From: Botryllus schlosseri
Lineage: Eukaryota
DNA length: 64,000 nucleotides
Direction of reading: 5' to 3'
NCBI GenBank assembly: GCA_051294905.1
Contig: CM119384.1
Location: 24,180,001-24,244,000 of the forward strand
Part shown: in pieces, positions 1-64,000 of the stretch
Position numbering within the stretch: position 1 is the stretch's first letter
Layout: every line of letters starts with the position of its first letter
Made by a program: the position numbers and the translations under genes
The notes under the pieces: generated by a model
What the model was told of the DNA's origin: nothing
The model's database searches: none
What the model saw: the letters and a program-made list of their open reading frames with translations, nothing else

Positions 1-69
1 AGATTGTAAGTAAGACTAGTTTAATATTCCCCAAGTGTTGAATGTAGCCACGCGGTATCAATTTTACAG

Positions 70-3000
70 ATGACTCTACACCTTTGGAATCATGAAGAAA
101 ACGCACCGCCAGAGATCAACAACCAAAAGCAACAAATTACATCTCAGAACTATCACGCGGTGATATCGTATGTAGTGAACAGTAGCCGTGTGTATAATAT
201 TCGCGACTTGAACAGTATGTGGGCGGGTGTTTTCCAAGCTGGTCAAGCGTTGAGTCTGATCAATCCGCAGTTCTATGTATACCCTACCGATGGTATGTTG
301 ATTGGCTGCGTCGGTATTAAAATACCCCCAAGCCTCGCGCAATCAAGATGTATCTCCACATTTACCCATCGAAAAAATCGACATCGGTACAATGACAATC
401 TATGTGCTTTTCGCTGTATTGCCCACTCGCTAGGGAAAGATACCCAAGATTTGGCTCAACAATTCACCTCGGTATATGGTGTCAGTGTGGAAGCCGGCGT
501 AACTCTCGACATGTTGAATGATATCGAGGTCTTGTTTAATGTGGCCATAGTCGTGTACACCAAAACCGAGGGTAAAGCTAGTGCACTCCGGCGTAGTACC
601 TATGAAGCGAAAGCTGTTTACTTACATTTAGAGGATCGCCATTTTTGTCTCATTACTAACATGAACCGTTATGTTGAGACCTATAAATGTGCTGTTTGTC
701 AACGATTGTTCAATTTGCAGCATGAATTGACCAGACACAAATGTGTAACGGGTCCTGTTGAAGTGTTTCCCGGTGGCGTGTATACACCTCCTCTGAACAT
801 ATTTGAAGAACTTGATCTAGAAGGGGTGTTTGTTCCTCATGAGCTTCGTTATTTCAAATACCGTATCGCGTTCTGTATAGAGAGTGTATATGATACGTCC
901 AAAACTTTGCGAGAGCACCAGAACATCCCCATCTCTGTTAGCATATCGTCTAATGTGGAAGGTTACTTGGAGTCGCATGTAATTACCTCGAGTGGTGATA
1001 CAAACGATTTATGCGCACAAATGATTGACCATTTTCACGATATTCAAAGTGAATCATTCAGACTGTCACTCACAGAATATCGACCCTACCTGGACATGCT
1101 CAAATCGAAAATTACCGAAATGAAAGTGCTCGATCCTTCAAAACACCCAATACCCCTTGAACGTTTACAAGTGAAGTTTATGAGTTATTTGCGTCAAATC
1201 CCTGTTTTGTTGTTCAATGGTGATCGATATGACTTGAACTGGCTCAAAGTGTACTTGTTTGGTTTTCTCGTTGACGACAATCTTAGTATACTGAAACGCG
1301 GTAACAAATTTCTCACAATGACGACCAACAGACTTCAATTCTTGGACATTGTGAATTACTTGGCACCCGGGTTCTCGTATAATTCATATTTGGAAGCCGT
1401 CAAATAAAGCACCGCTAAAGCTCACTTCCCGTATCAGTTTCTGACTAGTTTGGAAAAGTTGGATAACTCGAGACTACCAAGCCACGACGAGTTTTACAAC
1501 CCACTAAAAGGTTGTAATATATCCACAGCTGAATATGAAAACTGTTTGAAGGTTTGGAACGACAACAAAATGACCTCTCTGCGTGATTATCTCAAACGGT
1601 GCAACGTGAACGATACTCACTACTTCATAGAGGTTTTAGAAAAACAATTCCAATCTTTCAAAAGTCAATTCAATGTTGACATATTCAAGGATGCGGTCTG
1701 CCTGCTCGGGGTTGTATCGAGGCATCTTTTTAACAGCATCCCGCGTGATTTCACAATGTTCAACGACAAACACCAGGATCTGGTTTCGCTATTCAGAGAC
1801 AATTTATTGCGTGGACTATCGATCATTTTCCATCGATACCCAAAACCGGGTGTAACTCGAATCAAAGAACATGTATGCTTTAAATCGACCAAGTCTAACT
1901 GGATTTGCGATACGTTGGCAACCAATCGACGCCGAGTGTACTAAATTCAAACCTATCAAGACCGCGCCGAAATGCTCAGAGACTGTAACCCAGTGGATGA
2001 ATTGGTATTCCCATATTCATAAGGTGCATGTTCACCACGCTTTTAACGGACCTGAAATTCATGTGGGTGTGCGCAATTATCGACCTGATGGGTTTTATCG
2101 TAATTCGGCCGGACAAGGGATAATCTTATTGTTCCTTAGATGTGATTTTCACGCCCACGATTGCAGATTCGGATGTGATGACTCAGTACGTCGAGAGCGA
2201 GCTAAACGCATTCATGATTATTACGAAAGTCTAAATTATCGAGTTGTATGTAAATGGGAATGTGAGTGGAATATTGAGAAGAAGAGAAATCCTCATATTG
2301 TGCGATATCTCGATGGTATTCAACCACAACTGACTCGTGTCAAGTCTGTCACCCCACAGAAATTGATGGAGATGGTGATGAATGGTACTTTCTTTGGTTG
2401 GTTGTTTGCTGGTTGATATTTGTACTCGACCACATTCGAAAAAGCGATTCGTTGAACTCCACCCGATATTCAAAAATACCACAGTGTCTCGCGATACCGT
2501 GAAAAGTACCATGAATCAGCTTGCTGCAGATCGGAAATTGCCCAGTAAACCCTCTGACATGTTGGTTGCGTCGTACTGCGGTAAGAAAATCTTGCTAACC
2601 TCCGACTTGATCACATGGTATATAGATCACGGGTTGGTGGTATCAAAAATTCATGAGGCTGTCGAATTCACAAAAAAGACATGTTTTGACAACTTTGCGA
2701 AAAATGTCTCAGACTGTCGACGTGCTGGGGATCGCGATCCTAACATGGAGATTATTGGGCTAACGCAAAAACTCGCTGCGAATGCTTGTTATGATCGTGA
2801 GTTAATGAATCCGCGTAAACTCATACAAACCACGTTCTGTGATAAAAGTGAATTGAACGCGAATGTGGAGGATCGCTTTTTCGTCAAGTGTGAACAATTA
2901 AACACAGATCTATTTAAAATAACGAAGAGCCCTCAAAAGATCGAGCAAGATAACTACATTCAAGTATCGTTCTGGTTGTATAATAATGTCAAGTTACGGA

Positions 3001-3353
3001 TGTTGTCGTTTTTTTATGACTGTTTATGCAAATATTTTCGTGCCGACAGCTTCATGCTACTTTCGGTGGATATCAACTCGTTTTTCATCGCGCATTCAGC
3101 ACCGCTCGATGATATTCTCATCCCCGAGAAAAGGAACGAATTTTACTGTGATTACGAGAATTGGTTTCCACGTTATTTTTGTGATAACCATCGAAACGAA
3201 TTCTTCACTGATCCGATTTCTTTTGACCGCTCGAGACAATGCTGTAAAGATACGTATGCTCATTATCTTCATCAACCCGGTTTGATGGAAGTGAGATACG
3301 ACGCCGATGCATCTTTCCACGATCTCAATCGCTTTCACAGTGACCCAAGATAA
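70..3353 (+). pseudogene. pPolB: Protein-primed family B DNA polymerase, split over ORFs 70-1407, 1450-1944, 1871-2416, 2382-3353
   Basis: Degenerate Polinton pPolB motifs: FNGDRYDL..LK and FLDIVNYLAPGFSY (exonuclease), FPY / LPSHDEFYN, nuclease-like insert HAFNGPE..RPDGF..WECEW, KLAANACY, QVSFWLYNNVKLRML, SVDINSFF (YxDTDS region). Confidence 0.9.
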
Positions 3354-3977
3354 AATAAATCACGGCGTTGAATGTTATTGTGGTGTACTTGAATATATTT
3401 TGTGTGACTTTAATTTATTTGTATATACTGTATGTTTGATGTGATTTATTTGTATTGTGTGTTCATGTATCATTTGTTTTCCAGATGGATAACACTATTA
3501 CCTATCTAAAGTCTGTCATGTCGTTAGATTTTAATGGTTTACATGTAGAGATGATCACCTTGGAGCGGGAATTACCACAGTTCATGATTCTTGGTTCTAC
3601 CAAACAACTCCCAACGTCGATGATACCCGATTGATGAAAAGCAGACCACCAAAACTTGTGATCCGTGGTAAGGTCTATAGTTTGGTATAGTAACACTGTT
3701 AGATTTTAAAGCGCTATGAACGTGTTATGAATCCTCTTATGTGATTTATTATTTTACAGATTGGGATCAGCTGCTTGACGACCTGAAGCGTTCGTAACAC
3801 TACAACTTCCACTGACGATGAGGAACAGATGAAGATTTCATAACCCGTGGAAAATTGTTGAATCAAACTCTACTGGGATTGTATATTCCGCTAGAACATG
3901 ACGACTACAACAGTGGATATTCCCAACCTTGTTGATATATAAACACATGCACTTTATCGAGTTTCAATAAACATCAA

Positions 3978-4588
3978 ATGATGGAATTGATCCACCCATT
4001 CGCGTGTATTGTGAGTGGTCCTTCGAGAAGTGGGAAGACTACTTTTGTTGCAAAGCTGATCAGGCATGCGACATCCATGATTAAACCAAGTGTATCCAGG
4101 GTCGTATATTGTTACAATAATTATCAGGAGGTTTTCAAGACGATGCATAACGTAGAATTCCACGCCGGTCTAGATATTTTAGAAGAGTTGAAGGTTTGCT
4201 CTGAAGACACCTTGATTATAGTGGATGATTTCATGACTGAGACGGCGAAAATTGCAGACTACTTTACAAGATTTTCACATCATTCAGCCAAGCAATTTGC
4301 TATATCACGCAGAACCTGTACCACAAGGGTAAAGAAGCACGTGACTTGAGTCTTTCAAGCTCGTATATGGTGATTTTCAAGAATCCGCGCGACCAACAAC
4401 AGATCAGTTTTCTTGGTCGACAAATGTATCCAAACTCTAGATTTTTAACAGAGGCTTATCGTGACGCTGCTAGACAACCTCATAGGGGTTTATTCCTCGA
4501 TCTCACGCAAGAAGCACCTGAAAATCGACGCGTTATGACCAATATATTTCCTGGTGAAACCATGGTGGTTTATAGCCCGATGGTATAA
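3978..4588 (+). pseudogene. A32/FtsK-like packaging ATPase, frameshifted (3978-4349 + 4346-4588)
   Basis: HPFACIVSGPSRSGKT Walker A, LIIVDD Walker B, SLSSSYMVIFKNPRD motif of Polinton ATPases. Confidence 0.9.
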
Positions 4589-4621
4589 ATAGCCAAGCAC
4601 GGGGACGACTTTAAACTCAAA

Positions 4622-4906
4622 ATGACCAAGGTACCAGCTCGGACATGGCGGCATATTCCCACACTAGAGTTCCTACATAAAAGTAAACCAGAGATACGCA
4701 AGCAAATTATATCGGGGGCCAGCAAAGAATTGATCGAGTGGATATGTGATTGTACAAAGAACATTTTAAACGGCAACATCCCTCTTTCAAAGTATAAAAG
4801 AAAGCGACTATCAGCTCATAAATGTAGTTTACGTCGACTTGTCAGGAAAGACATCCCTATTCGACATGAAAAACGTATGGTTAATCAGAATGGGGTATGT
4901 TTATGA
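4622..4906 (+). CDS. Small basic Polinton protein (PW / adintovirus 'GasderminX'-like); C-terminal amphipathic tail probably frameshifted to about 4965
   Basis: KPEIRKQIISGASKELIEWICDC..NILNGNIPL..KRKRL..HK..LRRL..NQNG pattern directly after the ATPase. Confidence 0.6.
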   Translation: MTKVPARTWRHIPTLEFLHKSKPEIRKQIISGASKELIEWICDCTKNILNGNIPLSKYKRKRLSAHKCSLRRLVRKDIPIRHEKRMVNQNGVCL

Positions 4907-4965
4907 CTCTATTATCAAGCATTCCTACCCGTCGTCACTGGTTTACTCGGTAATCTTTTCAAAAA

Positions 4966-5361
4966 ATGACTTCTTTTAAAAAAATCTTCATAAATCCGAG
5001 CCCGGTCAACGGAGCTGACGTTCAGAAATTGAATTTGGATATCGACAAATGTATGAGCGACATATTACAGATGAACATACCCCAAGAACGAATATTAGCC
5101 TTATATAACGACGCGCTAAATCGTTATCAAACAAAACACGACACATTGAATCAACCGATGAAAATCGCTATATCAGAACAAAGACATCTATTTTCGGCTA
5201 ATGAGTTGGACGCTCTGCGACGCCTGATCAAGGGTGAACCATCAAGGATTCCTATACCATCACCGGGTAGCCAACGAAGCGAAGTAAAGACTCAATATGC
5301 CAAGACGAAAAGCGGTCGTACACCCAAGACCCCGAAACGATACGGATGGGAGCCATACTAA
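4966..5361 (+). CDS. Conserved Polinton hypothetical protein upstream of the integrase
   Basis: 131-aa ORF with LDIDKCMSDIL..ALYNDALNRY pattern; position within the element. Confidence 0.5.
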   Translation: MTSFKKIFINPSPVNGADVQKLNLDIDKCMSDILQMNIPQERILALYNDALNRYQTKHDTLNQPMKIAISEQRHLFSANELDALRRLIKGEPSRIPIPSPGSQRSEVKTQYAKTKSGRTPKTPKRYGWEPY

Positions 5362-6363
5362 GCATTTCACGCCAGGGCTACCTGGTAGTTACCGCGGTGC
5401 ATATGTATTCTCTAGAGGGCGGAATAGAGCCAAAGTCAAGGAGTTTCTTTCGAGCAAGTATGCGTACACGAACCATTTTCCATATCGAAAGAAATTTAAG
5501 AGACCTAGAGTGATAACATCCGGTCTCGGTGTTCAGTATCAAACTGATCTCATGCATATGCAAAATCTTTCAAAAGAAAACGACAATTTTAAATATGTGT
5601 TGGTGACGATCGATTGTTTCAGCCGATTTTTATATCTGTATCCACTCAAGAACAAAACCTCGCAAGGTATTATTCGCGGATTCAAGGAAATATTTAAGGA
5701 TCGTATACCTCATGTTATTCAAAGTGATCAAGGTTCTGAATTTTCTAATCGTGCGTTTCAGACTTTCTTAAAAGAGAACAATGTGCGACATTTTCATACA
5801 AATAGTGAACTGAAAGCATCGATATGCGAGCGTGTTATTCGTACTCTGAAGCAAGTGTTATACCGGTATTTCACGCATAATAAGACTTTGAATTATGTTA
5901 ATGTCCTGTCTAAGATATGCCAGGGGTATAACACTACTTTTCACGTGGCTATAGGGTGTCCTCCAGCGGATGTTGATTATTCAAATCAAGAACAAATTTT
6001 CCATAGGTTATACGGTGATGTGACCCCTAAAAAACCCAAACTATCGGCACACCCGTCACGATTTCGAAATCACGTGGTAATTTTGTAAAAAGTGCCTTGG
6101 CGAATTAGACCGAAGAAATCTTTTTCGTATCTCAATGTCGTAAAGGTGACCCTCCTACTTATCAATTGAAAGACTACCATGGCGAAGTTATAGACGGTCG
6201 CTTTCAGCGTGAAGAGTTACAACCAATAACTAAAAATAATAATATTCACAATATCGAAAAAATCCTGTCTACTCGCAAGAAAGGAAAGAAAACACAATAC
6301 CTTGTTAAATGGTTGGGTTACCCGTCTAAATTTAATTCCTGTGTCTCGGATTTGTATAAATAG
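5297..6363 (+). pseudogene. Retroviral-type (DDE) integrase with C-terminal chromodomain; frameshift between 6088 and 6166
   Basis: YQTDL, VTIDCFSRF, IQSDQGSEF, KASICERVIRTLK; chromodomain IEKILSTRKKGKKTQYLVKWLGYPSKFNS. Confidence 0.92.
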
Positions 6364-6372
6364 ACGCTGAAA

Positions 6373-6603
6373 ATGTTGTTCAACCAAACTATGGATTCTG
6401 ATTCCGTCTCATCTCGCATGGGTCAAGTCTCGAACAGTCTGAAAAACCAGATTGTGTTTATTGTACAGATTTGTATGTTAGTGTGTGTAATCGTGTTTTC
6501 ATTATATCAAATTTCTGTCGGGGTGGATCGTGAAATATATTTAACACTGTCTTCTTCACTTGGGTATTTATTACCGAATACATCACCTCACCGTATATGT
6601 TGA
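6373..6603 (+). CDS. Small hydrophobic membrane protein of Polinton type
   Basis: Hydrophobic stretch IVFIVQICMLVCVIVFSLYQI followed by LSSSLGYLLP. Confidence 0.5.
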   Translation: MLFNQTMDSDSVSSRMGQVSNSLKNQIVFIVQICMLVCVIVFSLYQISVGVDREIYLTLSSSLGYLLPNTSPHRIC

Positions 6604-6616
6604 AAGAAACAATAAA

Positions 6617-7447
6617 ATGTTGTTGACTCTACCTTCGAATGCGAGTTTGGATAAATTTCCGAATACTAGCACAGATTTTCAAACGGAACTTTACAAAGAA
6701 TTAGAAATGAATCGCCATGAGCTAGGATTATGTGAGCTGACCTTCCCCCATGATTTTCAGCCGCGAATTGAAGTGACAGCGAAAAGTATCGGTTTTGGAT
6801 TTGTCGATGCGAATGGATACACCGAACGGTATTATATTCCCGAAGGCTCGTATTACAGCATCGGTGAAATGTTAGAATCGTACGAGAAATATTACATGGG
6901 GAACATTTTCATTTTACAAGGATTCGGTGACTTTAGAATCACATTCAGAAGATTAGTCACTAGTAAAAAAAGACACAAGCGAGCTGCATCCATAAATACC
7001 GATACCGCAGACTCTAGCACCAAACACATACCCCATACCACGCATGATTCACCCGAGCCTTACGGACTGATATCACTTGGTTCTGTGTTGGACACAATAA
7101 CATTTAGACGTGTTGTATCTCGTCGCCGCGGAGTGGTAGAATTTATATTTACACCTGCGATAAAGTTGGAACGGATTGATGAGGTTTATGTGTATTGCGA
7201 TCTGATACAACCAAGACCACACGGTAACAAGCTGCAACAACTTTTACGGGTGGTTACTGTAACCGCTAAACCGAATGAAAACCAAATCAACATATTCCCA
7301 AAACCATACTTCTTTGCTTTAGCGAGAAACAATTTTAGAACGATACGAATTTATCTACGTGATGCAGCTGGCAACCCTATTAAATTTCGAAAAGCACCAG
7401 TGACAGTAACCCTACGCTTCCGTCGTAGAGCTGTTGATTCAATATGA
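6617..7447 (+). CDS. Minor capsid / penton-like protein, copy 1
   Basis: N-terminal LTLPSNAS..F.TEL..ELGLCELTFP and C-terminal YVYCDLIQP..QLLRVV..YF..IRIYLRDAAG..VTLRFR; ATG at 6617 inside ORF 6560-7447. Confidence 0.8.
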   Translation: MLLTLPSNASLDKFPNTSTDFQTELYKELEMNRHELGLCELTFPHDFQPRIEVTAKSIGFGFVDANGYTERYYIPEGSYYSIGEMLESYEKYYMGNIFILQGFGDFRITFRRLVTSKKRHKRAASINTDTADSSTKHIPHTTHDSPEPYGLISLGSVLDTITFRRVVSRRRGVVEFIFTPAIKLERIDEVYVYCDLIQPRPHGNKLQQLLRVVTVTAKPNENQINIFPKPYFFALARNNFRTIRIYLRDAAGNPIKFRKAPVTVTLRFRRRAVDSI

Positions 7448-8115
7448 GTTACATCACGTTGTCTGGCACCCAAGGCGAATTCTCGGTGGTGTTACCGAAT
7501 GAAATGATTTGTAATGAGCTCGCGTTGATGGATATGAGTTTTGTCAGTGAATCTCTTGATCGAATTATAATCAATCGTGATCAAGCACTCTGGGAGCTAC
7601 ATAATGAGAAAGATAGAATAGTAGATGCGTACCTAACACCACTTGGGAATTTTGCAAACAACCTCGAGTTGATGCGAAGAATATTATCTGACAGTTTCAA
7701 ACACTGTTTCACCGAAAGAATCAACGACGAACTTTTCCGAATTCGTTACCCGAAACATATCACACTCCACCCCACGGATATATTCACAAATTATTTCAGT
7801 GTAGTTGATGAAGTGTCGACACCAGTATGTAATGTCACGTCGATCAAATCTAAACCAACTCAACCTCACCTCAGATATCTATTTGTGTATATCAACGTAC
7901 TACGATATCATCCGGTGGGTGATTACATGAGTCAATTGCTTCGTGTGATCCAAGTAAATAACGAGACGTGTATGAGACAAGAAGTTGTATTTGAAAAACC
8001 GTTTTATTTCCCAGTGTCGATTAACCACATCCGCGATATAAAAATCACCATCCGGGATCAATACGGTCAGTTAGTACATGATATAGAGACCACATTGACA
8101 CTCCACGTACGATAA
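7444..8115 (+). CDS. Minor capsid / penton-like protein, copy 2
   Basis: ELALMDMSF and LFVYINVL..VGDYMSQLLRVI..FYFPV..IKITIRDQYG..TLTLHVR, paralogous to copy 1. Confidence 0.72.
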   Translation: MSYITLSGTQGEFSVVLPNEMICNELALMDMSFVSESLDRIIINRDQALWELHNEKDRIVDAYLTPLGNFANNLELMRRILSDSFKHCFTERINDELFRIRYPKHITLHPTDIFTNYFSVVDEVSTPVCNVTSIKSKPTQPHLRYLFVYINVLRYHPVGDYMSQLLRVIQVNNETCMRQEVVFEKPFYFPVSINHIRDIKITIRDQYGQLVHDIETTLTLHVR

Positions 8116-8120
8116 AAATA

Positions 8121-8507
8121 GTGACGTTAACCACCTCTATGCTTGGTGCTGATTTTGAACACAGACTACTCACCATCAACAACATCCCGACGAGATATTG
8201 CGAATTAGCCCTCATGGAGATCGATTTCACTTTAACCGAACCGGCGATTGGTCAATATTTGTTCGTGTATTGCGATATTATTCACCCTCACTTACTTGGA
8301 GATACGTTAGCACATTTATTACGAGTTATACCGCTGACACCTGGCGATGTCGCGCATAATTGTACAGCGACAAATCCGTATTATTTCCCTGTTTCAAAAG
8401 ATGTTGTAGATTCTGTATGTCTTTACCTCAGGGATGAGTTTGGGGAACCTATAAATATAGTAAGTCGTTCATTGCAAGCTACATTTAACATTAGGAAGCG
8501 AATATGA
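8121..8507 (+). CDS. Minor capsid / penton-like protein, copy 3 (minimal core, 128 aa)
   Basis: ELALMEIDF joined almost directly to LFVYCDII..LGDTLAHLLRVI..YYFPV..LYLRDEFG..ATFNIRK. Confidence 0.72.
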   Translation: MTLTTSMLGADFEHRLLTINNIPTRYCELALMEIDFTLTEPAIGQYLFVYCDIIHPHLLGDTLAHLLRVIPLTPGDVAHNCTATNPYYFPVSKDVVDSVCLYLRDEFGEPINIVSRSLQATFNIRKRI

Positions 8508-8880
8508 AAGTTGTTTTCACGTGTGATCATCATTCTGTCCATCGTCATTATACCCAGACAGGCGATGGTTATGGATATTTCAGTGGTGGAGTTCAAGCCG
8601 AGTCCGGCATCGGGAGTTTGTTTAAATCACTAGGTCATTTAGTGACACCTATTGCGAAATACGCCGGCGGTCAATTGTTACGGACTGGAGGTGAAATAGC
8701 GAGAGATCTATTACAGGGTAACTCGATCAAGTCTAGTGTTATCAAGAGAAGTAAACAAGCTGGCGGTCGAGTGATTGATAAAATTTTAACTCCAAAAGCT
8801 ATAAAAAGGAAAAAAAACAAAGTCAAAGAACACTTCATCCAAACGTCGTCGTACACAACAGGATATATTCGACTAAGAAC
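8504..8880 (+). CDS. Polinton core / membrane-lytic protein (adintovirus 'cupiennin'-like); frame runs on into the capsid N-terminus
   Basis: QTGDG..QAESGIGSLFKSLGHLVTPIAK..G..LLRTGGEIARDLLQG motif just upstream of the major capsid gene. Confidence 0.6.
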
Positions 8881-8881
8881 T

Positions 8882-10156
8882 ATGTTGATGCATGCTGGTT
8901 CCAGAGAATGTCATAACTCAGGATTAAACATATTTAGTATACCCCACACACAAACCAGTATTGAGGAATCGCAATATGTCGTCGTCAAACCCCATAGTTT
9001 CAGTATGTCATGGAAGTACAATTACCAAGGACGGATCGATATATGGATCTACAAAACACATTCTTGAGATTACGTTTGAAGCTCACTAAACGTGATGGAA
9101 CTGATTTAGCAGATGATACGCAAGTGGGCCTGGTCAATCAATAACATGATGGACTCTCTTTTCAAACAAATCGATGTAACTATTTCAAATGAGGTTATCA
9201 CAAATTCGGATAATTGTCATGCCTACAAAGCTTATATCTCTCGGTTGTTGAATGATACTCACGGCGCCTCGGAGAGTTTTGTGCAAGGACAAGGTTTTTA
9301 TAAAGATGTCGCTGGCTCTATGGATGTTCTTGGTGCGGCGAATACTGGATATGTTAAACGAAAAGACCTTACCAAAAACAGCACCCCGCTAGAGTTGATC
9401 GGAAAAATTCGAATGGGTATTTTTGAACAGTCTAGATGTATGTTGGATAATGTCGACATGAAATTAAAGTTTACACGTAACGAAGATAATTTCTGTCTGC
9501 TTGGTGATGTGGAGGATGTACAAATTGTTTTACTCGAAATGGAAGTGTATGTCAAACAGATGAAGATCGCTGAAAGTGTAAGCTTAGCACACAAGTCGGT
9601 ACTACAGAAGAATACTGCAAAGTATCCCTGGATAAGCTTACAAATGTCGACTCATACATTCGCGGCGGGCTTGTCGAAAATTGATAGAGAGTTGGTTAGC
9701 GGTACCATGCCAAAGAAGATCGTAATTGGTTTAGTCGAGACCACGACATTTAACGGTGTTCGGGACAAAAATCCATTCAACTTTAAACACTTTGATGTTC
9801 AAAATCTTTCGTTAAGTGTGGATGGGCGTCAAATTGACGGACGCGAATTTCATTTCGATTTTGATAAACATGGCGGACTCGAAGGTTATATGACCCTATT
9901 CTCTCAGACAGGACGCTGGGAATCCGAGGCACCTTTAAATATTTCACGCAAAGATTATGTCAATGGGTACACTCTTTTTGTGTTTGATTTGACACCCGAT
10001 AATAGTTTGGGATGTTATCAACTTCATAAGACAGGAACTGTGCATCTGGTTTTGACTACATCGAAGCCTTTACCAACCTCCGTAACCTTGTTATGTTTGA
10101 AGGAGTTTCAACATCTTGTACAGCTGAATCAAAAAAGACAAGTCGTCGAAATATGA
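8882..10156 (+). pseudogene. Major capsid protein (double jelly-roll, hexon-like), frameshifted near 9000-9130
   Basis: N-terminus MHAGSRECHNSGLNIFSIPHTQTSIEE; body SLFKQIDVTI, MPKKIVIGLV..FNG..KNPFNFKHFD, GYTLFVFDLTPD. Confidence 0.9.
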
Positions 10157-10596
10157 ATACGTCTGAGATCAATGATATTCTCTATAACCACCCTGACACA
10201 CAAAGTCTATATCTAGGAACTTATCCGGTAGACCAGTTACCAAAGAAACCAACTAACGTAAAATTCGCTATCACCATTAATTACGATGAATCGAGTTTAC
10301 CTGGATCTCACTGGGTTTCAATATACAGAGATGAGGATACTCATTTTCATGATTCACTGGGTTTCGGACCACTAAAACCTCAGATAATCGAATTCCCGGA
10401 TCCGGATGAATTTTCCGTGACTGGGAAACAGTTACAGAGTAAAACTTCGGATGTGTGTGGGGATCATGCTATTGCATTCTTGATAAAAAGAGCTCAAGGA
10501 TTTTCAGCCAAGGAATACTTGGATAATTTTGGTGATGATAAAAAAGTGAATGATACGATTGTGCGTGCTTTTGTGAAGAGTTTGATTTCAGAGTAA
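10153..10596 (+). CDS. Adenain-like (C5) cysteine protease
   Basis: INYDESSLPGSHWVSI (His), HDSLG (Asp), LQSKTSDVCG (Gln/Cys). Confidence 0.9.
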   Translation: MNTSEINDILYNHPDTQSLYLGTYPVDQLPKKPTNVKFAITINYDESSLPGSHWVSIYRDEDTHFHDSLGFGPLKPQIIEFPDPDEFSVTGKQLQSKTSDVCGDHAIAFLIKRAQGFSAKEYLDNFGDDKKVNDTIVRAFVKSLISE

Positions 10597-11189
10597 TAAA
10601 TGAATGTATAAATGTGTATACTTGTGATTCTTGTTGTGACTGTGTACAGCAAATTATTTTGTAGGTGCGAAACAGCGGTGTGAATAATCCGAAAGTATTA
10701 TTCAGCTAGCAATCAATAGCGAGGAAAGAGAACACGATCGGACATTTGACACGACTAAACTACGACATCATATATAATAATTTACGATCAAACTATTTCG
10801 CACTGAATGGAATAGTGTAATAATCGATAGTAGCACACAGCTGCATGGGAAACAATTCAGCGCGCAGGTCATTCGAAATATAGGTCGCACGCACTGCTTA
10901 ATCCTCACAACAAGCCACGTTTCCGTTTGTGCGGTTATTGTTGGTGACTATTCAACACCACGCGAGAGATACCTGAAAGTGCGACATGCGAACGCACCCG
11001 TAAGAACCAATGGCGATGTGCGAGCGGAAGGGGGGTCTAAAAGCGCGATATGCCAACACGAGTTTCGCGGCGACATGCGAGCGGGCCCATAAGAACCGCA
11101 CCTACCTCACGAGCGATCTACATAACTACTCACGTAAGCCGATTGAAGATTGAAGCGATCGCGTGTGCTCCGAACTGCAATCAAGACAG

Positions 11190-11419
11190 TCTTGGACTGC
11201 AGGTAAGTCCGTTTTGAACTGCAGGTAAGGCAGTTTGAAATAAGGCAACCACGTATAAAGCACTATGATCTAGGCAAGGCGGTACGGCTTTTTAGCTAAC
11301 TGTCCAGCGCAGATGTAGTTTAAATTATTTATAGCCAATGTATCACACGATACCAGTACTCTACGTTGTAAATCTGAAAGAATATTTCTAGAAGACACCT
11401 GCCACAGCAAGAGATGCTA
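11190..11419 (-). mobile_element. TX-0: 5'-UTR stub of a group-B Tx1/L1 LINE (body absent); left boundary approximate
   Basis: Aligns by eye with the TX-2 5' region (GGCAAG(G/A)CGGTACGGCT, CAGCGCAGAT, GTATCAC..GATACCA, AAGAGATGCTA) and the TX-5 tip (AAATCTGAAAGAATAT..AAGACACCTGCC). Confidence 0.7.
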
Positions 11420-12078
11420 TTTTTTTTACGGCTCCCTGTATCCGCCGGCGTTTGGCAGCCCTCTCTCAGAATAGGGCCCCTCTCGCTCGGGGTCTTTATT
11501 ACACATTTTGTTCATTTTTATGGTTTTTTAATTTTCTAACTCAGGGATTTTTCAACAGTTTATAAACATAATTTTTAACGGTTTCTTCTTGTTTTTTCTC
11601 TTGTTTGCGTATTCTTGTTTCTAAGATGGTGTGTACCTATTCTTGTTTCTAAGATGGTGTGTACCTGAGTACAACCAAATACTCCAATAGTAACGATTTT
11701 TGTTATTTTCCTGTTTCCGTTTACTGGTTAACAGCCAACCGCTGGAAGCGAGTGATTGGGGGGTTCTTTGTTGGCCCCTCCCCTCTTTCCTGAAGGGTTT
11801 TCCATCACTTTTATCCCTTTATCTTTCGTTGGGTTAGTCTAACTATCGTTTGGGACCCCTCTTCGGGGGCTGTTGTATTTTATTCTCATTTTTTTTCTTT
11901 GTTTTGCAAATTCCTGCCAATTTTATCATGTCGCTTCTAAGTATAGCTCTATTTTTTCAACCCATTTGTGTGTTTCGGGGTTCTGTGTTATTTTCTCAAG
12001 TCTCTTTTTCATTTTTTTGAGAGTATTTTTTTCAATGTTTTCACGGTCTACTCTTTCGTTGTTAATATCGAGCGATAT

Positions 12079-15000
12079 TTATGTGTTTATAATTTTCCGC
12101 TTTAGTATAGATGTTAGAATCCAATTTATTTTGTTTTTTTCATTATTATACAAAATGGCGTCATTTGACAGCACAGTTTGCGTTGCACGTTCGATGTTTT
12201 TTATAATCTTTTTTATATACGTGCATTCCACGAGCAGGTGCTTAGCGTTGTCATTTTTCGATCCGCAAAATTTACAGTTTAGTAGCAGTGGTTTATTATA
12301 TTTGGTGTGCGTAATATTTCTTTTCCGCTTTTTCCCACCAAATATGAAGCCTTCGGTCGCAATCCTATAGTTTACTTCCAATTCTTTATTTGTGATGACG
12401 GTTTGCCCCTTGTATTTCGTTTTCCATATTTTTGGCCACTTTACCTCCCCACCGTTTTCTAACCTAATTGTTGTTTTTTTTCTCTCTCTCAATTTTTTGA
12501 TTTCTGTGTATAGTTTCTTGTGTGTTATTCTCCCCATTCTTCTTCCGTGAGTTTCAGCTTGTTTGTTGTGTCTAGTGTGTCTGTCCAGTTTTGGGGGGTC
12601 GAATCTTTGTGTGGTTCCGAGTTGTTATATAATTTTGTGTTGATTGCTTTAAGTTTTGTCCCAAGTTAGTATATGGCATATTTATGCCATATTTATGTTG
12701 GGGTATCGAGTTTTTTAAGGATTGCGACTTTCTCTGCTTGGCAGGTTTGGATTTTCCCAACTACATCCGGGAATCCTATCCCACCGTGGTCTTTGTTTGT
12801 AATAAGCATTTTCCTTGCAATGCACTCCATTTTCTGTGGGTACCACAGAAAATCGAAGTACAGTTTTTCGATCTTTTTGATGTCTTCTTTGAGTGGTGGT
12901 TTTACTCTTGCGTTAAATAATATCTGACTTGATGCGAGGGAATTTAAGATCGTGAGTTTTCCCGTCCATGTTAAGTTTCTGTTCTTGTATGCGTGAAATA
13001 TGCGTTTTAGCTTAGCTATTCTTTCCTTCCAGGTTTCCGTGTTTTGGTTTTTTCCGTAGTATTGTCCAAGTATCTTTATCGTGTCTTTTTTTTGTTTTCT
13101 ATCTCCGGGGTTCGTGTTCGGTGTTTTTTGGGGTTAATGTGTAAAATCTCAGTTTTTCCCGTGTTTAGTTTTTGCCCCGTTGCGCGTTCGAATTTGCCGA
13201 ATTCGTTTAATATGTGCTTCACGTCTTTTTCGCTGGTCAAGTAACAGGTTACATCGTCAGCGTATTGTTGTATTTTTATTTTCGCTTTGCCGATGGTAAA
13301 GGGTTTTATTTTATTATCGTTTTCAATTTTTCTTGACAGGGGGTCACTGCTGATGGCGTAGAGTGCCATACTCAGTGGGCACCCCTGTCTGATTCCGCGC
13401 TCTATTTTGATGTTGTTTGTGAGTGCGCCGTTGATCTGGATCTTACTGGAGGCATTTTTGTAGATCCTCCGTATTTTGGGTATTATATTTGTGGGTAGTT
13501 CGTATTTTCCCAGGATTTTGAAAAGGTATTCGTGATGTAGCCTGTCGCATGCCTTTTCCTGGTCTAGATTCATAACTAGTAGTTCTTTCTGTTTTTCTTG
13601 GGCATAGTCAATCACCGCTTGGGTGTTTCGCAAGACGTCAGTTATTTGCCGATCTTTTATGGCACATTTTTGGGGTAGAGGATTAGGTTTGGTAATATGG
13701 GTTTTAGCCTGTTCGAGATAATTCCGGTTAATATTTTGTAGTCTGTATTTAAAAGCGTTATCGGTCGCCAGTTTTTTAGATTCTTCGGTTCTCCTTTTTT
13801 ATACAATAGTGTTGTTATGCCTATTGTCCAGGATTTGCATAATCCTCCAAACATATATGCGTTATTTATAACTTCAGTCAATTCTTTTTTGAGAATATCC
13901 CAGTAGGTCGCATAATATTCTTTTGAAAGCCCGTCGGAGCCAGGAGTCTTTCTGTTCTCCATGTTTTGGATCACGCATCGAACCTCGGACTCTTCATCTG
14001 GCTCTCTAGTTGCGCTCGTTCTTCTTGGTTTATGTTGAGTACCTCTTGGTTTATGTCGAGTACAGGTACTCATCTTGGAGTCTAGGATCCTCTAGCGCTG
14101 ATTTTCCCCATAAGTTTTTGTAGAATTCTTCCACTGCACGCATGGTTTCGATGTTATTTTGCGTTTCTACTCCCGTTTCATTAACTATAGTTGTAAAGCT
14201 TTTTACTTTCTTTACGTTGCTTCAGTTTGTCGTAGAAGTACTTGGTGGGTTTTTCATTTTCTTCGATATCCTGCATCTTGTGTAGTATGCATTGATATTT
14301 TGTGTTTTCTTCCTCTATTTTTTGGAGTTTTATTTTGCTTCTTCATAGGCATTTTGGTCCCCGCTGGTGTTTTGTAGGGTTTTTGCGATGTTTTCTTGTA
14401 ATGCCCGTTTTTCTTTATTTGCCGCATTTCTTTGGTGCCTTTCGTTTGTGCTTATCAGTCTCCCCATTTCTTTTTTATAGTGGTCCCACCATTCATAGAC
14501 GTCACCAAAGATTGGCTTGTCTTGGATACATCTTTCGTGTAATTTTTCTATTTGTTTACGTAGACTATCGTCCGCGTATTTTCTAGTGTCATTTTTCCAA
14601 GTTCCTTTGCCCCAACTGTTATACCTTACTTTCATTCTTACATGGATCTTTTGCAAGAAGATATGGTCAGAGACGAAGTTTATTTTTTGTTCGCATGACT
14701 TTACTCGACTCGAGAATCTTTCCGATATGTAGATATTGTCTACTCGTCTAGATTGTTTGTGTTTTATTACTGTGTATAGCCTTGTTTTCGGATTCCTCCA
14801 CCTCCAGATGTCTCTGATTTTATAGATATCGGGTGAAGAATTTCCAGATCTTAGCGGCCGGGGTCATAGTAAAGTTTGTGTCATTTTTCACATCTATTCT
14901 ATCGGTGACGATGTTGTAGTCTCCACATATGATGGCGTCATTCGGTTTCTTTTCAATTTCGCTTATAAGTTCTTGATACAGCTCTGTTTGATACTTCCCT

Positions 15001-15398
15001 ACGTCGGGTGGGCCGTAGATGTTATAGAGGTTTGTTTCCTCTCCGGTCTCTTTCTCTACGAAGGTTAGTAGTTGCATTCTGTCTTCTCTAATTATCTTGT
15101 GTGCCAGGTCGTATTGCTTTTCTAGGTCTTTTTTGACTAGAATCGCAGTTCCTCTGTAGTATAACTTCTTCCCTTCTGTTGTGTCTACCCAATTTTGTTT
15201 CAGGTCTATATGCTTCGCATAGTATAGGAAGTTGTTTTGGTTTGCCCATTTCTGGACTCTTTGGGTGTCTACCCTGTGCGTTTCCGTGAAACATACGATG
15301 TTTGTGCGTTTTTCTGTTTTTATTAGACTTTTAATTTTATGCCAGTGGGTAGACATTCCGTTTACGTTCAAAGATATTATGTCTAGATCAGAATCCAT
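12079..15398 (-). pseudogene. TX-1 ORF2 (APE endonuclease + reverse transcriptase + C-terminal Cys motif), fragmented
   Basis: IISLNVNG, CFTETH, YNIYGP, ICGDYN, KTPGSDG, NWRPITLLNTDYKI, GIRQGCPLS, QYADD, CKFC..HLLVEC. Confidence 0.92.
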
Positions 15399-16651
15399 TT
15401 TCCTTGTGGTGGGGGGAGTCTTGTTCGCTTTGTTACACCAATGTTTTTTGGGGTCCAGGAGTTTCCTCCTGGCCCTCTGTTGATGTGTATCTTGTTCGTC
15501 GGGGCTACGGTCTTGCATTGATCGCTTATTTGGCGACGGGGCGCTGAAAAATGCGGCTGCTGTGAAGTTGCTCATGTTTTTATTCCTGTTGCTCGCTCTA
15601 CCCTTATTTTCTCTCCCAGGTCTAGGGGAGTTCTCTGGTCGGTTCACGTTTGGGTTGTTTGATGTGTGGTTCTCTTCCTCATCTGTAGTGACTATCTCTA
15701 ACGACCCTTCGTTCAGGAGATCGTTTGTCGGTGATTTTTCCACAATGGTGTCGTTTGGAGATTGGCTCTCCGACCCTGTGTCGCTAATGATGCCGAAGAG
15801 ATCTATTTGTTCTTGTTCTTTGTCTTCGTCATTTGTTTTTTCTGTATTTGTGTCATTTCTAGGTTTTTGTGCTAATGGGAAAGCTAGTTCGCTATCTTCT
15901 TTTTCTTCGGCTTCCTGTTGTGTTGCTTCTTCAGCCAAGGACGAACTTGGTCTGGGTGGTATCGGTGGCGGCTGCTGCACTGTACAGTTTCCTTTCTATG
16001 GCCTGTTAGCTTGCAAACAAAACAGACCGTCTCATTAGGGCAATCTTTTGCGTTGTGGCCTGCATTGAGGCATTTGAAACATTTTTCGTTTTCAGTGTCC
16101 GTCGGCAGGTATACCTTGCAGGGGGCTTTGCCCAGATATACGAACGGCGGAACCTTGCCTTGTACTTAATTTTCTACGAATAGCTGTCTATAACCATTCT
16201 GGAAGTTTGTTCCTCTGTGGTAGATGGTTCTTATTTCTATTATTGTACCACAGTTGAACCTTTCAAATTTCCGTCTAATTTCATTTTCTTCCACTTCTGT
16301 GGGCACCGCGCGGATGTTTATTATTGCTGTTGGGTAGCGGGGTGGCTGGAAGAAGGCTTTTCTGTGTGGAGTTTCAAGCCCGTCAGTCGCCTGGAATAAG
16401 AATCTTTCTTTCAGTCTTTCTACCTGGGCGTCTTTGTCAAATGTTAAATTGAAGGAGGTGTTCCTTCCTATCTGAAAGATAGATGTTATTCTGCCTGTTT
16501 GCGTTTTTCGTAGCGGGTGTTCAGTTACTGCCGTGATAATGTCTGTTGTTTCTGTGTCAGGCGGCGCTAGTATGTCTAGTGAGCGTGGTCTTTCTCCATA
16601 TGTAATTCGCCTTGTCTGTTCTTCATGTCGCAGCGCATTTGCGTATGCCAT
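15399..16651 (-). pseudogene. TX-1 ORF1 (gag-like RNA-binding protein), internally deleted
   Basis: RPRSLD, INIRAVPTEV..GTI..YHRGT..NGYRQ motifs shared with the other ORF1s; FTAAAFFSAPSPNKR tail. Confidence 0.85.
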
Positions 16652-16914
16652 CTAGCTGTATGCGCGTGTGTGTTTGAAGGTTTCCTCGCTTGGCCCAGTG
16701 TATGGGCTTTGAGGATGCTATGTAGGTGAAGGCTTGCCGTTTCTCTCTGTCTTCTACTGCTGTCTACTGTCTACCGCTACGCTGTTATAAACTGCGTTAT
16801 TTGCAGTGCTATTTGAAGCGCTCTGGAGCGTTTTCAAGGGCGCTTCTAGGCGCTTTGTATTACCGATACTGCAGTTTCGGTTTACGCTGTAGATCGTACG
16901 ATCACCGTCTAGAC

Positions 16915-18719
16915 CAGGGGTGGGCAAACTTTTGGGCTCGCGGGCCGCATTCAACATCCGAATCCATTCGCGGGCCGCACTATATAAAATTGGAATTATA
17001 AACCAAAGCGCAATATTAATTTTTAATTGATTATATAGTGACCCAGTCAACAAAAGTGTGTACATTCAATGCCGAAACAGGCGAAGAAAGTGCAGGAGAG
17101 CAGTGAACGCAACCGTTTTGACACTACAGCGAGGCGGCACCTTTGATGTACAATAACTGATCGCTCTCGAATTCAGAAAATCGATTGTTCTCCTTTCTAT
17201 CGGTCGGCCAGAGAGATTGGTGTTAGCGTAATTAACCAATCCAATTGCGCTTGATTATCACGCGGCTTCACCGTGACGTTTCTTCTGCCTAGCTTTGCCA
17301 GGTTCGTGAGCACTTGAGCGTGGAGTGATTGTGATGTCATAAGTCATCGGATGTTGTTTACCACTGCACACTTAGTTTGAATTATATTCCGTCTATACTG
17401 GCGAATTGTATTTCCGAGATTATAGCTAGATCAAACTTGTACCGGAAAGGAGATCTCTGTATCTCGACTGAAATCAATATGTGGTTTTATGCATTTTATA
17501 TGGCTGTCTCTCTGTATTTGACCGGTGTTTTGTATGTATATGCTCGTGGTGGATTTTATTATAACTAAAACTATAATGAAAATGTATTGTCAAATTGTGA
17601 TGTCTTACAACATAAGGGTCAGTATGTATGCCAGAAAGCAACAATGATTCAGGTAGCGATAGGGCTAATAGCGTTTGTAAGCTGCAGTAGCGAGAGGGTT
17701 AATGGACGACAACAACGGGTTAATGAGTCTGCGGCAGAAGTGCGAGAATTGTTTCTTTTGAAGCATCATTTTGACATCGAATGCGTATTATACGCCTGGC
17801 GATCGCTTCCCATTTTGTTGACTGGGGAGGACATAGAGATGATATATGTGCTTATTTAAAACAAGCCAAACATTGCTTTGATGATTTCGTGCACGCGTCA
17901 GAAACATATAGTGGCGAGATTTCATAGGCTGGCGGACCTCAATAACCAATTTTTCAGAACTATAGAGATGAAAGTCGGTTGGCGCGATTCTTAGAACAGG
18001 ATTGAAATTTAAATCTGTGAGCAGCGATCTCCTCATAGATTTAATAATTCCACTTTTGGTTAAGTTCCAGGACACACCATGCTGACACCATGTTATCTTC
18101 AAACACGCTTCTACTATATGTAGATAAAATATAAATACCCCAATTCTACGCATACAGACGACGAATCTACCTTAGACACGCCCGAGTCGTTTTTTATGCG
18201 CACAATACTGAAATAATTAAAATTTGAGTGGCCAATCTGAAATCCCACCCGTAATCTAAATTATGTCAATCTCGTTGCAGCTATCCCGCTGTGATATTAA
18301 GTATTTACCTTAGATCAGTGGTTCTCAAACTTTTTACCCCCCCCCCCCCCTTATGATGGTGAAAGATTTCGCTCCCCCTTATCGTCATATCACAAAACGC
18401 AACCAGGATGCTAGCAAACCTGACGGGTAGTTTGATGGCAGGGCAAGTTGCGACTGTGGATGAGAGATTTTTGAATATGTAATTCAGATTAAATACAGAG
18501 CAATAACTACGAATTGGATGTAAATCGCGAAAAATTTTGACCGTTGGGCACAGCTTCGCGCCCCTTTTCAGATGATTTCACGCCCTGTCCCTGCATTAAT
18601 TTGATTTTTAATACGCATTTTATCAATATTTTTAAAAAGTTTTTTCAGACTCTCGCGGGCCGCACAGAACGGTGTTGCGGGCCGCATGCGGCCCGCGGGC
18701 CGTAGTTTGCCCACCCCTG
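16915..18719. mobile_element. Non-autonomous hAT (Charlie/Buster-type) element, 1805 bp
   Basis: Perfect 16-bp TIR CAGGGGTGGGCAAACT; 8-bp TSD GTCTAGAC at 16907-16914 and 18720-18727; empty sites in paralogous UTRs near 32271 and 60518. Confidence 0.95.
18316..18335. mobile_element. Orphan hAT terminus nested in the MITE
   Basis: CAGTGGTTCTCAAACTTTTT preceded by CCTTAGAT; no partner end found. Confidence 0.45.
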
Positions 18720-18769
18720 GTCTAGACAGTGTCGTATCGCGTTCGCAATCAACTGAGGTTAGTAGGCCA

Positions 18770-19000
18770 GACAGTCTCTCGGCTTCTCAGACGAGAAGCG
18801 CGAGAGAGGAGAAAGGAAAAGTAGAGACTTGACTCGAGAGAGAGTCAAGTCTCTAAAGAAAAGACTCGACCGAGAATTGACTCACAAAGACGAGTCAATT
18901 CTCGGAGAGGTAGATAAAGACTCCTTGAGACCTGACTCACGAAGACGAGTCAAGTCTCAGGAGGGAGGAGGTCAGAGTCTGAAGGAGACCCGAAGCAGTA
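18770..19000. repeat. GACTC/GAGTC inverted-repeat array in group-A 5' UTRs (also about 32310-32560 and 60565-60790)
   Basis: 13-bp stem AGAGACTTGACTC / GAGTCAAGTCTCT with 6-nt loop (18823-18854, 60620-60651; variant 32363-32394) followed by further GACTC..GAGTC hairpins. Confidence 0.8.
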
Positions 19001-19403
19001 ATCCGACGATTTTTTTTGTAGGCTGCCGCAGCGAGCCTTAGAGTAGTCGAAAAGCATAAAATATAAAATATAAATATAAACAACGAAAAGACAATATATA
19101 TTTAGAGTCTTCCGTTCAAGATGTCACACAAAGTTTCGTCATTTATTCACATTGCATGAAATATTTCACACGAGATTCACATGAAAAATTGCATGAAATA
19201 CACATGAAATGCACATGAAATTTTCCTTGCTTTCCGTTGCAGCTTCTTTTCCGCTCTTTATCTTTGATTGTCGATACTTACTCTTTCATTCTCCGTTGGT
19301 CTTTCTCTTCGTTCCTTCTTGCGTTGTCAGGGTTTGTTTTCATCTTCGATGAAAGCAATTTCATTTTTGAAGATGATTTCTTCTATTGGTGAGTGAAAAT
19401 GAG

Positions 19404-22400
19404 TCAGTCTTTTTTTATTTTTCTCAATATCTTTCTGGTCGTCGTTTTGAGAGTTATTTTCGTGTTTGATAGTTTTACGTTATCTTTATCTAGGCCTAGT
19501 TTTGTTTGTATGACTTGTCTTTTTAGAATACTTAGTATTGTCCAATCGTTCCTGTTTAGGTTATCGTTATAAAATATTTGGTCTAATCCCAGCTTTTTCT
19601 GTTTGAATAAAAGTCTAAAATTACTTAACAACTCCTTGTCAAATGGACACTTCAGAAAGATGTGTTCTAGGTTATCATATCTGTTGTCACAAAATTTGCA
19701 GTTTGTGATGTTATTATTGTGAGAATCAATCCTCAACAGGTTTAACCTTCTCTTTTCCTCACTAAAGAAGTAGCCCTTGCAAGCCGTTCTTATGTTAATT
19801 ACTCTCTCTTCATTTTTTATTCTATTTACGTCTTCGTTTGCCATTTGCACTTTTTTCCAATTAACCATTACTCCATTACTTAGTCTAATTAGTGTTGTAG
19901 TTGCTTTTTTTTCTTTAAGTTTATTATGTATGTCCTTGTGTGTCGCTATTTTCCATTGGTCATCGTCCCATTCTATTTCTTTTACAGATTCCAAGATATC
20001 TCTCCATTCTGCGCTCATTCTGTTGCGCTCATTCTGTCCCTGTGTGGGATTGAATTGGAGTACAGTTTTTCATTAATGCTTTGGACTTTTGTGCCCAATA
20101 CATACAATGCTTCGTGATGCCAGAATTCACTGGGTGAGTCTATGTTTTTGATTATCTTGTATTTCTCTATTTTGCTCGCTTTAAGCTTACTTTCTACGCA
20201 TGGTATTTTTAGTTTGTGCATTAACTTTCTACGCATGGTATTTTTAGTTTGTGCATTATTTGTTCTGAGATTAAATGTGTTCGCCTAATTGGTTCGACTT
20301 TCTCTGGGTGCCAAATGAATTTGAAGAATATACTTTCTATTTCTTTGATATATTTTTTGGAGCGTCGATTATTCTCGCATTATAGACTAATTTGGATGTT
20401 GCGAGACTGTTAAGTATTATTGCTTTGCCAAACCATGTTAATTCTCTATCTTTGTACGCAATTGTGATTTTTCGAAGTTGTTCAATTCTCTTCTTCCAAG
20501 TTTTTTCTATATAACATTGGCCGAAAGATTGTCCTAAAATTTCTAATGATGTTTTGAGAATATTTTTGTATTTACTATTCGCGATTCTATTCGGATTCGT
20601 ACTTAGGATTTCTGATTTATCTTTGTTGAGGCGTTGCCCTGTGGCTTTGCCGAAATTCTCGAATTCTTCTATGACTTTGTCTATAGAGTGAATGTCTTTG
20701 ACTATAGCAGTCACATCATCAGCGTACTGCTGGATCTTGACTTCGCTGCTACCTAGTCTGATACCTTTGATTTCCTCATTTTTAACTATTCTTCTTGCGA
20801 GAGGATCTATTGTCAATGCATAAAGGCACATGCTTAATGGACATCCTTGTCGCAGTCCCCTGTCTACTTGTATCCTCTTCGTCATTCCACCATTTACTTC
20901 TACTTTACTATACGAGTTGTCGTATAGGTTTGCTATTAGTTTCAAGTTTCCTAATAGTTTTCGGTAACCCGTATTTCTCTAGAACTTGGTATAAGTACGC
21001 ATGAGGGACCTTGTCAAATGCCTTTTCCAAGTCCAAATTGAGAATGAAAAGGTCATTCTTTTTGTAGAGAGCAGTGTCTATCGCGGCTTTGACATTTCTT
21101 AACGCGTCGGATATCTGCCTATCTTTGATGCCACATTTTTGCGTATTTAGTACAATCGAATTGGTTACATTTTTAGGCGGTTAGCTAATATAGCTGTGAG
21201 AATTTTATGGTCTACATTTAATAAAGTTATGGGTCTCCAATTTTTGATATCTTGTGCATTTCCTTTGTATAACAATTTTACAATGCCCTTGTGCCACGAT
21301 TTACAGGTCGCTCCAAAGAATAAGGCATTATTGTAAAGCTCTAAAAGTTCCTGTTTCAAGACTGGCAAGGCCAGTACTTGATGTAGAACTCTTTAGTGAG
21401 TCCATCGCTTCCTGGAGTTTTGCCTGAGCTCATTTTTTTAAAGTACTTAGTATTTCTTCTTGAGTAACACTCATTTCTAAGCAATCTTGATCTTCTTTCG
21501 AAATATTGACCTCGTTTAGATCTTCTAGGTACATTTCTTTAAGATCGTAGTCCAAGTTTTTCTCTGCATCCCAAAGGTTTTTATAGAAATTTTGGATAAT
21601 CCTTTTGACCTCTTCAGGGCGTTCCTCAGTTTGTCCTTTCTCATCTATGATACTATGAATTTGTTTTTGTCTGTTTCTAGATTTCAGCCTGTCAAAGAAG
21701 TACTTTGTAGGCTTTTCACAGTTATCTTTGTCAACCAGCTTTGCTGTTTTGCAGAGGAAATTAAGTTTTTTACTCTCTTCTCTTTTCAGTTCTTTATGTA
21801 ATCTGATCTTTTCATAGCTATCCTGTTCTTTATTTATATCTCTTATTTTTGCCCTGATTAAGGCTTCTTTGTTTCTCTGGGGATTGTAGTATTGTGTTAC
21901 TCTCCTTATTTCAGTTTTTAAAACTGATTTAAGGTCATCTCACCATTGTGTGATTGATTCGTAATTGCCCTTATTTTTCTTCATCACATCAATTGTAGTT
22001 TTAATGTGATCATCGATCAAGGGCGAGTCTAGAACATTGATGTTGCATTTCCACGAACCTTTTCCATAATTGATTCGCGATTTATCCGATATTGTCAACT
22101 CCATCATATAGATGTGGTCAGATATCGGATTGTAGCTGTATTTACATTTAGAAACATCTTTTGCGACATCGTCTGTGGCGTATATGTTATCTATACGTCG
22201 TTCTTGTTTTCCTGTAATCTTGGTGTATATTTCCTTTTTAGAATTTCTCCAACGATTTACATCCTGATAAGAGTGATTTTCGATGAAATTTTTCCAAGTC
22301 TTTGCTGCTGGTGACAGATTGTATTTAGTCTTCACCTTACAGTCTTTGTCATTATTAATCAAATTAAAGTCTCCACAAATAACTGTTCTATTGGAAGTAT

Positions 22401-22858
22401 CATAGAGCGTCTCAGAAAGGTTTTTATAGAAGTCTGTCTGATATTTCCCAGGATTAGGAGGTGCATACACGTTCCATATCTCTAGGACATTTTCTTGACT
22501 TTTTAGCAAGATTGATTGAACTCTATGCTCTACTGTAGCGTTCCCAGTTATGCTCTACTGTAACGTTCCCAGTTATTTTGTATTTGTTTTCCATTTCAGA
22601 CTTAATCAGTATTAATGTTCCTAAATAGTATAGACGTTTGTGTTTTTCTCTGTTCACCCAGATTTCTTGTTTGTCCAGGCAGTTTTTGTATAGAATGTAT
22701 TTGTTATTTTTACACCAATCTTCAATTTTAGCTGTATTTATTTTATGAGATTCCTGAATGCATATTACATCGCTATTTTGTTTTTTAATTAGATTAGTAA
22801 GATTATTCCAGTTCCGGTCTATTCCGTTTGCATTTAGCGATGTTATTTTGATAGCCAT
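19404..22858 (-). pseudogene. TX-2 ORF2 (EN-RT), fragmented
   Basis: ITSLNANG, CIQESH, WNVYAP, ICGDFN, RRIDNIY, NWRPITLLNVDHKI, GLRQGCPLS, QYADD, CKFC..HIFLKC. Confidence 0.92.
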
Positions 22859-23172
22859 TATCGTTTTTTGGAGTGGCTTCTGCCCGGTTTGCTTTTCCTG
22901 CTTTTCTTTTTGGTCTTGCTTTGAGTTAGTGTGCTGCAATCCTGAGCCTGTTCCTCATCTATTTGCTCCCCTTCTGAGGAGACTGTCAGATCTGAATTTT
23001 CTGAGTCGTCAGTGAGCGTTTTCGCGCATGTCACCTTAGACTTTATTTCACCTTAGACTTTATTTTTGGGCTGTCCTCTTCGGAATCAGAACCCTGGGAC
23101 GAAATCTGTAAGTCCTCTGCTAGTTCATTTCGATTGTCAGTCTAATTTTGTTCATCTGTGACTTCAGTTTCT

Positions 23173-25008
23173 GGGTAATTTCCTGCCAAATGAGCAAATT
23201 TATTTTCAGATGAGCACCAAGGTCAATGGATGGCTACAAAATTTGGCACATTGATTCTTCTGTCATTATCATGAAAAAATCAAAAAATATTTTTCTCAAA
23301 TTCAACCTGATGACAAAGTTACACTCCTCACAAAACCATGCTTTTTGCATGTCACGCTCCAGTGATTTTCATCAAATCTGCAGTGAAACAGCAATATATT
23401 TTGCTGTGACAGTTAAATAACGCTGAAATTTGGTGGGAATCTCATTTGAAGTCTATATCATGTTACTGAGGCTTATTAGTAGGAGCTCCTCATTTTCCGA
23501 CAGCTTAAATTGAATGTGGTACATCCGAAAAGGGGAAAAAAAATTTACGGTCATTTTCATGAATTCGTGATTTTCAATATGCCTTCTACTTTGCTACAAA
23601 ATCTGAACAATTAATTTTCAAAATCTGAACAATTAATTTTCACGTTATCTGGTGGAAATGTGCCAATTTCTGATTACTGTGAATTTTTGGTATTTTCGAT
23701 TATGATGTCGTAAACCAAACAAGCTTAACAAACGGAATTCGCATAAAATGGTTATGTAGGCCTACTGTAAATGAATACATGCGATCCAATCCAAATTTCA
23801 CATGCCATGTGGTCTGGATTTACAGTTTCTGTATCATGAACCACACAAACTGAAAAACCACCAAAATTAATAGAAAATGTTCTCGTAATATACTTGAATG
23901 AAAATGCAATAGTTTTTCATACAAAAGCATCTTAATTGCCCAATCCATGCAAAATCTTCATTTTTTTTAAATGTTGTCTTCATATACTTTCTACTGCCTG
24001 CCACTATAGCATTTGAATGCATGTCAATGCAAAGAAGTAGGGTACCGGTATGTGAGAAAACAGGTCATAACAGATATATCTTTTCTTGCTGGCCAATGAA
24101 ATGAACCTGATGGACCGTCTGAATGCAGGAATTTGATTTTGGCATCACAATGCTCCTTATTTACGTCCAACACCATTCCAATTCACCATTTCCTATCATA
24201 TAAGCACACTTATCAAGCTGGTTTTCACGTTAAAATTCAATTTGTGTCAAATTTCTTCATCTTTCATCACCTTTGTAACTATGACATTCAAAATCAGTTA
24301 TTTATCTACTGCAATTGAGACAATGAAGTCACTCACTCACTGAAATTGGACTATAGTTACTCAGTCACAGCTATACTGTAATTCCCAGGGCTAGTTAACT
24401 TCATTCAGCCACCTTCAACATAGGATGCATTGTGACATCACAATGAACAATGACCTAAAGGTCTGAATTCCATTGTTATTATAATCCATTATTCCTTTGG
24501 AGTTTTTTACTGGTGTAGTTGGAAATTAATGGATTGAATCTTTATTAAATGTAAGACAATATATTCAAGATCACTACTTCAGAATCTTGGTTTCTAAAAT
24601 TTTTCCCCTTTTTATTTATGGGAGTTTGAACTTTCGGCACCAAAACGAGCAGTAGGAGTCTCATGTGACATTTTTTTGTATGATAACATACTCTGAAATG
24701 TTTGGGCCATCAATTTAAGAATTCCTGGAGACCTGTAGCATCATGTCCCCAAATTCCAGCCACATTAACGGCTTTTTACCTTCAAAATAATGACATTGAA
24801 AAAATAATTGACAATGTTCAATGAAGCGTGACAAGGAAAATGTTCAAACTTTGAAGCCTCATAACTTGGTACTTTTTTAGAATTTTCTAAAAAAAAATTG
24901 AAAAATTGGATTTGGCATATCTAAAGCTATATCAATCAGTGTGCCAAATTTCATATAAATTCTCCAACCTTGGTGCAACCCCCTTGTTGATTTGGCAAGA
25001 AATTACCC
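23173..25008. mobile_element. Non-autonomous cut-and-paste transposon with GGG..CCC ends and 4-bp TSD (Sola2-like, tentative), inserted in TX-2 ORF1
   Basis: TIR GGGTAATTTC(C/T)TGCCAAAT (18/19) plus subterminal GCACCAAGG and AAATTTGGCACA; TSD TTCT at 23169-23172 and 25009-25012; no coding remnant seen. Confidence 0.8.
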
Positions 25009-25761
25009 TTCTTCATTTACGGTAATATCTGCTATTTCACTGCAATCGACTTCCTTGGTTAAATTCGGGAACTCCTCGTTCCTTATAGGACAGTCGATCA
25101 TGCTGTGCTTTTGTGAATCACAGTATTGGCAGCGTTTCGCCGTGCATTTTGACGCGATATGCCCGGTCTGCCCACATTCGTAACATTTTCTGGTATTATT
25201 TTTAGGCGCAGTTGGCAAGAAGATTTTACACCTGGCTCCGTCTACCGTGATGAATTGAGGAAGGATACCTTTCACGCAAACTTCGTAGACCAGATGCCTG
25301 AAGCCATTTTCAAAATTTGTGTTTTTATGGTACCCTCTTGTGATTTTCAATAGGGTTCCTGCGTTCCAGGTTTGTATTGCGTTCGCTAGCGATTCGCAAG
25401 TTGTTTCTGTTGGCACGGCTCTAACGCTTATGTATGTAAGCGGTGCTCTTGGCTTTCTTATTTCATATCTTTTACCTTGGTGAGTCACTTCCTGAATGTT
25501 TTGAACCAGGTCATTACGTTGGCTGTGTTCTTGCATTGTAATGCTGAAAACGTTCAGCGATATTTGAAACATAGATTGTATCTCATTTTTCCATTCTTTC
25601 AGATCCTTCTGCAAGTATATCAGGTCCAGAACCTCTTCCGGACTGATCTGATCTTGTGCGATCAGATCGAATGAACGCGGTCTGTTCCCATGGGAGATGT
25701 ATTTATTCATTATTCTGTATTCCTGTTTAAGCACACAGCTTATTCTTTGCACTTCAAGCAC
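25009..25761 (-). pseudogene. TX-2 ORF1 N-terminal part with two CCHC zinc knuckles
   Basis: RPRSFD, ISVRAVPTE, NGFRH, CYECGQTGHIASKC, CQYCDSQKHSMIDC. Confidence 0.9.
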
Positions 25762-27210
25762 TTAGCTCTATTTGATTTCGAGCACACAGCTCTTATTCTT
25801 GTAATCGGTCCGGTCTAATACCGGTTTTATTCGCCTGAAGAAGCGATTTCTTCTGTCGGCAGGCTTTGACAGAGGCTCCAACGCGCAAAGCCGTTGATTG
25901 TTCGATTTCACTGTCGGAACAATGCGAGTTCAGTTTTGTTATTGTCGCGTCAGGTTGCGACAATGGGTTGGTGTTGCCGTTAATAATCGCGATATTTTGG
26001 GTGTTAAATCGGCTGTATTTGTTCCGTAAAGGATGTTTTTGTTAAAATTATAGTTGATTCGTCTTAGGTATTTGCCAAACCAACTAATGATACCTTTTTA
26101 GTCGTGATACCTTTTCAGTCAAGTAAATCCAAATTTTCAAAATGCAATACCGGTGTAGCTAATCGCTATTCCAAGTCACCGGCTGCGCTGTCGCGTTTTC
26201 AATCTGTTACGGCAGTAAACAGCACCGTGTCCAAACTGGGCTGGTAATCTAAGCTCTATCTTTAGCTTTGTGAATAACGCGCACAATCGTTGGTGAGTAT
26301 CGGTATTCCTACACGCGGCGTTTATGGGTATTGTGCTGTGACTGCCTTTGGCTTTTGTATGATTCTCAGTTTTTATTGAATGCTAATTCCAGTCCTAATT
26401 TGTTATCAAAACTTTGTGTTTCAGATGTTCCTGATGATTGCTGGGTGTGGCAACCACAGCGTTTCAGCGGCCGCCTACAACACTGTGTGGAAACTCTGGG
26501 AAAGCTTCGCTAAAGAGAGCCTCGCTATTGCCAAGGCTAAACACACGCTGCGCCGACTCTGGTGAAAGTCTGTGAAGACTTCCTCTCCGTGTGGTTAGCT
26601 GTTTGTGATTGGGTTTAGTATCAGTTAAATCTTTCCTGCACAAACTGTGGAATACAGTCTATGTGCTGCGTTTTGTGGTACTGTATCCTCACGTGTGCTC
26701 TGAGTTTAGAATACCGCGTGAAAGTACCAGTTGTGTGTGTTTTATGCTTGTTTTCAGCAGGCTAGCGTACGGCAACCGCGTTATATTTTATATTACAGCA
26801 GGTACAGCAACCACGTTTAGCTCTAGGTACTGCAGATACGGCAACCACGTGTAGATCTAATGCACGGCGGGTACTGGAACCTCGTGTTATTCTAGGTACG
26901 GCGGCAAGACGGTACGGCTACTAGAGTTAAGCTGCACAGCGCAGATTTAACTAAAATTAGTTAAAATTAGTTTGCTAGCAACGTATCACAGCGATACCAA
27001 GTCTTTGAATCTGGAAAACAGGTTAGTTCTCGCGCGCGGCGAAAGAGATGCTAACTTATAACAACCAATTACTCCAACGACGATGATGGAATAGAAGACG
27101 AAGAATAAAGAAGCCTAGGTATAAAGGTAACTTAGGTACTCTGAGTAATTTACTGCTAATTACGGTAGTTGCCACAGCGGCTCTGGATCACCTGAAAATA
27201 TCTGGATCAC

Positions 27211-27238
27211 CTGAAAATAGCCGTTAGTCGATACTCAC
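27211..27238 (-). promoter_or_regulatory. Micro-intron-like motif at LINE 5' tips (also 11374-11398, 27011-27033, 32678-32702, 51498-51520, 60955-60981)
   Basis: GTGAGTATCGACTAACGGCTATTTTCAG: donor, CTAAC branch and pyrimidine-CAG acceptor within 28 nt; function is inferred, not shown. Confidence 0.5.
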
Positions 27239-27250
27239 GTGTGGTTGCAA

Positions 27251-27688
27251 TTTTTTTTTTTAATTTTTTTTTAGGGGTAACCTGGTGGAACCGCAGGAAA
27301 CCACCACCCCGTTACGCTTGTGGCAGCCGCATGGCATTACACCATGTGACTATTGCCACAAGCGCCTTTACAGGTCACTCTTGGGTAGAAGGTACCCGAG
27401 AGCTCCCTTAAGGTTGCTTCTTTGTTGCCACTTTTTTACCTTCATCAGTTTCTCTGCGTTTTAGGTGCAAATGGCTGTCACAAGCAGGCCTTGGCTGGGG
27501 GCGTCTGCGGAGGCTTGTCCCGCCGCCACCATACTTGTGACTGGGATACTGCCCCGACAAGCGGTTTCAGATCCCGGGTTGGAATATGAAGGCCAAGGGC
27601 CATACTCTTCCAGGTGTGAGAGTGATTGGAAGTATCGGTTGGACCACGAGGGTTTCGCATCGGCCAGCGCCCAGTAAGCCGATGCTTA
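27251..27688 (-). mobile_element. S1: about 416-nt non-coding, poly(A)-tailed, highly structured non-autonomous retroelement
   Basis: Near-identical ends with S3 (5' TAAGCATCGG, 3' GGTTACCCCT-An); many stems; no ORF homology. Confidence 0.75.
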
Positions 27689-27798
27689 TTTTTTTTTAGG
27701 GGTAACCTGGAGGAACCGCAGTAAACCTCCACCCCGTGGTATTTCACCAAGTTACTTTCCCACAAGCGCCTTTATAGGTCACTCTTGGGTCCAAAGTA
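27689..27798 (-). mobile_element. S2: about 100-nt shortened variant of the S element
   Basis: Same 3' end; 10-bp TSD CCGATGCTTA at 27679-27688 and 27799-27808. Confidence 0.75.
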
Positions 27799-27983
27799 CC
27801 GATGCTTATTTTTTTTTATACGGCTCCCCGTAACCGACGGCGTTTGGCAGCCCTCTCCAAGAATAGGGCTGCATCCCGCTCGGAGTCTTGATTACACGTT
27901 TTATTTAATTTTTATTTTTGATTTTTTCTAACTTAAAGGTTTTTAAACTGGTACATATGAACATAACTTTCAACGGTTTCTTC

Positions 27984-30900
27984 TTATGTCAGGATGTGCT
28001 TTGCGTCATCATTATCCGCGTTACAAAATTTGCACTTTAGGTCTAGCGCTTTTCCAGTTGTTGTGTGGGTTATATTTCGGCTGCGTTTTTTATTGCCGAA
28101 AATGTACGCATTGTATGCAGTTTTGTAATTTATGATAAGCTCTTGATTCGTTATAGTTTTTTGGGCTTGATATTGTGTCTGGTTGATCTTCTTCCAGTTT
28201 ATATCTTTCCCTTCTTCCGTTTTTATGATTGGTCTATTTTCTTTTATAGTTTTGATTGCTTTATATAAGCATATATGTGTAGCTTCCTGCCACTCCTCTT
28301 CATCGAATTCTATTTTCTTACTAAGTTCGATATTGTCAATCCATTTTCGGGGTACAGGGTATTTGTGTGGTTCTGTATTTTTATACAATCGCTCGTTAAT
28401 TTGTTTTATTCTTGTCCCGATTTCGTATATCGCATATTGATGCCATATTTCTTGCGGTTTTTCTATTTTCTTCAGTTTTCTATTTTCTTCAGTTCGAGTA
28501 TTTTCTCTAATTCGCAGGCTTTTATTTTTGATTCAACATCGGGTATTTCAAATCCGCCTCGTTCTTTCTCCGCTATTAATGTTTTCCTCGAAATTGATTC
28601 CATTTTTTCCGGATTCCAGATAAAATTAAAATACATCTTTTCTATTTGTTTTTGATATTTTTTTGGCATCTCAATTACTCTGGCATTATATATGATGAGG
28701 CTGGACGCCATGGAATTGAGAATTGTTTTTTCCCGACCCAGGATAGTCGTCTATGTTTATAGGCGTTGAGGGTCCGCTTTATTTTCATAATGCGCATATT
28801 CCACGTTTCTTTTTCTTGGTTTTCGCCATATATTTGGCCGAGTATTTTTATGCTTGGTTTTATTAGGTGTTTGTATTGGAAGCTGTTGCTTAAGATACCG
28901 CGTCTTGGTGGGATGTGTAGGATTTCGGTTTTATTGGCGTTCAATTTTTGGCCTGTTGCTCTTGCATATTGTTCAAATTCTTGGAATATTATTTCGACGT
29001 CTTTTTCTTGGGTAAGATAGCAGGTCAAGTCATCAGCGTACTGCTGTAGCCCGATCGTGCTCCTCCCTATTCTAAAGGCCTGGATATTTCGGTTGTTTTC
29101 AATTTTTCGGGCTAGGGGGTCGCTGCAGATGGCGTATAAGGCCATACTTAACGGACACCCCTGCCTTATTCCTCTTTTTAGATGTATTTTGCCTGTAAGG
29201 GCTCCGTTAACTAGTATTCTGCTATTTGATGTGCTGTACAGTTTTTTGATTAATTTAATGATGTTCCCAGGGAGGCGGTATCCCTCCAATGTTTTATACA
29301 TGTATTCGTGATTTATTCTGTCAAAGGCTTTTTCTTGGTCAAAGTTGACCAAGAATTGCTGTTTGCCTCGTTCTTTTGCATAATCCACTGCGGCTTGGGT
29401 GTTTCTGAGTACATCAGTAATCTTTCTACCTTTTATGCCACATTTTTGTGTATTATGTATCACGTCAGGTAATGTTTCTTTCAATCTGGCTGATATTATT
29501 GCCGTTAGGATTTTATAGTCCGTGTTAAGTACTGTAATGGGCCTCCAGTTATTGAGGTTGGCGGGGTTCCCTTTCTTGTATATTATCGTGGATATCCCGT
29601 CCGCCCACGTCTCGCATATGCCTCCAAATATGTACGCGTTGTTAATTACGTCTTGGAGGTCTTTTTTTATCACGTTCCAGAAGGTGGCATAAAACTCTTT
29701 GGGTAGGCCATCCGACCCGGGAGTTTTGCCACCTTCCAAAGTCTTTTGTTTGCTCTTGGGATATTTCCATCCCTTCCACTTGTTCAAGGTATTTTTCCTG
29801 GAGGCCTGTGTTAATGTATTCGGTTTTATTCCACAGTTTTGTGTAATAATCTTCTACCGTTTTAATGACCTCTTCTTTGATGGTTATTTCCGTTTTATCA
29901 AGTACTTTTCTCTCTCTTCTTTGCTCTATTTTTTGGAAAAAGTATTTAGTGGGTCGTTCGCCCTCTTCTAGATCTTTTATTTTGTAGAGCTGGGCTTGGT
30001 ATCTAATCTCGTCGTCTTCGAGCCTTTTTATGTGTTTAATGGCTTCGAAGGGGTCCTCGTCCGTGTTTTGGTCGTTTTGGATTCGACCAATTTCTTCTTT
30101 CAGTGCTTTTATTTTTTTGTTTGTTTCGACCCTTTTGGTCCAGCTGTGATGTTTTAGCAGCTTTTTGATTTCTCTTTTAAGGTAATCCCACCATTCGTAT
30201 ACATCATTGTACATTGGTTTTCTTTCTGTACATTTTAGGTGGACCTCTTCTATTTCTTTGTAGAGCTCTTCATTGGGGTAATGCCTGGGGTCGCTTTTCC
30301 AGGTTCCGTTACCCCATTTTATGTTGTTTGCCGGCTCTGCTATTGTTATTTTTTGAAGAAAGATGTGGTCCGAGATGGTGTTAAGTTGGTATGTTATTCT
30401 TTTGACTCTCGTTAGGAGTCTTTCTGAGACGTAGATCCTGTCTATGCGCCTCGATTGTCTTATCTTCATGATCGTATATAGTTTTTTTGTTGGGTTTCGC
30501 CAACGCCATGCGTCTCTGATTTTATAAATTTCCGTAAAGGACTTCCAGATTTTGGCCGCGGGTGTAATCTGGCCGCGGGTGTTAACTTAAAGTTCTGGAT
30601 GTTTTTCGAGTCTATTTTGGCGGTGACTATGTTAAAGTCACCGCAGACTATTGCGGTGTCTGGGTGTTTTTCAAGTTCTGATATTATTTCATTATAGAAT
30701 GTTGTTTGGTGTCTTCCAACATCGCTTGGTCCGTATATGTTATATACAGAGGTGTTTTCGTTCGTTTCTTTATGCGTAAGTTTTAGCGCTTGGGCCCTAT
30801 GTTCTTTTATAATCTGGTGATCAATTCCGAATTTGGTTTGTATTTCTTTTTTAATAAGTATACTCGTTCCTCTATAATAGAGTTTTTTCCCTTCTTCTGT

Positions 30901-31122
30901 ACCTGTCCAATTTTGTTCTATGTTAATATGATTTGGGTAGTATAGGTATCCGTTTTGTTCTGTCCATTTTTTAATTTTATTTGTATCTACCCTGTGAGTC
31001 TCCTGAAAGCATACTATATTCCAGTTCTTTTCTTTTTTAAGGAAGTTTTTAACTTTGAACCAGTGGGTGTTAAGCCCATTGGCGTTCAGGGATAGTATGT
31101 TCAGGCCAAAATCCATTTCCAT
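27984..31122 (-). pseudogene. TX-3 ORF2 (EN-RT), fragmented
   Basis: ILSLNANG, CFQETH, VCGDFN, SRRIDRIY, KTPGSDG, NWRPITVLNTDYKI, QYADD, CKFC. Confidence 0.92.
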
Positions 31123-31160
31123 TGGGATGAGGGAAGACTTGTTCGTTTTAGGTTACGTTC

Positions 31161-32180
31161 CTATTTCTTTTCGCTTCGGTCTGGCTTGACCAGTTTTCGT
31201 CTGGTTCGGCCTGCCGTTGGCGATGTCGGACTACGCGCGTCCATAGTTCTTTTGTTTGGCGAGCATTGTGTACTGCCGAAGAATTCGTTTTGTGTAAAGC
31301 TGCTAACCTCGAACTTCTGTCGAAGTATTGTGGTTTGGTTCATTCTGTCTTTGTTTAGTATGCGTTTTGGTTGGTTGCTACTTTCTCTTTCGTTTAGCTC
31401 TGCTTGCGTTTCCTCTACACTTGTGTTAATTTGTAGTTCTGCGTCCGTTCGACTTTCATTGTCTGATTCTTGTATTATTGTCTTGTCTAGTTGGCTATCT
31501 GCTTGTGATTGCTGTTCTAGTCGCTGTCTGGTTGTGTTTGCTGTTCTAAGTTGAAGAAGTCTTCGATCAGTTCTTCTTCTTGTTCCTCTTCATATTGGTG
31601 TTCTTTTTCGACTGTATTCTCAACTTCTGCCTCTGCCTCACTCGCCAAAGGTGTTGGGTTTTTTCAATCACTTCAGGTTGATATTGCTCCTCCATATCGG
31701 TAGGTGTTAGGTTTTCATCAACCCTTAGTATTCTTCTCTGGTTAAGCGGTGTTGGTTCGTTTTTGTTGGGCATTGGTCGCGTCTATGTCCTGTCTCTTTA
31801 CAGAGAAAGCACGGTGTCTGGTTTGGGCATTGGTTCGCAGTGTGCCCTCTCTGCAGGCATTTATAGCATGTCGCGTTCCCTTCGTTTGTTGGTGTGTAGA
31901 CCTTGCACGGGGCTTGGCCTAGGTACAAGAAAGGCGGGAGTTTCCCGGGTATGTAATCTTGTATGGTAATTTGTCGATACCCATTCTGTAGTGCTGTTCC
32001 TTTGTGATATATAAGTTTAACGTCTTGTACCGTGCCGCATTTGTACTGTTCTATTTTATGGCGTACTTCATCTTCTCCCACTTCTGTGGGCACGGCTCTG
32101 ACGTTGATCTGTGCTGCAGGCGGTCTCGGTGTTCGGAAGTAAATTAATCCAGTCGTGAAATCTGTACAGCGGTTTTGCAA
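31161..32180 (-). pseudogene. TX-3 ORF1 with CCHC knuckles, N-terminus deleted
   Basis: INVRAVPTEV, NGYRQ, CYKCLQRGHTANQC, CFLCKETGHRRDQC. Confidence 0.88.
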
Positions 32181-33148
32181 GGCGTTCTGGAACGTTTTTA
32201 AAGGCGTTTCTGCGCGCTTCGCATAGACCGATACTGCAGTTTCAGTTGCCTGACCGATCGTACGATCGCCGTCTAGACGGTGTCGTAACGTGTTACTAAT
32301 TAAGGCTTGGAACTAGACAGTCTCATCGCCTCAAGGAAGAGGCGCGAGAGAAAGGAGAAAGTAGAGGCTTGGCTCAAGAGAGAGTCAAGTCTCCAAAGAA
32401 AAGACTCGACAAGTCCTGACTCGAGAGGGAGAGTCAGGACTCGAAGAGAACGGAGAGTCAGGACTCGGAGAGAACAGACTCCCCAAGACTCGACCCACGA
32501 AGAGGAGTCGAGTCCTGGAGAGGGAGAGTTGAAGAGTCTGAAGGCCACTCGAAATGGAAGTCCGAACGTTGGCGAAAAGAGTGAAGAAGGAAGTAAGTAG
32601 CCTATTTAAACGCTAGACTATACTAACAGTTACGGGTACTAGGTAATGCCACAGCGGCTCCGATTCGCTCCTTAAACCTGTAAATAGCCGTTAAATACTC
32701 ACCCGTGCGACCTTTTTTTTTTTTTTTTGCGGCTCGCCGTATTTCCTGCCCTTCTTCGACCCTCTCTAAAATTAGGGTCGCCTCCGGGTCAGGGGTTTTT
32801 TAATATATTTTCCAACGAAGGTGTGCTTGTTTCCAACTGAGTTGTTTTAAGGTTGGAATTAATATAACTGTTCCTTCTTGCTTTTTATTTTTAGTGGTTA
32901 TTATACCTTATTACAACCAAATACTCCAATTCTGCGACGGGCAAAGGGGCAGTATTTCCCGTTGCGTTGGAAAAGCTGACTACCTGTCGCGAGCAGTTGG
33001 GGGGTTTTTGTTTTGCGTCTCCTTCCTCCCTAAAGGGAGTTTTTGTTATTTTTTGTTTTTGGTTGGCTTGTGGATTGACCAAGATTTATCTTGGAACCCA
33101 GGAAAACCCCCCACGTCTTGTGTTTTCTTCTTGTTTCCTCTTTTGTGC

Positions 33149-36100
33149 TTATGTTAGACTCTGTATTCTGTCTAGTTTTTCCGTCAGGTTTTTCATTTCA
33201 GTGTCCGGGTCTTCGAGTAATTTCAGCCTTTGTCTAAGCGTGCCGCACGTTTTTTTGAGTATTTCAGGTACCACATTCTGTGTACTTTTTGGTTTTTCGT
33301 CCCCGTTTTCCAGTTGGATTCGGCTATGTATTATTTTATGTCTGTAGATGGCCAGGATTACTTTGTCCTGTTCTTTTCTTTTTTCTGTTTCTTCTCCTTT
33401 AATCACGTGATTTTCTGTTATTTTAATTTTTTCTCCTTTTTTGTCCCGAATGTAATTGCTCAATTTTCCTATTATTTTCTGGGCGACGGGGCATGCGTAC
33501 ACAACATGTTTTGCTGTTTCCTCTCCGTGGCCGCATCTCTGACATTTGGTGTTTACTCTTTTTCCGTTTTTGTTGGATATTTTTAGAAATTCTTTTTGCC
33601 CCAAAAAGGTATCCCTCGTGGGCTACTCTGAATTCTGTGATCCTTTCTTTATTAGTAATAATCCTTTCTACACTTCCTGTTTGGAAGTGGATGTTCCCCC
33701 ACTCGATGTTTGAGGGGGGGGGGGGTCGAGCCCGTATGTTCGTTTTCGAACGTGGCTTTTATAGCCTGATAGAATTTTTTCTGCGTAGCCTCTTTTATTT
33801 CCTCCAGAGGCCAGTTCAGACTTTCTATCGTTTTTGTTATTTCCCTCCATTCTTGTGGGAGTTCAGTTTTATGTGGCATGTTGTTTGTAAACAATGCCGT
33901 GTTCCACTTCCTGATTGTTGGGCCTAGACAATATAAGTCAAAGAAATGCCAGAATTATGTTGGTTTTTCCAGGCTGGCCAAAACTTTCACCTTTTCGGCC
34001 CTAACGGCTCTCATTCTGGACTGTACGTGGGGGATCGCCATACCCCCCTGGATTTTTTGACGCACAAGATTTTTGCGTGACACCATTTCCATTTTTTCCG
34101 GGTACCAGATAAATCCGAAGAATAGTAGTCTGTTTATGGTGTTGACTATTTCCTTGGTTGGGTCACTGGCTATGGTCCTAATTATTATTTTTGGCATTAT
34201 GACAGTGTTCAATACCAATTGTTTACCATACCACGTTAAGTTTCTTTTTCCGAGATCGAATAATTGTCCGCGTATGACCTGTACTGTTTTTGTCCAATTT
34301 TCGTTATCCTGGTCTTCGCCAAAATGTTGTCCCAGTATTTTTATTTTTGTTTTTATCTGGCTTTGGAGGTGTCCCGCCATGTGAATATCCTTCGGGTTGT
34401 TCAAGGCGAGGATCTCTGTTTTGTTTTTATTCAATTCTTGGCCCGTGGCTTTTTTTTGTAGCTCAAATTCTTTGTAGACGTGCACGACCGAGTTGAAGTC
34501 CTTCGTTATGGTCGTGACGTCATCTGCGTATTGTTGAAGTTTAGACTCGTGTTTGCCAATTTTGATGCCACGGATATTTACATTTTTTCTTAAGCGTTCG
34601 GCTATAGGTTCAGATGCGATGTTATATAGGTATGTACTCAGGGGGCATCCTTGCCTGAGGCCTCTCTTTACGTAGATGTTTTTTTGTGCAGGCTCCGTTT
34701 ATGTGGATTTTGTTGATCGAATTCCGGTAAATCGTTTTTATTAACTGGGTAATTTTTCTCCCCAAGTTGAATTTTCCCATAATCTCGAAAAGAAATTGGT
34801 GAGAAATAAGGTCAAATGCTTTGCGTTGATCGAAATTGGATATAAAGATTGGTGTATTTTTTATTTCTGCATATTCTTTTATGGCCCGCACGTTTCTGAG
34901 GACGTCAGTCATTTGCCTCCCTGGGACAGCCGATTTTTGGGTCTCGCCAATGATATCCCCGATGTTTTCACGTATCCTGTTGGCGAGGATTTTAGACAGA
35001 ATCTTGTAATCCACGTTTGTCAGCGATATTGGCCGCCAGTTCTCTAGTTGATGTGGGTCGCCCTTTTTAAAAAGTAATTTTACCGCCGAGGCTACCCAAG
35101 AGCTACATACTTTCCCAAAATGAATGGCGTTATTGTATAGCAGCCATAAATCGTCTTTTATTAGTTTATAAAAGGTTTTATAGAATTCTGCTGTTAGTCC
35201 GTCAGGACCGGGTGATTTATTGTTAGCTTGGTCCCTTATCGCCAGCTTAATTTCGTCCTCCGTGATGGCGGAGTCTTGAAGGTTCGCTTGTTCTTGTGTA
35301 AGGGACTTGCTAACTGAGCTTGTGAGTTCTTTCCTAAGCTCTGTCTGTCCTTCGTGGGTCTGGCCCCAGAGTTTATTGTAAAATTCCCAGGTGGCGTTCA
35401 AGATTTGTTCTTTCTCTTCTACTAGTCCTCCGTCTTCCTGTGTGACCGCGTCTATGATTTTCTGTGTCCTTCTGTTTTCTAGGCTGCAGTAAAATGGTGA
35501 GTTGGTTTTTCCTCTTTCTCTAGATGTTCTTTATAATGGATCTTCATGAGGAAGTCTAATTTGTGTTTCTCCAACTGTTTGAGGTTTTTCAAGCTTTGTT
35601 GCCGTTCGATTGATGTTGAGTTTGGGTTTTCTATTAGTTTTTCCCAATGTTCCCGTTTTTCGTTATTCTTTCTTTGTTTTTCCCGGCCGAATTGGATCGC
35701 TACTGCTTTTGCTTTTACCTTCCACTCATCCCACCACGTCTGTAAATTGTCATACTTTGCTTTTTCAAATGTGTGTTCCGAGTACAGGTTTTTTATTAAT
35801 ATTTTAAATTCTTGTTCTTGGTAGTGAGATGTATTATTTATCCATAATCCGTTTCCCCATTTCAGGAATCTTTTGTGCTTTATCACAACTTTTTGGAAGT
35901 AGTTGTGGTCCGCCACAGCATTTACTTTATACTCACATTTCCTAGTGTTTGTACAGAGATACTCGCATTTCCTAGTGTTTGTACAGAGGTCTTTCGTCAT
36001 GTAGACGCGGTCGATTCTTCTGGAATTATACGGTTTGGTGATAGTGTATATTCTCTTTTCCGGCTCTCGCCATCGGAATATATCTAGAAGTTCTTTTCGC

Positions 36101-36647
36101 TTATAAAGCTTCGCCACTTGGTTGCGGTTGTTGTAAGCTTAAAATTACATGTATTTTTCACGTCTTTTTTTGACACTACCATATTGAAGTCTCCTGCCAC
36201 GACAGTGGATCCTTGCTCACTCTGCAGAGTCTCTATTGTTTCCTCAAAGAACTGTTCTTGCACATTAGAGTTGGTATGTGGTGCGTAGAGGTTATAGATG
36301 CTGACTATATGTTTTTGGTCTTTTGTTGTAATAGCAGCGCTGTGCAATCTGTTTGGGACATGAATATGATGTTTTACATTCATGTCACCCAGTTATTCCT
36401 TTCTAATGAGTATCAGGGTACCCTGGTAGTATAGTTTTGTTGGCTGGTTTGTCCACATGTCGTGTTTGTCTAGGCAGTTTATGAGTACCTCGAAGTTGTG
36501 TTTTTCTGCCCACTTTGTGATGGAGTTCTTATTTATTTTGTGGGTTTCTTGCAGACAATAAATGTCTACTTTTTCTTTTTTAATAAATTGTTGCATTAGA
36601 GTCCAGTGTCTTTCCAAACCGTTCACGTTAATAGTCAGGACCGACAA
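33149..36647 (-). pseudogene. TX-4 ORF2 (EN-RT), fragmented
   Basis: VLTINVNG, CLQETH, VAGDFN, SRRIDRVY, KSPGPDG, NWRPISLTNVDYKI, CQRC..HVVYAC. Confidence 0.92.
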
Positions 36648-36655
36648 GGTTGGGA

Positions 36656-37663
36656 TTATTTTTTGGAAGAGGCTGAAGATGAGGCTGCTGTAGTGGTATC
36701 AGCATTTCCTCTTGCGACGCCTGTCAATAGCTTTCTGGGTTGGGCTGGCTTTTTCCTAGCCATCCTACTTTCTGGGCTCTCTTCACACGGCCTTTTGATC
36801 GGCGAGGCCGGTATGTTATTCCGGTACGAAAACTCGGTCATAGTTTCCGGGACACTCGGTTTCCTTGCGGGTACCGGTGTCTTCGGTTCTGGTGTAGCTG
36901 TTTTTGTTCTCGATGTAGTTGTCCATACGGACGTTTGTGAAGAGAAGGTTGCCGTATGTTTAGGAGTTGTCTCTTCTTCAGAGTTGTCTGCTCTTATTTC
37001 CTCTTCGCTATCACTGTTTTGTTCAGTGCGTTCATGGTGTTCATTATACTGTGTTTCCTTCTCTTGTTCTACATCTGCATTGTCATCGCTACTTGATTCC
37101 TCTCCTATGATTAGTTCGCCTTCCGAAGGAGACTCACTGACCATGTTATCTTCGTTTTCTCTGCTAGTTTCTTGGGTTGTCGGGTATTCTTGTCTCAGAA
37201 TAGGGCATTCCTGTCTTCGGTGTCCCGGTGTTTTGCATTCAATGCACACCACCTGGCTCTGACAGTTTCTTGCAGTATGCCCCGACTGGAGGCAATTATA
37301 GCACTGTGGTGCATATTCGCCGGGTGCGCGATATATTTTGCACCACAGCTTCCTAATTCTGATAACTGGTGGCAGTTTTCCCCGTTTATAGTTTTTAATC
37401 ATGATTCGCCTGTATCCGTTATGTATTTCACTGCCTCTGTGATTCACCTTGATTATTTTGGTGACTGTGCCGCAGTCATGTTTTTTAATCTCTTCTTTAA
37501 CCTCTCTGTCTAGGGCTTCAGTTGGCACACCTCTTATATTTATACTTTCGTATGGTGCAGTGGCCTCTGTGAAGGTTATTGTTCCAGCTTCCAATTTGAT
37601 GCCGTCTTGCCAGGCACGGAGTAATTCACGTTTAGTGTTCCCCGTGTCTGCAGTATCCTTTAT
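36656..37663 (-). pseudogene. TX-4 ORF1 (5'-truncated) with CCHC knuckles
   Basis: INIRGVPTE, NGYRR, CYNCLQSGHTARNC, CIECKTPGHRRQEC. Confidence 0.88.
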
Positions 37664-40600
37664 CGTGCGACCTTTTTTTTTTTTTTCGGGTCCCGCGGGC
37701 ATCCACAAATTTATTACACCAAGAATTTCAATATATGTAAGTTTCAATATAATCTATAAACTGAAAATAAGGAAAAAGCATTTCTTCTTTAATCCCATCA
37801 TGTCATCATCATGTCATCGTGTCATCGGTTCACGGTCTGCGGCTCCATCATCGGTCAGGGGTCCTCGTCATCCAGGTATCATCCGTGGCGTCGGCGTCTC
37901 CTTTTCCTCAGATTTCACTGCTCCGGCATTCTTTGTTGTGAGTCGCGTACATATTATTTCTTCTTTCTTCAAAAGGCCGACAAAGAAGTGGTCAGCCTTG
38001 TCTTTGGGTTTCCAAGTTGGTATATCGTGCTTTCACTTCATTTCCAATTGAACACAGCTGTTTTTGAGCGTGCTCTATGGTTCAATTGTTCTTCTTGACT
38101 TCTTTGTTTCCGTAATTGTCTTTTCCTCTTTCGAAAGAAACGAAGTCACTGTTTTGCATTGTCTACCGACTTGTTCGACAATGGTCACAATCGGTCTAAG
38201 AAAATCCCTGTTTTGTTCTTTTTATGGTCAAAAATCCATATATTTTCAAGTTTTGAACCGAAATTTGAGTTAGTATTGTGCTCTTCAGTCAAAATAATTC
38301 GCGTAATGTGTATATGCAAGACAAAGGTTAAGAGCGAAAAGGTTTTTTTTCTTGTTGCCATTACCGGTACTTTGCCTAAGCGCGGGCGTCTAATTTCCAC
38401 TGTTTTCTGTTTACTGTCTCCTTTCTATCGCCCATTACTTTGCTATTTTTTGTTTCAGATCGATATATCACGTCTTTTCTTCTATTTCCATATGAAAAAC
38501 AGCTTTTTCTGAGCGTTTTCTATGGTCTTATTGTCTTCCGTTTCTTGATTGTTCTCATAATTGTTTTGCTATCTTCGAAACAATCGAAATCGTTGTTTCG
38601 CATTGTCTACCAGCTTCTTCAACAATGGTCGCGATCGGTCTATGGAATCACTGTTTTTGGTCTTTTTAAGGTCTAAATAACTATATATTTTTGTTTTTAA
38701 AGCCGAAATTGAGTTAATATTGTGTCCCTCGGTCAAATTCCATCCGCATAATGGGTTTTGAAAGGATATGGTTGTGAGCAAAAAATCTCTTTTCTTGCTG
38801 TCACTACCGGTACTTTGCCTAATACAAAGTGTATTTTGTTTCGTTTGATTACGGGTTACAGGTTCTCCTCATATATGAACGCGAGTTCATTTCTGAGGGC
38901 CTGGTCCTCCGTTGAGTTATTAAGCGTACTGATTCTTCTCATCAGTTTTCTTGCTGTCTATTTTTCTTGCTGTCTTTTTTGTCAAATCCTTAACTGCTTC
39001 TTCAACTTTAATCCAACTCTGCTTATTTTTGTCTAATGCCAATTTGTTCTTGATTATTTCTTTCTTTATTAGGCTTATTATTGCCCAATCTTCTGATTCT
39101 TGTAGATTTTGATTGTACAGAACCGAATCTTTGTTCATTACTTTTGATTTTATTATTCTTGCAAAATTACTATACAGGTTCTTTGCAAGTTTACAATGAA
39201 TCAGTAAGTGTTCTATGTTGTCTTTCTGTTCGCCACAAAATCTACATTTTATGGATTCCATCGGCTGTGACCCAACATTCAGGATGTTTAGCCTTCTCCT
39301 GTCTTCACCGAAGAAGTATCCATTCGATGCTGTTCTTATATTGATAACTCTTTCCTCATTTGTTAGGTGGGTTTTGCAACCTCTAATTTCCGATACTTTG
39401 TCTAATTTCGTCCATGTTCCACTTTCGAGGAGTACGTCTGTTGGTATATCTTTCTGTTTTTTGATCTCTGTGTAGATGTCTTTGTGAGTTGCTTCAGCCC
39501 ATCTCTGGTCTGTCCAATCTAATTTGTTAACTATTTTCAAAATTTCTCTCCATTCCTCTTAGTTGTGTTTAACCTGTGTGGAGAAGAGTTATTATATAAC
39601 TGTGGGTTCACTTCCCTTAATCTGGTGCCCAGGGTGTACATGGCTTCATGATGCCAAAATTCTTTGGGTTGGCTGATATTTTTCAGGATTTTGAATTTTT
39701 CAGCCAGCCCTGCTTCTACCTTGCTTTGGATGCAAGGTACGTTTATTTTCTTTATAGCGTCACTACATATCATTTTCCTCCGATTTATTGGTTCCATTTT
39801 TTCGGGGTTCCATATAAATCGGAAGAAAATGCTGTTAATCTTTTTAATTGCCTTCTTTGGCATATGAATGATCCTTGCGTTGTAGAAGATCTTGGTTATT
39901 GCAAGGCTATATAAGATGGTTGCCTTGCCAAACCACGTGAGCTTTCTATGTCTATATGCCATGGTGATTTTTTTTAATCTGGTTTATTCTTTTTTCCTAG
40001 GTCTCATTTTTATAATTTTGGCCGAATTTTTGTCCCAATATTTCTGTAGATTGTTTTATTAAATTTTTATAGTTTTCGTTCTTTATAATATTTTGTTTGA
40101 AGGATAATATTTGAGTTTTGGATTTGTTCAGTGTCTGGCCTGTTGCTTTTCCGAACATCTCAAATTCACGAAATATTAGGTCCATTGAGTATTCATCTTT
40201 CACTAGTGCTGTTAAATCATCAGCGTATTGCTGTAGTTTTATTTCTTCTGTTCCAATTTTAATTCCAGTTATATTTTTGTTTTTGTGTATTCTTCTCGCG
40301 ACTGGGTCAGTCGTCATGGCGTAGAGGGCCATGCAGCCCTGTCCAAGCCCTCTACCCATCTTTATTTGTCCTGTCAGGCCACTTATTGCCTGAACTTGAC
40401 TATAAGATCCTTCATATAGGTTTCTTATCAGTGTTGACATGTTGGTGGGAATGTCATACGCTTTGAGTATTCTAAATAAGTATCCATGATTTACCTTGTC
40501 GAATGCTTTCTCCTGGTCGTAAGAGATTACGAGTAGGTCTTGATTTTTGTAAAGAGCGTGATCAATTGCTGCTTTTATGTTTCTGATCGCATCCGTGATC

Positions 40601-43600
40601 TGTCGGTCTTGAATGCCGCATTTTTGGGTATTTAGAATCAAATTGGTCATTATGTGTTTCAGTCTGTTGGCGATAATTCCTGTCAAAATTTTATAATCAA
40701 TATTTAATAACGTGATTGGTCTCCAGTTTTTTAGCTCCGATGAGTCTCCTTTTTTATATATTAATTTAACTATTCCTCTTTTCCATGTTTCACAGGTGCT
40801 GCCAAGAAGCAAAGCATTTTTGAAGAGCTCTGTCAAGGAACCTTTCAGAAAAGCCCAGTACGCAATGTAAAACTCTTTAGGGAGACCATCGCTACCTGGG
40901 GTTTTATCATTCGACATATTCTTAATTATGTACAAGATTTCATCCTCAGATATCTCTCTTGCTAGAATATCTTTTTCTTGCTGGCCTATTTTTATATTTT
41001 CTAATTCTTCGATGTATACGTCTTGCTGATTTCTATTTATTCCCGATTGTTCTTTCCATAATTTTGCGTAGAAGTCTCGAATTAATATTTTGATTTGGTT
41101 GGGGTCCGAAATGATTGTGCCCTGATTATTTTTGATTTGGTTTAAACTTTGGAGTGCCAGTCTTTTTTTTAGTTTATCAAAGAAAAATTTGGTTGGTTTT
41201 TCGCCGAATTCTATGTCTTTGATTTTGGCCAAATTTGTGATTTTGTCAATTTTCTTCTTCTCTATTCTTTTTAACTCGTGAGATATTCTGATTTTATAAG
41301 TAGCGTTGTGCTGGCCACTTATTTCTTGTAATTCTTTTAGTAATTCTTTTTCGCGCTCATATTGTGCTGCGCTCTCTCTCATCTCATGTGCTCTCATTTC
41401 TTTTTTTATAGCAACTTTGAGATCATCCCACCACGTAGTGATGCGGGTGAAATTACTTTTATTTTGTATCATATTTTCTATTGTCATTGTTATCGTGTCC
41501 CTCAACGCCCTATCTCTCAATTTTGAAGTGTTACACTTCCATAGTCCTTTCGTTTTTTGTATTCTTTGTTCTATGTCTAATTGTAATTCCATCATGAAGG
41601 TGTGATCCGAAATTGGATTAACGCTATATATGCATCTTTTAACATTTATTTCGATAGGTCTTGTTGCATAAATGTTATCAATTCTTCTTTCCTGTTGTGG
41701 AGTAATCTTTGTGTAGATTCTCTTAGTCGGATTTCTCCATCTGTACATTGTACAAGTCCCGGTATTTGTGTAGGTCAATGAATTTTCTCCAAATTTTTGC
41801 TGCTGGGGTTTCTCTGTAATTTAAATTATATTTGGCATCTATCTTGTCTATTATTAAATTGAAATCGCCGCACACAATCGTTTTCTCCGTCGCGTTTTTT
41901 AGTCTTGATGTAAGATATTTGTAGAACATTGTCTGTTCTCTAGATATTATTGCAGGAGCGTATACGTTCCATATTTCTAATATGTCCGTATCTTTCTTCA
42001 AGATCAGTCTTTGGCTTCTGTGTTTAACTATGATTTCATGTGAGATTGTGTAAGTCGATTTCAATTCTTGCTTAGCGATAATTAAAGAGCCTTGATAATA
42101 GTGTCGAGTCTTTCCTGTACTGTCTGTCCAAGCGTCTTTTTGATCTAGACCAGTGGTTCTTAACCTTTTTTCTTCCAGCGCCCCCTTTGAGAAATTTCAA
42201 GAACCCAGCGCCCCCCACATACTTTAAAGATTGTACTAAAATTATGGGATAGGCTAAGGTCGAAGTCCGATCGGTCTTTTCTGGTGTGGATTTTACTATT
42301 GGAAATATTTCACGCTTAAACCGTGCCCAATGACCACTCGACTAATAAACGTTATAATCGTTTTATGTACAATAATCATGATCAAATTAAGGTCATTGTA
42401 ACAACAACCATCTGGTGCGGGCTCGGGTTCATATACGGTCTGGTTCGAACCAAATGTATAGTCTACACATGGCGTCTACACCTCTGACAATGTTGAGACG
42501 GGGACGTTAATAGTATTTGTTTCTTTTTCATTGCTTTGTGCGACTAGTAAATCAACTGAAAATGTGGTTTAGATCTGTGCTAACACTGGATTTATTTCGC
42601 TAAAATTGAGGGAATATTACACCGAGTTATTAACATGAAAATGCATTTAGGCTACTCTGAACAAAGCAATCCTATATTGTATAACCCACATGCGAGGTTG
42701 TGCATCAGAATGCTAATACAAAATCATCCACTATAGTACGATTAGGAAGTTACGTTGTAGCTCACCAACGCAAGGATATAGTACCAGTTTATCATTTTGG
42801 TCAAAATGCCTCAGAGGGGTTTTCCTGAAGTGGTACCGTGCCGATTTCGAATCATTGTGCGCGCCAAGATAAAATGACTAGTTCGAACCATGTCGACGAA
42901 ACAACCGTATTTCGTGTGACCGAAGTGTGCACAAGGCGAATTTATGATTAAAAGCAAACGCATGATGCTCGTTATCTTCATTCTACATCAGTGGTTCTTG
43001 AACTTTTCTGCCACAGCGGCCTTTTCACAGATCCCTGAATATTAACACCCCTGCACTATCAATACTGAAAAAATGTGATACGCAATACTTGAGAGCTGCA
43101 TCGGATCCGCATATCATAATACACAGCTTAATACAATTAGTAATTTTTACAAAACGAAATTTATTCACAATTCAAAAATAGGAGGAATACAATTAGGAAA
43201 TTCTGCACAACGAAATTTATTCACAATTCAAAAATAGGTGGAATGTCTTTAATGACTGCCTTGGGCTTGGTGCGAGTTAGCCAACTGAGCTATGTCAGGC
43301 TCAATTATGATAGACATAGTCTCAGATCACCTCTTCTAGATATTTGCAATCAATTTCTTTGCTTGGTTAGTAGATGCATTACCGAACTGAAGCCTTTCTC
43401 TACCAGATATGACGACGGAAATGCTAACAGCAATAGCTTGGTTATATCCCAAAGATCAGGATATTCAACTTGTTTCCTAGGCCAGAAATCTTCATACCCA
43501 ATCTGCTGAAACAACACTTCACTCTCAAAGTCATTTTTCAAGTCAATAAGTTCTTCAGCTACACTAGCATCACAATTGTTTACTTCAGATTTGAATGGAT

Positions 43601-45101
43601 TTATTACCCATTCTGGTATCTTTAGCTCTTTGAGATCTATAAATCTCATCATCAAATCTTCTTTTAGTGATTGCAAATGACACGAATAGCAGTCTAAGTC
43701 AGGCTCTGTCACATGTGAATCGTCGATTTGGTTTTCTTGCAAGGCTTTCAATTTAGGAAATTGAGTCAAATCATGCCTCAGTAAACAAGCCCGGTAAAAA
43801 TCCAATTTGCTAATGAATGCCATAACAATACCCTTTGCTTTGATGAGACACATCTTGGTACCTTGCAATTTCCTGTTGACCTCATTTAACTTGCTGAAAA
43901 TTTCAGACAAATACGCGACGTCTGCCCTTCTGCTCTTCAAATCGGAGCTAGCTGTCTGATCCAACATTTTAAGGTTGATGAAATCGATAACAGAATCGAA
44001 AAGGTCATAGAAGCGTTCGAGACATCTGCCTTTTGAGAGCCACCGGACTTCTGTATGAAGCAAGAGCCGCTCAAATTCTTCGTCATTTTCATGACAAAGT
44101 TTGCGAAATATGCGGTCATTCAATGAATGAGCTTTGATCTTGTTCACGGCTCTAACAACAACCGGCAGGGTCTCATGTAATCTGTCGCTGAGGTGCTTTG
44201 CTGCTAGATGTTGTCTGTGAATGACGCAGTGTATCGTGAATATGTCAGGAACTTCTCTTTTCAAATGTGCAATGAATCCTCGATGCCGTCCAACCATTGA
44301 TGGTGCGCCATCTGTTGCACACGCAAGGATATTCGACATGGGGATATGTTTCTGCTTGAAAAAATTTTCGACTGTCTCATAAATCGTCGAGCCTTTGGTG
44401 TCGACCTCTAATTGCTCCGCAAACAGAAACTCTTCTACAATTTGAAAAGTGGAGCTAACATAGCGCACATAGCCCATAAGCAAAGCTTGGTTATCGCGTA
44501 GCGTTGTCTCGTCAAGTTGCAGGGAAAATTGCGTTGTTTTGAGTTCGCTACAGAGTTTATTTTCAACGTCATTTGCCATTTCATCTATTCGGGAAGACAC
44601 AGTGCTATTACTCAATGGAATTGAACTTGTAACATCTTTTTGATAGCTCATCATGGTACTGATGATTTCTTTAACAGCTGGTATAATGAGACGCTCACCA
44701 ATGGTGTGCGATAATCCACATTTTGCAATGAGCATTGATATTTTGTAAGATACAATAAGTCCTTGCTCAACTTCCTTCCTGGATGACTTTATTAGACACC
44801 CAACAGTAAGACGTTTCTCAAATTTTTCTTTCAGAATCCGAAAATATCCGATATCCTTGTTGGCTTTTTCTGGATGCCTATTCTTCAAATGATCCATCAT
44901 TCTGGAAGGCTTCATACCTTCATTCGTAAACGTTTTCTCGCATATTAAACACATCGGTAATTGTTCATTGTCCACAGATGGAATTACACCATATTTGAGT
45001 AATTCTTTGGGCCGATAGCAGACGATATAGATAATATTAGGATCTTGGTTGTTTTCACACCCTATTTAGCGTCCACTTGCAACGTAATAATTTTATTTAT
45101 T

Positions 45102-45138
45102 ACACGAGCTTTCGGAGCTCCGCTCCTTCTTCAGGTGT
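45102..45138 (-). ncRNA. Mirror copy of the hammerhead ribozyme
   Basis: Reverse complement of 45634-45670 in the other palindrome arm. Confidence 0.78.
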
Positions 45139-45633
45139 TGAAATGAAAATAACGCAAAGCGATTCTGGATTCAAACATATACGCGTATTGTGACATCACA
45201 GAGAAGATAACTTTCAGGCCTAAAAAGTTTGTACCTTTGTGACGTCATAAACAATATAATCGAAATTGTAATTTGAAAGGACTACAGCAAGTTATGGCAC
45301 TGAAAATGAGGTTTGAAAGCGTATATACAATGATTAAATACATATGCACCGAATTTCTCAACTGCAGATTCGCATGGTGTAATGTGACATTACACCATGC
45401 GAATCTGCAGTTGAGAAATTCGGTGCATATGTATTTAATCATTGTATATACGCTTTCAAACCTCATTTTCAGTGCCATAACTTGCTGTAGTCCTTTCAAA
45501 TTACAATTTCGATTATATTGTTTATGACGTCACAAAGGTACAAACTTTTTAGGCCTGAAAGTTATCTTCTCTGTGATGTCACAATACGCGTATATGTTTG
45601 AATCCAGAATCGCTTTGCGTTATTTTCATTTCA

Positions 45634-45670
45634 ACACCTGAAGAAGGAGCGGAGCTCCGAAAGCTCGTGT
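45634..45670 (+). ncRNA. Minimal type-I hammerhead ribozyme (Penelope type)
   Basis: ACAC-CTGAAGA-A-GGAG(CGGAG)CTCC-GAAA-GC-TC-GTGT: core, stem II, palindromic AGCT stem III, stem I ACAC/GTGT. Confidence 0.78.
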
Positions 45671-46504
45671 AATAAATAAAATTATTACGTTGCAAGTGGA
45701 CGCTAAATAGGGTGTGAAAACAACCAAGATCCTAATACCATATTTGAGGTATTCCATCGCGTATTGACGGCATTTCCGCTTTTGAATACTCATCCCAATT
45801 ATTAGTTAAATCAACTGAGCTAATAGTGATAAATATAAGTCAATGCTACAGTTTATATACTAACTTTCAATTGGTAATGACGAAGAAATATGCCAACGTA
45901 TGCAAAACATTTTTGCACCTCACGTTTCCAGTAGTTTACCATTTGCTCCACCGCCATACAACAGGCAACTAACGTCGTGTATAAAGCAACTGAGCTCAAC
46001 ATAAAACCAGACACTGCAGATTATGACGCAACTGGAAAGATGATTATGCCAGGCAAGACGTGCTAAAGATCAAATTACTAGCAGGCCGTAACACAATTAC
46101 ACTGCAATAACAGTATCTTGATTGTACCCAATTGACCTTCGGTCACCAATATATGCACTCATTTAAACTACATAAGCATTTTGCAGTATTGAAATGTCAT
46201 ATAACTTTTTCAGTCTTTCCGCCCCCCTGAGTCTTTCCGCCCCCCATATCGCCCCCTGATAGTTTCCGCCCCCTGGAATCCTCCCAGCGCCCCCTGGGGG
46301 GCGCTGGTGGCAAGGTTAAGAACCACTGATCTAGACAGTTCTCGAAGGTGTCAAAATTGTTGAAATTACACCAACTGTTTATTACGTCTTTTTTGATCCT
46401 ATGTGTTTCTTGGATGCACAAAAGGTCTATGTTTCTATTTTTGAGCAATCCTGTAACGGTCTCCCAGTTTCTATAAAGACCGTTGGCGTTGAGCGACACA
46501 ATTT

Positions 46505-47671
46505 TCAGTGACATTGCGAGCTTGAGGTTCGTTTGTTATTATTCTTATTTTTGCCCAAGTGTTTCAAGTCTTGGGTTTTTCTTCTGCTCCTGGTCGTTAT
46601 TTTTGTGAATTCTCCTTCTCCGTCTGAGCCCATCTCAGATTCTGATATATCAGTAGTCAAATCTGTATTTGCATTTATAATTGTTTCATTACTTTCGTTT
46701 TCGGATTCTGATTCCGATGGGGACATCTGCAAATCTCCTGCTAAAGAGTCCTCAAGTTCATTTCCATCTTCGTTTTGTATCACTGAGATACTATTCTTCT
46801 CCTTGTTTTCGTTCACCACTGAGGTAAGTTCTTCTTTATTGTTTACCACTAAGGTATTGTTTTTTTCAGCTTCATCCACAGAGGATTCACTGTGTGTGTG
46901 TTCGACAGTTTTCTCTTCCTCACTCACTAAGAGAGGTTCTGAGGTCACTGTCTTGTCCTTGTTTTCTCTGCTATTTGCACTCGTTTCCGGTCTAGGTTGC
47001 TCTATGAGTGCTGGGAATTCGATGTCTAAGTCAGGACAGTCTTGTCTTAAATGTCCTTCTTTATTACATTGATCGCATTTGATCAGGGGACATTCTGCCG
47101 CATAGTGGCCTTGCTTCTTGCACTTATAACAATTTCTGGTTTTTGACGCTCTGACGTAGGCCGGCGTGAAAACCTTGCAATTTGCGCCTTCTATGTTTAT
47201 GAAAGGCGGCAGTTTATTTTCTCGGTAGTTTGCAATGGCTACCGCTCTGTAGCCATTGTGTGGTTTCAGTTTTTTGTGGTACATCTTTTTTATTCCAATT
47301 ATTATCCCTGGGTTCCATCTTTCAACTGCTTGTTTGACGGATTCGTCTGAAGTCTCAGCTGGAACGGCTCTGAGATTTACGATCGTCGGCATCGCACCAG
47401 GTAAGTGAAAGTTGTATTTCTTACCGTTAAGGTGTACAGTATTCTGTTCGTTTAGTAGCTCGTTTCGAGCTTGTTCATTTGCCAATGTGACATTAAAAGT
47501 ATCCGGGCCAATCTGGAAAACCGCATCCAATTGGCTACGGTATTTCTTCAGGAAGTCGTTTTTTTCGAAGATATCCATTACTGCCGAAAGCGTTATTTCA
47601 ACATCACCACTCACATCAACAGAACAAGGTCTGCGTCCGTGGGATTTTGTCGCCATCATTTGCTTTACCAC
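46505..47671 (-). CDS. TX-5 ORF1, apparently open (388 aa), two CCHC knuckles; stop overlaps the ORF2 ATG
   Basis: RPCSVD, VNLRAVPAE, NGYRA, CYKCKKQGHYAAEC, CDQCNKEGHLRQDC. Confidence 0.9.
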   Translation of the reverse strand: MVKQMMATKSHGRRPCSVDVSGDVEITLSAVMDIFEKNDFLKKYRSQLDAVFQIGPDTFNVTLANEQARNELLNEQNTVHLNGKKYNFHLPGAMPTIVNLRAVPAETSDESVKQAVERWNPGIIIGIKKMYHKKLKPHNGYRAVAIANYRENKLPPFINIEGANCKVFTPAYVRASKTRNCYKCKKQGHYAAECPLIKCDQCNKEGHLRQDCPDLDIEFPALIEQPRPETSANSRENKDKTVTSEPLLVSEEEKTVEHTHSESSVDEAEKNNTLVVNNKEELTSVVNENKEKNSISVIQNEDGNELEDSLAGDLQMSPSESESENESNETIINANTDLTTDISESEMGSDGEGEFTKITTRSRRKTQDLKHLGKNKNNNKRTSSSQCH

Positions 47672-47917
47672 ACAGGTAAGTTTATTGTGGTGGCAGGCTG
47701 CTACTGAAGCAGACTACCGGTAAGTGAAGTACCGGTAAAAGAGCCGGGTGGACCAGTCTCTTTACAACCAAATACTCCGATAGTTTTATCAGAATCGGAA
47801 TTAAGTCACGCTTCTGTGTTTCACCTCCCGTGTTAAGAGGGACCTAGGTACGACGTACCACCAAAAAAAACTTTAGGCCAAGAAAAATCAAGTCCTGTCT
47901 AAATGTTAGGCGTAAAG

Positions 47918-50900
47918 CAGTGGTTCCCAACCTTTTTCTCCCCGTTACCCAAAACCAGACTTTCCAGACAGGTTTTTACCCCCCTCTTCCATCAAAACCA
48001 CGTTTCATCACTAAACACTCAAAAACGATCGTCCAGTCCAGGATGGGAGTTTTACCTGAGGGAGAGACCGACCTGAGAAAAAGCGACATCAAGTTTGAAA
48101 GAGAAATAAATTGGTTTATCAGTGGAAAAAGGCTGCAGACGTTCGTTGCCAAGGAACAAATGCAAGCAAGGGATAGCAAACACCAAGACAACTGTCGTGG
48201 AATGACAAAGATAATATTCAATCAGTGCGAAGGTTGAGCTTGCATATCTACCACTAGCTTTGCAATTCTGGGTTTGGTTGTACTGAGGGCAATTCTTGCG
48301 TCGTTTTCGACATCCAGGCGATTCCGCTTTTTGGTTTTCAACCCTACAATGGTCGAAAATCCTTGTTCGCAACGATATGATGTCGAAAAGGAGATGAGAA
48401 CATTCAATGCCCGTGTGGCCAATGTTGGTGCATCCTGAAGTCTTTCTATCCAGAATGCATCCAAATTCTTTTCTTTGAAATCAATTTTCAAGGCCTCACT
48501 CATTCTGAGGGCGATGAATTCCTCCTTGGCGGGAAAGTCATCGTCGTCCACTTGGCTGTCAAGACACCTGAACGGTTCAGTTAGCCATCCCATGTTAGTG
48601 GTGTCCAAATCCGGAAAATATTCTTCCATTTTCTCGACTAGCTGTCCCAAGTGGTCAGCTATGTTCCCTTTCAACGCCTCTGTGAAGTCGGGTTCATTCT
48701 CTGTCTCCAGGCCTTCGAGATACATGTCGAGCGTTGGAAACTGTGCCAGTACACCTCTGTTGACCCGCTTAATCCACAACTTCATCTTCGCGATAAATGC
48801 TGCTACAGCTTCTTTCGAGTGGATCACAGTCACACACTTGCCTTGAATTGACAGATTCCCTTTGTTCAACTCAACAAAAATATCGGCCAGGTAGCCAAGC
48901 TGGGCAATCCAATGGGGGTCTGAAAAGTATTCGGCCAAGCCCGACTTCTTTTCTATCAAGAAAATCTCAACAGCCTCACGAAGTTCAAACAAACGGGTGA
49001 TCACTTTGCCACGAGATAGCCATCGCACCTCTGTGTGGTACAGTAATGCCTCATATTTTTGCCCCATCTCCTTGCACAGTTCCTTGAAAAGACGACTGTT
49101 CAACTCCTTCGCTTTTATGAAGTTTACAACCTTCACTGCTTGGTCGAACACTATTTTCAAGCTCTCCGGCAGAGATTTGGACGCAAGCGAGTAGCGGTGC
49201 AGTGCGCAATGATCCACATGAATGTCCGAGTTTTCCCGCTGCACAAAGCCCCTGAAACCGCGGTTTCCACCCATCATAGCGGGACAGCCGTCAACAGAGA
49301 TTTGCTGCACATTGTTCCACTCCAAACCGTGCATGCCCAAGAAATCGTTCACAAGGTTGAAGATATCTTCTCCTTTCGTTGTTGTCTTCAAGTTCTTGGC
49401 AAGCAAAAATTCCTCCTTGACAGAGTACTCGTGAATGTATCGAACGTATCCGAGTAAAACTGCGCAGCTGCTTACATCCGTGGATTCATCGAACTGGAGA
49501 GAAAACATTTTGTGAGGACTTGCCTTCACTTCGGCAACGACTTGGGCAAGGATGTCAGCTGCAAGATCATCAACCCTTCTTCGAATTGTGGTGTTCGAGA
49601 CTGATACTCCTTCCAGCTTCTTGGCCTGATCTTCCCCACACATTTTGGAAACGATCAACTTGGTACAAGGCATAATAAGGTCTTCTGCGATTGTGTGGTT
49701 CTTGGAACTTTTTGCAATTCGGTATGCCACCTCGTACGAAACTTCAACAGCGGCCGTTAGCTTCTCCGAAGCCATGCCACCTGATCCAAATTGAATGCCT
49801 CGAAGTTGCTTCGATTTGCCCTCAAAGTATCCTCGACTCTTTCCGGCCAGTAGCGGATGACGCTTCATGAGGTGCTCGTTCAGTTTTGACGGCTTTAGGC
49901 TTTCGTTGGTCAAAACTTTGAGACAAATGACACACTGTGGTCGATCGTCACCATTCAGTTGTGGTGTGTTTACAAAGCCGTGATTCAAAAACGCCTCTGC
50001 ATAATGTCGCTTCTTGCCCGGCATAATGACAGTTCTTCTGAGGAGCGTAAAAAGCGGATGATTAGAGTGCATCAAATGCTAAGGTGAAGTAATGTGGTAA
50101 TAAGGAACTTTTATCACACAAAGAATAAAATCTCTAACAAACTCAATTATAAACTGACCTATGAGCTATGAGAGCAGTCACGGAGGAAAAAAAACAACTT
50201 CAAGAAGTATAGGACCATAGCAATTTACAGCGTAGCTGGCATGGAAACTCCGTAAGCAATGTTGCGTTTTGCACTGCCTCCAGTGGTGGCGTACAGATGC
50301 TGCTGCTTCAACCTGCTTTAGTGTGTTTCTGGGTAATCTTCCAGCTGGGACCAGAGCACAAAAGTAAATGAAACTGGTATCAATCGAAAGCAAATTTCGC
50401 ACTGATTCCAAAAACATAAGTGGAAATCCGGCCCGGGAACTGAAACCCTCTGAAAATTGACTTCAAAGTCTTAAATCGTCATTGTTTCACACAATGGGGT
50501 CGCCGGCCGACAATCGCCGATTAACTTTTCGTATGATTGTGACGCCACTGAGCGGAGATGAGCCGTGCTGTAACGCGTATCCCAATACCAGTACGGTAGT
50601 TCACGTCGTTGCGCAATGCGCATTTACACAACCGTCGATAAATACACGGTATAACACAGAAGCCTCCGCATATCATCGTAGAAGAAGTTACTTGACTATT
50701 TTTGGAAAAATGATGTCACTGATCTGTCAGCGTATGGAGTTGCAGTTGGAATTTCAACTTTTATAGTTAGGTCAGCAAAATTTGCACTCATTCTTGGTTC
50801 ACATATTGTCAGTCTGTAGTTCATACATAAGTGCTCGGACTGCTCACTGTTCAATCAAGTTGTCACATTATGGCCACTGTAAATATGTTCTTTCTGGAGT

Positions 50901-51463
50901 ATTTGCAATAACTGGATATAAATATACAGAATGTAAAAAATCAGGCAGGTTCCACTCGTTGGAATAATGTACACTCGGAATCTGCTTCAGCAGAATAGAT
51001 GCAGTCATCACACAGAAGAAAACATTGCTTTTATATATCCTAATTTAGCAACTATTGAAATGATCTCCACAAGTATCGGAAGACAGCGTTAGTACGGCTA
51101 ATGTTTACATCTCTGTTCTGAAATCTGAATGACGGCTAAAAAGTATTACGCTAGCGATAGGTGTCGCTGTAAACCACAACATCGATCGTATTCAGATGGA
51201 ACTCTCCATGCCAGCTACGCTGTAAATTGCTATGATCGCATCGTGCTTTGACTTCCTCTTTGGCTTCGCTGTAAATTGCTATGATAGGACGGCGCCATTA
51301 TGAAGTTTGGAAAAGCTGTGCACACCCACTGACGAAAGTCACCTTTGAATTTTTATATTTTTTTTCACAAAAGTACGAAGAAAACAATGAATACAACAAT
51401 TATTTTTTTACTTAAAATCCGACCCCTTTTTACCCCCCCAAAAATGCCAAATTACCCCCGTTT
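47918..51463. mobile_element. hAT (Buster/Charlie) element in the TX-5 5' UTR; right TIR missing
   Basis: Left end CAGTGGTTCCCAACCTTTTT after GCGTAAAG; right subterminal TTACCCCC repeats end at ATTACCCCCGTTT and run directly into the TX-5 5' tip. Confidence 0.85.
48222..50075 (-). CDS. Buster/SCAND3/ZBED8-like hAT transposase, uninterrupted ORF
   Basis: BED finger CVIC..HLMKRH, FSLQFDESTD, SVDGCPAM, HCALHRYSL, HTEVRWLSRG, STSYRCEQGFS, C-terminal QAQPSH. Confidence 0.95.
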   Translation of the reverse strand: MMHSNHPLFTLLRRTVIMPGKKRHYAEAFLNHGFVNTPQLNGDDRPQCVICLKVLTNESLKPSKLNEHLMKRHPLLAGKSRGYFEGKSKQLRGIQFGSGGMASEKLTAAVEVSYEVAYRIAKSSKNHTIAEDLIMPCTKLIVSKMCGEDQAKKLEGVSVSNTTIRRRVDDLAADILAQVVAEVKASPHKMFSLQFDESTDVSSCAVLLGYVRYIHEYSVKEEFLLAKNLKTTTKGEDIFNLVNDFLGMHGLEWNNVQQISVDGCPAMMGGNRGFRGFVQRENSDIHVDHCALHRYSLASKSLPESLKIVFDQAVKVVNFIKAKELNSRLFKELCKEMGQKYEALLYHTEVRWLSRGKVITRLFELREAVEIFLIEKKSGLAEYFSDPHWIAQLGYLADIFVELNKGNLSIQGKCVTVIHSKEAVAAFIAKMKLWIKRVNRGVLAQFPTLDMYLEGLETENEPDFTEALKGNIADHLGQLVEKMEEYFPDLDTTNMGWLTEPFRCLDSQVDDDDFPAKEEFIALRMSEALKIDFKEKNLDAFWIERLQDAPTLATRALNVLISFSTSYRCEQGFSTIVGLKTKKRNRLDVENDARIALSTTKPRIAKLVVDMQAQPSH

Positions 51464-52060
51464 GCCACAGCGGCAAATCCACAGCTAGGTTTTAAATCTG
51501 AAAGAATATCTAAAAGACACCTGCCTCGACAAGAGATGATATTTTTTTTTTTTTATATGGCTCTCCGTAATCGCTGCCTTTCAGCGGCCCTCTCTTAGTT
51601 TAGGGTCGCCTCCGGGTCAGGATCTTGATTACACATTTTTGTTATTTTTTGGGTTTTTTTTTTTTGGGTTTTCTAAATAAAGTGTTTGAAATGTTTTCGA
51701 ACATAAATAAAACGGTTTCTTCTTTATAGTTTACTCTATTTTTACTTCAGTGGTTACGGTGCATTGCTCTGCTTGCTAGTCATTGGGGGGTAGGTTTGCT
51801 TGTACCTTAGTGCAACCAAACCCTCCAATGTTTGATATTGGTGTTATCAATATTCTTGTTTTATTTTCGTTTACCGGTCAGAAGCTTTCTGCCGGTCGCG
51901 AGTGGTTCAGAGGTTTTGTAGGCCCCTCCCCTCTCGCTCGAGGGCTTTTTTCCACTTTTTTTTCCTTTTAATTTTGGTTGGGGTTATCATTCTTTCGTTT
52001 GAGCCCCTATTTTAGGGGGTGTTATGCCCTCTTCGTATTTGTTGTCTTGTTCACGTATTT

Positions 52061-55000
52061 TTAGGTTAAGCTGTCTATTTTGCCGAGTACCGTGCCTGTG
52101 TGTGAGTCAGCCTCGATTCGTCTGACTCGTCTTTGAATTTTGGTGATTATCTTTTTTGTTATATTTTCGTCTGCGACTTTTCTGTTTTCTATGTCTAATG
52201 CTATTTTAAAGTTTATGATTGATTTTTTATATATAGACAGAATCGTCCAGTCTGTTTTCCTGTTTCCAATGTTATATAGGATGTTGTCGGCATTCAGCTT
52301 CCTCCCCACGATGTTTTCTAGCTGGGTTAAGATTTTTCTCGTATAATTGCATGATGTGAGAATATGTATCACATCATCATCATATCCGTTGCAGAATTTG
52401 CATCTTAGATCTAAGGTTACTCCTGTGTTGGAGTGTGTTATATTTCGGCTTCTTTTTTTATTTCCGAAGATATACGCGTTGTGTGCTGTTTTATAGTTAA
52501 TGATCGATTCCTCATTTGTAATGGTTTTGTGGGTACCATATTTGGTTTGATTTATTTTATTCCAATTGATTTTATCCCCCCTTCCGGTTCTGCTTTCTGG
52601 ATGGTTTTCCTTTAGGCTTTTGATTGCCTTGTATAAGGATTTATGAGTGGCGTCTTGGCACTCTTCTTCATCGAGATCTATTTTTTTCCAGATGTCGATG
52701 CTATCAGTCCAGTTTTTTGGGGTTGGGTATCTATGTGGTTCACTATTTTTGTATAGTGTGTCATTGATTCCTTTTATTTTCGTTCCAATTTCGTATATTG
52801 CGTGTTGGTGCCATAATTCCGTTGGTTCGTCAAGTTTTTTCAGTTTTAGAATTTTTTCAATTTCACATGCTTTATTCCGCGATTCTACGTCAGGTATGTC
52901 GTAGCCTCCTTTATCTTTCTCTGCTATGAGCGTCTTTCTTCGAATAGATTCCATTTTTTGTGGATTCCATAAGAAGTTGAAGTATAGTTTTTCGACTCGT
53001 TTTTGCTGATCTTTTTGCATGGGGATTACTCTGGCGTTATAGATAATTTGGCTTGAGGCGATCGAATTTAGAATAGTTTTTTTCCCTATCCAGGACAGTT
53101 TTCTGTGTTTGTAGGCTTGGAGTACTCTCTTTATTTTCATAATTCTCATGTCCCATGTTTCGTTAGTTTGGTTTATTCCATAGTGTTGTCCGAGTATTTT
53201 AATGCTCGGTTTTGTAAGTTCTTGATATCTGGTTTTTTGGGTTGGGATACTCCGTTTCGGTTTAATGTGCAAAATTTCTGTTTTTTGTGCATTGAGTTTT
53301 TGGCCCGTTGCACGTTCGCATCTTTCGAATTCCTGGAATATAAGGTCGATGTCCTTTTCACGCGTTAGATAACAGGTCAGGTCATCCGCGTATTGCTGGA
53401 TTTTCATTTTAAAGCCTCCTATTCTAAAAGCCTCGGTGTTCGGGTTTTTTTCTATAAGCCTAGCCAGGGGGTCGCTGCAGATGGCGTATAGGCTCATGCT
53501 GAGCGGACATCCCTGTCGTATGCCCCTTCCCAGTTTAATTTTATTGGTCAGTGCTCCATTAACTAAGATCCTGCTGCTCGCTTCGCTGTAGATCTTTTTT
53601 ATTAATTTAGTGAAGTGGGAGGGCAGGTCATATCCTGCTAAGATCTTGTGCAGGTATTGGTGGTTGATTTTGTCAAACGCTTTCTCCTGGTCGAGGTTGA
53701 CGACCAGGAGTTCCTTGTCTCTCTCTCGCGCGTATTTTATTGCAGCATGGGTATTTCTCAGCACGTCTGTTATGTCTCTTCCTTTTATGCCGCATTTCTG
53801 CGTTCCGTTAATGATGTTCGGAAGTATTGAGGTTAGTCTTGCTGATAGGATTGCAGTTAATATTTTATAATCGGTATTCAGTAAGGTAATAGGCCTCCAG
53901 TTTTTTAATTCCTGGGGGCTACCTTTTTTATATACCATGGTGGTAACTCCGTCCGACCATGTTTGACATATGCCTCCAAAGAGGTATGCGTTGTTTAATA
54001 CCTCTTGGAGGTCACTTTTTATCAGGTTGTAATAGGCAACGTAAAATTCCTTGGCTAGACCATCTGGTCCGGGTGTCTTACCGTTGTCCATTTTCTGTAT
54101 TATGATTTTGATTTCGTCTTCCGTTATAGGGGTTTTAAGATCTTCCCGCTGGTCGGGGGTGATCTTGATGTCTTTAACCGTGTCAAGGTATCTATTTTGT
54201 AAATCTGGGTTTGCGTTTTTTGATTCGCTCCACAGATCTGTGTAGAATTTTTCCACCGTGTGTAGAATCTCTTCTTTGGTGGTGATTTCTGCACCGTGTT
54301 CGTTTACTATAGAGCTGAAGATTTTGCTTTCTCTTCGCTGCTGTAGTTTTTGAAAAAAGTACCTTGTAGGTTTTTCATTTTCCTCAATGTCTTTTATTTT
54401 GTGAAGTTGGCATTGATGCCGTATCTCTTCATCTTCGAGCCTTTTCAGTTCTTTTAGGGCGTCGATTGGGTTCTCGTCCGGGTTTTGTTCATTTTGTATG
54501 CGACTTACTTTTTCTTGAAGCGCTTTTATTTTGTTTTCGTTTGCAGCTTTCTTTTGCCAGCTATGGCTCTTAAGCTGTTTTTTCATTTCTTTTTTGAGGT
54601 GGTCCCACCATTGGTACACGTCGTTGAAGAAGCATTTCTGCTCAGTGCACTTTTGGTGGGTTTCCTCGATTTTGTTGTACAGCTCCTCATCCTGGAGGTG
54701 TCTGGCGTCGTTTTTCCAGAAGCCTTGTCCCCATTTGATGTTATTTGGTATTATGATTTGGATTTGCTGCATGAATATATGATCGGAGATGGTGTTTAGT
54801 TTATATGTCGTACTCTTTACTCTTGCGAGGAGACGTTCCGATAGGTATATTCGATCAATTCGCCTTGATTGTAGTGCCTTCATTATGGTATATAGTTTTT
54901 TAGTTGGGTTTCGCCAACGCCATACGTCTCTTATTTTGTAGGCTTCTACGAAGTTTTTCCATATTTTGGCGGCAGGCGTCAGTTTAAAATTCACGGTGTT

Positions 55001-55513
55001 TTTTGAATCTATCTTTTCTGTGACGATATTAAAATCTCCACAGATGATCGCACTCTCCGGGTTATTTTTTTCTATGTGACTTATCAGGTCTTGGTAGAAT
55101 TCAGTTTGGTATCTTCCAACATCGCTGGGCCCATATACATTGTATAGGGTGGCGATGTCGTTTGTGTCCTTTTCAGTTAAGCGTAGCGTCTGTGCCCTAT
55201 CCCGTCGCAGTATCGAGTGGTCAATGTTGTACTTTGTTTCCAATTCCTTTTTGACGAACATTGCCGTACCTCTGTAGTAGTGTTTTTTATTTTCTTCCTG
55301 GTCAATCCAGTTTTGGCCTATGTTTATGTGATTTGAAAAGTATAATACGTCGTTTTGTTGTGCCCATGTTTCAATTTTCCTTATGTCCATTCTGTGTGTC
55401 TCTTGGACGCATATTATGTTCCAGTTCTTTTCCTTTCTGAATAAGTTTTTCATTTTGGGCCAATGTGTTTGCATTCCATTGGCGTTCAGAGATATAGCAT
55501 TGATCGCCATCAA
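52061..55513 (-). CDS. TX-6 ORF2: intact 1150-aa APE endonuclease / reverse transcriptase
   Basis: ISLNANG, CVQETH, YNVYGP, ICGDFN, SRRIDRIY, SDH, KTPGPDG, GIRQGCPLS, QYADD, CKFC..HILTSC. Confidence 0.96.
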   Translation of the reverse strand: MMAINAISLNANGMQTHWPKMKNLFRKEKNWNIICVQETHRMDIRKIETWAQQNDVLYFSNHINIGQNWIDQEENKKHYYRGTAMFVKKELETKYNIDHSILRRDRAQTLRLTEKDTNDIATLYNVYGPSDVGRYQTEFYQDLISHIEKNNPESAIICGDFNIVTEKIDSKNTVNFKLTPAAKIWKNFVEAYKIRDVWRWRNPTKKLYTIMKALQSRRIDRIYLSERLLARVKSTTYKLNTISDHIFMQQIQIIIPNNIKWGQGFWKNDARHLQDEELYNKIEETHQKCTEQKCFFNDVYQWWDHLKKEMKKQLKSHSWQKKAANENKIKALQEKVSRIQNEQNPDENPIDALKELKRLEDEEIRHQCQLHKIKDIEENEKPTRYFFQKLQQRRESKIFSSIVNEHGAEITTKEEILHTVEKFYTDLWSESKNANPDLQNRYLDTVKDIKITPDQREDLKTPITEDEIKIIIQKMDNGKTPGPDGLAKEFYVAYYNLIKSDLQEVLNNAYLFGGICQTWSDGVTTMVYKKGSPQELKNWRPITLLNTDYKILTAILSARLTSILPNIINGTQKCGIKGRDITDVLRNTHAAIKYARERDKELLVVNLDQEKAFDKINHQYLHKILAGYDLPSHFTKLIKKIYSEASSRILVNGALTNKIKLGRGIRQGCPLSMSLYAICSDPLARLIEKNPNTEAFRIGGFKMKIQQYADDLTCYLTREKDIDLIFQEFERCERATGQKLNAQKTEILHIKPKRSIPTQKTRYQELTKPSIKILGQHYGINQTNETWDMRIMKIKRVLQAYKHRKLSWIGKKTILNSIASSQIIYNARVIPMQKDQQKRVEKLYFNFLWNPQKMESIRRKTLIAEKDKGGYDIPDVESRNKACEIEKILKLKKLDEPTELWHQHAIYEIGTKIKGINDTLYKNSEPHRYPTPKNWTDSIDIWKKIDLDEEECQDATHKSLYKAIKSLKENHPESRTGRGDKINWNKINQTKYGTHKTITNEESIINYKTAHNAYIFGNKKRSRNITHSNTGVTLDLRCKFCNGYDDDVIHILTSCNYTRKILTQLENIVGRKLNADNILYNIGNRKTDWTILSIYKKSIINFKIALDIENRKVADENITKKIITKIQRRVRRIEADSHTGTVLGKIDSLT

Positions 55514-56029
55514 GATTGGATAGGATAGGACACAGGGTTATTATTTTTTGGCTTTTCTTCTTTGGCCTTTTGGTTTGTCGGTAGGACTTTGCTCATCCCT
55601 GTTTCTTTTGTTCGGTGAGCGGGCACTAAAGAATTCTGACGCTGTGAATGTGCGGTTTTCGAATTTTTTCCTTAATATCGAGGTCGATCCGCTTGCCGGC
55701 GGATTGGTGTTGTCTATCTGGGATCTCGCCTCGTCTTCGCTTGTGACTAGGACTAAGGGTGGGTTTCAAAAAGTTGTCTTAATTTAGACCTGGCTTAAGG
55801 CCAGTGATTGACTTGCTCAAGACGCCAGACGTCGGCGGTCTTAATTCGGTTTCAAATGTCAATTTGGCGCCGCGCTCGGCCAAGTCCGTTAGTTGCGAGT
55901 AATTACTGTCTACTTCGTCGCTGTAGCGAGTTCAACACGGAACCGAGGCCAGTTGTTATTGTTTTGAGTTGCTTGCTGATGTCGTATAGTATGGTAGCGA
56001 TGCAGTGAAGGAATACGGAATTGCTTGAG

Positions 56030-56530
56030 TTGTTGAAATTTACGGACGGATGATCAGAACGGAACCCTGAGGAAGTATCTGGCAAATGATCAGCACGTTA
56101 TCGCAAAGTATTCGAAGAAATAGTGCGGCTGTGATACCGATTTTTGAAGACACAACTGCCCAGCATTTTTGCATATTAATTGATGAAGATTATGCTCTTG
56201 GAGATGCTGAATATCCACTGAGGACTTATTACTCACGCCACTATTATGCCCAAGAACTTTGACCGAAAAAAGTCACTATTGTTTTCATGCATATCGTTAC
56301 CCTCTGGCTGAGCGCAGTGCTTTGTGTTGAAGAAAATATCTCGCGCATTGGCTATATTCATGGAAGAACCTCAGAATATCGATATGACAATAGCCTGCTT
56401 CTGCCTTTACAATCATAGCAATGCTGACAAGGCAGACGGAGCTGAATTTGATGACATACTGCAACTGGAAGCGTTGACCGCACTCCCACAGTATCGACTC
56501 CTACAGAGAAATCTGCACGACAACGCATGA
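56030..56530 (+). pseudogene. Harbinger (HARBI1-like) DDE transposase C-terminal remnant
   Basis: LGDAEYPL (LGDxAYPL motif), AERSALC.LKKISRAL (ERAFG.LK.RF-like), IACFCLYNH (ACCVLHN-like). Confidence 0.65.
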
Positions 56531-57029
56531 TCTAGAGATTTTTGCAATACATTTGATTACATTCCAAAACATACTCGTGCTTTATTTCTTGTGACACGTT
56601 AAAATGAGGTAAAATGTGCATTATGGCTTTAAGTAAGTTCAAGTTCATAAATTTGGACACAAGATAGCGAAGCTATTGCAAGGGGCTTGGGAAACTGGAG
56701 CAGGCGAACATGAACGGCTGAACAAAATTGAATCAAATGTACAAAAGACATGTTTTGACTCTAGATTCGGCTAGCGTCAAATTAATGTTGTTCAGCATCT
56801 TCTAAATTATTAACGTTGAGACCATGCTCAACTTGTTTCATTCTCTTCTGCTTTATCACTGATTTTCAAATCTTCGCTGCTTCATAGTTGACTTCGGGCC
56901 TGGACTTCGGTGAGCTGTTGGTAGAGATATAACTAATAAATTTCGAACGAATTTTTTAAATTTTATACTGTTGCTATCCATACAAAACTCAATAGTCTAT
57001 TGTAATACATAGCATCAGCAAACTATACG

Positions 57030-57110
57030 AATGTTAATAGCAATAATAATGAGATAATAATTAATAGCAATAATAATGAGATAATAATTAATAGCAATAA
57101 TAATGAGATA
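57030..57110. repeat. 28-bp tandem repeat, about 3 copies
   Basis: TAATAGCAATAATAATGAGATAATAATT repeated. Confidence 0.85.
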
Positions 57111-60100
57111 ACAAACAGACAATTGATGGCCTAGTAATGAATGCAAACTTACCTTGATCTGGTTGGAAATGTTGCCCAAACAACTAGCAGATGCAGCTCC
57201 CAACTGCTACTCCATAAGTTGGCACATCAGATGGGTCAGCATCTATCACAAAACAACTTATCAAGCATGGTATAAATATGAATGGAAATGACATACTTAC
57301 AGCCCAGTGTTGGTATCATGGTGCGAGGAACTGGATAAAGCTCGAGCAAAGTGCTTTCAGAAAAACCTTAATATAAAAGGAACTGGATATTGGTATGCGC
57401 ATTCACACCCACATATACGGATAGATAGATAAATACCTATTTGATGGCTTGGCACATCACTGCTCGTTTGATTTTCTCTGTGTTCCAAAAGAATGGTGCT
57501 ATCATTTGTTTCACAGCCTGCAGCTCACTCTGGTGGCACATTGCACAGCTATATAATAATTTTTACATGGACTGATCATGCTGCTATGTCGATACTATGA
57601 CTGGGTAGCAAATCTGTGAAAATCAATGTTGAATTGACATATATCTCAAAACATTTGGATTACTGAAGCGTTAGCATGTACTGCACTTTGAATATTATTG
57701 GCATATATCACTTCACATCAATGGCCCCTTTAAGCTGCATACATGCGCAAATGCGCAGTGCTGACACGGTTTATGCACACAGAAAATCTGAAGTCATGAC
57801 CCTTTTTTAGTCGTTACGCACTGTTTTCCGAGGGTCTGCGTAGTGAGTTCTTGAATGTACGCACAGACTTGTCAAAAATTAGAGGGAACATTGCTTCACA
57901 TCTATAGCAATTCACTAACAACTTCATGCAAAGTCATGTCATTTTTCTTTCCGAAACTTCTGGATCTTTATCCAGTATGCTGAAATTCGGTGCGCGTGCA
58001 GTGAACGGAATATCAATACAATGCTGGTTGAATAGACACATATTGATCAAAGTTCTATGTAGTCGGCACTACTCTAGAAAGTAGCAGTTAAACATATTTA
58101 TGACAATGCTCATAGGGGTGGAGCGAAAATGGATATTGAGGGGAACCCTGCAATCAATCACAGTTGCGTGCAAGTGGTGCAACATTGATTAGGCTCAACA
58201 AAATGAGCATGATACATATTTTCCATTTTCTGGTGATGCGTCATGTGTTCACTTTTTGGCTATAACCACAGCAAAGCCAAACTGTCAAAACGTCAACGTG
58301 CCTAAGTTAAAAGACGTAACCAGTCGAGAAAACTATAATGATGAGTTGACGTAGCATGTAGGCTATCAATAAAGGATCTGTTGATCTGCCGCAACCTAAA
58401 ATCTCATCTTGGGGCTTCTTCGATACATGCACTATATTAACTGATGTTCCCCATGACCACTGATCAGCATCATTACCCGTAGCGGATTCTTATCGCTGAC
58501 CTTTCTTTGCCAAAATGGGCGGGATTCACAAGTCCAACGCTAGGCACCTTTACGCCTTACCCCAAATATCACTTCCCGTGTCTCGTAACCATAGTCATAT
58601 CATATTCGTAACCGAATCGATTGGAGCCAGCGAACGCGGGTTATGGTGGTCATGGGGAACATTGCTTGATACTATATGGTGCGGTTATGGAAGAAGTGCT
58701 GATGTGTCCTGTGTGCCTCAGGGCTCTGGCTATCCATTTGAATTGAAATCCGTTCAGTATACGAAGACCCCTGCAGCATTCCACTGTAAATCCCACTATA
58801 ACGGTATATGATACCAACTTGTCACGTTTGTGATATAAACATTGTTCCAAACTGCCTGACATCAATATAAAATGATCTAATCTGATTTGCCAAGCTATAC
58901 ATCAGAAGAACGGCCAGTATCCTTCAACAAACAGCACAACAGTTATCAGCACTGTTGACTTCAGCCTACCCCCTAGCTGGCTTGGATATCTGTCTTAACA
59001 AAGCGCACGCTGGAGGGGAAATCCCCTCAAGTCACAGTTTTGAAACCGACTTCAGCCTGAGGGGTGTAGCTTAAGCCCGACGACGGGCCTAAGTCGACTA
59101 TTTGAAACCCACCCTAAGTCCCCGTCGTTTGTACTTTCACTGCTAGTTTCGTTTTCCGTTTCTTGTACTATTGTCGTGTCTAATTCGGTCTTTTCAGGTG
59201 TATCGCCAAGTTCGGCGATTTCCCTAAATAGATCTATCACGTCATTTTCTTCTTGTTTTTCTTCGTCTATTTGTTGTTCGTTGGTGTTTTGTTCTGCGCT
59301 TTCCGCTTGTTTCAATGTTTCTTGGTTGTTGGCGCTTATTCGTACGAATTGTGTCAGGGGGATGGCGTCTCTCTCCCCTGCTTGAGTCTGTTGTGTTTGT
59401 GGTAGCACATCAGATCTCTCTTTTCTCAATATAGCCTCTGGCTCATATTGCAGGAGTCTTCTTGCATTTGAGTTATTATTTGTGTTGTTTTCTGTGGTGT
59501 CATTTGGTATTGTCTGCTGTTTTGGGTCCTCGTTCATGTTTTTTGGGCAATTAATTTTTTTATGTCCGTATTCCTTGCATATCAAGCATGCCGTTTGGTT
59601 CGGGCAGTCTTTGGAGCCGTGCCCAGGATGGAGACACCTATAGCACATTTGATTTGTTGTGTCTTCTTCCGGAAGGTATGTTTTACAAGGGGCCTTGCCC
59701 AGATAGACAAAAGGCGGGATTCTGCCCGGTGTATAGTTCTCGATCGAAATCTGTCTGTATCCGTTGAGTATATTTGTACCGCGGTGGTATATCAGGGTGA
59801 TTTCCCTGATAGTACCACATTGGTAGCTTGTGAATTTTTTCCTGATTTCAGCTTCTTCGACTTCAGTCGGGACTGCTCTGATATTTACCTTGACTGTAGG
59901 AAGTCTAGGTTGCTCAATGTGGATTTTCCCTTTATCTGTGGTAATTCCGTTGTGTATTGCGTCTAAGAAGATCGTTTTCAATCTTTCCACCGGTGCTTCG
60001 GTTGGAAAGGTAAGATTGTAGGTATTCCTGCCTATTTGGAATAGGAAAGGATATTATCTTTGTGTTCCACCAGTTTTGGATGCGTTCTTACTGCCTCGAT

Positions 60101-60989
60101 GACCTCTGTAGCTGTGATATCTGTTGGGGTGAGTAAGTCCAAGGATCTTGGCCTGAGGCCGTAGGTGACCCTTGTGTTGTTCCTGCCTTGCAATGCATGC
60201 GAGTATGCCATGGCTATTGTAAGAAGGTGTTGGTTTCTGTTTGAAACTAGACAGCTGCTGGCGTCTAGTTCCTGTATCTTGTTTCCAGATGTGTGTATTT
60301 GCGGCGTAAGTTCGTGCTATGCTGTGTAGCTGTGGCTTTACTGCTCTGCACTATGAATGCCGCTATCGGTTTGTTGTTCTCTGTAGTCTATATACTGCTA
60401 CGCTGCTGTGAAGCGCGTTGTTTAGCGATGCTTTTAGAAGCTTTCTGACGCGTTTTTAAAGGCGTTTCTACGCGCTTGTTACACCGATACTACAGTTTCG
60501 CTTGCTGTACGAGCACCGTCTAGACGGTGTCGTAGCGCTTAAGTAATTTAGTTAGGAGAGCCAGACAGTCTCTCGACGTCTCGAACGAGACGCGCGTGAG
60601 AGGAGAAGGTAGTAGGCAGAGAGACTTGACTCAAGAGAGAGTCAAGTCTCTAAAGAAAAGACTCGACGAGTCCTGACTCGAGAGAGAGAGTCAAGACTCG
60701 AAGAGGTAGAGAAAAGACTCACCAAGACTCGACTCACTAAGACGAGTCAAGTCCCGGGGAGGTAGAGGTTTTTGAGTCAAAAGGTGACTCGAAGTGGAAT
60801 TTCGGCGACGAAAAGAAGGAGAGGAAGTAAGTACGATAAGCCTATGTAAGTCAGAAAAAATAACTAGTTATTACGGTTAGAAAAAATAACTAGTTATTAC
60901 GGTTAGGGTAAGTCTAGACTACTGCCACAGCGGCACCGGATCTCCTTGTTGCACCTGAAATAGCCGTTAGTTCATACTTACGCGTGATA

Positions 60990-61408
60990 TTTTTTTTTTT
61001 TTTTTTTTTAGGGGTAACCTGGTGGAACCGCAGTAAACCACCACCCCGTTACGCTTGCGGCAGCCCATGTGGCACTACACCACCGGACTATTGCCACAAG
61101 CGCCTTTATAGGTCACTCTTGGGTAGAAGTACCCGAGAGCTCCCTTAAGGTTGCTTCTTCGTTTGTTTCCTTCAAAGTTTTCTCTGCTTTTTAGGTGCAA
61201 ACGGCTGTCACAAGCAGGCTTTGGCTGGGGGCGTCTGCGGAGGCTTGTCCCGCCGCCACCATACTTGTGACTGGGATACTGGCCAGTCAAGCTGACGAGA
61301 TCCCGGGTTGGAATATGAAGGCCAAGGGCCATACTCTTCCAAGGTGTACAAGTGATTGGAAGTATCGGTTGTACCACAAGGGTTTCGCATCAGCCAGGCC
61401 GATGCTTA
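60990..61408 (-). mobile_element. S3: second full copy of the structured non-autonomous S element (about 399 nt + tail)
   Basis: Colinear with S1 over its whole length; T-run 60990-61009. Confidence 0.75.
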
Positions 61409-64000
61409 TTTTTTTTTTCGGTCGCCGCAGCGATCCCAATTTTATTCCAGAAAGAATTTCAATACAAATAAAAGGAAATTAGCCTATATATATATATATC
61501 TATTTCAGACACACTTCACCATTCAGAAAATTCTCAGACACAGAATAATCATTCACGCACACATTCGTACCATACCATTCACACAATTGAAATTCTTCCG
61601 GTCCAGGATCTTCTTTTCATCTCGTCGGTCATCGTCAGTCCAGTGTTCATTGAATCGCCCATCCGTTCGTCCATCCGTCCGTCGTCCATCCGTCATCAGT
61701 CTTTCGTTTGTAGTGTTTCGATATTTTTGTTCAATTGGTTCCCGTTTCATCAGTCCGTATTCTATTCATGTCATTGTCATTGATTCTCTTCTGTATTATA
61801 TGTCGAATTTATAATTATAGCTCTGCTTCTCTTCTTTTTTTATATTTAATTCACATTTGCATCACTAACTTCCATGGTTATTCGGTCGTATTTAACGGTT
61901 GACTAGGCTGGAGGCATGATTTCGCTTATGATTGTTCTCTACACAATCGAGACAATCGGCGAAGTCGTATCGCATTATTTCGCGTGTCTGGGACAATGCA
62001 GATTTCCACTTTGCGACAATCGGCGTTATTGGTCTAATTTTACTCGTAATTTCTACAATTTTAATCCAAAATCTATTTTAAGGTTATTTTATTTTTGTTC
62101 TAATCGTGGTCTATCATTTGACCTAATTTTTATTGAAAAATTCCAAGATTAGATTTTTGAGTACCGGTACTGGCACTCTGTCTAATCCGTCTGTAGCCAT
62201 TGCTACCAAATCTGGCTGTTTCCCTAAAATCTATTCATCTTCTTCAATCAGGAACGCTAATTCGTTCCTGAATAGAGTTTCTTCATTCAAATTATCAAAT
62301 TTCTGTACTCTTTTAAGAATTTTCTTCAAAATTTTGTCGACTACTTCTCGAAAGGCCAAATTATAGTTTGTTATTTTCTGGTTGATTTTGTCAAGGCCAA
62401 ATTTTCTCTGCATTATTTCTGATTTGATTATAGTTATTACTGCCCAATCTGTTCTGTTTGTATTATTGTAGTTATAAAATATTGCATCTTTTGTTAATTT
62501 TCTATTCTTCATCAGTCCTTTGAGTTTGTCAAAGATGCTTTTTGCAAAGCGACATTTGAAGAATATATGCTCAAGATTATCCTCTCTATGGCCACAGAAT
62601 TTGCAATCTGTGATTGCCAATCTTTGTGACCCTATATTAAGTATATTCATTCGTCTGATTTCTTCTCCCAAGAAATATCCCTTGACTGCCACTCTTAGGT
62701 TCAGGATTCTTTCCTTATTTGTTAAAGGATTCTTCTTTCTGTTATCTATCGTTATTTTATCCCAGTCTACCTTTTCTCCTGTGTCCAGGGTTAATTCTGG
62801 GAGCACTGGAGTATTTTTGCATCTTATTCTATCACACATATCTTTGTGTTCTGCTTCTTGCCATTCCTGCTTGCTCCATTCAAGCCTTTCCGCTGTATTC
62901 AATATGTTTTTCCACCCCTTTGTAACTATGTCACTATGAGGCGATGAATTGTTGTACAACTTCTCGTTTATTTTCTTGAGCTTTGAGCCAAGGATATAAA
63001 TGGCCTCGTGATGCCAAAACTCCTTTGGCTCTGTCAAGTTCGTTATTATTTTGTATTCCTCTATTTTGCATGCCTCAATCTTGCTCTTGATGCATGTTAT
63101 TTTTAGTTTCCCCATTCGCTCTCTGGAGAGCAAATGCTTTCTCTTTATTGCCTCAATTTTCTCTGGGGCCCAGAGAAACTTGAATAGAAGTGATTCCATT
63201 TGTTTTTTGATCTTTTCAGGTACTTCAACTATCCTGGCGTTGTGGATAATCTTCGATGCTGCCAGGCTGTTTATAATGACCGCTTTGCCATACCAGGTGA
63301 GTTTTCTGTTTTGATAAGTATGTGTAATTTTTTTGATTTGTTCTAATCGCTTGTTCCATGTTAGCTTTATATAATTTTTCCCAAATTTTTGACCTAAAAT
63401 TTCTACAGTTGGCAAGACGTATTGTTTAAGTTCTTCTTTTTGAATTGGCTTGGTGGTTAGGATTTCCGTTTTCTTCTTATTAGTTATTTGTCCCGTCGCT
63501 TTCGCAAAGCAATCTAGGTCCTCGAAGACTGTATTTACAGATTTTTCATCTTTTACAATGGCCGTCAAATCATCAGCGTATTGCTGTAGGCGCAATTCTT
63601 CCTTGCCTATTTTTATTCCTCTTATGTTTTGATTCGCCATGATCTTCCTGGCTAGCGGATCCGCTGCCATGGCATACAAACACATACTGAGGGGGCATCC
63701 TTGTCGGAGCCCCCTAGTTATTGATATTTTATTTGTCAGGCTTCCGTTGACTTGTACTTTACTATACGACTGGTCATACAGTTTTTTTATAAGTCTTCGT
63801 ATTTCATACGGAATACCATAAGATTCCAATATCTTATGAAGGTATCCGTGATGGACCCTATCAAAGGCCTTTTCTTGGTCTATGGATAATACAATCAGTT
63901 CCGATTCCTTCCTGTAGGCTTGATCTAGAGCTGCTTTTATATTTCTTAGTGCATCGGATATCTGTCTGTTTTGGATTCCACATTTTTGCGTATTTAATAT
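61409..64000 (-). mobile_element. TX-7: group-B Tx1/L1 LINE, 3' part (continues beyond the window)
   Basis: T-run 61409-61418; 3' end GCCGCAGCGA shared with TX-2; open RT C-terminal ORF. Confidence 0.9.
62231..64000 (-). CDS. TX-7 ORF2 C-terminal half, open to the window edge
   Basis: DQEKAFD, GLRQGCPLS, QYADD, CKFC..HIFFKC, RNELAFLIEE. Confidence 0.9.
   Translation of the reverse strand: MLNTQKCGIQNRQISDALRNIKAALDQAYRKESELIVLSIDQEKAFDRVHHGYLHKILESYGIPYEIRRLIKKLYDQSYSKVQVNGSLTNKISITRGLRQGCPLSMCLYAMAADPLARKIMANQNIRGIKIGKEELRLQQYADDLTAIVKDEKSVNTVFEDLDCFAKATGQITNKKKTEILTTKPIQKEELKQYVLPTVEILGQKFGKNYIKLTWNKRLEQIKKITHTYQNRKLTWYGKAVIINSLAASKIIHNARIVEVPEKIKKQMESLLFKFLWAPEKIEAIKRKHLLSRERMGKLKITCIKSKIEACKIEEYKIITNLTEPKEFWHHEAIYILGSKLKKINEKLYNNSSPHSDIVTKGWKNILNTAERLEWSKQEWQEAEHKDMCDRIRCKNTPVLPELTLDTGEKVDWDKITIDNRKKNPLTNKERILNLRVAVKGYFLGEEIRRMNILNIGSQRLAITDCKFCGHREDNLEHIFFKCRFAKSIFDKLKGLMKNRKLTKDAIFYNYNNTNRTDWAVITIIKSEIMQRKFGLDKINQKITNYNLAFREVVDKILKKILKRVQKFDNLNEETLFRNELAFLIEEDE

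What the first reader, a model, noticed from the sequence alone, without database searches (positions are those of the whole stretch)
11420..64000. Head-to-tail array of divergent Tx1/L1 LINEs that grows at the poly(A)/5'-tip junction
Seen: all ten poly(A)-tailed units are on the - strand, and nine of ten tails (T-runs at 11420, 27251, 27689, 27809, 32713, 37673, 51542, 60990, 61409) abut the 5' tip of the neighbour with no spacer. Three insertions keep duplications of exactly the neighbour's tip: TX-4 CGTGCGACC (32704/37664), S2 CCGATGCTTA (27679/27799), TX-6 TGATA (51537/60985; short, so weaker). At least three LINE lineages and a non-autonomous RNA use the same junction. Known: self-nesting or head-to-tail LINE arrays exist (Chlorella Zepp, Giardia GilM/GilT, Drosophila HeT-A/TART), and Tx1-clade endonucleases are often site-specific for multicopy RNA genes or microsatellites. 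Inference: a multi-lineage safe-harbour array in which each element supplies the landing pad for the next, possibly subtelomeric or centromeric.
Basis: partly seen in the sequence, partly recalled or inferred. Interest (0 to 1): 0.88.

Follow-up and report, generated by a model that had tools for sequence, protein, structure and literature searches.

The report
Jumping-gene train built on spliced-leader landing pads
A 60-kb one-way train of ten diverged jumping genes and three short riders is real, and it forms because each full-length copy carries a copy of the sea squirt's spliced-leader gene boundary, the spot where the next copy cuts in.

Summary
All ten poly(A) tails are on the minus strand at the stated coordinates. 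Nine abut a neighbour's 5' tip directly, and the tenth (19009) abuts a 5'-truncated unit.

Stand-alone copies of the same families elsewhere in this genome start about 25 nt earlier, with the published chordate spliced-leader (SL) exon followed by G|T. Array copies start exactly at that T. The array continues past the window and ends at C14:24251785 with one SL exon.

About a third of exact SL-type heads genome-wide (about 26 of 75) have a poly(A) at that same nucleotide. The same families also hit a look-alike site, GG|TGAGCATCG, in a MITE-like repeat. That site has no A-run, gives 11-12 bp duplications, and an empty copy is on hand.

The elements form one clade of APE+RT LINEs nearest Xenopus Tx1. 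The best reading is therefore a target-specific Tx1-like radiation, plus an SL-headed SINE, that homes to the SL exon/intron boundary and regenerates the site.

Of the three claimed duplications, S2's is supported, TX-4's is plausible and TX-6's is inherited. The locus is 1.45 Mb from the chromosome end, so it is not telomeric.

This scan had already flagged SL-targeting LINEs on other DNA of this genome.

The parts
10997..11420 (-). B0: 5'-UTR fragment of a B-lineage LINE. Its tip (A)TAGCATCTCTTGC.. directly follows the TX-1 tail. It is the oldest visible unit and is interrupted further down by plus-strand sequence.
   Evidence: homology to B-type heads in L020, L023, L038
11421..19008 (-). 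TX-1: lineage A LINE, tail 11421-11428, ORF2 11947-15386 in 7 pieces with 6 stops, ORF1 about 15947-16612. Its 5' end lacks about 180 nt.
19009..27250 (-). U2: B-related LINE, tail A8 at 19009-19016 (the 'tenth tail'), ORF2 19410-22861 (broken), ORF1 25006-25761, A-type tip TTGCAACCACACGTGAGTAT.
27251..27688 (-). S1: SL-headed SINE-like unit without its SL exon, tip TAAGCATCGG, tail 27251-27272.
27689..27808 (-). S2: 5'-truncated S (matches S 293-416), flanked by a 10-bp duplication TAAGCATCGG, tail 27689-27697.
27809..32712 (-). TX-3: lineage A LINE, tail 27809-27817, ORF2 27987-31110 (4 frameshifts), ORF1 about 31734-32285, tip GGTCGCACGGGTGAGTAT.
   Evidence: A contig from an independent sample bridges 27737-27928.
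32713..37672 (-). TX-4: third LINE lineage (about 36-38% aa identity to A), tail 32713-32728, flanked by the 9-bp repeat GGTCGCACG.
37673..51541 (-). B1: lineage B LINE, tail 37673-37686, ORF2 39031-42130 plus its N-terminus at 46329-46514, ORF1 46508-47683, tip TATCATCTCTTG. It is swollen by two hAT-like inserts.
51542..60989 (-). TX-6: lineage A LINE, tail 51542-51554, uninterrupted 1150-aa ORF2 at 52061-55513, ORF1 59052-59990 clipped by a TIR element, tip TATCACGCGTAAGTAT.
60990..61408 (-). S3: S unit without its SL exon, tail 60990-61009.
61409..64000 (-). B2: lineage B LINE, tail 61409-61418. It continues to L061:3043, has an uninterrupted ORF2 (62294 to L061:1683) and tip TATTGGTAGTGGCAGG. 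Upstream lies U10 (L061:3044-7785), which carries the array's single SL exon cap at L061:7762-7786.
51804..51828 (-). SL-exon look-alike plus GT in the lineage A 3' UTR, about 250 nt before the tail. It also occurs at 11663-11687 (TX-1) and 32905-32929 (TX-4).
27053..27077 (-). Degenerate SL-exon relic inside the U2 5' UTR, followed by a B-type head. A similar relic lies at 47756-47780 in B1 and at L061:2815-2839 in B2.

Best explanation
This is an array of target-specific, Tx1-like (APE endonuclease + RT) non-LTR retrotransposons of three diverged lineages, plus a SINE with a spliced-leader-RNA head. They home to the boundary between the spliced-leader exon and its intron.

Proposed steps:
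1. The endonuclease nicks the bottom strand opposite ..TTAAGG|TAAGCATCG.., one base into the intron. This is inferred from junctions.
2. The poly(A) RNA is reverse transcribed from that nick. This follows from established TPRT.
3. The top strand is cut about 10-12 nt downstream. This is shown by the 10-12 bp duplications.
4. Full-length RNAs begin at SL position +1 and carry SL exon + G + a few intron-derived bases. That is what co-transcription from an occupied SL gene would give (inferred).
5. At the 5' junction the cDNA end pairs with the target's own exon, or with the short duplicated tip. The join is then seamless and only the 5'-most unit keeps an exon. The structure is shown; the pairing step is inferred.

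Because every full-length insertion brings a new copy of the site, and the poly(A)|tip junction stays cuttable, arrays grow both at their cap and at internal junctions, always in one orientation.
For: (1) The leader ATTGGAGTATTTGGTTGTATTAAG equals the published chordate SL exon (PMC3795323 Table 1).

(2) Stand-alone S, A-lineage and B-lineage copies start with this exon followed by G|T. The exon begins at or within 1-3 nt of SL position +1 and ordinary duplications lie directly outside it.

(3) Array copies start exactly at the T.

(4) The window's array ends upstream with one exon at L061:7762-7786. A three-S array at C16 has one exon and one duplication around the whole array.

(5) Genome-wide, 75 exact heads split into about 47 with the exon and about 26 with poly(A) at the same nucleotide; the reversed-pattern control gave 4.

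(6) The MITE-like repeat site GG|TGAGCATCGTT has no A-run. It was hit by S, by B-type and A-type elements and by 6 of 24 young A-lineage 3' ends, with 7-12 bp duplications, and an empty site is on hand.

(7) Of young A 3' ends, 8 of 24 are followed by TRAGCATC. Of B2-type 3' ends, at least 5 of 10 are followed by S or A tips, and 3 more lie in a 5,686-bp tandem.

(8) All window LINEs form one clade (SH-aLRT 99) apart from rat and plant L1. The top Swiss-Prot structural match is Xenopus Tx1.

(9) The uninterrupted ORF2s are internal and the 5'-most unit is decayed.
Against: Specificity is not strict. About 40% of sampled S copies sit at ordinary A-rich sites with normal duplications. 16 of 24 young A-lineage 3' ends are not followed by TRAGCATC, and none of the 24 is followed by an A-type or B-type tip.

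A- and B-type tips resemble TAAGCATC only loosely, so hits on them may owe more to the poly(A) or to microhomology than to sequence recognition.

The SL-exon look-alikes in lineage A 3' UTRs are unoccupied in all 5 copies seen, so the exon alone is not sufficient.

No promoter-bearing SL gene occupied by a master copy was identified. No nicking biochemistry exists. My locus sample was chosen by S bodies and A 5' ends, which inflates junction rates for the LINE tails found incidentally.
Confidence: 0.74

Rival explanations
1. Plain L1-style insertion into older poly(A) tails. The endonuclease only likes T-runs, so tails of resident elements are hit in the same orientation. Duplications are A(n) plus a few bases of whatever follows. 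No sequence-specific recognition of the SL boundary is involved.
For: Stand-alone S copies have duplications that start in A-runs. TX-1 is a 5'-truncated copy sitting right after a tail. Junctions are reused although the exon is gone. Two thirds of young A-lineage tails are not at TRAGCATC.
Against: The MITE-like D site has no A-run, yet at least 10 insertions from three or more families hit it at one nucleotide. Exon-bearing virgin heads (TTAAGG|T) have only two A's there, yet about 26 heads are occupied at exactly that base. This model does not explain why array copies all lack exactly exon+G.
Confidence: 0.13
2. The SL exons at 5' ends come from SL trans-splicing of element mRNAs, as with SL-capped retrocopies in dinoflagellates. 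The arrays would then arise by some unrelated route.
For: The exon starts at SL +1 in stand-alone copies. One locus has stacked partial leaders (L049). An earlier scan note (s1-253985) proposed this reading.
Against: After ..AAG nearly every head keeps GT, the first intron bases. S keeps at least 12 nt shared with SL-gene-like loci (GTAAGCATCGGC), which a spliced product would lack. Poly(A)|T junctions offer no AG acceptor.
Confidence: 0.06
3. The array is a product of segmental duplication, unequal crossing-over, or a mis-assembly of repeats.
For: The region is repeat-dense. Short-read contigs are fragmentary here. Some neighbouring copies are near-identical (TX-6 and the copy 20 kb upstream share 98% aa identity).
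Against: Units are from different lineages at 63-70% DNA identity and show no higher-order period. The same junction types recur at more than 25 loci on many chromosomes. A contig from an independent sample bridges the 27809 junction. The chromosome-scale contig has no N in the window.
Confidence: 0.03

Closest known systems
Target-specific Tx1-clade LINEs and their snRNA-headed SINEs: Tx1L in Tx1D, Keno in U2 snRNA genes, Tx1-Mar with SINEU in Mariner-N4_AMi (PMC4494074)
   Same: APE+RT LINEs with a poly(A) tail and a preference for a multicopy small-RNA gene or a transposon. Small-RNA-gene-derived heads occur on both LINEs and partner SINEs, and heads are added recurrently. Copies are flanked by other copies at one target, and there is a second target inside a DNA transposon.
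   Different: The target here is the spliced-leader gene's exon/intron boundary. I found no such target reported for this clade in the searched library. Because the head itself carries the target, insertion regenerates the site and long multi-lineage arrays build up.
SL-gene-specific retrotransposons SLACS/CZAR/CRE (trypanosomatids) and NeSL-1 (nematodes) (PMC4640811)
   Same: Non-LTR retrotransposons that home to spliced-leader genes.
   Different: Those elements encode a restriction-like endonuclease and insert inside the SL exon. These encode an N-terminal APE nuclease, cut one base past the exon, and belong to the L1/Tx1 group. The shared target is therefore convergent.
Head-to-tail LINE arrays: Drosophila HeT-A/TART, Chlorella Zepp, Giardia GilM/GilT
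   Same: One-orientation, poly(A)-to-5'-end arrays of non-LTR elements.
   Different: Those arrays are at chromosome ends or nest within themselves. This array is internal, 1.45 Mb from the end and flanked by other DNA. It mixes three lineages plus a SINE, and it is explained by a specific internal target.
L1/Alu insertion into A-rich tails of older retroposons (my own knowledge)
   Same: Tails are reused as targets in the same orientation.
   Different: That process has no fixed nucleotide position, no shared leader and no A-run-free second target.

Membership tests
Tx1 clade (L1 group) non-LTR retrotransposons | ORF2 with an N-terminal APE-type endonuclease, RT, and a C-terminal Cys/His motif; ORF1 with a zinc knuckle | tested here: met
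   Pfam Exo_endo_phos + RVT_1 and zf-CCHC ORF1s. Nearly invariant C1038, C1041, H1050, C1055. Model pLDDT 86.
Tx1 clade (L1 group) non-LTR retrotransposons | RT phylogeny places the element inside Tx1 rather than L1 proper | tested here: inconclusive
   The top Swiss-Prot fold hit is Xenopus Tx1 (2e-62), only slightly ahead of mammalian L1 ORF2 (1e-57). The tree puts the ascidian clade with a zebrafish pol-like protein (BAC82613) and apart from rat, lizard and plant L1 (97-100 SH-aLRT). No labelled Tx1 reference set (Repbase/RTclass1) was available.
Tx1 clade (L1 group) non-LTR retrotransposons | Target preference: more than 20% of flanks of one sequence type (criterion in PMC4494074) | tested here: met
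   8 of 24 A-lineage tails are followed by TRAGCATC. At least 5 of 10 B2-type tails are followed by S or A tips. About 26 of 75 exact heads are occupied.
SL-specific CRE/NeSL retrotransposons | Restriction-like endonuclease C-terminal of RT, and insertion within the SL exon | tested here: not met
   The nuclease is an N-terminal APE. The junction lies one base after the exon, at AAGG|T.
Telomeric retrotransposon arrays (HeT-A/TART type) | The array forms the chromosome end | tested here: not met
   The window is at 24.18-24.24 Mb of a 25,698,374-bp contig. The array is capped by non-repeat flank at L061:7787.
snRNA/SL-RNA-headed SINE (SINEU-like) | Head derived from a small nuclear RNA gene, a poly(A) tail, duplications, and a target shared with a Tx1 partner | tested here: met
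   The S head is the SL exon plus GTAAGCATCGGC. There are at least 188 candidate copies. Duplications and shared targets are seen.
snRNA/SL-RNA-headed SINE (SINEU-like) | 3' tail shared with the partner LINE | tested here: not met
   The S tail (..CCAGGTTACCCCT) differs from the A (..GAGCCGTAT) and B (..GCGGCGACCG) tails. The partner is unknown, or recognition is by poly(A) alone.

The most novel reading that the evidence does not exclude
Homing may be partly guided by the element's own RNA. Every full-length RNA carries the SL exon at its 5' end, and lineage A (including the 36-38%-identical TX-4) conserves a second SL-exon look-alike in its 3' UTR while the surrounding UTR has diverged. These copies could pair with the exon strand of the target to position the complex and seal the 5' junction. 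That would make a LINE clade whose target recognition is shared between a loose nuclease and RNA-DNA homology, and which has become independent of host SL genes by carrying its own landing pad.
Probability: 0.12. Interest if true: 0.85.

Novelty: new variant of a known kind. Interest (0 to 1): 0.6.

Why it matters
Target-specific LINEs are natural models for safe, site-directed gene insertion. If this reading holds, it adds four things:
- an APE-type (Tx1-like) clade in a chordate that homes to the spliced-leader gene boundary, a convergence with the unrelated SL-specific elements of trypanosomes and nematodes;
- a clear case in which the target travels with the element, so that insertion breeds new targets and multi-lineage arrays;
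- a SINE built on an SL RNA head;
- a DNA-transposon site that mimics the target.

It also explains why SL-like sequences are scattered through this genome, which matters for annotating true SL genes and trans-spliced 5' ends in tunicates.

Tried and rejected
- Rfam and tRNA scans of the window found nothing. Rfam on the D-repeat loci gave only sub-threshold hairpin hits.
- I tried to fetch more genomic copies chosen by LINE 3' ends.
- Testing the TX-4 duplication through sister copies failed because the 5' end is single-copy.
- Reads were laid on 27000-32900. Logan contigs are short, only one junction (27809) is clearly bridged by an independent sample, and RNA coverage there is negligible. 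This neither proves nor disproves the other junctions.
- DNA for the closest foreign homologues (P0001, P0003) was not available, so conservation of SL targeting in other species is untested.
- I looked for a short genuine SL gene variant (..GGCCGAG stem). Only two copies exist, one intact and one occupied. The promoter-bearing SL genes were not identified.
- A strict model of growth only at the 5' cap is rejected, because the 5'-most unit is decayed while internal units have open ORF2s.
- A telomeric or centromeric location is rejected or untested, respectively.
Full report
**What is there**

The window has no N. From 11.4 kb to its end, every reverse-transcriptase, APE-endonuclease and zinc-knuckle ORF lies on the minus strand, and every internal DNA similarity is direct.

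The one at 11421 has only 8 T. A tenth tail, A8 at 19009-19016, was located.

Read on the minus strand, the window holds these units:
- B0 (fragment, 10997-11420)
- TX-1 (11421-19008)
- U2 (19009-27250)
- S1 (27251-27688)
- S2 (27689-27808)
- TX-3 (27809-32712)
- TX-4 (32713-37672)
- B1 (37673-51541)
- TX-6 (51542-60989)
- S3 (60990-61408)
- B2 (61409 onward)

There are three LINE lineages: A (TX-1, TX-3, TX-6), B (U2, B1, B2) and TX-4. ORF2 identity between lineages is only 36-45%. S is a ~420-nt non-coding unit with at least 188 candidate copies in the 495-Mb, 16-chromosome genome.

**What the tips are**

I fetched 30 genomic S copies and 30 loci matching the TX-6 5' end. Stand-alone copies of S, of lineage A and of lineage B start about 25 nt further 5' than the array copies. 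They begin with (G)ATTGGAGTATTTGGTTGTATTAAG, followed by G and then the tip (TAAGCATCGG.., TATCACGCG.., TATCGCATCTC..). Ordinary target duplications lie directly outside this leader.

The leader is identical to the chordate spliced-leader exon consensus published in PMC3795323, Table 1.

Array copies begin exactly at the T after ..AAGG, preceded by the neighbour's poly(A). After the exon almost every head keeps GT. S shares GTAAGCATCGGC with SL-gene-like loci. The heads are therefore SL-gene sequence and not the product of trans-splicing.

**The array has one cap**

I extended the window by 30 kb. B2 ends at L061:3043 against the tail of a further B-type unit, U10. U10 begins at L061:7785 with a perfect SL exon and non-repeat flank. 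The array therefore has ten LINEs and three S units over about 60 kb, with a single exon at its 5' end.

A three-S array on C16 shows the same logic on a small scale: one exon, and one 10-bp duplication around the whole array. A second array, 9 kb further on, starts with a copy 98% identical to TX-6. That copy is capped by an exon and its tail abuts TAAGCATCGGCCGAG...

**Is the site specific?**

Four lines of evidence bear on this.

1. Of 75 exact matches to [exon end or A-run] + TAAGCATCG, about 47 carry the exon and about 26 carry poly(A) at the very same nucleotide. The reversed-pattern control gave 4.

2. A MITE-like repeat contains ..CCAAATTTGG|TGAGCATCGTTTC.., which has no A-run. S copies, a B-type element, an A-type element and 6 of 24 young lineage-A tails are inserted at that bar. 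They have 7-12 bp duplications (mostly TGAGCATCGTT(T)), and an empty site is present in L024. The shared letters are GG|TRAGCATCG.

3. Of 24 exact lineage-A 3' ends, 8 are followed by TRAGCATC. Of 10 B2-type 3' ends, 4 are followed by S tips and 1 by an A tip, and 3 lie in a 5,686-bp head-to-tail tandem on an unplaced contig.

4. Specificity is not absolute. About 40% of sampled S copies lie at ordinary sites. 16 of 24 lineage-A tails are not at TRAGCATC, and none of these 24 is at an A-type or B-type tip.

By the 20% criterion used for Tx1 families (PMC4494074) these families count as target-specific.

**How the array grows**

The duplications at the D site and around S2 place the second cut about 10-12 nt downstream.

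A full-length RNA starts with exon + G + tip. The cDNA end can therefore pair with the target's own exon at a virgin head, or with the duplicated tip at a poly(A)|tip junction. Either gives a seamless join that leaves no second exon. This step is inferred, but it accounts for three things: the absence of spacers, the single cap, and TX-6 carrying TATCA where B1's tip also reads TATCA.

Internal junctions are reused:
- TX-6 and B2 are the only units with uninterrupted ORF2s, and both are internal, whereas the cap unit U10 has frameshifts and a stop.
- TX-1 is a copy lacking about 180 nt of its 5' end, sitting directly after U2's tail.
- S2 is a 5'-truncated S with a 10-bp duplication.

- S2's is supported.
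- TX-4's 9-bp GGTCGCACG is plausible. It cannot be tested because the family's 5' end is single-copy.
- TX-6's TATCA is part of the family head, since its sibling has it after an exon with a different 3' flank.

**Family placement**

- ORF2 has APE + RT + a C-terminal Cys/His motif.
- The AlphaFold model (pLDDT 86) matches Xenopus Tx1 best, narrowly ahead of mammalian L1 ORF2, and far ahead of jockey, R1, R2 and SLACS.
- In a tree, all nine local LINEs plus two Logan-derived proteins form one clade (SH-aLRT 99). Broken copies were read through with X at breaks. The clade sits in a group with a zebrafish pol-like protein (BAC82613) and apart from rat, lizard and plant L1.

Membership of the Tx1 clade is therefore likely but not proven.

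**Position and reality**

The window lies 1.45 Mb from the end of a 25.7-Mb chromosome, so it is not telomeric.

Full-length A 5' ends are concentrated in the terminal 10% of chromosomes (70% observed against 20% expected). However, the hits are clustered and so are not independent. Half of the occupied exact heads lie on C14 between 17 and 24.3 Mb.

A contig from an independent sample bridges the 27809 junction. The other junctions were not resolved by the short contigs.

**Literature**

Searches found Tx1-clade targeting of U2, microsatellites and DNA transposons, and snRNA-headed SINEs. SL targeting appeared only for restriction-like-endonuclease elements. Nothing was found on Tx1-type SL targeting in tunicates. 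Repbase reports are not in that library.

This scan had already flagged SL-targeting LINEs elsewhere in this genome.

Noticed in passing
window 11663-11687, 32905-32929, 51804-51828 (minus strand); also L062:6978-7002: Lineage A 3' UTRs, including the distant TX-4, conserve an SL-exon look-alike plus GT (..TTGGAGKRTTTGGTTGYAMTMAGG|TA..) about 190-270 nt before the tail, while the flanking UTR has diverged. TX-3 lacks it. None of the five copies is occupied by an insertion.
   Followed up: partly
window 27053-27077, 47756-47780; L061:2815-2839 (minus strand): Degenerate SL-exon relics lie inside the 5' UTRs of U2, B1 and B2, about 175-205 nt behind the current tip in U2 and B2 and just upstream of ORF1 in B1. 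In U2 the relic is followed by a B-type head. This suggests heads have been stacked repeatedly.
   Followed up: partly
window 55745-59126: A ~3.4-kb insert with 37-nt terminal inverted repeats (84% complementary) splits TX-6 between ORF1 and ORF2 and clips the ORF1 end. It holds a 3 x 27-nt tandem repeat at 57034-57114.
   Followed up: partly
window 43350-44975 and 48222-50075 (minus strand): Two paralogous ORFs (541 and 617 aa, 35% identical) lie inside B1. One has a weak hAT dimerisation-domain hit. Both are in the same orientation as the LINEs.
   Followed up: no
window 1-10990 (plus strand): A run of plus-strand ORFs, one with an integrase core domain (5297-6088), interrupts the oldest B-type unit. 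No long terminal repeats were found within the window.
   Followed up: partly
loci L020, L022, L024, L027, L058: A MITE-like foldback repeat carries GG|TGAGCATCGTTT in each arm. It acts as a second, A-run-free target for S, A and B elements.
   Followed up: yes
G000:C205:5-11394: An unplaced contig has three B2-type 3' ends spaced exactly 5,686 bp apart. This looks like a homogeneous head-to-tail tandem of one family.
   Followed up: no
L063:2839-2875 (upstream of the second array's exon cap): The flank reads like the 3' part of a tRNA (..GGTTCGATTCCAACC..) directly before the SL exon of the TX-6 sibling copy.
   Followed up: no
L038 (C14:24058209-24061476) versus window 60990-64000: The same order of units (B-type tail, S, (S), A-type tip) recurs 120 kb away in the opposite orientation. 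It could be an independent build-up or an old inverted duplication.
   Followed up: no

Follow-up and report, generated by a model that had tools for sequence, protein, structure and literature searches.

The 64-kb window (the whole stretch of DNA analysed here) carries diverged LINEs stacked head-to-tail on its minus strand, from ~11.4 kb to the window end. These LINEs encode an APE endonuclease, a reverse transcriptase and a zinc-knuckle ORF1, their ORF2 groups with L1/Tx1-type proteins, and each of them ends in a run of A8-A16. Three of the LINEs begin with what we refer to as an A-type head, in which 8-12 variable nt are followed by GTRAGTAT, (C)TAACGGCTATTT, CAGG and GCCGCTGTGGCA. The window also contains three copies of a short element, S, which are all located on the minus strand, are each poly(A)-tailed and lie where the preliminary description of this DNA had placed them. 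A search using nhmmer with all filters off revealed no further copies or fragments of S in the 64 kb. The copies and the LINE ends that adjoin them are listed below.

27053-27250, minus strand: A-type LINE head downstream of S1, landing site, reading TTGCAACCACAC and then, across the junction, GTGAGTATCGACTAACGGCTATTTTCAGG...GCCGCTGTGGCA
27251-27272, minus strand: A-tail of S1 (A9-TT-A11), adjoining the exact 5' end of the A-type LINE head
27273-27688, minus strand: body of S1, full-length, 416 nt, beginning with TAAGCATCGGC and ending with CCACCAGGTTACCCCT, GC 55%
27689-27697, minus strand: A-tail of S2 (A9), with the S1 5' tip immediately after it
27698-27808, minus strand: body of S2, an internally deleted copy with a terminal hairpin of the GGAGG/CCUCC type
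27809-27917, minus strand: final segment of the LINE located 5' of S2, reading ...ACGGGGAGCCGTAT and then an A9 tail
60890-60989, minus strand: A-type LINE head that lies downstream of S3 and shares the conserved motifs of the head next to S1
60990-61009, minus strand: A-tail of S3 (A20), adjoining the A-type LINE head, with TATCACGC on one side of the junction and GTAAGTATGAACTAACGGC on the other
61010-61408, minus strand: body of S3, full-length, 399 nt, nearer to the family majority than S1 at several sites
61409-61518, minus strand: final segment of the LINE located 5' of S3, reading ...GGGATCGCTGCGGCGACCG and then an A10 tail, with AATAAA 27 nt upstream

The S1 tail meets the A-type head at 27250, the S3 tail does so at 60989, and S2 lies directly 5' of S1. 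Since S2 and then S1 are both placed just 5' of the same head, the tandem pair can be explained without S itself serving as a target. The two full-length copies are 88% identical (blastn) and differ by 33 substitutions, a 10-nt indel in a loop and indels in an A-rich linker. In S2, the first 10 nt (TAAGCATCGG) are fused at a TCGG microhomology to approximately the last 100 nt, and an additional deletion of 21 nt has taken away the long stem's 3' arm; across the shared part, S2 is 75% identical to S1. All three copies have the same 5' tip and an identical 3' end, after which come tails of 9-22 nt made up of A-runs. The LINE bodies beside S1 and S3 are only 67-77% alike, versus 88% for S1 and S3. 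The S copies are thus more similar to each other than their neighbours are, which identifies them as separate, later arrivals rather than parts of a duplicated block and shows that the S insertions are independent and later than the LINEs.

The minus strand is the RNA strand of S. From 5' to 3', the element consists of a GC-rich structured half, an A-rich variable linker, a half with three hairpins and an encoded A-tail. Its 5' end, UAAGCAUC, is fixed and lies within an 8-bp hairpin; TAAG is all that could be read there as part of a leader, and no leader exon with an intron is present. In the consensus fold, the 5' hairpin is followed by a long core hairpin rich in GC and then, in the 3' half, by three hairpins, one of which adjoins the tail. 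The features of S1 are as follows.

27657-27685, minus strand: 5' hairpin GCAUCGGC/GCCGAUGC, 8 bp, with a loop of 13 nt in S1 and 3 nt in S3
27477-27541, minus strand: GC-rich core hairpin GUCACAAGUAUGG...CCUGCUUGUGAC (pairs 149-213), which differs between the two full-length copies at a single bulge base only
27413-27463, minus strand: A-rich variable linker that separates the two halves of the element and in which S1 and S3 differ by indels
27314-27365, minus strand: long stem of the 3' module, GCGCUUGUGGCA/UGCCACAAGCGU (pairs 325-377), whose inner hairpin holds the change of A-U to G-C (345-359)
27274-27310, minus strand: 3'-terminal hairpin GGGGU-GGUGG...CCACC...ACCCC (pairs 92-128 and 99-116), immediately before the A-tail, with U-A changed to A-U in S2

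Compared with dinucleotide shuffles, the minus-strand fold has a z of -4.48 for S1 and -5.06 for S3, and the plus strand of S1 has a z of -2.77. No AAUAAA signal is present in S, and TTTT runs are confined to the plus strand. A 100-aa ORF of S3 has zero relatives among 5.8 billion proteins. The tails, the fold z and this ORF without relatives bear out the initial view of S as a non-coding, structured, A-tailed retro-element of ~400 nt. The possibility that S is a dimer of two related halves was rejected (z ≤ 2.2).

Do the differences between the copies reflect selection on an RNA fold? The stem changes quoted in the preliminary description were all found in the sequence: GGUGG/CCACC has become GGAGG/CCUCC in the terminal hairpin of S2 (pair 99-116), AUGG/CCAU has become GUGG/CCAC in S3 (pair 345-359), the 5' hairpin retains its pairing in S3 with one G.U and the shorter loop, and the stem GCUUGUGGC/GCCACAAGC has a U.G in S3 (pair 332-370). 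Altogether, the three copies display three compensatory pairs (U-A to A-U in S2; A-U to G-C and C-G to A-U between S1 and S3), together with several G.U shifts. Because the consensus fold is fitted to the same sequences, an independent permutation test was used, in which the S3 substitutions were placed on the MFE structure of S1 alone and compared with 2,000 random placements. Nine pairs were broken versus 13.1 in the random placements (P 0.047), and the reciprocal test, with S1 substitutions on the S3 structure, gave a P of 0.051. For the plus strand, P was 0.047 on the S1 structure and 0.48 on the S3 structure. Compensatory base changes had been put forward as evidence for S as a structured RNA; three events in three copies, with a P of ~0.05 and no strand favoured, do not sustain that argument. 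The covariation in S, drawn from three copies only, is no more than suggestive and too slight a basis for claiming a selected RNA fold. The repetition and the folding of S exceed chance, which cannot be said of the covariation.

Three public runs supplied contigs and a fourth supplied raw RNA reads, all four runs being of the same organism, and these sequences were aligned to positions 27000-28000 at a likeness of at least 85%. In X1, the summed contig depth in S was 700-11,500, versus 15.3 on a perfectly matching flank contig of 1,415 nt; in X2, it was 4,000-15,000, versus 88 on a perfectly matching flank contig of 2,141 nt. The depth of S is thus 50-750 times that of the single-copy flank, which suggests a family of roughly 100-700 copy-equivalents, a figure that derives from summed contig depth and is not a true copy count. 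A total of 834 X1 pieces were aligned, 208 of them at an identity of at least 99% and 283 at 95-99%, which indicates that the family was recently active. The deepest part is the core hairpin (bins 27476-27543; 9,500-11,500 in X1 and 10,000-15,000 in X2). Over the linker region (27408-27475), the X1 depth drops to 140-540, which means that other copies fail the 85% alignment there and that the linker is variable across the family. The terminal hairpin of the GGAGG type, as in S2, has a depth of 4,200-4,500 in X1, and the GGUGG type, as in S1, a depth of ~700; with the S2-type hairpin approximately six times deeper, both variants head abundant subfamilies.

The sequences that lie past the S-type tail are heterogeneous (seven contigs, consensus agreement 0.47), which speaks for S copies being dispersed rather than confined to the LINE array. 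S had originally been portrayed as riding the array; as an account of its habitat this is unsupported, given that the family numbers a few hundred copies and that their flanks are heterogeneous. What is new here is that S is shown to be a genome repeat family and not a private passenger of the array. Three copies at two loci in 64 kb nevertheless represent an enrichment, which fits an insertion machinery common to S and the LINEs. Exact-pattern scans of public metagenome and viral contigs revealed no more copies. The raw RNA run yielded only 23 matching reads among ~12.9 million sampled, from a library of unspecified type in which short RNAs are readily lost; these reads came from both strands, all continued into unlike sequence and look like S copies embedded within other transcripts.

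Searches for known RNAs in S were consistently negative. Rfam returned nothing for the whole window at gathering thresholds, and on S at E ≤ 10 it gave three chance-level matches and no ribozyme, tRNA, 5S, SRP or snRNA. ARAGORN detected no tRNA in S, and inspection by eye revealed no convincing A or B boxes, although a very diverged head could escape such an inspection. S had been described as having no tRNA, 5S or 7SL head and no similarity to the LINE 3' ends of this DNA, and both statements stand, the former on the Rfam (E ≤ 10) and ARAGORN results and the latter on blastn with word size 7, nhmmer --max and local alignments. When the heads and tails of S were compared with those of all LINEs in the window, seven tails among them, z did not exceed 1.5 against shuffled controls, and S had no similarity to L001, a 5.5-kb full-length LINE contig and ORF2 relative. 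A longer LINE ending in the S 3' stem-loop, which the preliminary description had proposed to look for, was found neither among the window LINEs nor in L001.

The 5' tip of S had also been likened to the tips of the group-B LINEs, and the whole element had been thought to mimic the junction target. The former holds insofar as AGCATC is common to both, and nothing further aligns. The latter is unsupported: AGCATC is all that S has in common with the group-B tips (head local alignment, z < 0.2), and since S is inserted immediately 5' of A-type LINE heads, its layout can be explained without mimicry.

How does S compare with known classes of short retroelements? In the strict sense of SINEBase, a SINE is a repeated, non-coding element of ~80-600 nt with a head that derives from a Pol III gene and contains an internal promoter, with a tail recognised by a LINE, and with transcription by Pol III. 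S is 399-416 nt long, its ORF has no relatives, and its depth is 50-750 times that of the flank. Its 3' end is a simple A-tail and not a LINE-derived tail, and no Pol III-derived head with an internal promoter was found by ARAGORN, Rfam or eye, which places S outside this strict definition. On Pol III transcription, the lack of TTTT in the minus strand bears only indirectly. Nor is S the truncated 3' UTR of one of the LINEs compared, as it shows no continuity with the seven window LINE tails or L001. The name SINE-like, which S had been given from the beginning, is appropriate.

The closest parallels are the A-tailed SINEs of L1-group LINEs (primate Alu, rodent B1 and ID), which are likewise short, non-coding and multicopy, form subfamilies, and have an encoded A-tail without a polyadenylation signal and without an internal T4 run. 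As in Alu-type elements, two folded halves are split by an A-rich linker, and nothing is common with the LINE 3' end, which fits recognition of the A-tail in trans. Unlike Alu, B1 and ID, S has no 7SL-, tRNA- or 5S-derived head and no A or B boxes, and its halves are mutually unrelated. A second comparison is offered by NARTc and RIME, the non-autonomous partners of L1Tc and ingi, which are site-specific or array-forming LINEs. S resembles such partners in being a small element at the landing junction of the autonomous LINEs themselves; however, they share clear 5' or 3' sequence with the LINE, whereas S shares at most AGCATC, and S also appears dispersed outside arrays. APE-type LINEs of the Tx1 clade are a recognised target-specific group (PMC4640811), and target-specific LINEs are paired with SINEs that have snRNA-derived heads (Kojima 2015, cited in PMC4640811).

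Taken together, these data make it probable that S is a short (~400 nt), non-coding, A-tailed family of non-autonomous retroposons, SINE-like in the broad sense, that comprises ~100-700 copy-equivalents and is moved in trans by LINEs. The A-tailed S RNA would be taken up in trans by the reverse transcriptase and endonuclease of the surrounding poly(A)-tailed L1/Tx1 LINEs and inserted by target-primed reverse transcription. The three insertions (S2, then S1 and, separately, S3) lie precisely where the A-tail of a resident element meets the 5' tip of an A-type LINE head, and this is also the junction at which the LINEs stack. The machinery may reach this junction through a nuclease that recognises the head, with GTRAGTAT located 8-12 nt inside the heads as a candidate site, or through an L1-like preference for the T-runs opposite resident A-tails. 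The hairpins of S would most plausibly contribute to RNA stability, or the terminal hairpin might recruit the reverse transcriptase. We infer the LINE partner from the context and the A-tails, and no LINE examined shares the S 3' end. TSDs are unreadable within the array, which counts against the retroposon reading. A more specific version of this reading, possible if unlikely, is that the SINE-like S has a head of new origin (not tRNA, 5S, 7SL, snRNA or LINE) and that its structured RNA, notably the terminal hairpin, is specifically recruited by site-specific L1/Tx1 LINEs and delivered to their 5' heads, which would make S a dedicated hitch-hiker of self-stacking LINEs in a chordate. The pairing of the terminal hairpin has been kept through a double change between two abundant subfamilies.

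Several other origins have to be weighed against a LINE-mobilised SINE-like family. S could descend from an autonomous LINE outside the window through an internal deletion that left the UTRs alone, in which case its two halves would correspond to the 5' and 3' UTRs of that LINE. The 5' tip TA(A)GCATC resembles the group-B tips TAGCATC and TATCATC, the terminal-loop hexamer CUGCGG also occurs in two LINE tails (61419 and 19018), and S2 shows that end-preserving internal deletions occur. However, these common motifs are just 6-7 nt long and were chosen post hoc, the local alignments to window LINE heads and tails remained at z ≤ 1.5, and blastn at word size 7, nhmmer --max and the comparison with L001 were all empty; we consider such a derivation improbable. 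The LINE machinery is also able to copy cellular RNAs such as human Y, 7SK and U6 into retropseudogenes, and the S copies might have arisen in this manner from one structured cellular ncRNA of ~400 nt without an Rfam model in tunicates. The strong folding of one strand, the fixed 5' and 3' ends, the lack of a LINE-derived segment and the lack of a recognised internal promoter would all agree with retropseudogenes, but no Rfam family was matched at E ≤ 10, the RNA reads are very few and all chimeric, and the two abundant subfamilies, distinguished by a compensatory pair, and the variable linker point to evolving master copies. Retropseudogenes of this kind are quite improbable.

Another candidate is a retrocopy of a trans-spliced RNA. 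The final bases of the ascidian leader (...GAATAAG) would then survive as the A(n)TAAG that precedes CATCGGC, and A-microhomology would link them to the A-tail upstream. The spliced leader of Ciona is ATTCTATTTGAATAAG (PMC7986045, PMC1488885), and A(n)TAAG followed by CATC is found in all three S copies. Nevertheless, the match amounts to only 4 nt beyond the A-run, and the leader is that of Ciona and may not be that of the host. No longer leader match exists at any junction in the window, none of the matches is better than chance, and S has no AAUAAA and thus no hint of a 3' end of the Pol II mRNA type, which leaves this origin very improbable. Finally, S had been called ribozyme-like, and one may suppose that it bears a ribozyme that cleaves itself, or some other RNA with a catalytic or regulatory role, and that the stems are kept for this function. 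The RNA is indeed highly structured and shows the three compensatory pair changes, and the CUGAUGA and GAAA boxes in the linker of S1 (27413-27463) look like the core of a hammerhead. These boxes are likely a false lead for motif scans: CUGAUGA lies within the variable linker and is absent in S3, which reads CUUUGA. No hammerhead, HDV-like, twister, pistol or hatchet ribozyme was matched in Rfam at E ≤ 10, an HDV-like fold cutting at the 5' tip would need nested P2/P3 helices, which the 5' hairpin of S3 cannot accommodate in a loop of 3 nt, and S2 is devoid of one arm of the long stem. A function of this type would be extremely improbable, and the label ribozyme-like is unsupported.

S is an ordinary kind of interspersed repeat, whose modest interest comes from the unplaced head and the co-location with stacking LINEs. 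It provides a small, young and traceable marker of L1/Tx1 landing sites in a sea squirt. If its head is truly without Pol III-gene ancestry, S joins a small group of SINE-like families whose promoter type is unknown; failing that, it is a commonplace interspersed repeat. It should be masked as a repeat rather than regarded as a possible functional RNA or ribozyme.

Several other features of the array and its surroundings were observed. The A-type heads at 27238, 32702 and 60981 (minus strand) contain elements resembling a splice donor, a branch point and a U-run similar to an Sm site, as in the intron of a spliced-leader RNA, and what precedes them is the 8-12 variable nt rather than the Ciona leader. 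At 19018-27052 (minus strand), a LINE whose tip is of group B (TAGCATCTCT...) is nested in the 5' UTR of an A-type LINE, ~200 nt from its start, so not every insertion in the array took place at a junction of an A-tail and a 5' tip. The segments that flank this nested LINE (27053-27250 and 11428-19009) have TCGTCG on both sides, which may be a TSD, and 24 extra nt (TTGGAGTAATTGGTTGTTATAAGT) that end in the leader-like TTATAAG precede its tip. The LINE 3' ends fall into two classes, which suggests two ways to form a 3' end: those at 61419-61450 and 37687-37720 (minus strand) combine a short hairpin of GC pairs, either CGCUGCGGC or CCCGCGGG, with an AATAAA located ~25 nt upstream of the tail, and those at 27818, 51555, 11428 and 32729 (minus strand) end in ACGG-RGAG-CCGUAU and have no polyadenylation signal. 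On the plus strand, a run of ORFs at 70-10156 includes an integrase core domain (5297-6088), with no Pfam match for the ORFs at 70-1407 and 9113-10156, and probably represents a retroelement of the LTR type at the border of the LINE array. One array LINE is interrupted at 43350-50075 (minus strand) by zf-BED and hAT dimerisation ORFs, which belong to a hAT DNA transposon.
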